Assembly: GCF_001465295.1 (NCBI RefSeq)
Contig: NZ_CP011035.1
Coordinates: forward strand, 210,001 to 242,000
DNA length: 32,000 nt
Direction of reading: 5' to 3'
Source: Pseudoalteromonas translucida KMM 520
GTDB taxonomy: Bacteria; Pseudomonadota; Gammaproteobacteria; Enterobacterales; Alteromonadaceae
The position numbers were made by a program, and so were the translations under genes. This document shows positions 1-32,000 of this stretch, piece by piece. Numbering within the stretch: position 1 is the first letter of the stretch; each line of letters starts with the position of its first letter. A model generated the notes under the pieces. The model was not told the DNA's origin and did no database searches. It was given only the letters and a program-made list of their open reading frames with translations.

Positions 1-51
1 CCTATGGCTGGTCTATCAATGCGCAGTGGAGAGGTGGTAACTCAAAAGTAA
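1..51 (+). CDS. 3' end of an ORF entering from upstream of the window (tail PMAGLSMRSGEVVTQK*); product unknown
   Basis: Frame 1 is open from base 1 to TAA at 49-51. The stop overlaps the next start (TAATG, 49-53), a translational-coupling arrangement. Too short to identify. Confidence 0.35.
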   Translation, partial: PMAGLSMRSGEVVTQK

Positions 52-785
52 TGAGCAGCGAAGTGGCAGAGCATTATTTGTTGTTGGAGCAATTACTACC
101 GCAATCTGTACCCAGTGATGTTAAACAGTCGGTACATATTAAAGCAGAGCAGGCGCTTAAACGTTATAATGGCCATATGCCTGAGTGGCTTTCAACCCTG
201 CCAAAACCGTCGTTAAAAGTGAATGTTGATACTCAGTTAGTTGAGCAAATTGAGCATGCGATTATGCATAAGCGTGCAGTGAGCGCTGAGCTTTATAGAG
301 TACTTTATGATGAGGCTCATTGGCTAAAATTTGCGGAGTTAAGTTTTTACAACTTAGTTGAGCAAGGCGGTGTGTTAATGGCTCAGTTTATGGTGGGAGA
401 GCTTCATGACAAGTGTTATCAAATGCCGGTTTACCGCATTCGCAATGTACACATTTTGCAAAAAACACGACGAGAGCCAAGCACTGAGCAATTAAAGTCG
501 TTACGTAGTGCGATTAACAAAGGCATGTCGCAAGAAGCGATCGAGTTAGTTGTAAAAGTACCTATTCATTCGGCGGTTAATCAAGGCTTTATTGAACTTG
601 GTGAGCTGATTAATAAACAACAGATTGATGATAAAAACGTATTACTTACCTATCAAACTATTGATACTGAACAACTAGTCGATGAGCTATTTAAATGTGC
701 CCATTGGCTTGAGGTTATAAAACCTGAAAAGTTGCGGCAAAGAATCACTACAAAGCTTAAAGCGGCCGCTAACATTTATAAATAA
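51..785 (+). CDS. Hypothetical 244-aa soluble protein, no family recognised
   Basis: Long ORF whose start is coupled to the upstream ORF. No signal peptide or TM segment seen. Two similar 'AHWL' segments (EAHWLKFAEL and CAHWLEVIKPE). Lies directly upstream of the FtsZ-like gene. Confidence 0.6.
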   Translation: MSSEVAEHYLLLEQLLPQSVPSDVKQSVHIKAEQALKRYNGHMPEWLSTLPKPSLKVNVDTQLVEQIEHAIMHKRAVSAELYRVLYDEAHWLKFAELSFYNLVEQGGVLMAQFMVGELHDKCYQMPVYRIRNVHILQKTRREPSTEQLKSLRSAINKGMSQEAIELVVKVPIHSAVNQGFIELGELINKQQIDDKNVLLTYQTIDTEQLVDELFKCAHWLEVIKPEKLRQRITTKLKAAANIYK

Positions 786-800
786 CTTTAACTAGTTTAG

Positions 801-821
801 GTGCGTCAAAAATTGACGCAC
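801..821 (+). terminator. Stem-loop between the 244-aa ORF and the FtsZ-like gene (possible attenuator or weak intrinsic terminator)
   Basis: Perfect inverted repeat GTGCGTCAA / TTGACGCAC (801-809 and 813-821) with a 3-nt loop, followed by CTGTTTGCT, which is only moderately U-rich. Confidence 0.4.
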
Positions 822-858
822 CTGTTTGCTATGCTCCTTTTAAAGTTAAGGAGTAGTT

Positions 859-1947
859 ATGTTTCAATTAATTCAGCAAAATGATGGTTTATCGATTGGT
901 GTATTTGGTATTGGTGGGTGTGGCTGTAATACTTTTAACAGTATTTTTGAACAACGCGAGTCTGAGCAGGCGCACTTGTTCAGCGTTAATACCGACAAAG
1001 TGGTACTTGAGCATACGCAAAGTGATGAAGCAGTACTTATAGGTGCAGAGCTAACTCATGGATATGGTGCGGGTGCCGACCCTAAAGTTGGGCTGCAAGC
1101 GGCAGAAGAGAGTAAAGATCAGCTTTTAACGCTTATTAATGGCTGCGATATAATACTGTGTGCAACAGGGTTGGGTGGTGGAACTGGGACTGGCGCTAGC
1201 CCGTATATTGCGCAACTTGCTATTGAGCAAGCCAAACCCATTATATTTGTTGCTACATTGCCATTTAGTAGTGAAGGGCAGTTTAGAAGCAATATAGCGC
1301 AAGCAGGTTTAAATGAGCTTAAAGAGCATGCTAATGCTGTTATTACTCTCCCAAATGATCAACTGATAGAAGTCCTTGGTAACGATATCGGCTTATTTGA
1401 TGCCTTCAAACATAGTAACCAAATACTCCATTCACTGATAAAGTCACTCATCGATATGCTTTGCTATCAAGGCTTAATAAACGTTGATTTAAATGACTTT
1501 GCTAAAATTATGGACTGCCAAGGTGATGCTGTACTTGGGGTAGGCAAATGTAATGAAGAAAGCGAGTTAACTGCTGCGCTTGATAGTGCACTTAATAATC
1601 CGCTGGTTAATCAAGTTGATATGTCATCAAGTACCGGCGTGATAATACAAGTGAACTGTAAAGATGAAATTTCACTAGGTAGTTATAACCTTATTACAGA
1701 TACAGTGCGCCAGCAGGTAAGCCCTAATGCGTTAGTTATTTGTGGTGTTTCAAAAATTGAAAACTTAGTAACCAATTATGAGCTACTGGTTATTGCTACG
1801 GGCGCGAGTTCAAAAATGATACTTGATGACACTAAAATTGAGTCAAGCTCTAAAGTAGTCGCCACTAAACCAAAAGCATCTGATATTTTTGATATTCCTG
1901 CTTTTATAAGAAATCAATCTGCACCACCTAGTAAAAGCTCTTTATAG
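859..1947 (+). CDS. FtsZ-family (tubulin-like) GTPase, divergent paralogue carrying the FtsZ conserved C-terminal peptide
   Basis: AGGAG sits 8 nt upstream of the ATG. Tubulin signature GGGTGTG (T4 loop) and T7-loop NVDLNDF (NxDxxD) are present. The C-terminal DIFDIPAFIRNQ matches the FtsZ CTP (DIPAFLR). The T1 loop reads GIGGCGCN instead of GVGGGGGN. No ftsA upstream and no lpxC downstream. Confidence 0.9.
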   Translation: MFQLIQQNDGLSIGVFGIGGCGCNTFNSIFEQRESEQAHLFSVNTDKVVLEHTQSDEAVLIGAELTHGYGAGADPKVGLQAAEESKDQLLTLINGCDIILCATGLGGGTGTGASPYIAQLAIEQAKPIIFVATLPFSSEGQFRSNIAQAGLNELKEHANAVITLPNDQLIEVLGNDIGLFDAFKHSNQILHSLIKSLIDMLCYQGLINVDLNDFAKIMDCQGDAVLGVGKCNEESELTAALDSALNNPLVNQVDMSSSTGVIIQVNCKDEISLGSYNLITDTVRQQVSPNALVICGVSKIENLVTNYELLVIATGASSKMILDDTKIESSSKVVATKPKASDIFDIPAFIRNQSAPPSKSSL

Positions 1948-1989
1948 GTTTTGTAAGCAAAGAAAAAGTTGTATTGCAATATGTAAGCG

Positions 1990-3552
1990 CTACTCTAATA
2001 TTTGCAAAAGGCGGCTCTTTTTAAGCTTTTGGGTTTGCTGAACTATATTACTCCAGATAGTTGAATAAGCACTTGTTGTACTTTTTAACTTGGCAGCAAC
2101 CTTATTAAAACAATCTAATTTTAAAAATGATTTTTTAGCCGTTTTGTTTTTTAACTTAGCCTGTATTTTTACTTCTTTGAGTACTTCCTTCTCAAATAGG
2201 GAAAAGTTTTTATAAAGTGCCTTAATATCAGTGTTATATATTTTATTCGAGTGGTCATAATGTTTACTCATCGGATCGTGATTTGAAACAGAGTGATGAA
2301 GCATTTTTTTAGACTCAATTTCAGCAATTGTTGATGACCCAATTTTTTTAGTTAGCACTTCTTTCATATGTGACTTTAAGAAGCTGCGAAGTAGTGTTGG
2401 AAATGCTCCGGCTGAGCCTTTTATATTTATGTTATCTCGCGGGGCCGCTACCATGTCTTTTGGCGCATGATACTTAAGTGCTCGGTTTAAACTCTCTTTA
2501 CTGATGGGCTTTGAATCGTCTTTAACCTTGCAAAATAAGTAGGTGCGGTTTTTGTCTGGGTTTAATTTTAATTCTTGTTGTATCGCTTTTTTCATCTCGG
2601 GTGTGAGTTGTATTCTAAACTCTTTTTGGTTTTTCATTGCTCCGCGAGCGGTATGAGTTGTTTCAGGAAACGTTAAAAATTTAGGATTAGTTAAATCATC
2701 TATATACGATAGACGAAGGTTGCAAATATTTATGGGTCTTAGCCCAGTAAACATCATCAGTAGTACCGCATTTATTAATGTATTATTTTTAGCTGTTTTT
2801 AGGTTTATGTATAGCTGAGAAATTAGAGATATATCAGTATATGCCTTGCATGGAACAGGCTTCGCCGTTCGAGAATATATATAATTTTTATCTACTTCTA
2901 GGAATGGATTATCGCCATTATTATATTTATTTTTTGCGAACACCCACAGCTTTTTCATTTGCTCGCATAGCTTAGCCACATGCGGGCCACTTTTCTCTGT
3001 TAGTAATTGATCAAGCGTTGCTTCTATTATTTCAGGCGTAATAGTCTGAAATAACGTATTTTTACCAAATGCATTTTGAATTGCATTAAGGTAAGAGGTA
3101 TATGTTGTTACTGTGGTTTCAGCTAACTTGCTAGGGCTATATTTATTAATCGCCTGTAAGTTTTCTATTTGTTTACTCACTACAAATTCGAATGTGTAAT
3201 TAGAGGTGTTCTTTTTGTATATTTCGGCCGCTTTTAATTTTGCTGCTGAAAAACTCATATTATTAGAATCACCAATCTTTGTGTTTTTTATGCCATGTAC
3301 TTTTTTAAAATGAGTAAAAAATTTAATAATACCATCATGCTGGAATACAATTCTTATTTGATCTTTAAGCTGATATTTTGAAAGTCTTCTTCCTTTTTCC
3401 TGCGATAATATAATAGTCGCAAGACTGGCTAGCTCTTCCATTGACTCGTCATTGTATGGAGGCTTATTCGCATTAAATTCAGCCATGCAAAGGTCACGAC
3501 TGTTAATCGTGACCTCACATGGTTTTATTGAATTTAATACTGATGTTGCCAT
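1990..3552 (-). CDS. Tyrosine recombinase / phage-type (P4-like) integrase, 520 aa, with a Lys-rich C-terminal extension
   Basis: N-terminal arm-type segment (RLSKYQLKDQIRIVF...NTKIGD). Box I FTGLRPINI. Beta-hairpin Lys in GAMKNQKEF. Box II region GSAGAFPTLLRSF...LHHS...HYDHS. Paralogous to the neighbouring ORF. Confidence 0.8.
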   Translation of the reverse strand: MATSVLNSIKPCEVTINSRDLCMAEFNANKPPYNDESMEELASLATIILSQEKGRRLSKYQLKDQIRIVFQHDGIIKFFTHFKKVHGIKNTKIGDSNNMSFSAAKLKAAEIYKKNTSNYTFEFVVSKQIENLQAINKYSPSKLAETTVTTYTSYLNAIQNAFGKNTLFQTITPEIIEATLDQLLTEKSGPHVAKLCEQMKKLWVFAKNKYNNGDNPFLEVDKNYIYSRTAKPVPCKAYTDISLISQLYINLKTAKNNTLINAVLLMMFTGLRPINICNLRLSYIDDLTNPKFLTFPETTHTARGAMKNQKEFRIQLTPEMKKAIQQELKLNPDKNRTYLFCKVKDDSKPISKESLNRALKYHAPKDMVAAPRDNINIKGSAGAFPTLLRSFLKSHMKEVLTKKIGSSTIAEIESKKMLHHSVSNHDPMSKHYDHSNKIYNTDIKALYKNFSLFEKEVLKEVKIQAKLKNKTAKKSFLKLDCFNKVAAKLKSTTSAYSTIWSNIVQQTQKLKKSRLLQILE

Positions 3553-3675
3553 TAATATATAAGCCTTAAAAAAGTTAAAATCATCAAATAACTGATGAGG
3601 TATCGCTCTAATAAGGCAATGATATGAAATTATTTTTTTTTACAAAAACTTTGGTAAGTCGAAATTAAACTTTTT

Positions 3676-5457
3676 TTAATTATTTTTTGCTTTAGCTTCT
3701 TGGTCACTTAAATACCTCTCAACGACAGCTCTTCCTTCTTCGGTTAAGATTAAATCTTTTGCTACTCTACCTGTATCTCCTAATGGCTGGTTAATGAAGT
3801 GTACATAACTGCCTTTATGAACCAAATGAGCTTTAATCCTATCTCTCAGTGCTTTTTTTTCGTTATTTTCTTTTAGGTTTTTAGCTTGTTTACTTTGCAT
3901 ACCTGTGAGTCTGAGTTGTTGGCTTTCGAGTTCTTTGGCTCTTTTTAAAATACTGGCTTCATGAATTTTAAAAACATTAAATTTTAATTTTGTAGAGGTT
4001 CCAAATAACTCTTCAGACCTATCATAGTTAAGCCCATTCGGATCATCGTCTTTTCTTAGGTGATGAAGCGCTAGTCGGGTTAATTCTTCTGCATGCCTAA
4101 AATGGTAGCCATTATCAACCATAATCGCTTTTGTGTTGGATTTAAAAAAGCTTCGACACATTGTGCAAAAGGCTCCAGCAGATCCTTTCATTACAATGTT
4201 TCTTTGATCACCTTTTACTGCATCAACAGGAGAATAATCTTTTATAACCTTATCTAACGATCTTTTTGCAAATGGCTTCCTAAGATCCCGTGGCTGAAGA
4301 AATATATGAGTAGGATTACAGTTAGGAAGCGCATTTTCCATCCATGCTCTTTGTTCCAAAATAATCGCACGCATCGCTTTGGTTAATGGCAACTTGTATT
4401 CTTTTTGGTTTTTCATTTCGCCACGCACACCAACAACGGATGCTGGAAAAGTAATTAACGTAGGGAAATCGATACTATTGAGCCACCCCCATTTCATCTG
4501 CGGAATGTTGATCGGGCGTATACCTGTTAAAATCATAAATCGAGCAGCGTTCTTTTGATGTATATTAGGTGCTGATGCTAGGTTAATCCATAGTTCCACT
4601 ATCGAATCTAGATCGGTATACGCTTGGCAAGGTCTAGGGCTCTCTACACGGTCAGATACGTAAAAGTCGTCTATATCAGCTGCTGGGTTATTACCTGAGT
4701 TAAATTTGTTTTTGGCAAATCGCCATACTCTTCTAATTTGTGCAAAGAGTTCGATGGCTTGGTTATTGGATTCCGCCTGAATAATGCTATCAATAATTTT
4801 TTCTAACTCCCCAGCTGTAAGAGATTGAAACGCTCTCTTAAGCGGAAAATGATGCCTAAGCTTTTTTATTCTGCATTGATATGTTCTTAGCGATGAAGCT
4901 GCAAATTTAGTGGGTGCGGTGTTATGACGCTCTATTAAGCTTTGCTCATAAGCATCAAACACAGTTTTAATATTATGATTATTTAAAACGCCATATTTCA
5001 TTTGTTCAGTGAGCTTACGCGCTTTTGCTATTGTTAATTCAGGTGCTTCACCTAACTTGGTATTAGCTATGCCAGATGATTTAGGGAAAGCTGAGTAAAA
5101 AGATACTGTTCCAGATAGGGTAAATATAAGACGAAGATTGTGTTGTGCCTCATATTTCGATAATCGCTTCGTATCTTGCTTCTTAACCTCTTGTTTTGAT
5201 TTTTCTTTTTCCTCAAAAAAGATGATTTGAGAGGCCAAAATAACACAGCGATTTATGTGCTGCATAGAAAATGGCGATTTAAGTTGCTTCCATTCTAGTT
5301 TCGCTTTCGTGTATTGAGCTTTGGTAAGCGTTGATAGTGATTTTTTCACTTTGATTAAACCTATATAAATAAAGGCCTCACGGCGATTTTTATTGATTAA
5401 GATCAACAAAGCAACAGAGAAAGATAGGCATAATTCGCGGCTGTAATTTACACCCAA
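3676..5457 (-). CDS. Tyrosine recombinase / phage-type (P4-like) integrase, up to 593 aa; start uncertain
   Basis: Shares the architecture of 1990-3552: RLSKYEAQHNLRLIF...NTKLGE, LTGIRPINI, GEMKNQKEY, GSAGAFCTMCRSF...LHHLR...NYDRSE. The track start at 5457 is a TTG. A GTG at 5349 or an ATG at 5265 would give a protein closer to its paralogue's N-terminus. Confidence 0.8.
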   Translation of the reverse strand: MGVNYSRELCLSFSVALLILINKNRREAFIYIGLIKVKKSLSTLTKAQYTKAKLEWKQLKSPFSMQHINRCVILASQIIFFEEKEKSKQEVKKQDTKRLSKYEAQHNLRLIFTLSGTVSFYSAFPKSSGIANTKLGEAPELTIAKARKLTEQMKYGVLNNHNIKTVFDAYEQSLIERHNTAPTKFAASSLRTYQCRIKKLRHHFPLKRAFQSLTAGELEKIIDSIIQAESNNQAIELFAQIRRVWRFAKNKFNSGNNPAADIDDFYVSDRVESPRPCQAYTDLDSIVELWINLASAPNIHQKNAARFMILTGIRPINIPQMKWGWLNSIDFPTLITFPASVVGVRGEMKNQKEYKLPLTKAMRAIILEQRAWMENALPNCNPTHIFLQPRDLRKPFAKRSLDKVIKDYSPVDAVKGDQRNIVMKGSAGAFCTMCRSFFKSNTKAIMVDNGYHFRHAEELTRLALHHLRKDDDPNGLNYDRSEELFGTSTKLKFNVFKIHEASILKRAKELESQQLRLTGMQSKQAKNLKENNEKKALRDRIKAHLVHKGSYVHFINQPLGDTGRVAKDLILTEEGRAVVERYLSDQEAKAKNN

Positions 5458-5464
5458 AAATAAA

Positions 5465-5489
5465 AATTTGTGTTACTAATTTGTGTTAC
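5465..5489. repeat. Perfect 12-bp direct repeat AATTTGTGTTAC x2 (13-bp period)
   Basis: Copies at 5465-5476 and 5478-5489, just upstream of the 593-aa integrase ORF and at the edge of the AT-rich block. Confidence 0.85.
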
Positions 5490-5555
5490 GATTTAATGAA
5501 AAATAGCGGTTTTTTATTAAACTAGAACTGCACAAAAGTTAGCCTTTACACATCT

Positions 5556-5585
5556 TTGTTTTTACTTATCTTTTTGTTTTATAAT
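5556..5585 (+). promoter_or_regulatory. Candidate sigma70 promoter for yfhL
   Basis: Perfect -10 TATAAT at 5580-5585. TTGTTT at 5556-5561 with an 18-bp spacer. Lies 25 nt upstream of the yfhL ATG. Sequence match only. Confidence 0.35.
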
Positions 5586-5606
5586 GATATTAATTGAAAA
5601 GGCTAA

Positions 5607-5864
<258 letters not shown>

Positions 5865-5867
5865 CTG

Positions 5868-5907
5868 CTAAGCGCACTGTTTTAAATCTGATAAACAGTA
5901 CGCTTAG
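5868..5907. terminator. Long stem-loop downstream of yfhL; likely a terminator shared with the former convergent nagB
   Basis: CTAAGCGCACTGTTT (5868-5882) pairs with AAACAGTACGCTTAG (5893-5907) with one mismatch, followed by TAATAATCGTTTTT. Confidence 0.6.
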
Positions 5908-5919
5908 TAATAATCGTTT

Positions 5920-6065
5920 TTATAAGTCAGGGAAGTGACCAAAGGCTTGGTTTATTTCATGGTTTTGCTGACTGACCCAAGTAAAGTAATCTTTATTAGC
6001 TAATAAACTGGCAGCGTCGTTGTCGATCATCACTATCGCGTTTTTATGCATTTGTAAAATTGACG
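5920..6065 (-). pseudogene. Orphan 3' fragment of a glucosamine-6-phosphate deaminase gene (nagB'), last ~48 codons plus stop
   Basis: Aligns gap-free with 10911-11056, the 3' end of intact nagB, at an offset of 4991 bp. My manual count gives 11 mismatches. The minus strand reads ...NQAFGHFPDL*. Homology stops abruptly at 6065/6066. Confidence 0.85.
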
Positions 6066-6424
6066 TCAGTAAGCTCGCTGTTTTAGTGGTTGATGACAAT
6101 AAAATAAACCGCCTGGTGTTAAATGCATCATTGGAAAAGTTGAATATTAACGCAGACTTTGCCTATGATGGCCAAGATGCAAATGTAGGCAACAACATTA
6201 TGATCTGATTTTTATGGATTGTATTATGCCGCGGCTCAATGGGCTTGAAGCCACGCACATTTTGCGTAAGGAAAATATTTGTTCGATGGCAGGCACTTTT
6301 ATCGTTGCTTTAACGGCAAATACCTCAGCAGCAGATAAGTACGCGTGTAAAGAAGCCGGTATGAATTTGTTTCGCAATTAAAGAAGCCGTGCTAATTGCG
6401 CTAGACAGCTGCCATTATAACTAG
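6066..6424 (+). pseudogene. Decayed response-regulator receiver (REC) domain, probably the C-terminus of a lost hybrid histidine kinase
   Basis: Translates as LAVLVVDDNKINRLVLNASLEKLNINADFAYDGQDA, then QQHYDLIFMDCIMPRLNGLEATHILRKE...ALTANTSAADKYACKEAGMN, then IKEAVLIALDSC, spread over three different frames with frame breaks near 6185 and 6376. No start codon. The N-terminus abuts the nagB' fragment. Confidence 0.75.
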
Positions 6425-6478
6425 TCGCGTACCAGTAGAGAGAACTGCTAAGCTGCAGAACACATCCGCTGCAAGAAT

Positions 6479-6516
6479 ATGACGGTATAAGTAGGTCTTG
6501 ATACAAATACCGTCAT
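6479..6516 (-). terminator. Stem-loop downstream of the amidohydrolase gene (possible terminator)
   Basis: Perfect 10-bp inverted repeat ATGACGGTAT / ATACCGTCAT (6479-6488 and 6507-6516) with an 18-nt loop. The following U-tract on the minus strand (ATTCTT) is weak. Confidence 0.35.
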
Positions 6517-6569
6517 TTAACTGAAGAAGCACGTCCTAGAGCAATGTACATCTTAGCCAGGGTTTTCCC

Positions 6570-7982
6570 TTATAATATTGATTTACCTTGCTTTATTAGC
6601 GACTGTTTGATTTGCTCGCTAAACGCATGGGCGCGCTTAATAATATCTTCTTCATTAACTGTTAACGCTTTGCGATCTTCCATTAATAATTTGCCATCAA
6701 TAATACTGTGGCGAATATCGGTTGCATAAGCAGAATAAACGATTGCTGAGTAGGGGTTATAAATAGGAGTCATATTTGGTGATTTAGTACCAATAACAAT
6801 AATATCAGCTAGCTTATTCACTGTTAATGAACCTATTTTGTGATCAAGATTAAGGACTTTTGCGCTACCCATCGTTGCCATTTTAATAATTTCAACTGCA
6901 GGCATTAAGCTGCGGTCTTGATGCCATAATTTATGTACTTTTGCGACTTGGCTAAACTCATCAAGTAAACTAATGGTGTTGCCAGACATAGGTCCGTCGG
7001 TTCCTAAGCCAACGTTAACACCTTGGTTTAACATTTCTACCACGGGGGCGACCCCTTTCGCAGCTTTAATGTTAGCGCTGATATTATGGGCGACACCGAC
7101 TTGATGCTGTTTCAATAGCGCAATATCTTGCGAGTCCGCTAAAATAACGTGGGCACCGACTAAGTTTTTATTCAATACACCAATGCTAGCTAAATAAGCG
7201 ATGGGTGATAGCCCCTGAGTACGCTTAGTAATAACCTCCAGTTCTCGCTGTGATTCTGCTAAGTGGGTCAATACCGGAACATTATAGGCTAATGATAACC
7301 TGGCTATTTTTTGTAAGGTTTCGGTGCTGTTGGTATAAGGTGCATGGGGGGCGAAAGCCGGTGTAATTCGAGGATGATTTTTGTACTGCTGAATGAATTT
7401 TTCGGCGTAAGCAATACCGTCTTCGGCTGTTTTAGCATCAGCTTGCGGGTACTGAATCACGGTTTGCCCTAATACCGCGCGCATACCAATTTCATCGACA
7501 GCTTTGGCCACTTCATCTTCAAAATAATACATATCGGCGTAGGTCGTTACGCCACCTTTTAACATTTCTAGGTTGCCTAATTCAGCGCCTAAATACACCA
7601 TTTCACGGGAAACAAACTCTTTCTCTAGCGGAAATAAATAGCCGTGAAGGCGGTCATCAACATCATCACCTAAAGAGCGAAACAGTGTCATTGAGGCATG
7701 CGTATGGGTGTTAATAAAGCCAGGCAGTACTAAATCACCGTCAACATCAAGCACTTTATCGGCGGTAAACTGCTTGGCTTGTGATTGTGGACCCACGGCG
7801 ATGATTTTATTATCTTTGATGGCAACAAAACCGTCAGCGTACTCAGATAGCTCGGCGTTCATGGTTAAAATACGGCCATGGGTGATCAATATATCGACGG
7901 CTTGTTGCGCGTTTGCTTGATGCGAAAGCGAAAGCATAAAAAGTGTGCTGGTAATAAACTTAGTCAAGACATTGAATTTCAT
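6570..7982 (-). CDS. Exported metal-dependent amidohydrolase (COG0402-like, TrzA/MtaD/guanine-deaminase superfamily); substrate unknown
   Basis: 470 aa. Sec signal peptide MKFNVLTKFITSTLFMLSLSHQANA|QQ. Metal-ligand motifs FINTHTHAS (HxH), HLAES and GLGTDG. Confidence 0.85.
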   Translation of the reverse strand: MKFNVLTKFITSTLFMLSLSHQANAQQAVDILITHGRILTMNAELSEYADGFVAIKDNKIIAVGPQSQAKQFTADKVLDVDGDLVLPGFINTHTHASMTLFRSLGDDVDDRLHGYLFPLEKEFVSREMVYLGAELGNLEMLKGGVTTYADMYYFEDEVAKAVDEIGMRAVLGQTVIQYPQADAKTAEDGIAYAEKFIQQYKNHPRITPAFAPHAPYTNSTETLQKIARLSLAYNVPVLTHLAESQRELEVITKRTQGLSPIAYLASIGVLNKNLVGAHVILADSQDIALLKQHQVGVAHNISANIKAAKGVAPVVEMLNQGVNVGLGTDGPMSGNTISLLDEFSQVAKVHKLWHQDRSLMPAVEIIKMATMGSAKVLNLDHKIGSLTVNKLADIIVIGTKSPNMTPIYNPYSAIVYSAYATDIRHSIIDGKLLMEDRKALTVNEEDIIKRAHAFSEQIKQSLIKQGKSIL

Positions 7983-8074
7983 TATTCAACTCCTAATTTA
8001 ACAACGGATAATACGGAGGCTAGTCAATGTTTTGATTGAGCTAGCACCCGTATGTATGGGGGTAACAAATTTAC

Positions 8075-10411
8075 TTAGAAACTAATTTTTAGATCAACGC
8101 CCCAAAAGCGTCCTTCGTTTACTACTCCGCCTAGGTTATTGATAGTTAAACCGGCCACTAAGGATGTTTCATCGGTGATATTTCGACCATAAGCCGCCAC
8201 TTCAAGATCGTAATCATTAACATACCAGTTATAACCTACACGTATGCCACCTTCTAAATAAGGGTCTTGATGCATTTCAACCGCATTAATTAACGAAAAT
8301 TGTACTTCACTGGCGTAAGACCAATCGGTATAGGCATAAAACTCTCCATCACCCAATTCTGTGCTGTAACGCAACGTAAAGTTACTAATCCACTCTGGCG
8401 CGCGTGGCAAAGATAAGCCATCGACACCAATTAACCCATTTGCATCCACTGGGTTACGTACGGTACAAAAATTACAAGTGGCAATAGCGGCGTTTTTATC
8501 TTTAATTTCAGTATTGTTATAACTAATACCTAAAGTGGTTAATAAGTTGGCTGTTATTGCGTACTCTGCTTCAACTTCGAAGCCATAACCCACGGTTTTA
8601 TCTATATTCAATAACTCTTTAGCGGCACCTTCATCAAAAGAAGATTGCGCAGTCATTTGCTGGTCATCCATTTGAAAATAGAAAATACCTAGATTAACGC
8701 GTGCTGCACCATCGAGTACATCCGATTTCGTACCAATTTCTATCGAATGAATCGTTTCTGAATCAGCAATGCTTAATTTAGGATCGCTACCACTGATCAC
8801 GCGCCCTTGAATACTTGGGGCCCTGAAGCCATTAGCAATGCGGCTATAAAAGTTAGTGTCGTTTGAGTATTTATAGGTTGCGCTTAAATCCCAGCTAATG
8901 GCTGAGTCTTCGGTGTTGGCGTATAACGGGTCAAAAAAATCACCATCTCTGCCGGTTGCAATAATACGTTGAGCAACATACTCTTTTTTGTCTTTTGAAA
9001 AACGCAGACCCGCGGTCACGTTTAGCGCGTCAGTAACATCATAATCACCAGAGACAAATAATGCCCAAGCATCGGTTTGTTGATTCTGTTGTAAATAGCG
9101 TTTAACGCTGCCATCTTCATTATAATGAAGAGTATCAATATCAAGATCTTCGCTGAAAAAGAAAGCCCCAACTTGATAATCAAATCGACCTAATTCATTC
9201 GATGCCATACGGAATTCTTGCGAAAATTGACTGTGATCTGGAATACCGTCAGCACTTTCTATTGAAAAAGATGGCACTGTGCCCAATTCGCCGGTGTAAC
9301 CTGAAGGATCGCTAAAACTACTGACTCGGTAACCGCCATCAACGTCAGCATGTGAGAACATTTTTACCGTTTCGTAGCCTGTGACTGAGGTATAACTATA
9401 ATCATTGGCGACATATTCCAACTTTATACTGCCGCCATTAACTTTAACATTTTGGGTTGAACGCTGAGCAGCATCATGGTAGACAACATTTCGGTCAAAA
9501 CCATCTTGAAAATCATTGGTTCCCGGTTTAATCGCACTCGCACGGAACACCGTAGGGGTACCGTCTAAATCACGGGTGTGATAATTAAATAATGCAGAGA
9601 AGTCCTGATTTGGCTCATATAACACCTGTACTCTTGCGGCTTGATCGTCATAGCCACCTAAAATATCTTGTTCTTCAAAACCAGGTGCTTCGGTGCTGAT
9701 ATAATCATCACGGGTTTGATTTAATAAAGAAACACGTACTGACACAGTGTCGGTTAACCCGCCGCTTAATGCGCCTTGTGTCGATACGGTATTTAACGAA
9801 CCATAAGAGGCAGAAAAATAGCCTTCAACATCTTGGGTTGGGCGTTTAGAGGTAAATTTAACTAATCCTGCAGGCGTATTACGACCAAATAGTGTGCCTT
9901 GAGGACCACGTAATACTTCAACACTTTCAGTATCAAATACTGGGAAGCCTTTTAAGATAGGATTTTCTTGGACGATATCATCATAAATAACAGAAACGGG
10001 TTGAGAAGCGTTTAAATCAAAATCTTGATTACCTAAACCACGCATATAAAAGCGCGGAAAAGAGCGACCAAATGAAGATTCAATTTTTAAACTCGGTATA
10101 CGTGCTGACATAAAACGAATATCTGCACCATTTGCCGTTGCGCTATCTAATAAATCACCTTTCATTACAGAAACGGAAATAGGGACTTCTTGTAAGTTTT
10201 GTGAGCGACGCTGGGCGGTAACAATTACCTTTTCGATACCGGCTGTTTTATTAGCGGCATTGTTTTTGTTGGAACGCGTTGACTTTTGTTCCGATGAGGC
10301 CGTTTTTATGTTTTCGTCTACATTTTCTTCACCATTCGCTTCAGCAGCGAATGTTAAATTGCTAGTGAGGGATAACATCATTGAGAGTATAATTGGCTTT
10401 TTTTTCCACAT
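8075..10411 (-). CDS. TonB-dependent outer-membrane receptor, substrate unknown
   Basis: 778 aa. Signal peptide ending FAAEA. Plug-domain start IEKVIVTAQRR. Typical barrel repeats. C-terminal ...DLKISF with a terminal aromatic residue. Confidence 0.9.
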   Translation of the reverse strand: MWKKKPIILSMMLSLTSNLTFAAEANGEENVDENIKTASSEQKSTRSNKNNAANKTAGIEKVIVTAQRRSQNLQEVPISVSVMKGDLLDSATANGADIRFMSARIPSLKIESSFGRSFPRFYMRGLGNQDFDLNASQPVSVIYDDIVQENPILKGFPVFDTESVEVLRGPQGTLFGRNTPAGLVKFTSKRPTQDVEGYFSASYGSLNTVSTQGALSGGLTDTVSVRVSLLNQTRDDYISTEAPGFEEQDILGGYDDQAARVQVLYEPNQDFSALFNYHTRDLDGTPTVFRASAIKPGTNDFQDGFDRNVVYHDAAQRSTQNVKVNGGSIKLEYVANDYSYTSVTGYETVKMFSHADVDGGYRVSSFSDPSGYTGELGTVPSFSIESADGIPDHSQFSQEFRMASNELGRFDYQVGAFFFSEDLDIDTLHYNEDGSVKRYLQQNQQTDAWALFVSGDYDVTDALNVTAGLRFSKDKKEYVAQRIIATGRDGDFFDPLYANTEDSAISWDLSATYKYSNDTNFYSRIANGFRAPSIQGRVISGSDPKLSIADSETIHSIEIGTKSDVLDGAARVNLGIFYFQMDDQQMTAQSSFDEGAAKELLNIDKTVGYGFEVEAEYAITANLLTTLGISYNNTEIKDKNAAIATCNFCTVRNPVDANGLIGVDGLSLPRAPEWISNFTLRYSTELGDGEFYAYTDWSYASEVQFSLINAVEMHQDPYLEGGIRVGYNWYVNDYDLEVAAYGRNITDETSLVAGLTINNLGGVVNEGRFWGVDLKISF

Positions 10412-10910
10412 GGGTATTTAGGCTCCTATCGCCATTTTATGTTGTATAAATTTAACTAATTTGAATTCTGGATAATAAATCTATCCCAGCCGTTTTTTCA
10501 ACGTTAACTGTGCTGAACTAACTGGCAATAGCTTCGCTATTAACAGATAAATCAGCCTTGTTATCCTTAAAAATCTCTACACCAGAGTTCAGGTTAATTT
10601 TTATCTACGCATCAGTTCAGCGTAACCGCCCGGCAAGATTTTCTGCGGGCAGAGTAATATGAAATTGAATTTATTTTCGCAGTCTAGCTATTTCTTGATT
10701 GTATGCCGCTGCAGCGGTAATTAACCGCTCTGCTACCAAATACTTTTGATAACATTACATATGCTAGCGGCAAGCTTGCTTGTTAATTACCGAGGGTGCA
10801 AACGCTTCATCATTAAACCGTGACAGTTCTAAGTACAGCTAGAAGAAAAACAACGCGTGGTACTGCCTTTTATTAAGTAACTAAGTTGAGATGCTTAGTT
10901 TACAATTATT

Positions 10911-11717
10911 TCATAAATCAGGGAAATGGCCATAGGCTTCATTTATTTGATAGTTTTGCTGACTGACCCAGGTAAAGTAATCTTTATTAGCTAATAAACT
11001 GGCAGCATCGTTGTCGATCATCACTATCGCGTTTTTATGCATTTGTAAAATTGACGCCGGGCAACTTGCCGAAAGTGGGCCGTTTACCATGTCATTTACC
11101 GCTTGTGCTTTATTTTTACCTGTGGCGATTAATAACACATACTTAGCGTCCATTATGGTAGCAATACCCATGGTCATCGCCATTTTTGGTTGTTGCTCAT
11201 CGTCTGAAAACATTCTGCTGTTGTCTGATACGGTTTGCTCAGTTAGCGATTTGATCCGGGTGCGAGATGCAAAGCTTGATGAGGGTTCATTAAAGCCAAT
11301 ATGGCCATTGCCGCCAATGCCTAAAAGTTGCAGATCTAAGCCTCCGAGCGCCGCTATTTGCTGCTCAAAATGTTCACCTTGTTTTCTAGGATCTTGTTTG
11401 GCGTTACAAGTTGGTAAATGGGTATTGTTTTTATCTATATCTATGTGATTGAACAGTTGGCTGTTCATAAAGTAACGGTAGCTATTACTATTATTTTCAT
11501 CGATATCGTAATACTCATCTAAATTAAATGTATTTACCTGAGCAAAACTAATATGCTTATTTTTATACATCGATACTAGCTGCTTATATAAATCAATAGG
11601 CGTGCTACCTGTAGCTAGGCCTATATTTGCATTGCTTTTTGCTAAAATTAACTTTTGTAGCAACGTTGCTGCATTTTCAGCAACAGCTTTTTTATCATCA
11701 AATATAAGTACTTGCAT
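10911..11717 (-). CDS. nagB: Glucosamine-6-phosphate deaminase
   Basis: 268 aa, colinear with E. coli NagB (GLATGSTP, FNLDEY, GIGGNGHIGFNEP, SRTRIK). Last gene of the nan operon. Confidence 0.95.
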   Translation of the reverse strand: MQVLIFDDKKAVAENAATLLQKLILAKSNANIGLATGSTPIDLYKQLVSMYKNKHISFAQVNTFNLDEYYDIDENNSNSYRYFMNSQLFNHIDIDKNNTHLPTCNAKQDPRKQGEHFEQQIAALGGLDLQLLGIGGNGHIGFNEPSSSFASRTRIKSLTEQTVSDNSRMFSDDEQQPKMAMTMGIATIMDAKYVLLIATGKNKAQAVNDMVNGPLSASCPASILQMHKNAIVMIDNDAASLLANKDYFTWVSQQNYQINEAYGHFPDL

Positions 11718-11718
11718 T

Positions 11719-12594
11719 TTACTTCTCTATTAATTGATTTTTAGCGTAGTGATGCACACCGATTAAATCGGCATCTGCACCCGATACCGGCTGTAACAAG
11801 GTTACTTGATAAATTGCCGGTGCTTGTTGAATTTTTTCAGCTACTTTATTAAAAAACAATGCTGACAAACCCACACTGCCTCCAATAACAACCATTTCAT
11901 TGCCAAATGTGGCTTTCATATTAAATATCAGCTCGGCCACGGCCGATGCGGCATTATCAATAATTTCGGCTACTTCAGGATGCTCAGCGTAGTTTGTAAA
12001 TACGTCTTTTGCATTGAGTGTTTTACCCAGTGCTTTGCTGGCGTGTTTAGCAATAGCAGTGCCTGAGGCAATTGACTCAACACAGTTTTTTCTGCCGCAG
12101 TGGCAGCTGTAGTTATGGTTTGATTGAATATGTACCGTGGTGTGGCCTAGGTGGGCACAAAACCCATCGGCGCAGGTGATTATTTGGTCGTTAAATACAA
12201 TGCCTGCACCCACTCCTGTTGATACGGTAATGTAAATAAAGTTTTTATATTTTACCTGCTCATTTACCGTGTATTCAGCCCAAGCGGCTGCAGAGGCATC
12301 GTTAATTATAGTGACGGGTAGGTTAGTTAGGCTTTCTAACTGTGCTTTTAATGGTAATTTACGACGCACAGATAAAAAATTCACAAATTCTGCGCTAACT
12401 TGGCCTGTGCAAGCAATATTAATTGCGCTGGCTTGAGGTACCCACTTTTCAATTACGGTATAAACGTATGCCGCTAAGTCATCAATATTAGTATGTATAA
12501 TAGAGTCAACTTTTAATGAATTAACGATTTGGTCATTATCAATAAGTGCGCAGGCTATTTTGGTGCCGCCAATATCAATGGCAATATTCATCAT
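11719..12594 (-). CDS. nanK: N-acetylmannosamine kinase (ROK family)
   Basis: 291 aa, the same length as E. coli NanK. Motifs IAIDIGGTKIA, NDASAAAWAE and ITVSTGVGAG, plus the ROK zinc motif CHCGRKNCVE. The start overlaps the nanE stop (TAATG). Confidence 0.9.
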   Translation of the reverse strand: MMNIAIDIGGTKIACALIDNDQIVNSLKVDSIIHTNIDDLAAYVYTVIEKWVPQASAINIACTGQVSAEFVNFLSVRRKLPLKAQLESLTNLPVTIINDASAAAWAEYTVNEQVKYKNFIYITVSTGVGAGIVFNDQIITCADGFCAHLGHTTVHIQSNHNYSCHCGRKNCVESIASGTAIAKHASKALGKTLNAKDVFTNYAEHPEVAEIIDNAASAVAELIFNMKATFGNEMVVIGGSVGLSALFFNKVAEKIQQAPAIYQVTLLQPVSGADADLIGVHHYAKNQLIEK

Positions 12595-13301
12595 TAAATA
12601 TCACTCTTTGCATTGTTAATACTTTGCACAAACCACCCAGTTATATGCTCAAGGCGGGTAATTGCCGAGCCAACAGTAACGCACAATGCACCGAGTTCAA
12701 TTGCTTTTGCAGCGCGCTCAGGCGAGTTGTAGCGCCCTTCGGCAATTACTTTTATACCAGCACTGACTAAGTCACTTACTAATTGATAGTCGGGTTCGTT
12801 AGGGGTTGTACTTAAATCTAAATAACCAGATAGCGTACTGCCAATAAAGGTACAGCCCGCGTCATGTAAAAACTTGCCGCCAGCAAGGTCAGCGCAGTCG
12901 GCCATAGCAATACAGCCGTGTTCGTGGATGGTGTTTAACAGAGTTAGCCTATCTACTGGGCGAGGTCTATCTGTGCCATCAAACGCGATAATAGTTGCGC
13001 CGGCTTCGGCCAGGCCAATAACGTCTTCAACAAAAGGGGTTATGCGCACCTCAGTATCAGTAAGGTCGCGTTTAACAATGCCTACAATAGGAATATTGCT
13101 TACTTTTGCGACCGCACGTACATTTTCAATGCCTTCAATTCTTAGTGCTTTTGCACCCCCAGCTACGGTTGCTAATGCCATAGCAACAATATGCTCAACT
13201 TTATCCATAGGACCATCGTCAAGAGGCTGGCATGATGCAATTAAGCTACTTTGCAAATGGTTTACTAAAAAACTCTCTAACTCTATATTTTTATTTGACA
13301 T
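12594..13301 (-). CDS. nanE: N-acetylmannosamine-6-phosphate 2-epimerase
   Basis: 235 aa. Strong colinear resemblance to E. coli NanE: LIASCQPLDDGPMD, IVGIVKRDL, AFDGTDRPRP, IAEGRYNSP, VTVGSAITRLEHI. Confidence 0.95.
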   Translation of the reverse strand: MSNKNIELESFLVNHLQSSLIASCQPLDDGPMDKVEHIVAMALATVAGGAKALRIEGIENVRAVAKVSNIPIVGIVKRDLTDTEVRITPFVEDVIGLAEAGATIIAFDGTDRPRPVDRLTLLNTIHEHGCIAMADCADLAGGKFLHDAGCTFIGSTLSGYLDLSTTPNEPDYQLVSDLVSAGIKVIAEGRYNSPERAAKAIELGALCVTVGSAITRLEHITGWFVQSINNAKSDI

Positions 13302-13320
13302 ATTTTGCTCTTAAATTTGG

Positions 13321-15759
13321 TTATTGGTTCATTGTATATAAGGTTAATTTTGAAAGATCTTTATTGTGTGCAGGGAATAATAAACTAACTAAGTAGCCAA
13401 CAATTAAGCAGGTTAAAATACCTATTGTTCCGTAAAGGTAGCCATTAGCCCAGCCATATTTCCATGCTGAAATCATTAAGCTCACCCCTGAGATTATACC
13501 TACTATAGCGCCTACAGAGTTAGCACGTTTGGTTAATGCGCCAAGTATAAATATGCCACCTAATGCACCCATAAACATACCAATTACTTTAAAATAAGCT
13601 TCCATTAGTGAGCGTATTTCAGGGTCGATAAATATTAATCCAACTAAGGTGCCTAATACGCCAGAAATAAAAGTAAGGATGCGCGCTAAGCTCATATAAG
13701 ACTTCTCAGATTTGGCTAAATTAAAAGGTCGTACAAAGTCGGTTAATACCGTAGTGGCAATAGAGTTCATGCTGGTTGAAACCGTTGACTGCGCTGCTGC
13801 AAAAATACCTGCAATAATGAGTCCGGCTAAACCCATTGGTAGTTCATTTGAGATAAACGTAGGGAAAATTTGATCAATTTGAATGGTTGGATCGAGTTTT
13901 TCAGGGTTAAGTTGGTAAAAAGCGTATAAGCCTGTACCAATACAGAAAAACAATAACGCGCCCGGTGCCGCTAATATGGCATTAGCCCAAATAGATTTAA
14001 CCGCTGAGGCAGGATCTTTGGTTACCATGTATCTTTGCACAACGGCTTGATCTGCAGTGTAGCTCGATAAATTTTGCCCAATACCACCCAGCACAATAAC
14101 CCAAATAGATAAGCTAGTAATACTCTCAAGGCTAAAGTCGTTATTAACTATGGTAAATTTATCGTCAGCAAAACCAATTTGTATAAAGCTATTAAAGCCA
14201 TCATCGAGGCCAGCAATAATTACAGCAAAACACACAACAGCGCCAATAAGTAATACTACGGTTTGAATAGTATCAGTCCAAATAACGGCTTCAACACCAC
14301 CCAGTGTGCAATATAATAAACAAAGCATTCCCATAATAAGCACGCTATCAGAGGCACTAAGAGGGGTTACCGCCGACAAAGCCAACGCGGTTAATGCCAT
14401 AACAATACCCATACGGCCAATATGAAATAAGGTGAATAAGCCACTGGCAAAAAGTCGTACCGGCATATTAAATCTTTTTGATAAAAACTCATATGCACTG
14501 GTTGCATCTAGCTGTCTAAAAAAGGGAATTGCTACATATACAGCAATAGGCGCTACTGCAATTATCATCCAAATACCAATAAGCAGTACCCAGTTAGTTT
14601 GATAAACAATGGCCGGAAGGGCGATGTAAGTTAACGAGCTTAACATAGTGGCATAAATAGAGCAGGCTGCAGCCCACCAAGGTATTGACTGCCCACCTCT
14701 AAAGTAATCGTTGGTGTTTTTATTTTTAAACATAAAATATAAACCAACCATGACCACAGAGAGTAAGTAAATCACTAAAACCAGCATGTTTTGCCAGCCA
14801 AAATCGCGGGCTGTATTACTAATTTCACCTTTAATTAAAACGGTATTGTTAGTATTTAACTCTGTTACTACTGCATAAGAGTGTTGCTGAGCCTGAGTTA
14901 TTTTATGAAAACGATAGTCTGACTTATTGTAATTAGACCACGCTTTAGTGATGGTATTGTATGACAAGGTTTTGCCACCTTGAGTCACTACCATAATATG
15001 AGATTGACCCAGAGGAGAGGCAAATACGAGCTTATCAATATCTACCAGCTCAGTGGGGTTACTACTTATTACGGTTAACCATGAATTTGTAGCTTCATCA
15101 AACTCGTGTAATAAAAGTTTAGAATTAGAGTTGCTGCTTTGCTCTGCGCCTTGTTGTGAAATAGCGTAAATGCGGTTTTCGTTGCCATCATTTTGCACCA
15201 CAAGTTCACTGTTAATAATGTTTAGATCTGTAAATAATGCTGCATTGAGTGGTGTCCACTGTTGCTGGTCATTATTTAGGGCTATTTTAAAAAAGTACCA
15301 CTGCTTATCAAAACCAGTAATGTACACGTTTTGCCCAAATACTTGCGCACTTACTTTACTAAACGAACGAGGTAAATTAGCTAACTGTTTTGAAACAATA
15401 TTTTGAGATTCATCATGCCATTCTAAAACATTAACACGTGTAGATTTAACCCCATTAACTAAGCCGCCTAGCACAATTGTTTTGTTATTGTGCTGCACTG
15501 TAATTGCTTGCGCTCTATTACCATCAATAGGTTTGAAGTTTAATACAGTACTTATTTCATGTGTTGCTAGGTCTAGCTTATTTAATTTGGCAAAGTCGGT
15601 ACTTGAAATAAACAAAGCGTCATTTGTTAAAAAATAGAAAGAATCTTTATTTATAGGTAGGTGGTTAGCGTTACTTTTAATAACGCTCCAATCAAGCTGT
15701 GTTTTAGCAAATGTATTGCATGATGTTAAAAGTAATAAAAAAATTATAATTATTCTCAT
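13321..15759 (-). CDS. Fusion protein: N-terminal periplasmic Kelch/NanM-like beta-propeller (~320 aa) plus a C-terminal sodium:solute symporter (SSS, SiaT-like sialic acid transporter)
   Basis: 812 aa. Signal peptide MRIIIIFLLLLTSCNTFA. Blade-like repeats (TIVLGGLVNG, NVYITGF, QQWTPL, NSWLTV, KAWSNY). From ~aa 325 a polytopic SSS core follows (NDYFRGGQSIPWW...). First gene of the nanE-nanK-nagB operon. The in-frame TAG 20 codons upstream leaves only this ATG as a start. Confidence 0.85.
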   Translation of the reverse strand: MRIIIIFLLLLTSCNTFAKTQLDWSVIKSNANHLPINKDSFYFLTNDALFISSTDFAKLNKLDLATHEISTVLNFKPIDGNRAQAITVQHNNKTIVLGGLVNGVKSTRVNVLEWHDESQNIVSKQLANLPRSFSKVSAQVFGQNVYITGFDKQWYFFKIALNNDQQQWTPLNAALFTDLNIINSELVVQNDGNENRIYAISQQGAEQSSNSNSKLLLHEFDEATNSWLTVISSNPTELVDIDKLVFASPLGQSHIMVVTQGGKTLSYNTITKAWSNYNKSDYRFHKITQAQQHSYAVVTELNTNNTVLIKGEISNTARDFGWQNMLVLVIYLLSVVMVGLYFMFKNKNTNDYFRGGQSIPWWAAACSIYATMLSSLTYIALPAIVYQTNWVLLIGIWMIIAVAPIAVYVAIPFFRQLDATSAYEFLSKRFNMPVRLFASGLFTLFHIGRMGIVMALTALALSAVTPLSASDSVLIMGMLCLLYCTLGGVEAVIWTDTIQTVVLLIGAVVCFAVIIAGLDDGFNSFIQIGFADDKFTIVNNDFSLESITSLSIWVIVLGGIGQNLSSYTADQAVVQRYMVTKDPASAVKSIWANAILAAPGALLFFCIGTGLYAFYQLNPEKLDPTIQIDQIFPTFISNELPMGLAGLIIAGIFAAAQSTVSTSMNSIATTVLTDFVRPFNLAKSEKSYMSLARILTFISGVLGTLVGLIFIDPEIRSLMEAYFKVIGMFMGALGGIFILGALTKRANSVGAIVGIISGVSLMISAWKYGWANGYLYGTIGILTCLIVGYLVSLLFPAHNKDLSKLTLYTMNQ

Positions 15760-15769
15760 AGTGCAACTG

Positions 15770-15801
15770 TATACCTGTTTGTGGTGTATACCTGTTATAC
15801 C
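15770..15801 (-). promoter_or_regulatory. NanR operator (GGTATA repeats) upstream of the fusion-transporter/nanEK/nagB operon
   Basis: The minus strand reads GGTATA-ACA-GGTATA-CACCACAAACA-GGTATA (hexamers at 15796-15801, 15787-15792 and 15770-15775). The first 15 nt match the E. coli nanA operator core GGTATAACAGGTATA. Confidence 0.8.
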
Positions 15802-15843
15802 ACTTGGCGTGTGGGAAATCTATAAATTTAACATTTGCGACAC

Positions 15844-15869
15844 AAAAAAAGGCTAAGTTTAGCCTTTTT
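15844..15869 (-). terminator. Bidirectional-looking intrinsic terminator downstream of nanR
   Basis: Stem GGCTA/TAGCC (15851-15855 and 15860-15864), extended by a flanking A7 run and T5 run. On the minus strand the hairpin is followed by TTTTTTT. Confidence 0.55.
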
Positions 15870-15905
15870 ATAATATCTATCGTTTAATTGATTATACTTA
15901 AAGTA

Positions 15906-16610
15906 TTAGTCGTAATAATTATCAAAAACATAATCTATATGGGCAGAAAGCTTTGCGTCAGCTCCCTCTACATCACCATTTTTTATACACTCAAAAATAG
16001 CAACATGGTCGTTATAACTTTGCTTATTTAATTCCACGGTATTAACGCGCTCGGGGCGAGCATCAATTAACCAGTCCATTAACGCTTGGTGTACAGCTAA
16101 AAATATTGGATTACCTGGAATAGAGGCAATCACCCGGTGGAAGTAAATATCTGTTTTTCTAAACTGGGTGTCGCTATTAATAGATTTGCTATTTAACTCA
16201 AGCGCTTCACCTAGTTCTTTTATTTGGCTAGGTGTTGCAGATGATGCGGCGTAGCGCACTAAGCTAGATTCAAAAAATCGTCTTAACTGGTCAAAATATT
16301 TTAAACCATTAGGCTGGGTAAGAAAATCCTTTGACATACCCGACAACTCAGAAATAATGGTGTCGGCTGAAGGGCGTGTTACCCTAGTTCTTTCACCGCT
16401 ACTTATTTTAACCAAGCCTTTACGTGCTAGTGCCGCTAAAGCATCCCTGATCGAAGGTCTACCGACGCCAAATGCAGCCATAAGATCTCGCTCAGAAGGC
16501 AGTGCATCACCTTCTGAAATTTCACCTTGACGGATCATGCGTTCGAGCTCTTCTTCAACCGTTTCTGACAACTTTTTGCGTTCGACAGGGCGCGTAATTT
16601 TTAATGACAT
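15906..16610 (-). CDS. nanR: GntR/FadR-family transcriptional regulator NanR (sialic acid regulon repressor)
   Basis: 234 aa. Extended colinear resemblance to E. coli NanR: [95 protein letters not shown]. Confidence 0.93.
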
Positions 16611-16695
16611 TTAAAACCTATTAAATGGTTAGCTATTTGCCTATTGTACCATAAAACAATCAATTGACTAATATTCTCCAAAACTAGCGATATGG

Positions 16696-17658
16696 CTAGT
16701 CTATGGCAGTTTTTATCATAGCCAATGTGTTTTGTATGTATTGTATTCTACTCGCTAGCGGTTGCTGATGTGGCAAAATAGAGATTTTACAGCCTACAAA
16801 ATCTAATTTAGCACTTTGTTGTAATTGCATACATTTTTTAATTTCATGCTCACTCAACTCTGAATCTTTATTATTTAGCTGATCAAAATCATTCATAATA
16901 GGGGGCATATGGCTATCTTTCCAAGCGCCATATAAAGCCGATGTGCTGCTTGCCCCTGAGAATATCAGCCCTGAGAGCAAGTTTTCGTTTATGCAAAGCT
17001 GCATATGATGCAGTGGCCCGGTTGCGCTTTGAGCCTCAATGGCTGAGCGTCCCCAGTTAATAGTGATGCCTAATTTATTATTTGCCTGTTTATTAACAGT
17101 CGCTATAGCTAAAAGCTCGTCTTCAATGCGCATAAACCCTTTTTCACTGGATTGGTTTTGCATATATGCATCGCAATGTTCAATAATTAATTTAGCGCCA
17201 TGCCAATCCCAGCTTTGCAGCTCATTAAGTGACTTTACTAATGCACTGACAGAAGAGGAGGTATTAGGCGTAATTGCAGGGGCAGTATGAATTTGTATAT
17301 GACTTACCACTTGTTTATTAAAGTGGCTATTTAACTTGGCTATTTCCGTATTGGCTTGTTGATAAAAAGCTAATGCATTAAGTCGACCAGCCTCGTTATC
17401 AGAAGCGATACCAAAGTGCGGATCTTTTGCCAACTCCCCCATAGTCCCTGGTATGCAGGTAATAACATAGCACCAGTTTTTATCAAGTTGATTGTAAAAC
17501 CAGTCATTATCATATTTATGCAGCTTGCCAGTAAAGGGCACTTCTAAACCATCTATTAAGGTATTGTTTTTTAGTTGTTGATAAAATAAATGCTCAGTTT
17601 CTTTATCCCAGCTCGCATCTGAAGGCACAGATGCATAAGCCCCTACAATTATTTTCAT
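16696..17658 (-). CDS. Uncharacterised ~320-aa protein in the NanR regulon (possibly a TIM-barrel-type enzyme); family not recognised
   Basis: The track ORF starts at a TTG (17679). The ATG at 17658 (MKIIVGAYAS...) has AAAGGA upstream and is preferred. No signal peptide. Lies immediately upstream of nanR and is transcribed from the NanR-operator-bearing divergent promoter. Confidence 0.7.
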   Translation of the reverse strand: MKIIVGAYASVPSDASWDKETEHLFYQQLKNNTLIDGLEVPFTGKLHKYDNDWFYNQLDKNWCYVITCIPGTMGELAKDPHFGIASDNEAGRLNALAFYQQANTEIAKLNSHFNKQVVSHIQIHTAPAITPNTSSSVSALVKSLNELQSWDWHGAKLIIEHCDAYMQNQSSEKGFMRIEDELLAIATVNKQANNKLGITINWGRSAIEAQSATGPLHHMQLCINENLLSGLIFSGASSTSALYGAWKDSHMPPIMNDFDQLNNKDSELSEHEIKKCMQLQQSAKLDFVGCKISILPHQQPLASRIQYIQNTLAMIKTAID

Positions 17659-17770
17659 ATTAATCCTTTTAAGCTGCAATTTAGCGCCAGTAGCATAGTG
17701 ATCATCGTTTTAGTCTTAAAGTGGCTTAAATAACCATATTAAAATACTAAGGTTTTAATGTATATTGGTG

Positions 17771-17783
17771 TAGCTGTTATACC
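17771..17783. promoter_or_regulatory. NanR operator (one perfect and one degenerate repeat) in the divergent promoter region
   Basis: The minus strand reads GGTATA-ACA-GCTACA and contains the shared 10-mer CTGTTATACC (17774-17783). It lies 113 nt from the 17658 start and 59 nt from the 17842 start. Confidence 0.65.
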
Positions 17784-17841
17784 AGTAGTGTGTCTGCAAA
17801 ACAACTTCTGAATTTTTTAAATTAACTATTTAGGCTCAAAA

Positions 17842-18633
17842 GTGAAAATATATAAATACGGTAGTGACTCCCAACAATACGGACAGCTTTTTAGGCCAAA
17901 CAGTGAAGCAAGCGTCCCTGTGGTTATTGTTATACATGGCGGTTATTGGAAGGATAACCATAGCTTAGATACTTACCCTACTAAGCATATTGTTGAGTAT
18001 TTATTAGGCTTAAATGTGGCAGTATGGAATATAGAATATCGCAGAATGAATAGCATGGGACCTAATATTACCGCGCCATGGCCAACAATATTAAGTGATG
18101 TAGCACAAGGCGTTGATTTTTTAACCATTATTGCTGAGCAAGAAAAAATAGATTTAAAGCAGGTGATGATCATTGGCCACTCCGCAGGCGGACACCTAGC
18201 AACTTGGGCTGCATCACGCGCTATGATAGACAAACAGTCGGAGCTTTATAACAATGCTAGCCTAGCAATAAATACGGTGATTTCTATCTCTGGGGTGCTT
18301 GAACTAAGAACGCCTGCTGATTTGGGGCAACCACTACAAATTGAAAAATTATTAGGCGGTCAATTTACTCGCGATCACTGCCGAGTAAAAAACGCTAATC
18401 CGTCGCAGTTAATCGATAATACAGTGAATTATATTATTATTCATGGTGATAGCGATGAAGAGGTGAGTATTAATCAAGCGCTTAGTTTTGTTGAAAATAG
18501 TCACTCGAGCAATGTGCTATTACATGTTTTAAAGGGGATTGGTCACTTTCAAATGTTCCCCAGCTTTAATAAAGATCTGCAAAGTTGGCAGTTGGTGCAG
18601 AAAATTATTAACCAAAATCTAAAAACACCTTAA
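17842..18633 (+). CDS. Alpha/beta-hydrolase fold esterase/amidase (HGG-type, Abhydrolase_3 / arylformamidase-like)
   Basis: 263 aa with a GTG start. Oxyanion-hole motif IHGGYW, nucleophile elbow GHSAGGH, and late IIHGDSD and GHF fitting an Asp/His triad. No signal peptide. Confidence 0.8.
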   Translation: MKIYKYGSDSQQYGQLFRPNSEASVPVVIVIHGGYWKDNHSLDTYPTKHIVEYLLGLNVAVWNIEYRRMNSMGPNITAPWPTILSDVAQGVDFLTIIAEQEKIDLKQVMIIGHSAGGHLATWAASRAMIDKQSELYNNASLAINTVISISGVLELRTPADLGQPLQIEKLLGGQFTRDHCRVKNANPSQLIDNTVNYIIIHGDSDEEVSINQALSFVENSHSSNVLLHVLKGIGHFQMFPSFNKDLQSWQLVQKIINQNLKTP

Positions 18634-18654
18634 TTGAGCGTAAAATCACAGCTT

Positions 18655-18676
18655 AAAAAAGCCGCATAAATGCGGC
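18655..18676 (-). terminator. Rho-independent terminator of the TBDR-nagA-nanA operon
   Basis: GCCGCA-TAAA-TGCGGC hairpin (18661-18676), followed on the minus strand by TTTTTT (18655-18660). Confidence 0.7.
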
Positions 18677-18752
18677 TAATAAGAGTTATAGATTTCATCT
18701 TATCACCCCGAGCATTAAGCTTAGCTTGTGTGCAGGGTAAACGCAGCGTTTA

Positions 18753-19658
18753 CTACGCTGGTTGGTGATCCATAAAGCCTGCGGCTTGCATTTTAGCAAC
18801 TACGTCTTTTTTCTCATCGTCGTTAAGCGCACGAATTGGTAAGCGTGGGTTACCTACATCAATACCATGTAGTTGCATTGCTGCTTTACCCGCTGCTACG
18901 CCGCCATATTGAACCAGAGTACGAATTAATGCGATAACTTTATCCATTAACGCAGTTACGGTTTCTTGGTCACCTTTGTTGAACGCTTCGATAATTTCTA
19001 AATAAAGTGGAGCTGCGTAGTTGTACGTACTACCTACTGCGCCAATAGCACCTACTGCTAGGCCACCTGGAAGAAATTCGTCAACACCAAAAGGAATATC
19101 GAATTTACCACCACAAGCACGCTTACAGCGTTGAAATTCGTAAAGATCACCATGGTTAAACTTAATACCTGCAAGGTTAGGAATAACCTTGTCAGCTTTA
19201 ATTAAAAACTGCTCCATATCAAACATCACACCCGACATACCTGAGTGGTAGTAGTAAAATGCTTTTGATGGTGCGGCAGCGGCAACCGTTGCACAGTAAT
19301 GCACTAAATCGTCAACTGAGCCAGGCTTAAAGAAACACGGTGCAATAATAGAGGTAGCAAAAATATCAAGCGTTTCTGCGTGCTTGGTTAATTCAAGGCT
19401 GTCGGCTATTGATAATGCGCCAGTATGCACGGTAATACTTAGTTTACCTTGAGCTGCTGTAACCCAACGTTCAGCAATCGCTTTGCGCTCAGCAACCGAG
19501 CAGTTAAGGCCCTCGCCTGTAGTACCACAAATATAAACGCCTTTAACGCCTTGCTTAATTAGTAGCTCAGCAAGTTGGTCAATAACTGGTAAGTTAACAT
19601 CACCATTTTTGTCAAACGGGGTATGAGGGGCTGCGATCAGTCCAGTAAGTTTATTCAT
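18753..19658 (-). CDS. nanA: N-acetylneuraminate lyase (DapA/NAL family)
   Basis: 301 aa. Motifs GTTGEG, FYYYH, Schiff-base Lys context GIKFNHGD, FGVDE and GAVGSTYNY. Located in the nan operon. Confidence 0.9.
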   Translation of the reverse strand: MNKLTGLIAAPHTPFDKNGDVNLPVIDQLAELLIKQGVKGVYICGTTGEGLNCSVAERKAIAERWVTAAQGKLSITVHTGALSIADSLELTKHAETLDIFATSIIAPCFFKPGSVDDLVHYCATVAAAAPSKAFYYYHSGMSGVMFDMEQFLIKADKVIPNLAGIKFNHGDLYEFQRCKRACGGKFDIPFGVDEFLPGGLAVGAIGAVGSTYNYAAPLYLEIIEAFNKGDQETVTALMDKVIALIRTLVQYGGVAAGKAAMQLHGIDVGNPRLPIRALNDDEKKDVVAKMQAAGFMDHQPA

Positions 19659-19676
19659 TTTTTAGCCTCTGTAATT

Positions 19677-20810
19677 TTAAAATATTGCTTTGCCGCCAAT
19701 CCATGTGTTTAACACACGAGGCGACGAATTTGTTGTTGAAAGTAAAGTTAAGTCGGCATTGGCGCCAATGCTTAACTGTCCACGAGAGCCCTCTATTCCT
19801 AAAAACTCAGCTGGGTATAAACTAGCCATATTGAGGGCGTCGGTTAAGGAAATGTCTAACATGTGTGTTGCGTTATTCACCGCGGTGATCATATTTAGTG
19901 CTGAGCCCGCTAATTGGCCGCTATTACTAGTTAATTTGTCGCCAACTAAGTTAATGTCATGGCCGTCAAAATGCAGTTGTGTTTGCTCGCTGCCTATTGT
20001 CGACATTGAGTCGGTAACTAGCATCATTTTACGAGCGGCTTTTGCTCTATAAGCCAGTTTGGCTGTACTTGGGTGTACATGGTGGCCATCTAAAATAATG
20101 CCACACCAGCTTTGCTCATCAAGTAATGCGGCTCCCACCATATTTGGCGCGCGCGACTCAAGTGCCGACATAGCATTAAATAAATGGGTAAAACCTGTTG
20201 CGCCAGCAGCTAGTGCGGCTTGTGCTTGCTCAAAACTTGCGTTTGAGTGACCTAAACAAACATGCACACCGTGATCTACTAATATTTTAATTGTTTCGCA
20301 GCTGACATTTTCAGGGGCTAATGTGACTATTTTTATGCCTAAATCGTCACGACAATAAATATCTAATTCTTGCTGGCTTAAACCGCGAATTTGTTGACTA
20401 CTGTGAATACCTTTTTTAGGCTCGCTAATATGTGGGCCTTCAAAATGTACCCCTAAAATACCGGGAGTGTGCTGCGCTATAGCGGTACTTATTAGGTTGG
20501 CAGTTTGTTCTATTTTATTTAAATTGCTGGTGATTAGCGTAGGCAGCAGGCTGCTAGTACCATACTTAGCATGCGCTGTGCTCATTGCAGTTAAGGTTTG
20601 TAAATTAGTATTTTGATTAAGTAAACAACCTCCACCACCATTAACTTGCGTATCAATAAATCCAGCAGTTAATAAGCCACTAACTTTAGTTTCAATGGCG
20701 CCTTTTACAGTATCAAAAGCAATAATTTTGCCATCTTTAATACTAATAGGGTGGTTAGAGTGTAGTGTTTTGCCATCAAATAGATGATCGGCTATTAAAG
20801 TGGTGATCAT
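19677..20810 (-). CDS. nagA: N-acetylglucosamine-6-phosphate deacetylase
   Basis: 377 aa amidohydrolase. Motifs GFIDTQVNGGGG, HFEGP, LGHSNA, THLFNAM and ILDGHHV are typical of NagA. Confidence 0.92.
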   Translation of the reverse strand: MITTLIADHLFDGKTLHSNHPISIKDGKIIAFDTVKGAIETKVSGLLTAGFIDTQVNGGGGCLLNQNTNLQTLTAMSTAHAKYGTSSLLPTLITSNLNKIEQTANLISTAIAQHTPGILGVHFEGPHISEPKKGIHSSQQIRGLSQQELDIYCRDDLGIKIVTLAPENVSCETIKILVDHGVHVCLGHSNASFEQAQAALAAGATGFTHLFNAMSALESRAPNMVGAALLDEQSWCGIILDGHHVHPSTAKLAYRAKAARKMMLVTDSMSTIGSEQTQLHFDGHDINLVGDKLTSNSGQLAGSALNMITAVNNATHMLDISLTDALNMASLYPAEFLGIEGSRGQLSIGANADLTLLSTTNSSPRVLNTWIGGKAIF

Positions 20811-20845
20811 GACAAGTCTTCTAAGTTAGTACTGACATTTAAAGC

Positions 20846-20875
20846 GGTGGACTAATTTTTTATGGTTAGTCCACC
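20846..20875 (-). terminator. Intercistronic stem-loop between the TonB-dependent receptor and nagA (partial terminator or mRNA-processing/stability element)
   Basis: Perfect 10-bp inverted repeat GGTGGACTAA / TTAGTCCACC (20846-20855 and 20866-20875) with a 10-nt loop. The downstream U-tract on the minus strand is weak. Confidence 0.45.
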
Positions 20876-20925
20876 ATTGCGTTTAATATTTTAAGTATTA
20901 AACGGTTAACCCAAGCTTACTTAGA

Positions 20926-23757
20926 TTAGAAGTTTAATTTAACACCGGCGTAATATGAGCGGCCTGTTAAATCATACGCACTACCATTTGTTAAAGTACC
21001 TTGTTGCTGATACTTATGACCAGCCGTTAGGTGTGGTGGCTGCTCGTCAAATAAGTTAGTGATACCAAAGTAAGCATTGATTTGGTTAGTAAAGTTATAG
21101 CTAAAACGCACATCGTTATAAAGACGTGAGTCGATAGAGTTAAGCTCTTCTGTTAATACGGTATTATCGTTACGGTCTTTGGTTTCATCCCAGTAACGTA
21201 CTTGCCAATACACATTGAACTCATTAATTGTGTACGATGCATTAACGTTAAAACGCAGCTCTGGGAACATTACTTCGCCAGCTAACTCTTGTTTGTCACC
21301 CGTTTCGAGTCCTGTAATGCTGTAAGTGTCTAAGATGTTTGCTGCAAAGCCTACATACAAATCACCATCACCTAAGTCGGTCATGTATGACACATCAATA
21401 TCAAGGCCTCTTGTTTCAATGAGGTTTTCGTTACCAGATGCTGCATTTACTTCAAGTGCTGCACCTGAACGTCCATCACGGCGTACTAAGCCGCCACATT
21501 GTGCATCAAAATTGCTAGGATCTGCAGAGTAACAACGATTTAAGATAACGGTACGGTCGGTTTTAGCGATGGCATCATCAATCTTAATGTCGTAATAATC
21601 AAGTGACATTTGTAAGCCCGCAATTGACTCAGGCGTAAACACGATACCGGCTGTGACAGTATCGGCTTTTTCTTCTTTAACATCGGTAGAGCCGCTTAAT
21701 AAACCTGCGGTATTTTGACGTTCTACTTGCGTTAAGTTAAATGCGCCCTCGCTATCGATACGATCAGCAATAGCTGCAACCGAGCGACAGTTTACTGCAA
21801 TATTGCCACTATCAGCATTCGTTAGTCCGTCACAAGGGTCAGTAACCAGTGCTGCGGTTGCAGTACCACCAGCAAACAAATCACTTACGTTAGGCGCACG
21901 TACTGCTGTTGCTACCGCACCGCGTAGGCGAATACTGTCTGTAATTGGTGCATCTAAGCCAATAGTCCAGTTAGTAGTGCTACCGACCGACGAGTAATCG
22001 CCAAAACGTACTGCAGCAGATAAGCTTAACTTTTCATGTAGTGGAATATGTAACTCACCAAACACGTCAACAACGTCAAATGAGCCTTTGGTTTTAGCAA
22101 TTGCTGCACCACGTACAATACCGGCTTGGCGTAGTGGATCTGGTGTTTCATGGCCTTTTTCTTCACGGTATTCTACACCACCAGCAAAACCGATAGTGTC
22201 TACGTCGTTACTAACGGCATAATCTAATCGACCAGCAACAACGGCGGTTACTACCACTTGCTCAATACTACCTTCTAGATTGGTATCAGCTGATAAGTAA
22301 TCTACTGCTTCAGGCGAAATGCCATTAAGCGAGAACGGATTGAATACAACACAGCCATTAATGCGAGCAATGTCATCAGCACACTGATATCCGCCAGCGC
22401 CATTATCTTCAACATTTAAAGCAAAGCGAGCGCGGTCAAGGTTAATGTCGCCATGGTTAGTTTGCTTTTGATCTGTAACGCCATAAGTACCGCTTACTTT
22501 TAAGTAAATATCATTTGAAATATCATACTCATATTCGCCTGCAACTCTAAATGTGCTACGGGTGTTTTCAGCCCCACGGTCACCAAATTCATATAGGCGT
22601 CTAAATGTTAAGCTTGCATCATCAAGACTATTAATGCCGTCGGCAAGTAAGTTATTGCCAAGTGCAGTACCTGCAAACCAAGGGTGCGTTGCAATATCAA
22701 TACCTGTAGTACCGCCTTTAGATAACTTAAAAATGTCGTTGCGGGTATCAAGTGGAATAGGCTCATAACGAGCTCGTGAATCTACACGCGCGTAGTTAGC
22801 CGTAAAGTTCATCCGCGATTTTTCGTTTAAATCCAGTGATAAACCAGTGGCAACAAAGTGGCGTGTTAGTGGCGCTATCATAGAGCGGTAATCGTGAAAG
22901 TTAAACGCATCTGACGTGGCTGGATCATCAGTACGGGTAAATAAGCTACCGTCACCATTGTATTTATCAATACGGCCACCAAAAACATGCGAAGAGCCCA
23001 CAAACTGAGATGTATCGCGTATGCCATCGCCATCAGTGTCTACTGCGTCTTTGTGCACGCGTGAATAGTCACGATCGCTAGCCATTAAGCCATCATCTTC
23101 AGAGTAACCAACGGATAACCAAGCATTACCGTCATCAAAGTTTTTACCAATTGAAAATTCGATATCTCTTGTGTCTTTATCACCTTCGCCACTGCGTCCA
23201 GCTTGTGCTTTAAAAGCGACACCGTCAAAGTTTTTCTTAAGGATAATGTTAACCACACCTGCAACTGCATCAGAGCCATAAGCAGCAGATTGACCGCCGG
23301 TAAGTACTTCAATACTTTGGATCATAGTGGTAGGAATTGTGTTTAAATCAACACCGTAGCCAGAGCCAACAGACATGCCAGAAACGTAACGCTTACCATC
23401 AACTAGTACTAAGGTACGCGAAGATCCTAAGTTACGTAAAGCAACGGTATTTAAGCCTGAATCTTGCTCACTGATATTAGAGCTAGCCGAGGTTGTATCA
23501 CCCACTACTGAGGGCATTCTAGCTAGTAGGTCACCCACGTTTACTGCGCCAACACCTTCAATATCATCAGCGTCTAATATTTTTACTGGTGAAGCAGACT
23601 CAAAGTCGCCTTTACTAATATATGAACCAGTTACAATTATTTTTTCTACTTTTGCTTCTGCTTTTACATTGTCTGAATCTGCAGCTAATGAATAAGTTGT
23701 TACCGAAGCAATACTGATCGCCAGTAGTGATTTAACAAGTGTTTTTGATTTCAACAT
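20926..23757 (-). CDS. TonB-dependent outer-membrane receptor, first gene of a NanR-controlled operon (candidate sialic acid / sialoglycan importer)
   Basis: 943 aa. Signal peptide ...TYSLAADS. Plug start VEKIIVTGSY. C-terminal YYAGVKLNF. NanR operator upstream. Confidence 0.9.
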   Translation of the reverse strand: MLKSKTLVKSLLAISIASVTTYSLAADSDNVKAEAKVEKIIVTGSYISKGDFESASPVKILDADDIEGVGAVNVGDLLARMPSVVGDTTSASSNISEQDSGLNTVALRNLGSSRTLVLVDGKRYVSGMSVGSGYGVDLNTIPTTMIQSIEVLTGGQSAAYGSDAVAGVVNIILKKNFDGVAFKAQAGRSGEGDKDTRDIEFSIGKNFDDGNAWLSVGYSEDDGLMASDRDYSRVHKDAVDTDGDGIRDTSQFVGSSHVFGGRIDKYNGDGSLFTRTDDPATSDAFNFHDYRSMIAPLTRHFVATGLSLDLNEKSRMNFTANYARVDSRARYEPIPLDTRNDIFKLSKGGTTGIDIATHPWFAGTALGNNLLADGINSLDDASLTFRRLYEFGDRGAENTRSTFRVAGEYEYDISNDIYLKVSGTYGVTDQKQTNHGDINLDRARFALNVEDNGAGGYQCADDIARINGCVVFNPFSLNGISPEAVDYLSADTNLEGSIEQVVVTAVVAGRLDYAVSNDVDTIGFAGGVEYREEKGHETPDPLRQAGIVRGAAIAKTKGSFDVVDVFGELHIPLHEKLSLSAAVRFGDYSSVGSTTNWTIGLDAPITDSIRLRGAVATAVRAPNVSDLFAGGTATAALVTDPCDGLTNADSGNIAVNCRSVAAIADRIDSEGAFNLTQVERQNTAGLLSGSTDVKEEKADTVTAGIVFTPESIAGLQMSLDYYDIKIDDAIAKTDRTVILNRCYSADPSNFDAQCGGLVRRDGRSGAALEVNAASGNENLIETRGLDIDVSYMTDLGDGDLYVGFAANILDTYSITGLETGDKQELAGEVMFPELRFNVNASYTINEFNVYWQVRYWDETKDRNDNTVLTEELNSIDSRLYNDVRFSYNFTNQINAYFGITNLFDEQPPHLTAGHKYQQQGTLTNGSAYDLTGRSYYAGVKLNF

Positions 23758-23863
23758 GGTATCCCCAAAAATTTATAATTATTTTTTAAATGTTTATTCA
23801 TAACTCGCTTTGCTCGATAACAGCAAAATAACACAACAAAGCACTGAAGTTACAAGTACGCCA

Positions 23864-23886
23864 TTAACCTGTTATACCAGCGTACC
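23864..23886 (-). promoter_or_regulatory. NanR operator upstream of the TonB-dependent receptor-nagA-nanA operon
   Basis: The minus strand reads GGTACG-CT-GGTATA-ACA-GGTTAA, three hexamers spaced 8 and 9 nt as in the E. coli (GGTATA)3 operator. Contains CTGTTATACC (23869-23878). Confidence 0.75.
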
Positions 23887-24081
23887 ACTGGAGTGTTTTA
23901 AATGTCAAAGTTAAAATCTGTTTTTTAACTGGTTGTTTACATATTTGGCGCTATATTGTTAATTTTATTTAGGTTATTTATATAAAATTTTATATGCGGC
24001 TATTAACACTGTAAATGTGGCTAGCAATGAGCTAGCCGAAGGCGTTATGAGGTAATTATGAAGAGAGTTATAAGGGGCTGT

Positions 24082-25224
24082 TTACGCGTCGTTATTTTGT
24101 AAACTAATGCGCGTAAATGAAATAGCACTATAGTTATCGCGTTCAAACATTACGCCTATTTCGTTATCGCTTAACTGGCAAATAGAAGAGTAGCCAAATG
24201 AGCCACTATAAACACATGCTATGTGTTGCCAGCTTGTAGCGTCATCCAGGCTTATTTTTAGCGTGCCTTGAATACGTTGAGACTGATGTTCTGGGCCACA
24301 ATATAATAGTCCACTGTGCTTAGCGTCGTGTTGTAAGCTAATAATACTGCCCTGACATTCGGGCTCGGTTAAATCGGGCGTGTCTTGCAGTGCAGTCCAA
24401 CTAATACCGCCATTTTCACTAAAGGCAGTTTTACGCAGGTGATTACCATGATAACTGCGGGCATTAAGTAGTACCCGACCATCAGCAAGCTCGGCCATTT
24501 GTGTTTCATTAGCGTGCTCAGCTATTGCAGCAGGGGCAACCTCACCGTATTGCCATTGGTGGCCACCATCGTCACTATACACAGCGTATACTTTCATATT
24601 ATCCCAAGGGCCTTGGGTAAATGGCATTACAATACGGTTTTTATAACTCCCGGTACGCAGTTGAATACCTATGCCCGGACCACCAGCGTAGCAGGTAACC
24701 TCGGTTGGGCGTTTAACTTGGCGGGTAATATCTACCCGTGGTGACCAATTGAGTCCGCCATCGCTGCTGCGTTGTACAAAGGTACGGCAAATTCGCCCTT
24801 GGTAGCCTGTCTCTACCGCGCCTTCGTGAACATTAGATGGAAAGTTTTGCCCTGCATGAGATATCCACGCTGCTGGGTTTTCAACTTGTTCGGGCGTGGT
24901 ATATGGATACTCTTGGTACATTAATACTATATCGCCTGAGCTAGCATCAATTACAACCAAAGGATTATTTAAGGCATTTTCGCCAGCATCGGCTACCAGA
25001 ATTTGCTCGCTCCAGCTTGTGCCGTTATCTTGGCTGGTTTTTAGTACGATTTTATTGTGAGCATGGTCTGACAATATCGCACGTGCTTCGCAAAATGCGA
25101 GTAGTTTTCCCTCTGGCATAGGCAATAATGCCGGAATACGATAACTACCAAAGCCATCTGTTTCGGCCTCAAAAATATTGCTGATCACTGTGGTATTTGT
25201 CAGTGAAGGTTGCACAGTACTCAT
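24082..25224 (-). CDS. Exo-alpha-sialidase (small, single-domain six-bladed propeller; no signal peptide)
   Basis: 380 aa. The YRIPALL motif is the FRIP equivalent. Five Asp-boxes: SQDNGTSW, SSDGGLNW, SDDGGHQW, SENGGISW, LDDATSW. GAGGAG lies 6 nt upstream of the ATG and an in-frame TAA is the codon before it, so the N-terminus MSTVQPSLTNTT... is firm and non-hydrophobic. Confidence 0.92.
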   Translation of the reverse strand: MSTVQPSLTNTTVISNIFEAETDGFGSYRIPALLPMPEGKLLAFCEARAILSDHAHNKIVLKTSQDNGTSWSEQILVADAGENALNNPLVVIDASSGDIVLMYQEYPYTTPEQVENPAAWISHAGQNFPSNVHEGAVETGYQGRICRTFVQRSSDGGLNWSPRVDITRQVKRPTEVTCYAGGPGIGIQLRTGSYKNRIVMPFTQGPWDNMKVYAVYSDDGGHQWQYGEVAPAAIAEHANETQMAELADGRVLLNARSYHGNHLRKTAFSENGGISWTALQDTPDLTEPECQGSIISLQHDAKHSGLLYCGPEHQSQRIQGTLKISLDDATSWQHIACVYSGSFGYSSICQLSDNEIGVMFERDNYSAISFTRISLQNNDA

Positions 25225-25284
25225 TTAAAACTCCTCGGCTGCAAGGGTTAAATAATAGTGGTTTAAACGGCTGCAGCTAGCCGA

Positions 25285-27909
25285 TCACTTCATCGTATGA
25301 ATAGTTAAGCCGCTAAGGTTATTAGTCGGTTGTTTGCTAAATAAGGCACTGGCAACATAGCCAACAAAAATACAGCTAACTATGCCAATGGTGCCAAATA
25401 AATAGCCTTCTACTAGCTCAAATATCCATGCAAACATCATAGTAATTACGCCAAAAAACAACCCAACCATGGCACCGGAGGCATTGGCTCGGGTACTAAT
25501 TATCCCCAAAATAAATAGCCCACCGAGTGCGCCCATAAACATACCCACCACTTTAAAGTACTCCTCCATTAACGAGCGAATTTCGGGGCTAATAAATAAT
25601 AAGCCAACTAAAGTACCAAAAATGCCTACTAATAGAGTTAACAGTCGCGCTGCATTTAGGTAGCCTTTTTCACTGCGGCAAAGATTAAAAGGGCGCATAA
25701 AATCGGTTACTAAAGTGGTCGACATTGAGTTCATACTGGTTGATACGGTCGATTGCGCAGCAGCAAAAATGCCAGCAATAATAAGCCCTGCAATGCCAAT
25801 AGGTAGCTCACTTGAAATAAAAGCAGGGAATATTTGGTCAATTTGTTTGGTTGGATCGAGTTTTTCGGGATTCGACTGGTAAAAAACATATAAACCAGTA
25901 CCAATAATAAAAAACAATACAGATGCTACCGGTGCCATAATACCGTTAGTCCAAATTGATTTGCGGGCAGAGGCCACATCTTTAGTGGTCATGTAGCGTT
26001 GTACAATAGATTGATCGGCTGTATAAGTTGATAGATTTTGCCCTATACCGCCCAGCACAATTACCCAGATAGAGAGCTTAGTGAAACTATCCATACTGAA
26101 GTCTAGATCAAGGGTTTTAAACTTGTCATTGGCGATACCACTGCGAAATATTTCCGCTATGCCACCATCAACACCACTGACAATATAAGCAAAGCATAAT
26201 AGCGCGCCTAAAAGCAGAACCACGGTTTGTATAGTGTCGGTCCAAATAACGGCTTCAATACCACCGAGCGTGCAATATATTAAGCTCAGTACTCCAATGA
26301 TCAGCACGCACTGCCACGCATCAAAAGGAGTTACAGCTGCAAGCGCAAGTGCAGTTAACGCCATAACAATACCCATACGACTAATATGAAACAGGGTAAA
26401 TAAGCCACTAGCAAACAGGCGCACCGGCATATTAAAGCGCAGTGATAAAAACTCATAAGCACTGGTTGCATCTATTTTACGAAAGAACGGCATAGCAACA
26501 TAAGCTGCAATGGGCGTTACCGCCAAAATCATCCAAATACCGCCCCAATATAACCAGTCGGTTCTGTAAACAATGGCAGGAATACCCACAAAGGTCAGCG
26601 AGCTGAGCATAGTTGCGTACATTGAGCAGGCATTGGCCCACCAAGGAATATTTTGGCCACCACGGAAGTAGTCGTTCACGTTTTTGTTTTTAAACACGAA
26701 GTACACGCCAATTAGCACCATAGCAAACAAGTACACAACCAATACCGTCATATTTTGCCAACCAAAGGCGTCACTCGCCTCAGCAATTGCTGCCAATTTT
26801 AGGCTGCTATTAAATTTACTGGCTTGATGAACGAGTATTTTTCCATCCCAAGGTAATACTGCCATTGAATTTGCTGCTTGATGAACAGGCATTGCAGCTT
26901 GATGAACAGGCATAGCCAAAAGCTGTGGATCAATGCTGTCATATTTTGCCCACACATTAGTGATGGCGTTATAGCTCAGCACTTGTTTTTGGTTGGCGCT
27001 ACTGGCAAACAGTAAAAAATGAGACTGACCAATTGCCAGTGCATTACCAGAGCTCAGCTGTAAATTAGGTAACTCACTGTTAAACCCGCTTTGTGGTATC
27101 CAATGTGGCTGTGAATCATCTGTCTTATATTTCCATAGTGAACTTTGGCTGTTGGAATTTGGCATTTCTAAAGCAAATAATACATCTCCACGGCCGTCAT
27201 TTTGGCTAACTAATGTAATTGATTGCGGGCGAGGGGTTAATTTTTGCCAGTTTGCAGCTGCAGTATAGTGCTTTGGCTCACTACCTTGGGTGAAAGCAGC
27301 TAGCGCTGATGTGGTTAAATCAAGCGCATAAAGTGCAGTGGTTTTACCTGTGTCAGTTGCCGTTACCAGTACATATAAGGTACTACCAACAAAAGCAGCA
27401 GAACCTTCACGCATAGGAATAGGCAGCGCAGGCAGTGTATGCATTTCTATGCCAGATGCTTGATTACGACGCACTAGCAAGGTGTCGTTAAAGGTATGAG
27501 TTTCATCACTGCCACCAAGCAGTACTATGCCATTTTCAAAAGAGGCAGAGGCTCCATAAGCACGAGGTGAAGGCAGCTTAATGGCAGCTTTTTTCCAATT
27601 TAAAGTACGTGGCTGATTAGGGTTTTGCTCCCCAAGCCATATTGAGCTGAGGTATTTGGGTGCGCTACTACGGGAGTTGTTAGTGCTTATTCCGCCAGCA
27701 ATTACCAGTAATTCATTATGTACCCCAACTAAAGGAGCATAGCGAGAAACGGCTTCTACTGGCGCGGCTTGCTCACTCCAGTGTAGTGCAATGCGCTCGC
27801 CAGCATATGCATGAGAAGTTAAGCCAAGCAAGATTGCCAAAAGGCAAAAAATAACATGTAAAGCTCGCAATGAATGGGTGCGTAAGCGCATTAAAAAAAG
27901 GCGATGCAT
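25285..27909 (-). CDS. Second fusion protein: periplasmic Kelch/NanM-like propeller (~385 aa) plus an SSS symporter (SiaT-like)
   Basis: 874 aa. Signal peptide ...LLGLTSHAYA. Kelch-like blades (LLVIAGGIS, PRAYGASASFENGIVLLGGSD, MREGSAAFVGSTLYVL, NWQKLTP, NVWAKYD). The SSS core is highly similar to 13321-15759, whereas the propellers are strongly diverged. Confidence 0.85.
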   Translation of the reverse strand: MHRLFLMRLRTHSLRALHVIFCLLAILLGLTSHAYAGERIALHWSEQAAPVEAVSRYAPLVGVHNELLVIAGGISTNNSRSSAPKYLSSIWLGEQNPNQPRTLNWKKAAIKLPSPRAYGASASFENGIVLLGGSDETHTFNDTLLVRRNQASGIEMHTLPALPIPMREGSAAFVGSTLYVLVTATDTGKTTALYALDLTTSALAAFTQGSEPKHYTAAANWQKLTPRPQSITLVSQNDGRGDVLFALEMPNSNSQSSLWKYKTDDSQPHWIPQSGFNSELPNLQLSSGNALAIGQSHFLLFASSANQKQVLSYNAITNVWAKYDSIDPQLLAMPVHQAAMPVHQAANSMAVLPWDGKILVHQASKFNSSLKLAAIAEASDAFGWQNMTVLVVYLFAMVLIGVYFVFKNKNVNDYFRGGQNIPWWANACSMYATMLSSLTFVGIPAIVYRTDWLYWGGIWMILAVTPIAAYVAMPFFRKIDATSAYEFLSLRFNMPVRLFASGLFTLFHISRMGIVMALTALALAAVTPFDAWQCVLIIGVLSLIYCTLGGIEAVIWTDTIQTVVLLLGALLCFAYIVSGVDGGIAEIFRSGIANDKFKTLDLDFSMDSFTKLSIWVIVLGGIGQNLSTYTADQSIVQRYMTTKDVASARKSIWTNGIMAPVASVLFFIIGTGLYVFYQSNPEKLDPTKQIDQIFPAFISSELPIGIAGLIIAGIFAAAQSTVSTSMNSMSTTLVTDFMRPFNLCRSEKGYLNAARLLTLLVGIFGTLVGLLFISPEIRSLMEEYFKVVGMFMGALGGLFILGIISTRANASGAMVGLFFGVITMMFAWIFELVEGYLFGTIGIVSCIFVGYVASALFSKQPTNNLSGLTIHTMK
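26876..26917 (-). repeat. In-frame 21-bp tandem duplication inside the propeller-coding part (AMPVHQA AMPVHQA)
   Basis: Unit 1 is 26876-26896 (gcttgatgaacaggcattgca). Unit 2 is 26897-26917 (gcttgatgaacaggcatagcc). They match at 18 of 21 positions. A related gcttgatgaac occurs at 26822-26832. Confidence 0.85.
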
Positions 27910-27974
27910 AGCGGGTATTCCTATTATTTTTAGCAGAGTTTAATACACAAAGATGGATAACACTGTTTTGGATG

Positions 27975-27989
27975 TATACCTGTTATACC
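27975..27989 (-). promoter_or_regulatory. NanR operator upstream of the second fusion-transporter/sialidase operon
   Basis: The minus strand reads GGTATA-ACA-GGTATA, a perfect 15-mer identical to the E. coli operator core, 66-80 nt upstream of the ATG at 27909. Confidence 0.8.
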
Positions 27990-28232
27990 AGTTGTTATTT
28001 TCTAAATCTAGCAATACGAGGTGAATAGGGTGAATTAATTGTTGATGTTGTAGTCGGTAGGTAAATAAATGTTATGTAGGGCATCGCAGGTTTATTAATA
28101 ATATCAACCGCCACTAGCACTTAGCGCGAGATAGCGTGTGGGTTGCTGAGCATATTTTAATAAAACTGCTATTAACCTAAAAAATAAAACATGCAATAAA
28201 AGGAAGGTTATTACATCTGGTTACTTCGTAAC

Positions 28233-29549
28233 TTAGCTATTTATCTTAACGGGCACGGTAAATTCTGCAATAAATAACGCGTTATCATTTTTAAGAATGA
28301 GTGAGCCTTGATACTTTTCGGCGATGCTCGCCACAATTGACAGGCCAAGCCCAGCGCCGTTTACAGTCCCTTTACGCCAAAAACGAGTTGCCATATTAGT
28401 TAAATCGGCCGGGTTAATATGGGCGTGGTTACTAATGGTTATTTTTAGTGCTGTGGCTGTTAAATTAGCGGCTAAAATGATTGGTGTATTCGCTTTGCTG
28501 TACTTAAATGCGTTATCAAGTAAATTACGACACACTATAGTGAGCATGGCACTGGGAATACAGTACACTGGCTGGCTTGCTGTTATGCTATAGGTTAAGC
28601 GGGCGCTATTGTTGTTTGATTCTGTTACCACAGTAGTAATTAACGACTCAAGTTTCCAAGGCTCTGTAATGTTTAGCGGCGTGTCGGCATCTACATGGGC
28701 CAATACCAGTAGATTGTCTAAAATGGCATTTAATCTATGCGCACTTTTTTTAGCTTGCCCTAGTGCTTTTTGTTGGGTGGCATCTTGCGTAAGCTCTGCT
28801 AATTGTATTTGCGCTAAAATACCGGCTAGTGGGGTTCTTAGCTCATGCGCGGCATTACTGGTAAAGTGTTTTTCGCGGCTGATCCCTTTTGCTAAGCGTG
28901 CCATTAAGGCATTTTGGCTAGTAATAAGCGGTTGCAGTTCTTTTAAAGGCTGGTTTAACTGTATCGGTTCTAAGTCGTGACTGCCGCGTTTTTCAAGCGC
29001 GTGTATTAATAAATTTATTGGCCGTATTCCTGTGCCAATGGCAAACCAAAGTAATACGAGGGCAACAAAAATAGCTAACGCGGGTGGAATGAGTATGCTA
29101 ATGAGCAAGTCGTGATAGAGCACATCGCGCTCGGCCACTTTATCGGCAATGGTAATTTTATATTGCACAGTAATTAAGGTGAATGTACGCCACTGCGCTT
29201 GCTCAGAGCTTAAATAACTAAAACCTTGGTTTAGGGTTGGCTGATTGGGAAACGATTGACTGTTACTACTGGCAATTATACTGCCTTGCAAGGAGCTAAT
29301 TTGACAGGTTAGGCCTTTTTCAGTGTTTACCCCACTGGCATTTATAATATCAGGGAGGCTTTTACTGAGCGCATCTTTGGGTACATGGGCTAAAATGTTA
29401 CCTAACATAAAAGCGGTTGAGCGCAGGCGCTGATCAAAGTTAACTTCTAACTTATTATTTAACCCCGATATCATCCACACACTGGCGATAAGCCAAAAGC
29501 CTAAAAATACCGCTGCAACCAATACTGTTAACCGTAAACGCAAGCTCAT
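28233..29549 (-). CDS. Two-component sensor histidine kinase (EnvZ/QseC-like: two TM segments and a periplasmic sensor domain)
   Basis: 438 aa. TM1 near the N-terminus and TM2 around LISILIPPALAIFVALVLLWF. H-box SNAAHELRTPL. N-box LLDNAFKY. G2-box GAGLGLSIV. The start overlaps the regulator stop (TAATG). Confidence 0.9.
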   Translation of the reverse strand: MSLRLRLTVLVAAVFLGFWLIASVWMISGLNNKLEVNFDQRLRSTAFMLGNILAHVPKDALSKSLPDIINASGVNTEKGLTCQISSLQGSIIASSNSQSFPNQPTLNQGFSYLSSEQAQWRTFTLITVQYKITIADKVAERDVLYHDLLISILIPPALAIFVALVLLWFAIGTGIRPINLLIHALEKRGSHDLEPIQLNQPLKELQPLITSQNALMARLAKGISREKHFTSNAAHELRTPLAGILAQIQLAELTQDATQQKALGQAKKSAHRLNAILDNLLVLAHVDADTPLNITEPWKLESLITTVVTESNNNSARLTYSITASQPVYCIPSAMLTIVCRNLLDNAFKYSKANTPIILAANLTATALKITISNHAHINPADLTNMATRFWRKGTVNGAGLGLSIVASIAEKYQGSLILKNDNALFIAEFTVPVKINS

Positions 29550-30220
29550 TAGTGGCTCACCTCTATTGTGCCTAATCTAAAGCCTAGGCCACGTATGGTT
29601 TCTATTGCCGGTGCGCCTAACTTTTTACGTAAATTAAAAATATGTACGTTAAGTGCGTTACTCGCTACATCATCGCACACGCCATAAAGTACATTTTTTA
29701 ACTGGCTTTGGGTTAAAATTTGTTGCGGACTATTTAAAAAAGTTTGCAGTAATAAGTCCTCGTTACGTGACAAGCAAACAAGCGTGCCATTGAGTAATGC
29801 TTTATGTTGCTCTAAATCGTATTGCAGAGCGCCGTGAGTAATTGTATTGCTGAGCCTATCGCTTGCGCGGCGCTTTAAACTTAATAGCCGCGCTAGTAAC
29901 TCTCTTAAATCAAAAGGTTTTACCAAATAGTCGTCGGCGCCTTTTTTTAATCCAATAACTTTGTCATCTATGGTATTGCTGGCGGTAAGAATAAGCACGG
30001 GGAGCGAAAAACGATTGTCACGCAGCCAGCTTAACCAGTTAATGCCATTACCATCGGGTAGGTTTAAATCAAGAATGCATAAATCAAAATTGCTTGATTG
30101 CATATAAGTAGTAGCTGCGCCCAGGGTACTAACGTGCTCAACGGCTTGCCCTTGGTGGGTTAAGTAAGTACAGATAGCATCGGCTATTACTTCGTCATCT
30201 TCCACTAACAATACAAACAT
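29549..30220 (-). CDS. OmpR/PhoB-family response regulator
   Basis: Receiver MFVLLVEDDEVI...DLCILDLNLPDGNG...KPF plus a winged-helix C-terminus (...IETIRGLGFRL). The track ORF extends to 30268, but the ATG at 30220 gives the canonical receiver N-terminus. Confidence 0.9.
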   Translation of the reverse strand: MFVLLVEDDEVIADAICTYLTHQGQAVEHVSTLGAATTYMQSSNFDLCILDLNLPDGNGINWLSWLRDNRFSLPVLILTASNTIDDKVIGLKKGADDYLVKPFDLRELLARLLSLKRRASDRLSNTITHGALQYDLEQHKALLNGTLVCLSRNEDLLLQTFLNSPQQILTQSQLKNVLYGVCDDVASNALNVHIFNLRKKLGAPAIETIRGLGFRLGTIEVSH

Positions 30221-30381
30221 ACTCGCCACTCTATTAAAAAACACCCTAACTAGAATACCTGTTTCCATTTATTAAGTAACTGCTATGTGCTTATTTACTA
30301 TTAATTTTTGCTCTTAATATTGGCTTAATTAACGCTTTGTATACTATAGCGGCTAACCGTATTTAAAGAAGATTTATAGCT

Positions 30382-31203
30382 ATGTTAAGTATTTCACTCG
30401 GGCCGTTTGTTATTGCCATTTCGCAGCTTATTATTTTATTAGGCTTAGGCGTATTTTGGGGGCTTACCTATTTACAAACTCGTAAGCAACCACAACAAAA
30501 AGCAATTTTAGACACTGTATTTAAAGCGTTTGTGGTGGGCTTTATTGTTGCGCGATTAATGTTTGTTTTGACTATGTGGGATGCGTATCAAGAAAACTGG
30601 TGGCAACTTATTAATATAAGTGATGGCGGCTTTATGCCTTCTTATGGCTGGGTGGCGGGTGCGCTTGTGTTGGTGCTGTATGCGCGAGGCAAAAAAGCAG
30701 TACTGAAAACCTATTTTATCGCGGCTATTGTCGCGCTGTTTACCATTATGGTGCCTACCTTTGCAGCCTCTATTTATAAAGCAGGGGTTGAGCTGCCACA
30801 ATCTGCGGTATATAACCTGCGTGGTAAAGAGGTTGATTTACAATCATTTAAAGGCAAACCTGTCGTTATTAACTTTTGGGCGTCGTGGTGCCCACCGTGT
30901 CGTAAAGAAATGCCGGTATTACAGGCTGCACAAAAAAATAATCCTAATATTGCCTTTGTTTTTGTTAACCAAGGAGAGGACTTATTTACGGTACAAAAAT
31001 TTATAAATGCTGAGCAGCTCGACTTACAAAATGTGTTTTTTGATCAAAACAGTAATGTAAGTCGTGAATCCGGAGCTGCTGGGCTACCAACCACGCTTTT
31101 TTATAGCAGTGATGGCAAATTAGTAACCAGTCACATGGGAGAGCTCTCACACGCGAGTTTGCGTTATTACATGCAAGCTATAAATCAACAGTCTGCACAA
31201 TAA
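30382..31203 (+). CDS. Membrane-anchored TlpA/ResA-like thiol:disulfide oxidoreductase (polytopic N-terminal domain plus periplasmic thioredoxin fold)
   Basis: 273 aa. About 4 hydrophobic segments in the first ~140 aa, then a thioredoxin-fold domain with WASWCPPCRKEMP (CxxC). Confidence 0.85.
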   Translation: MLSISLGPFVIAISQLIILLGLGVFWGLTYLQTRKQPQQKAILDTVFKAFVVGFIVARLMFVLTMWDAYQENWWQLINISDGGFMPSYGWVAGALVLVLYARGKKAVLKTYFIAAIVALFTIMVPTFAASIYKAGVELPQSAVYNLRGKEVDLQSFKGKPVVINFWASWCPPCRKEMPVLQAAQKNNPNIAFVFVNQGEDLFTVQKFINAEQLDLQNVFFDQNSNVSRESGAAGLPTTLFYSSDGKLVTSHMGELSHASLRYYMQAINQQSAQ

Positions 31204-31212
31204 GGATGCCTC

Positions 31213-31986
31213 ATGAAGTTAATTTATTTACTGCCATTACTAGCGTTTACCTCGCCCCTATTGGCTCAACAAAAAGCACTGCCAGCACCCCTTAAGTTAG
31301 TTACTGAGCAAGGCGGCGAAATAGTCAGTGAGTTTGCAGCGCCTGCCAACATGAAAGGCTATGTTGCCGACTTTAAAGGCCAAGTTATTACTTTATATAT
31401 CACCGCCGACGAGCAATATTTACTTACTGGCCCTATGCTTGACGCCAATGGTAATAATGTAGGAGAGCAAGCAGAAAACGACTACGCTACAGGCCCTAAA
31501 GCGCAAAAAGACTGGCAAACATTAGAGAGTAGCCATTGGATAGTCGATGGTTCAGCCAAGGCAAAGCGAGTAGTTTATACCTTCACCGATCCCAATTGCC
31601 CTTATTGCAGAAAGTTTTGGCAAAATGCGCGTCCTTGGGTTGACGCAGGTGAGGTACAAATACGCCATATTTTAGTGGGTATTTTAAAAGCCGACAGCTT
31701 AGGCAAAGCGGCGGCTATTATGAGTGCCAGTAACCCTGAAGAAGTGTTAAAAAAGTTTGAAAACGATAATTTAGCGCGTACATTACAGCCGCTAAAAAAT
31801 CCACCTGAGCAGATAAATGCGCAATTAATGAAAAACCATCAAATAATGATGAGTGTTGGTGCCAGAGCAACCCCCGCTACTTTTTATCACGATGCTAATG
31901 GGGCGGTAAAAATGCAAATGGGCTTACCGCCTGCGTCATTAATGACTGAGATCCTTGGCCCACGGCCAAGTAAGCTAACCAAGTAA
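31213..31986 (+). CDS. dsbG: Periplasmic thiol:disulfide interchange protein DsbG
   Basis: 257 aa. Signal peptide ...PLLAQQ. Colinear with E. coli DsbG: LPAPLK, MKGY, SHWIVDG, FTDPNCPYCRKFWQNARPWVDAGEVQIRHILVG (CPYC active site), ATPATFY. AAGGAT RBS. Confidence 0.88.
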   Translation: MKLIYLLPLLAFTSPLLAQQKALPAPLKLVTEQGGEIVSEFAAPANMKGYVADFKGQVITLYITADEQYLLTGPMLDANGNNVGEQAENDYATGPKAQKDWQTLESSHWIVDGSAKAKRVVYTFTDPNCPYCRKFWQNARPWVDAGEVQIRHILVGILKADSLGKAAAIMSASNPEEVLKKFENDNLARTLQPLKNPPEQINAQLMKNHQIMMSVGARATPATFYHDANGAVKMQMGLPPASLMTEILGPRPSKLTK

Positions 31987-32000
31987 AAAACCAACTTAGT

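Follow-up and report, generated by a model that had tools for sequence, protein, structure and literature searches.

The left end of a 32,000-nucleotide stretch of the Pseudoalteromonas translucida KMM 520 genome (the whole analysed stretch is referred to here as the window) carries a gene of the FtsZ family beside genes that have no place in a division cluster, which raises the question of what a presumably accessory FtsZ does in this marine organism and what controls it. To our knowledge, bacterial FtsZ paralogues with a full divisome-docking tail are rare, and we know of none with a sensor-type regulator of its own. Here, the gene (ftsZ2) is accompanied by a DriD-like regulator and a predicted operator, a conserved pairing that appears to be undescribed so far (no description of the regulator-ftsZ2 module was found in the literature) and that suggests stress-switched control of division.

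FtsZ2 is a full-length FtsZ

The gene and its diagnostic motifs are located as follows:

859..1947, + strand: ftsZ2, encoding a 362-aa full-length FtsZ paralogue (open reading frame list, Pfam, NCBIfam, PDB, and AF2)
907..930, + strand: T1 loop GIGGCGCN, residues 17-24
1174..1194, + strand: T4 loop GGGTGTG, residues 106-112
1480..1500, + strand: T7 loop NVDLNDF, residues 208-214
1882..1917, + strand: C-terminal peptide DIFDIPAFIRNQ, residues 342-353

The first-pass annotation had reported FtsZ hallmarks in the product of 859-1947, and the open reading frame, the motifs, and the profile matches all agree with it; the Pfam search that it recommended placed both domains above their cut-offs (Tubulin PF00091, 136 bits against 33; FtsZ_C PF12327, 53.5 bits against 27). 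The two-domain FtsZ fold was recovered in an AF2 model (mean pLDDT 76.5, core residues 13-318 mostly > 70), for which Foldseek ranked FtsZ structures from E. coli, B. subtilis, and M. jannaschii first in the PDB (E ~1e-37, target-normalised TM-score 0.86-0.94, rmsd ~2 Å). In an alignment of 21 clade members the canonical invariants of loops T1-T7 are kept, N208, D210, and D213 of the T7 loop (N-x-D-x-x-D) do not vary within the clade, and the low dN/dS of ftsZ2 (about 0.05-0.07) indicates strong purifying selection. FtsZ2 is a real, full-length member of the FtsZ family in which all residues for GTP binding and T7 catalysis are present; from these it would be expected to bind and hydrolyse GTP and to polymerize.

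The protein is nevertheless distinct from housekeeping FtsZ. Its TIGR00065 equivalog score (276.3 bits) lies under the cut-off of 295.2, and it is about 35-40% identical to the E. coli and Klebsiella proteins (about 40% over residues 2-317). The short linker and the moderate similarity to E. coli FtsZ noted previously were both borne out (22-25 aa between core and tail; ~40% identity), as was the intact tail, which would putatively dock to the divisome: DIFDIPAFIRNQ aligns with the E. coli FtsZ tail DYLDIPAFLRKQ, DIPAF is present, and the pattern D-I-P-x-[FY]-x-R is found in 114 of 116 full-length relatives. A further claim, that two Gly-to-Cys changes interrupt a near-invariant GGGGGN in the T1 loop, has to be corrected in part, as both positions vary among 148 representatives taken from the nearest FtsZ clusters (one per 50%-identity cluster). 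Alanine (66) and glycine (61) prevail at position 21, followed by cysteine (13) and serine (4), and at position 23 there are 73 representatives with glycine and 45 with cysteine; Cys21 is unusual and a mark of the FtsZ2 clade, while Cys23 is ordinary and common across FtsZ generally. Other departures are the replacement of F99, D158, and F210, which are invariant in other FtsZ, and a phenylalanine in place of the commonly conserved V213.

An accessory paralogue outside the dcw cluster

The phylogeny that had been called for recovered FtsZ2 as a monophyletic clade separate from housekeeping FtsZ (60/60 bootstraps), known from Pseudoalteromonas, Colwellia, Thalassotalea, Moritella, and Agarivorans. 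No dcw cluster surrounds the gene in the window or in 13 related loci, and neither ftsA nor lpxC occurs near it in the window, in line with the non-dcw context described earlier. In P. piratica OCN003 the ftsZ2 orthologue (WP_040135160, on CP009889) coexists with a separate housekeeping ftsZ (WP_038639463; PMC5690655 Table 3), and ftsZ2 is therefore a paralogue; the 418-aa FtsZ of P. luteoviolacea (PMC6913975) falls into a 50%-identity cluster together with 40 further FtsZ proteins. The view of FtsZ2 as a second, accessory FtsZ is thus upheld by the split of the clades, the TIGR00065 score below cut-off, and the two P. piratica accessions.

The upstream gene encodes a probable DriD-like WYL regulator

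3..785, + strand: probable DriD-like wHTH-3HB-WYL-WCX regulator gene, 3' 261 codons of a 324-aa product (open frame, orthologues, and profiles)

Upstream of ftsZ2, a translationally coupled pair of open reading frames (1-51 and 51-785) had been described, the second one encoding a 244-aa protein without recognizable family that was proposed as a filament partner of FtsZ2. Both belong to a single gene that the edge of the window truncates. The 51-785 frame continues without a stop to base 3 of the window, and the orthologues of its product are single 324-aa genes of which residues 65-324 align with 88% identity (residues 81-323 for the orthologue in L001), so that ~63 N-terminal codons (the putative wHTH) and the start must lie upstream of the window; the small 1-51 frame is an out-of-frame artefact inside the regulator gene. 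The family can also be recognized: Pfam WCX PF25583 matches the fragment with 24.3 bits and the orthologues in L012 and L011 with 29.6 and 30.4 bits (cut-off 23.9), PADLOC WYL profiles match the regulator (E 1.7e-11 and 5.6e-7), and RefSeq names an orthologue 'WYL domain-containing protein', while the Pfam WYL profile gave no match to the regulator. What had been taken for a structural partner is the truncated product of a gene for a probable WYL transcription factor of the DriD type.

Because the AF2 model of a regulator orthologue was unusable (pLDDT 45 overall), the putative WYL fold was assigned exclusively from profile matches. Only orthologue residues 1-70 were modelled confidently (pLDDT 61-89), as helices and a beta-hairpin; PADLOC HTH-WYL profiles match residues 18-75, and R39, Q42, R43, and a G-x-F-G-L motif are invariant among the orthologues. 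When a profile of eight orthologues was searched against the PDB, all significant matches were to DriD (7U02, 7TZV, 8TP8, and 9PFQ), the WCX region of which aligns with the regulator profile, and no significant match to CapW or BrxR was obtained; the similarity to DriD is weak (E ~1e-3) and confined to the C-terminal 115 residues. The regulator gene has a dN/dS of ~0.08, and its orthologues adjoin ftsZ2 down to 42-50% FtsZ2 identity, the sister clade included.

A predicted operator precedes ftsZ2

802..820, no strand: palindromic predicted operator TGCGTCA-N5-TGACGCA (co-occurrence with the regulator and DriD-site layout)
830..835, + strand: TATGCT, a -10-like hexamer located 9 nt beyond the operator (putative assignment)
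832..855, + strand: small hairpin in which CTCCTT pairs with the ftsZ2 Shine-Dalgarno sequence AAGGAG (849-854)

A hairpin had also been noted, and a very stable hairpin or palindrome is indeed present at 798-824, but it is better explained as the operator of the WYL factor. Its core is GCGTC-N7-GACGC within the extended stem 798-824; the palindrome is unique in the 32-kb window, for which 0.05 chance matches are expected, and an alignment of loci shows invariant arms around a variable loop. All nine loci with an adjacent WYL gene, two of them with that gene downstream and convergent, have the palindrome 37-51 nt before the ftsZ2 ATG, and it was found in none of the four loci without a WYL gene (P. 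piratica, Moritella, Agarivorans, and one Colwellia). This co-occurrence (9/9 vs. 0/4), together with the DriD-like layout, supports the assignment of operator to regulator, and the four clade members without both indicate that FtsZ2 can function without them. In L011, L213, and L214 a second copy stands before the WYL gene; such extra copies have their place ~45 nt ahead of regulator genes that are transcribed separately. The DriD site reads ATACGAC-N7-GTCGTAT (PMC13004042), and at the level of sequence the predicted operator shares its traits, i.e., a pseudo-palindrome with N7 spacing, a place over the -35 position, and putatively autoregulatory copies.

No sigma-70 promoter was predicted upstream of ftsZ2, which argues for conditional expression. 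Likewise, no -35 hexamer is properly spaced from TATGCT, in the region of which columns A132, T133, C135, and T136 are conserved in a six-locus alignment; a putative -10 element lacking its -35 partner would correspond to the layout of an activator-dependent promoter.

As RNA, the palindrome folds into a hairpin of -30.7 kcal/mol (z = -6), which could form in read-through RNA, and in Pseudoalteromonas it might act as the terminator of the gene before it. The pairing at 832..855 survives in L010 through one-sided changes, and this smaller hairpin may mask the ftsZ2 ribosome-binding site in read-through transcripts.

Neighbouring genes

1990..3552, - strand: tyrosine recombinase/integrase 1, 520 aa (Pfam Phage_integrase 32 bits; PHROG phrog_1 E 7e-21)
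3676..5457, - strand: tyrosine recombinase/integrase 2, 593 aa (PHROG integrase E 2e-17)
5610..5864, + strand: yfhL-type 4Fe-4S ferredoxin (Pfam Fer4), a neighbour conserved to the right of ftsZ2 on second chromosomes of Pseudoalteromonas

The two integrases reported to converge on ftsZ2 are present and convergent, but they do not belong to the unit. Integrase 2 is a paralogue of integrase 1 (32% identity) that scores just below the Pfam Phage_integrase cut-off (26.0 bits against 27.1) and has a weak Arm-DNA-bind_3 match. Integrase 1 was found in HL-AS1 and is missing at the same position in L005 and L010, and the position is free of integrases in further strains, P. donghaensis among them; their absence elsewhere and their low GC content (0.31-0.35 vs. 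~0.40) mark them as a lineage-specific insertion outside the module. Second chromosomes of Pseudoalteromonas keep the order WYL-ftsZ2-yfhL (for L009 and L010, RefSeq gives the gene in the corresponding place as 'YfhL family 4Fe-4S dicluster ferredoxin') and the GC content of the ftsZ2 locus is native, which leaves the horizontal acquisition once considered possible unsupported as a recent transfer. Of the neighbourhood whose conservation had been proposed for testing, the regulator-ftsZ2 pair is conserved, the integrases are not, and the small upstream frame drops out as an artefact. Across loci, the variable flanks of the pair hold defence cargo, namely DarT, a type I restriction-modification system, an IetA-like AAA protein, GmrSD (twice), McrBC, a ring nuclease, HipA, and cREC-SIR2.

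Proposed mechanism and alternative explanations

The reading that we favour, with a probability of roughly 0.55, is that a DriD-like regulator turns on a polymerizing FtsZ paralogue whose target is the divisome. The wHTH-WYL-WCX factor would bind as a dimer to GCGTC-N7-GACGC at 802-820, where the operator occupies the would-be -35 place before TATGCT, and would govern ftsZ2 transcription from there; control of ftsZ2 by the factor via the operator is quite probable. Damage-responsive WYL activators drive division inhibitors in other bacteria (PMC9186387; PMC13010146), and by analogy with DriD->didA and DdaA->aciT the likeliest trigger would be ssDNA arising from DNA damage or phage replication, a signal to which we give even odds. 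FtsZ2, in all likelihood a catalytically complete and polymerization-competent paralogue, would be the division-directed output of the regulator, with a DIPAF tail that should dock to the tethers and regulators of housekeeping FtsZ (FtsA, ZipA, and others). The effect that we favour is a transient block or re-programming of the Z-ring through competition for tethers or through filaments of its own, and FtsZ2 may co-polymerize or compete with the Z-ring; division inhibition as the net outcome is a tentative proposal, less likely than not. Against activation it can be said that WYL regulators can be repressors (CapW, BrxR) and that a putative site at about -40 to -22 from the presumed start would suit a repressor too, and against inhibition that an FtsZ with all catalytic residues is not an obvious inhibitor. 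More speculatively, the T1 face with Cys21/Cys23 and the T7 face with NVD-L-N-D-F (for NVD-F-A-D-V) might direct separate, ssDNA-induced self-assembly of FtsZ2, whose tail would seize FtsA/ZipA in a reversible checkpoint, making it the first tubulin-family output of a WYL circuit; we consider this elaboration unlikely in its entirety. The Cys-x-Cys of the T1 loop could add redox control of GTP binding.

FtsZ2 might instead be a constitutive or environmentally tuned accessory FtsZ that co-assembles with housekeeping FtsZ or takes its place in normal division, with the WYL protein merely setting its level, either as a cold- or pressure-adapted Z-ring subunit in marine Alteromonadales of psychrophilic or piezophilic habit or in a division of labour like that of archaeal and plastid FtsZ1/FtsZ2. 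The complete catalytic set and C-terminal peptide under strong purifying selection would fit such a role, as would the limitation of the clade to Pseudoalteromonas, Colwellia, Thalassotalea, Moritella, and Agarivorans, genera in which many members are cold- or deep-sea-adapted, the SPOR/FtsN-like septal protein encoded upstream of ftsZ2 in P. piratica, and the lack of the WYL regulator at four loci. We find it improbable all the same, as a sensor-type regulator and a predicted operator have been conserved with ftsZ2 over deep divergence, the empty sigma-70 prediction favours conditional expression, and both sides of the longitudinal interface are changed in the clade (Cys21; F210L and V213F near T7), which would be more in keeping with a filament of matching FtsZ2 subunits than with one that mixes freely with FtsZ. 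Defence genes crowd the variable flanks on both sides, integrases lie near ftsZ2 in the window, in Agarivorans, and in L012, and defence-system WYL repressors sense ssDNA too (cited in PMC13010146), all of which would agree with an anti-phage module in which a CapW/BrxR-like repressor frees ftsZ2 upon infection and FtsZ2 serves as an abortive division-arrest effector or counters phage-encoded FtsZ inhibitors, either as a decoy or as an inhibitor-resistant substitute. The chances of this are slim in our judgement: PADLOC-DB 2.0 models gave 0 matches to FtsZ2 and only generic WYL profiles matched the regulator, no close FtsZ2 homologue was found in the phage collection or viral contigs, the locus has native GC content, and the nearest solved regulator is the damage activator DriD rather than CapW or BrxR. 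Moreover, the WYL-ftsZ2-yfhL core is syntenic while the defence genes around it vary, so that it looks like a conserved anchor beside an integration hotspot.

The location of Pseudoalteromonas ftsZ2 on a second replicon of 680-900 kb (its 'plasmids' are chromids of this size with housekeeping genes such as ndk, rlmN, and rodZ aboard) invites the idea of a TubZ-like cytomotor for segregation or maintenance of the second chromosome. It is very improbable, since ftsZ2 sits on a 4.6-Mb contig in Moritella and a 3.0-Mb contig in another organism, the FtsZ_C domain and divisome-docking peptide are of FtsZ type and unlike TubZ/PhuZ (the best structural and sequence matches are all FtsZ), and its neighbour is a WYL regulator, with a TubR-like or centromere partner absent. 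Scarcely credible, finally, is the original version of an FtsZ2 filament with a coupled 244-aa structural partner in a recently acquired integrase islet; the genes are adjacent on the same strand and integrases lie next door, but the 244-aa protein amounts to the last 80% of a probable WYL transcription factor of 324 aa, the small frame is artefactual, and the integrases are a low-GC, lineage-specific insertion.

If regulator-driven expression of FtsZ2 does act on the divisome, it would be a third, mechanistically distinct way to stop division upon DNA trouble, beside SulA and DidA/AciT, in which the effector is a cytoskeletal polymer instead of a small inhibitor. The module is compact (two genes and one 19-bp putative operator) and its hosts include culturable Pseudoalteromonas, Colwellia, and Moritella. 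Its natural interface variants Cys21, F210L, and V213F bear on the mutual insulation of FtsZ paralogues, and the RefSeq label 'cell division protein FtsZ' on FtsZ2 proteins can mislead MLSA, essential-gene, and dcw analyses.

Comparison with known systems

FtsZ2 shares with housekeeping FtsZ the two-domain fold (target-normalised TM-score 0.92-0.94), the GTP-binding loops, N-x-D-x-x-D, a disordered linker, and the D-I-P-A-F-x-R peptide, and differs from it by its low identity (~35-40%), its TIGR00065 score below cut-off, its own clade and non-dcw location, Cys21 and the replaced F99, D158, F210, and V213, a linker of ~23 aa, and a dedicated regulator gene and predicted operator ahead of ftsZ2. 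In archaea and plastids, two full-length paralogues (FtsZ1 and FtsZ2) likewise share one cell and have distinct roles, both as constitutive parts of the division ring, whereas the FtsZ2 described here has a narrow taxonomic range, goes together with a regulator, and seems to be conditional; its separate clade in the tree means that it is unrelated by descent to those duplications. CapW and BrxR, repressors of CBASS and BREX, are ssDNA-responsive WYL-WCX regulators in defence islands; the predicted regulator of ftsZ2 is putatively of the same class and its Pseudoalteromonas locus lies between variable defence cassettes, but in tandem loci the predicted operator precedes the target gene, not the regulator, and the target, FtsZ2, is no known defence protein (PADLOC). 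The FtsZ paralogues of Hyphomicrobiales (e.g., Agrobacterium FtsZ1) are extra GTPase-domain copies, often truncated, proposed as tuners or inhibitors of division (bioRxiv 10.1101/2025.09.29.679267); they too are kept beside an essential FtsZ, while members of the gammaproteobacterial FtsZ2 clade are of full length, retain the docking peptide, and come with a dedicated sensor-type regulator.

Close parallels are the WYL activators of SOS-independent damage responses, DriD->didA of Caulobacter crescentus and DdaA->aciT of Acinetobacter, with which the module shares a ~325-aa regulator of putative wHTH-(3HB)-WYL-WCX layout and an output gene that, in the case of FtsZ2 presumably, acts on cell division. 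The predicted operator resembles that of DriD in its 5-bp half-sites (A/G)CG(A/T)C, the 7-bp spacing, its place over a missing -35, and the copies before the regulator gene, which would be autoregulatory as for driD. Sequence similarity to DriD is weak, and ssDNA binding and activation by the regulator are proposed here by analogy; among the loci examined, the regulon, unlike those of DriD and DdaA, apparently comprises just the regulator-ftsZ2 pair, and its output is a whole FtsZ paralogue where theirs is a small membrane inhibitor.

An FtsZ paralogue outside the dcw cluster

The two genes considered here and the element between them are arranged as follows.

3-785 (+), 5'-cut gene of a predicted WYL-domain regulator
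802-820, palindrome TGCGTCA-N5-TGACGCA, single copy within the window
859-1947 (+), ftsZ2, 362-aa product (FtsZ2)

RefSeq labels the genes 'WYL domain-containing protein' and 'cell division protein FtsZ', and neither the clade nor the pairing nor the operator is described in any paper found by full-text literature searches (second ftsZ in Pseudoalteromonas, WYL with FtsZ, FtsZ paralogues with defence, Alteromonadales). FtsZ2 contains the motifs GIGGCGCN (residues 17-24), GGGTGTG (106-112), NVDLNDF (208-214) and DIFDIPAFIRNQ (342-353), and it matched Pfam Tubulin (136 bits) and FtsZ_C (53.5 bits), while its score against the NCBIfam ftsZ equivalog (276.3 bits) was slightly below the cut-off of 295.2. 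The phmmer score was about the same (~213 bits) against the FtsZ of E. coli/Klebsiella and that of the archaeon M. jannaschii. The AlphaFold model, computed with 17 clade sequences as input (pLDDT 76.5, residues 320-362 disordered), reached target-normalised TM-scores of 0.92-0.94 when superposed on solved structures of FtsZ. Motif positions, profile scores, phmmer results and fold match together confirm the FtsZ identity and the short linker between core and tail proposed in the first-pass annotation; judged by its sequence, FtsZ2 has complete catalytic residues and a docking tail. The best relatives are Pseudoalteromonas proteins (85-96% identity), and an exact-sequence look-up of the window protein found no record.

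The dcw context, the expected surroundings of a housekeeping ftsZ, was absent from all 13 FtsZ2 loci examined, in agreement with the earlier observation at this one. In PLSDB, the gene was found on six Pseudoalteromonas 'plasmids' of 680-900 kb that also encode ndk, rlmN and rodZ and are therefore the second chromosome. In P. piratica OCN003, FtsZ2 is a second copy: it is WP_040135160/AIY66711 on CP009889, while the ftsZ used for MLSA is WP_038639463 (PMC5690655), with primers encoding VMSAMGTAMMG and DYLDIPAFLRKQ that do not match FtsZ2. The 418-aa FtsZ of P. luteoviolacea (PMC6913975) shares its 50%-identity cluster with 40 other FtsZ sequences.

Clade and residue changes

Scores above 258 bits were reached by about nine representatives of a library clustered at 50% identity; below them, the scores fall to a ~200-bit plateau of ordinary FtsZs. 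A neighbour-joining tree (24 clade and sister sequences, 68 other FtsZ representatives, 60 bootstraps) recovered the core FtsZ2 clade in 60/60 replicates and the clade with its sister group (P0246-8) in 55/60, separate from the E. coli-type group. Named members belong to Pseudoalteromonas, Colwellia/Cognaticolwellia, Thalassotalea, Moritella and Agarivorans. The matches listed in a profile scan of genome contigs with the clade alignment were mostly unrelated, largely archaeal FtsZs, and a single clade member (from Colwellia) was among them. No close homologue was found in viral contigs or a phage collection, and none in PHROGs.

GGCGCN was present in 115/116 of the best relatives that include the N-terminus, and the D-I-P-x-[FY]-x-R tail in 114/116 full-length relatives. 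The T1 loop had been described as carrying two Gly-to-Cys changes in a near-invariant motif; the loop is as described, but its rarity was overstated, as Cys is found at position 23 in 45 of 148 FtsZ representatives and Ala at position 21 in 66. In this loop, the clade is marked by Cys21 alone (13/148). All canonical invariants are kept except F99 (I/L), D158 (N/H/Q) and F210 (L/I/K), and V213, conserved in 71% of other FtsZs, is replaced by F. The longitudinal interface is altered in its two halves, with Cys21 at the nucleotide face and the replaced F210 and V213, at the opposite face, flanking the T7 loop; this could possibly insulate FtsZ2 from the housekeeping FtsZ. All 17 aligned clade members share a third cysteine, C267 (window nt 1657-1659), which lies in the C-terminal domain on the strand QVNC; as we read the phmmer alignment, E. 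coli FtsZ has ITAG at the equivalent position. We also considered ftsZ2 as a degenerating copy and rejected this because dN/dS is low (0.05-0.07, compared with ~0.08 for the regulator gene) and invariant residues are retained.

The upstream regulator

Two upstream ORFs (1-51 and 51-785) had been proposed, the second encoding a 244-aa protein of no recognisable family. They are one gene. The frame of 51-785 is open back to window base 3, and in a metagenomic Pseudoalteromonas (L001) the orthologue is a single 324-aa gene that shares 88% identity with the window product over its residues 81-323 and whose residues 65-80 run into the first 48 nt of the window. The 1-51 ORF lies out of frame within this gene and is an artefact. 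Nor is the family unrecognisable, as the product matches Pfam WCX and the PADLOC WYL and HTH-WYL profiles (E 1.7e-11 and 5.6e-7), and RefSeq names the orthologues 'WYL domain-containing protein' or 'YafY family'. A profile of eight FtsZ2-partner proteins (mutual identity 25-82%) found significant PDB matches only to C. crescentus DriD (7U02, 7TZV, 8TP8, 9PFQ; E 5.5e-4 to 2e-3; identifiers checked against PMC10853764 and PMC9186387), the next being PafBC (E 0.75), while a single sequence or shallow profile found no PDB match. DriD has 327 aa in a wHTH-3HB-WYL-WCX layout (PMC13004042), compared with the 324 aa of the window-type partner. The AlphaFold model (shallow alignment of 31 near-identical sequences, pLDDT 45) was confident only for the N-terminal winged helix, so the WYL fold is assigned from the profiles.

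A predicted operator upstream of ftsZ2

In 9/9 distinct loci with an adjacent WYL gene, the palindrome precedes the ftsZ2 start by 37-51 nt. Among them are the sister-clade locus L213 and two loci, L011 (Thalassotalea) and L214, in which the regulator gene follows ftsZ2 in convergent orientation. The arms of the palindrome do not vary from locus to locus; the loop does. It was absent from the four ftsZ2 loci without a WYL gene, even with 4 mismatches allowed. Regulator genes with transcription of their own (L011, L213, L214) are each preceded by one copy of the core RCGWC-N7-GWCGY (~45 nt upstream in L213 and L214, 7 nt in L011); apart from one further match in L214, no extra copies were found in the loci examined. 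DriD binds its own promoter (PMC13004042; PMC9186387). Regulator, predicted operator and target form a conserved trio under purifying selection.

The first-pass annotation had noted a hairpin after the upstream ORFs. The palindrome does form a strong RNA hairpin (-30.7 kcal/mol), but its distribution (9/9 vs 0/4 loci) is better explained by a predicted operator of the WYL regulator. A pure terminator was rejected because the motif also occurs before ftsZ2 at loci without an upstream WYL gene and before WYL genes, although in the tandem Pseudoalteromonas order the hairpin may stop read-through from the regulator gene as well. In the window, 9 nt separate the palindrome from a downstream -10-like TATGCT, and no sigma-70 promoter was predicted in the operator/ftsZ2 upstream region; the predicted transcription start is near nt 842. 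In another hairpin, at 832-855, CTCCTT is paired with AAGGAG, the Shine-Dalgarno sequence of ftsZ2, a pairing kept in L010 through one-sided changes; if transcription starts after TATGCT, it would form only in read-through RNA from the regulator gene, so that ftsZ2 could stay untranslated unless its own promoter fires. No Rfam families or tRNAs were found in 1-6000/1-8000. Among 120 matches listed in a metagenome scan for the operator, three were WYL-ftsZ2 loci (L136, L137, L194; GC <= 0.40), and the remainder, on higher-GC contigs with no FtsZ2 or WYL match, were taken as chance.

Neighbourhood and cassette exchange

Second chromosomes of Pseudoalteromonas share the gene order WYL-ftsZ2-(variable)-yfhL in synteny, with both flanks variable.

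Genes flanking WYL-ftsZ2
Upstream, L009 (HL-AS1): HipA toxin-antitoxin
Upstream, L010: McrBC and ring nuclease
Upstream, L005: two GmrSD genes
Upstream, L001: DarT, type I R-M, IetA-like AAA protein
Downstream, L001 and L137: cREC-SIR2
Downstream, window and HL-AS1: two integrases

The integrase pair of the window is present as described, but it is a lineage-specific insertion outside the WYL-ftsZ2 unit. The two proteins (520 and 593 aa) are paralogous to one another, at 32% identity, and their genes have a GC of 0.31-0.35 vs ~0.40. Their matches to Phage_integrase are partial (profile positions 10-117 of 172), and they show no sequence relationship to the integrase adjoining Agarivorans FtsZ2. 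The two genes are the sole content of a 3.6-kb low-GC insert (1990-5490). A tandem AATTTGTGTTAC x2 occupies 5465-5490, close upstream of the second integrase. Neither att-like direct repeats around the pair nor a displaced ftsZ2 3' end were found in the window.

On the metagenome contig Ga0207907_101117 (L137, 194-322), a 42-codon remnant, MLDDTTNESSSKVVATKPKASDIFDIPAFIRNQSALPSKSSL, near-identical to the window FtsZ2 C-terminus, is located downstream of an inserted cREC_REC gene, while the intact ftsZ2 has a different linker and tail; cassettes therefore seem to have been exchanged by crossovers within the ftsZ2 3' end. Between window 3-1947 and HL-AS1 (L009 12948-15089), ftsZ2 has a dS of 0.39 (96% amino acid identity) and the regulator gene a dS of 1.0 (the L001 and HL-AS1 orthologues being 82% identical in amino acids), implying a recombination breakpoint between them. 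Uncharacterised defence-like neighbours are a 673-aa double-AAA protein (IetA/TRIP13-like PADLOC matches) and, after it, a 255-aa protein without a known family (L001 6067-8958), and a 397-aa Response_reg + PNP_UDP_1 protein just upstream of FtsZ2 in Agarivorans (L007 5059-6252).

Further along the window, positions 6570-27909 hold a large sialic-acid utilisation locus.

Sialic-acid locus
10911-11717, nagB
11719-12594, nanK
12594-13301, nanE
13321-15759 and 25285-27909, two unusual fusions of an extra N-terminal domain (Kelch-type in the second) with a sodium:solute symporter
15906-16610, nanR
18753-19658, nanA-like lyase
19677-20810, nagA-like amidohydrolase
24082-25224, BNR sialidase
within 6570-27909, two TonB-dependent receptors and a DUF4862 gene

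Proposed role and comparison with known systems

We propose that the regulator binds the palindrome and thereby controls ftsZ2 (probability roughly 0.8). By analogy with DriD, DdaA, PafBC and CapW/BrxR, its cue would be ssDNA from damage or phage, to which we give an even chance. FtsZ2 would then interfere with or re-programme the Z-ring, and a net inhibition of division is conceivable but doubtful.

It is unlikely that FtsZ2 is instead a constitutive or cold-/pressure-adapted accessory FtsZ, for which the four loci without a WYL regulator would speak, as would P. piratica, where a 183-aa SPOR-domain, FtsN-like protein (L003 9366-9917 on CP009889; Pfam SPOR E 2e-4; TIGR02223 ftsN E 2e-6, below cut-off) replaces the regulator directly upstream of FtsZ2; this neighbour is a second, independent link of the clade to the septum. 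The island-like surroundings of WYL-ftsZ2 would suit a defence module, but FtsZ2 has neither a PADLOC match nor relatives in the phage collection and viral contigs, which leaves that role quite improbable. A TubZ-like function in the segregation of the second chromosome does not agree with FtsZ2 hosts that have a single chromosome and is very hard to sustain.

Under the proposed control of ftsZ2 by the regulator, the module would combine an FtsZ paralogue with a DriD-type circuit, each of a known kind. Known bacterial FtsZ paralogues are often truncated (bioRxiv 10.1101/2025.09.29.679267). In DriD->didA and DdaA->aciT, both outputs are division inhibitors, a parallel to the step proposed for FtsZ2 (PMC13010146; PMC9186387).

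Follow-up and report, generated by a model that had tools for sequence, protein, structure and literature searches.

A probable Alteromonadales version of the NanR sialoregulon in Pseudoalteromonas translucida, with two SiaF lineages, a TonB-dependent receptor and a leaderless sialidase

How does a marine bacterium harvest sialic acids, and is the imported cargo trimmed inside the cell before it enters catabolism? The nan locus of Pseudoalteromonas translucida KMM 520 raises this question. We analysed it in a 32,000-nucleotide stretch of contig NZ_CP011035.1 (hereafter the window), in which it spans positions 10911-27990 and comprises 12 genes. The initial annotation counted 13 genes in four transcription units; the genes listed there sum to 12, and they form five units behind four operator regions, because the esterase gene is divergent from DUF4862-nanR. 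Profile searches (Pfam and NCBIfam) returned the gene content as it had been described, and the proposed layout also held up, namely a sialic-acid locus under NanR built like a proteobacterial TonB-receptor carbohydrate locus, with receptor, inner-membrane transporters, enzymes and regulator combined. Taken as a whole (regulon, pathway and uptake), it is probably the Alteromonadales version of the NanR sialoregulon, dedicated to the scavenging and catabolism of sialic acids.

The catabolic core is encoded by the following genes:
10911-11717, minus strand: nagB, glucosamine-6-phosphate deaminase (Pfam Glucosamine_iso, 92.8 bits), the last gene of the T1 operon
11719-12594, minus strand: nanK, ROK-family N-acetylmannosamine kinase (Pfam ROK, 180 bits)
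12594-13301, minus strand: nanE, ManNAc-6-P 2-epimerase (Pfam NanE, 262.6 bits)
18753-19658, minus strand: nanA, N-acetylneuraminate lyase (476 bits to 5AFD, 463 bits to 6H4E)
19677-20810, minus strand: nagA, GlcNAc-6-P deacetylase (TIGR00221, 296.5 bits, cut-off 225.65)

The best NCBIfam match of NanK is N-acetylmannosamine kinase at 248 bits, under the cut-off of 283 for that family, and 5AFD is the characterised Neu5Ac lyase of Aliivibrio salmonicida. The predicted NanA-NanK-NanE-NagA-NagB pathway is complete in the locus.

As in an E. coli-type NanR regulon, a NanR orthologue of the GntR/FCD type is present, together with candidate operators:
15906-16610, minus strand: nanR, GntR/FCD repressor of 234 aa (NCBIfam NanR PRK03837, 336 bits, cut-off 260)
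15770-15802, minus strand: predicted NanR operator 1, GGTATA-aca-GGTATA and, 11 nt further on, one more GGTATA; the operator ends 10 nt short of the T1 start codon
17760-17784, minus strand: predicted NanR operator 2, GGTATA / GCTACA / ATATAC with a 9-nt period, in the divergent promoter region
23864-23886, minus strand: predicted NanR operator 3, GGTACG / GGTATA / GGTTAA, upstream of the receptor
27975-27990, minus strand: predicted NanR operator 4, two perfect GGTATA repeats

The motif searched was TGGTATAACAGNTA, with at most one mismatch allowed. It gave four matches, compared to 0.09 expected by chance, and none of 100 shuffles reached four. All four lie on the minus strand, at 15789, 17771, 23866 and 27977, and these are the four promoter regions, which agrees with the earlier statement that NanR-type operators precede all the transcription units. 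Each predicted operator contains two to three GGTATA-like hexamers with a period of 8-9 nt and shares its repeat type with the E. coli NanR operator, (GGTATA)3 (PMC8012715). The assignment of the regulon and pathway to NanR-controlled sialic-acid catabolism is very likely correct. NanR would keep every unit repressed until Neu5Ac binds to it.

At the outer membrane, the locus encodes one candidate importer:
20926-23757, minus strand: TonB-dependent receptor of 943 aa (Pfam Plug + barrel), with signal peptide, plug and barrel

Its gene is the first of the receptor-nagA-nanA operon, inside the nan cluster and behind predicted operator 3, as in the Alteromonadales Nan regulon with OmpNan (Rodionov et al. 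2010). Receptor orthologues are found across Alteromonadales at 43-94% identity and adjoin nagA-nanA, sialidase, NanM, SASA or SiaF genes in loci L081, L083, L084, L089 and L092. In L001, L081, L082 and L083, the receptor orthologues are preceded by a GGTATAACAG box, which is also present in L085 (twice) and L089. In the comparison of genomes, which had been suggested as a check, other genera were thus found to keep the receptor linked to nan genes and to keep a NanR box in front of it. The receptor would replace the enteric NanC/OmpF porins and would import scarce sialic acid, possibly also very short sialosides, on TonB energy. In the literature, we found no experimental report of sialic-acid transport by OmpNan-type TonB-dependent receptors and no test of any proteobacterial sialic-acid TonB receptor.

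The inner-membrane transporter is duplicated and each copy is fused to a propeller, as had been noticed before:
13321-15759, minus strand: SiaF-1 (T1), 812 aa, with signal peptide, propeller and symporter (Pfam SSF, 126 bits)
25285-27909, minus strand: SiaF-2 (T2), 874 aa (351 bits to P. mirabilis SiaT, 5NV9)

In T1, a diverged Kelch-type propeller (approximately aa 20-320) precedes a SiaT-like Na+/solute symporter (aa ~325-812). This propeller falls under every NanM family threshold (21.6-22 bits; the Pfam NANM profile gives 22 bits, cut-off 45) and has no NanM match in the PDB. T2 consists of a signal peptide, a putative cyclically permuted mutarotase-like propeller and a SiaT-like symporter; the propeller scores 72.8 bits with TIGR03548 mutarot_permut, under the cut-off of 243, and matches NanM 2UVK (E=0.0013) in permuted order, while its single-sequence AF2 model was unusable (pLDDT 43). 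By sequence, T1 and T2 are distinct lineages, as their SSS domains are 70% identical and their propellers about 20%. The SSS domain of T1 shares 80% identity with NanP of the S. pealeana type from L085, and that of T2 shares 91% with the SiaF preceding the sialidase in L092. In the periplasm, the propeller domains may handle the sugar or present it.

Propeller-SSS fusions (NanM-SSS, ST5) were named SiaF by Severi et al. 2021, P. haloplanktis included, and all the SiaT residues in contact with Neu5Ac were stated to be conserved in SiaF (PMC8461474). The carboxylate and Na site residues S60, T63, R135, A56, L59, A339, S342, D182 and S345 are indeed kept in T1 and T2, including the Na2/Na3 sites in both copies, and the carboxylate and Na+ sites of SiaT are retained by every SiaF sampled. 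Full conservation of the Neu5Ac contacts is, however, contradicted by the pocket changes T58M, Q82I/T/L, F243G and Q250S/T, which are found in our alignments in all seven SiaF sampled (HMMER and MAFFT agree on the alignment position of Q82). In SiaT, these four residues touch the anomeric OH and the glycerol tail of the sugar as well as its N-acetyl region (PMC5931594). The substitutions common to the sampled SiaF sequences suggest that their cargo is not identical to that of SiaT. We found no direct test of any SiaF transporter in the literature.

Behind T2, in the same unit, lies the sialidase gene:
24082-25224, minus strand: GH33 exo-sialidase of 380 aa without a signal peptide, with the catalytic set and three canonical Asp-boxes

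The claim that this enzyme has no export signal stands. The ORF is maximal and starts with MSTVQPSLTNTT..., the RIP motif is already reached at R29, and there is no hydrophobic leader, with the highest 10-residue hydropathy below 1. The GH33 catalytic residues R29, D53, E240, R256, R317 and Y345 are all present, as are three SxDxGxxW boxes. R29, R256, R317, D53, E240 and Y345 align with R68, R276, R342, D92, E260 and Y370 of the M. viridifaciens sialidase 1EUR, where these positions are the Arg triad, the Asp acid/base and the Glu-Tyr nucleophile pair. All 33 of the closest sialidase clusters (at least 50% identity) are leaderless, whereas more distant clusters mostly have a leader. Leaderless copies adjoin SiaF in the window, L089, L090, L091 and L092. 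In the window, as in L092, a T2-type SiaF gene stands directly upstream of them; the gene order in L092 is siaF-sialidase-nanE-nanK-nagB. No description of this clade recurring beside SiaF was found in the literature on these loci.

Two further genes flank the divergent promoter region:
16696-17658, minus strand: DUF4862 protein, 320 aa from ATG (Pfam DUF4862, 405 bits), upstream of nanR
17842-18633, plus strand: BD-FAE alpha/beta-hydrolase esterase, 263 aa (Pfam BD-FAE, 113 bits)

The DUF4862 gene most likely starts at the ATG at 17658, which gives 320 aa as in homologues, rather than at the TTG at 17679, and it sits behind a predicted NanR operator. The AF2 model (pLDDT 93.4) is a xylose-isomerase-like TIM barrel, for which Foldseek gave UlaE, ketose 3-epimerases (DPEase) and xylose/rhamnose isomerases as the best matches (probability 1.0, E 2.6e-8), although the match is remote (about 11% identity, TM ~0.6). 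Residues E167, H168, C169, D170, E215, H225, D255 and H257 are invariant and would be the candidates for a canonical Glu-Asp-His-Glu metal site. In L086 and L087, DUF4862 genes were found with no link to nan genes, and L088 carries one in a cluster for nonulosonic-acid biosynthesis. The protein could be an accessory enzyme of the sugar isomerase/epimerase kind, with an intermediate derived from sialic acid as its substrate. The esterase has a GHSAGG serine motif and no signal peptide, its PDB relatives are carboxyl and acetyl-xylan esterases, and its family is also found in nan loci L081, L084 and L085. Predicted to be cytoplasmic, this BD-FAE esterase belongs to the conserved gene set of such loci. 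It does not belong to the SGNH/SASA (PF03629) class of the known sialate O-acetylesterases (NanS/EstA) and, because of this difference in fold, we infer a sialate esterase role from its context only. Neither the DUF4862 barrel model behind a NanR operator nor the conserved esterase was found described in the literature on nan loci.

How much of this design is new? The route had been called undescribed for gammaproteobacteria, yet it was already predicted from genomes between 2009 and 2021. Almagro-Moreno & Boyd 2009 reported two SSS transporters (PSHAb0151/0160) in the nan cluster of P. haloplanktis (PMC2693436). According to the predictions of Rodionov et al. 2010, the NanR regulon of Shewanella pealeana contains OmpNan (a TonB-dependent receptor), NanP (SSS), nanEK-nagB and nagA-nanA; the paper also noted a similar cluster in Pseudoalteromonas haloplanktis (PMC2996990). 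We found no experimental characterisation of orthologous loci in the literature, nor any expression, growth or transport data. With the overall design already predicted, there are only a few new leads: the internal sialidase, the esterase and the DUF4862 TIM-barrel protein. Features noted here that we did not find described in the literature are the two SiaF lineages, the SiaF pocket changes, the leaderless sialidase clade, the DUF4862 fold and the conserved esterase.

In our best explanation, T1 would supply the core pathway, and the T2-sialidase module together with the cytoplasmic BD-FAE esterase would trim non-standard cargo inside the cell. Such cargo might be a small sialoside or a sialic acid in modified form, for instance an O-acetylated one. 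That imported sialosides or modified sialic acids are trimmed in the cytoplasm is a tentative proposal. Internal trimming is favoured by the conserved leaderless sialidase clade next to SiaF, the leaderless esterase recurring in nan loci and the SiaF pocket changes. Against the import of large oligosaccharides are the SiaT-like carboxylate site, which fits free sialic acid, and the monosaccharide-sized solutes carried by known SSS transporters. A mutarotase-like domain would make sense only with a free anomeric centre, which argues against a glycoside cargo. A more specific version, which we regard as doubtful, is that T2-type SiaF and the leaderless GH33 form a unit, in which the SSS symporter carries either a small sialoside, still intact, or some non-canonical sialic acid across the inner membrane and Neu5Ac is released in the cytoplasm, with the BD-FAE esterase (a deacetylase) and DUF4862 (an isomerase or ring-opening enzyme) as new cytoplasmic sialometabolic enzymes.

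These proposals have to be weighed against several others. The locus might be a PUL-like selfish system, in which the receptor imports sialylated oligosaccharides, the second fusion transporter takes them across the inner membrane and desialylation is cytoplasmic. TonB-dependent receptors commonly take oligosaccharides (PMC2996990), the window contains no secreted sialidase, and the conserved leaderless GH33 clade is linked to SiaF in L089-L091 as well as lying downstream of T2-type SiaF in the window and L092. We nevertheless think this unlikely: the SSS fold with its conserved SiaT carboxylate and Na sites suggests a monosaccharide-sized acidic cargo, Pfam-type searches of the locus proteins found no genes for catabolism of a released aglycone (galactose, GalNAc, lactose), and in the close relative L081 a 765-aa sialidase with a lectin-insertion domain (taken to be of the secreted type) and a free NanM, beside the same receptor, fit a release of free sialic acid outside the cell. 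Alternatively, the locus may serve free Neu5Ac alone. The receptor would then be a high-affinity NanC replacement, consistent with the view of OmpNan as a functional equivalent of NanC (Rodionov et al. 2010) and with the conserved SiaT-like binding core; the SiaF copies would differ in affinity or conditions, and the sialidase would act only once cells lyse or vesicles are released, a possibility that has been discussed for C. perfringens NanH. This is somewhat unlikely, as the whole clade keeps a leaderless sialidase inside nan operons (L092 order), which is hard to explain without a cytoplasmic substrate, and the pocket changes in all SiaF sampled suggest a cargo not identical to that of SiaT.

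It is improbable that the T2-sialidase module salvages the dehydrated sialic acids of other microbes (2,7-anhydro-Neu5Ac, Neu5Ac2en), with the cytoplasmic GH33 as a hydratase regenerating Neu5Ac: the enzyme carries every residue of the hydrolytic catalytic set and lacks the extra domains that intramolecular trans-sialidases typically carry, and the window has no NanY/NanOx-type oxidoreductase. What speaks for it is that the leaderless sialidase gene in L091 overlaps a gene of the GFO/IDH/MocA oxidoreductases, the family of NanY/NanOx (PMC8461474), and that anhydro-sialic acid is a suspected cargo of the ST5 relatives (SiaX). It is very improbable that the locus targets nonulosonic acids of another type (KDN, legionaminic or pseudaminic acid) in place of Neu5Ac; the DUF4862 gene in biosynthesis cluster L088 and the hydrophobic or small SiaF equivalent of Gln82, the glycerol-tail binder in SiaT, would fit them, but NanK, NanE, NagA and NagB serve specifically the route from ManNAc to GlcNAc-6-P, NanA scores about 475 bits to a characterised Neu5Ac lyase, and NanR with its operator matches the Neu5Ac-responsive E. 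coli system.

If the T2-sialidase unit works as proposed, it would represent a way of acquiring sialic acid that has yet to be demonstrated in Gram-negative bacteria, and the SiaF substrate would differ from that of SiaT; if only free Neu5Ac is used, the locus would be an ordinary lineage-specific version of the nan regulon. Since it unites, under one well-understood repressor, a dedicated receptor with SiaF transporters of two lineages, a leaderless sialidase and a pair of enzymes without assigned role, the locus is a convenient system for asking what SiaF carries, why the propeller is fused, and how marine bacteria gain the heavily modified sialic acids present in the mucus of fish and invertebrates.

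Among known systems, the predicted Nan regulon of S. pealeana (Spea_1513-1523; Rodionov et al. 2010, BMC Genomics 11:494) shares with the window a NanR of the GntR type whose E. coli-like sites precede several units, a TonB-dependent receptor (OmpNan), the SSS NanP (which is actually a fusion, ~892 aa), nanE-nanK-nagB and nagA-nanA. The S. pealeana-type locus L085 also has the DUF4862 and BD-FAE genes, to which the paper gives no assignment. The window differs in having two SiaF lineages rather than one, in lacking a free NanM, and in its leaderless 380-aa sialidase being co-transcribed with a transporter. Its receptor heads the nagA-nanA operon, unlike ompNan, which is placed before free NanM and sialidase, and is only 44% identical to the second receptor of L081, which precedes free NanM and sialidase and served as a proxy for the ompNan type. 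The nan cluster of P. haloplanktis TAC125, from the same genus and with two SSS transporters about nine genes apart that were later recognised as NanM-SSS fusions, is very probably orthologous, as judged from published descriptions. In the P. haloplanktis papers, with table entries and figure mentions only, we found no description of the receptor, leaderless sialidase, DUF4862 or esterase.

The E. coli NanR sialoregulon (nanATEK-yhcH, nanCMS, yjhBC) likewise combines a NanR orthologue with operators built of GGTATA repeats and with the NanA/K/E core. In the window, a TonB-dependent receptor stands in place of the NanC porin, SiaF in place of the MFS NanT, a fused mutarotase-like domain in place of free NanM, and an alpha/beta hydrolase in place of the SGNH-type NanS; YhcH is absent, and the N-terminal extension of NanR is much shorter (234 aa, GntR domain from residue 14) than the 32 residues in E. 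coli. Bacteroidetes NanOU (SusC/SusD-type) systems and classical PULs likewise cluster TonB-dependent sialic-acid uptake with catabolic genes, and SiaF-type transporters are common in Bacteroidetes. No SusD-family match was found among the locus proteins, however, and the receptor is Plug + barrel only, without the SusC-type N-terminal extension, and is regulated by a GntR repressor. Bifidobacterium longum subsp. infantis has intracellular sialidases that act on imported sialylated milk oligosaccharides. C. perfringens NanH is also a leaderless bacterial sialidase (PMC4509764). Like them, the window sialidase is a single-domain GH33 of about 380 aa tied to sialic acid catabolism, but it belongs to a Gram-negative bacterium, lies in a NanR operon and stands directly behind an SSS-type transporter instead of an ABC oligosaccharide importer.

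The locus at 10911-27990 contains 12 genes, in agreement with the list in the initial annotation, which had been miscounted as thirteen. They form five transcription units, not four, served by four operator regions:

minus strand, nagB, with nanK, nanE and T1
minus strand, nanK, with nagB, nanE and T1
minus strand, nanE, with nagB, nanK and T1
13321-15759, minus strand, T1, propeller-SSS fusion transporter (SiaF-1), 812 aa
15906-16610, minus strand, nanR, 234 aa (336 bits to the NCBIfam NanR model, cut-off 260)
minus strand, DUF4862 gene, beside nanR
plus strand, BD-FAE alpha/beta-hydrolase (esterase) gene
minus strand, nanA (476 bits to the Aliivibrio salmonicida Neu5Ac lyase, 5AFD)
minus strand, nagA, with nanA and the TonB-dependent receptor gene
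20926-23757, minus strand, TonB-dependent receptor, 943 aa, with nanA and nagA
24082-25224, GH33 sialidase, 380 aa, beside T2
beside the sialidase, T2, second propeller-SSS fusion transporter (SiaF-2), 874 aa

The locus holds two SiaT-like symporters, every enzyme of the Neu5Ac catabolic pathway, an orthologue of NanR and four operators, which bears out the earlier description of a NanR-wired sialic-acid locus. An Rfam search of the window gave no match.

We then examined the operators. The motif TGGTATAACAGNTA, allowing at most one mismatch, has 4 matches compared to 0.09 expected by chance, all on the minus strand and confined to four promoter regions. The operator before T1 reads GGTATA-aca-GGTATA followed by a third GGTATA, that in the divergent region GGTATA/GCTACA/ATATAC and that before the receptor gene GGTACG/GGTATA/GGTTAA, and two perfect GGTATA repeats precede T2. 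In related loci from other genomes, the core box GGTATAACAG precedes the genes of the receptor orthologues in L001, L081, L082 and L083, lies between the SiaF and receptor genes in L089, and is present in two copies in the Shewanella pealeana-type nan locus (L085); four more single matches in unrelated loci are about the chance expectation. We are highly confident in the assignment of these genes to one NanR regulon. In Escherichia coli, a 32-residue N-terminal extension of NanR mediates the cooperative assembly of three dimers (PMC8012715). The GntR domain of the 234-aa NanR encoded in the window starts at residue 14, so most of this extension is missing, and the shortened N-terminus may be related to the two-repeat operator at T2.

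The receptor gene keeps its association with nan genes in related genomes. The window receptor and one from a Pseudoalteromonas metagenome-assembled genome (L001) share 94% identity, and an exact-sequence look-up with the former gave no match. A contig search with the receptor alignment, which relied on motifs common to many TonB receptors, returned this one close locus and 79 distant, uninformative ones. Homologues of 43-92% identity occur in Shewanella, Thalassotalea, Alteromonas, Colwellia and Pseudoalteromonas, in consistent, nan-linked contexts (L081, L083, L084, L089 and L092). The receptor gene is accompanied by a nanA remnant and a SASA esterase gene in L083, by GntR/FCD, SiaF, nanE, ROK and BD-FAE genes in L084, and by SiaF, nanA and leaderless sialidase genes in L089 and L092. 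In L081, receptor-nagA-nanA adjoins genes for a free NanM, a BD-FAE protein, a second receptor and a sialidase of 765 aa that bears a lectin-insertion domain. This second receptor is 44% identical to that of the window and, like S. pealeana ompNan, lies ahead of a free NanM and a sialidase; from these sequences, we take the two as paralogous nan-linked receptor subtypes.

The window also encodes an unrelated TonB-dependent receptor (778 aa, 8075-10411), followed by a 470-aa amidohydrolase (the pair spanning 6570-10411). Because no NanR box accompanies the pair and this receptor is unrelated to the nan receptor, membership of the pair in the locus was considered and rejected; the two genes seem to form an uptake unit of their own. 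At 51-5457, where the GC content falls to 0.31-0.35, lie a WYL/WCX-domain protein (51-785), a short FtsZ/tubulin-family protein (859-1947, 362 aa; Tubulin 136 bits, FtsZ_C 53 bits) and two large tyrosine-recombinase-like ORFs (1990-3552 and 3676-5457), and this region appears to mark the border of a mobile or defence island, with the FtsZ-like gene as an orphan.

We next compared the two transporters. The SSS domains of T1 and T2 are 70% identical and their propellers only about 20%. T2 groups with the L092 SiaF encoded directly ahead of a leaderless sialidase (SSS 91%, propeller 40%), and T1 with the S. pealeana-type NanP (SSS domain 80%). Since their nearest relatives differ, a recent duplication in situ was rejected, and the window unites two lineages. 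T2 scores 351 bits against Proteus mirabilis SiaT, and the residues defined in SiaT by Wahlgren et al. 2018 (PMC5931594) were mapped onto seven sampled SiaF sequences. The carboxylate site (S60, T63 and R135), the Na2 site (A56, L59, A339, S342 and S/T343) and the Na3 site (D182, S345 and S/T346) are retained in 7/7. Four pocket residues are altered in all seven (T58 to M, Q82 to I/T/L, F243 to G and Q250 to S/T), and F78 is variable. The SiaT residues T58, Q82, F243 and Q250 make contacts to the anomeric hydroxyl, glycerol tail and N-acetyl region, and transport is lost in the Q82D mutant (PMC5931594). Our alignments thus disagree with the published statement that every binding residue is conserved across SiaT/X/F (Severi et al. 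2021, PMC8461474), and the altered residues suggest that the cargo of SiaF, or its binding mode, differs from that of SiaT.

Both propellers appear to be weak relatives of NanM. That of T2 scores 72.8 bits against the permuted-mutarotase model and aligns to 2UVK in permuted order at E=0.0013, and that of T1 stays under all NanM thresholds. For the T2 propeller, single-sequence AF2 modelling gave a pLDDT of 43, too low for use. A search of representative proteins with this propeller gave 731 matches, none below 1e-30, in which fusions of about 850-940 aa are mixed with free proteins of about 350-420 aa; this shows strong sequence divergence and little else. Late in this propeller, just ahead of the membrane domain, a 21-bp in-frame tandem duplication (26871-26913, 2.0 copies, 95% match) encodes AMPVHQA-AMPVHQA. 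The leader of T2 ends in AYAG and that of T1 (MRIIIIFLLLLTSCNTF...) in a lipobox-like LTSC, so that the N-terminus of T1, unlike that of T2, might be lipid-modified.

The sialidase, 97% identical to one from Pseudoalteromonas sp. K222D, has 6/6 catalytic residues and three Asp-boxes. The earlier observation that it lacks an export signal holds: its N-terminus is hydrophilic, and no clear N-terminal signal peptide was found in the 33 closest sialidase clusters (at least 50% identity), all of which carry the RIP motif 11-40 residues from the start. A clear leader is present in most of the more distant relatives (48% identity or less). Because no earlier start is available to the ORF and these 33 clusters are alike, a start-codon artefact was rejected, and judged by sequence the leaderless state is a conserved trait of the clade. 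Leaderless sialidase genes repeatedly adjoin siaF and nanA (L089-L092): with a receptor gene in L089, with sulfatase and GlcNAc 2-epimerase genes in L090 and L091, and in L092 as nanR followed by siaF-sialidase-nanE-nanK-nagB. L091 also carries further BNR protein, SASA, nanA and SiaF genes along with its sulfatases, and its leaderless sialidase gene overlaps the end of a GFO/IDH/MocA oxidoreductase gene (9027-11125, NanY/NanOx family). The leaderless precedent that we found is Gram-positive, Clostridium perfringens NanH (PMC4509764).

Two further enzymes are without an assigned role. The BD-FAE esterase (263 aa) is leaderless, with its serine in a GHSAGG motif, and its gene recurs in L081, L084 and L085. 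For DUF4862 (320 aa), a PDB sequence search gave noise and no relative, and a literature search no paper. Its alignment-based AF2 model (pLDDT 93.4) resembles UlaE, ketose 3-epimerases and xylose and rhamnose isomerases (probability 1.0, TM about 0.6, 11% identity), so that the predicted fold matches a xylose-isomerase-like TIM barrel. In L085 its gene and nagA-nanA diverge from a shared region that contains a NanR box, and the DUF4862 gene is probably the gene passed over in the list of Rodionov et al. It is also found alone in Paucibacter and Paraglaciecola, and within a large nonulosonic-acid biosynthesis cluster (L088, 1-20975; homologue 42% identical) with NeuB, a PglD-like acetyltransferase, a DegT aminotransferase, three CMP-sugar synthetase-like genes and GFO/IDH/MocA genes. 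Hence, the family may act on nonulosonic acids in both directions.

In the mechanism that we propose, Neu5Ac would derepress NanR, and scarce sialic acid would be taken up by a TonB-energised step in place of NanC/OmpF porins. The fused propellers would handle the sugar in the periplasm before its Na+-coupled import, and non-standard cargo would be turned into Neu5Ac in the cytoplasm by the leaderless sialidase and the esterase, perhaps together with DUF4862, and would then enter the canonical pathway. Such cytoplasmic trimming is a tentative and somewhat doubtful proposal. Rival readings of the locus are that oligosaccharides are imported, that Neu5Ac only is used, that anhydro- or dehydro-sialic acid is salvaged, or that other nonulosonic acids are the target.

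The interpretation in the initial annotation is partly supported, and its claim of a route undescribed in gammaproteobacteria fails, since its core design is found in three earlier papers. For S. pealeana, Rodionov et al. 2010 predicted from genomes, without a growth assay, a TonB-dependent receptor (OmpNan), an SSS transporter (NanP) and E. coli-like NanR sites, and mentioned a similar cluster in Pseudoalteromonas haloplanktis (PMC2996990); Almagro-Moreno and Boyd 2009 described its nan cluster with two SSS transporters, PSHAb0151/0160 (PMC2693436), the only paper found for six PSHAb locus tags; and Severi et al. 2021 defined SiaF as an ST5 SSS transporter with a cyclically permuted NanM, named P. 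haloplanktis among the rare gammaproteobacterial cases and emphasised the very scarce experimental evidence (PMC8461474). No experimentally characterised orthologous locus was found in the literature. In summary, the locus is one more case of a computationally predicted type, and its core design is not new; the leads worth experiment are the pairing of SiaF with a leaderless sialidase, the altered SiaF pocket, and the presence of DUF4862 and the BD-FAE esterase in the regulon.

Compared to known systems, the receptor is without the SusD-like partner that NanOU/SusCD systems have, so the locus is not of that kind. Its esterase is of a different type from NanS and EstA, which are SGNH/SASA enzymes. 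The predicted operators are built from repeats in the same way as the NanR operator of E. coli, in which two repeats suffice for high-affinity binding (PMC8012715).
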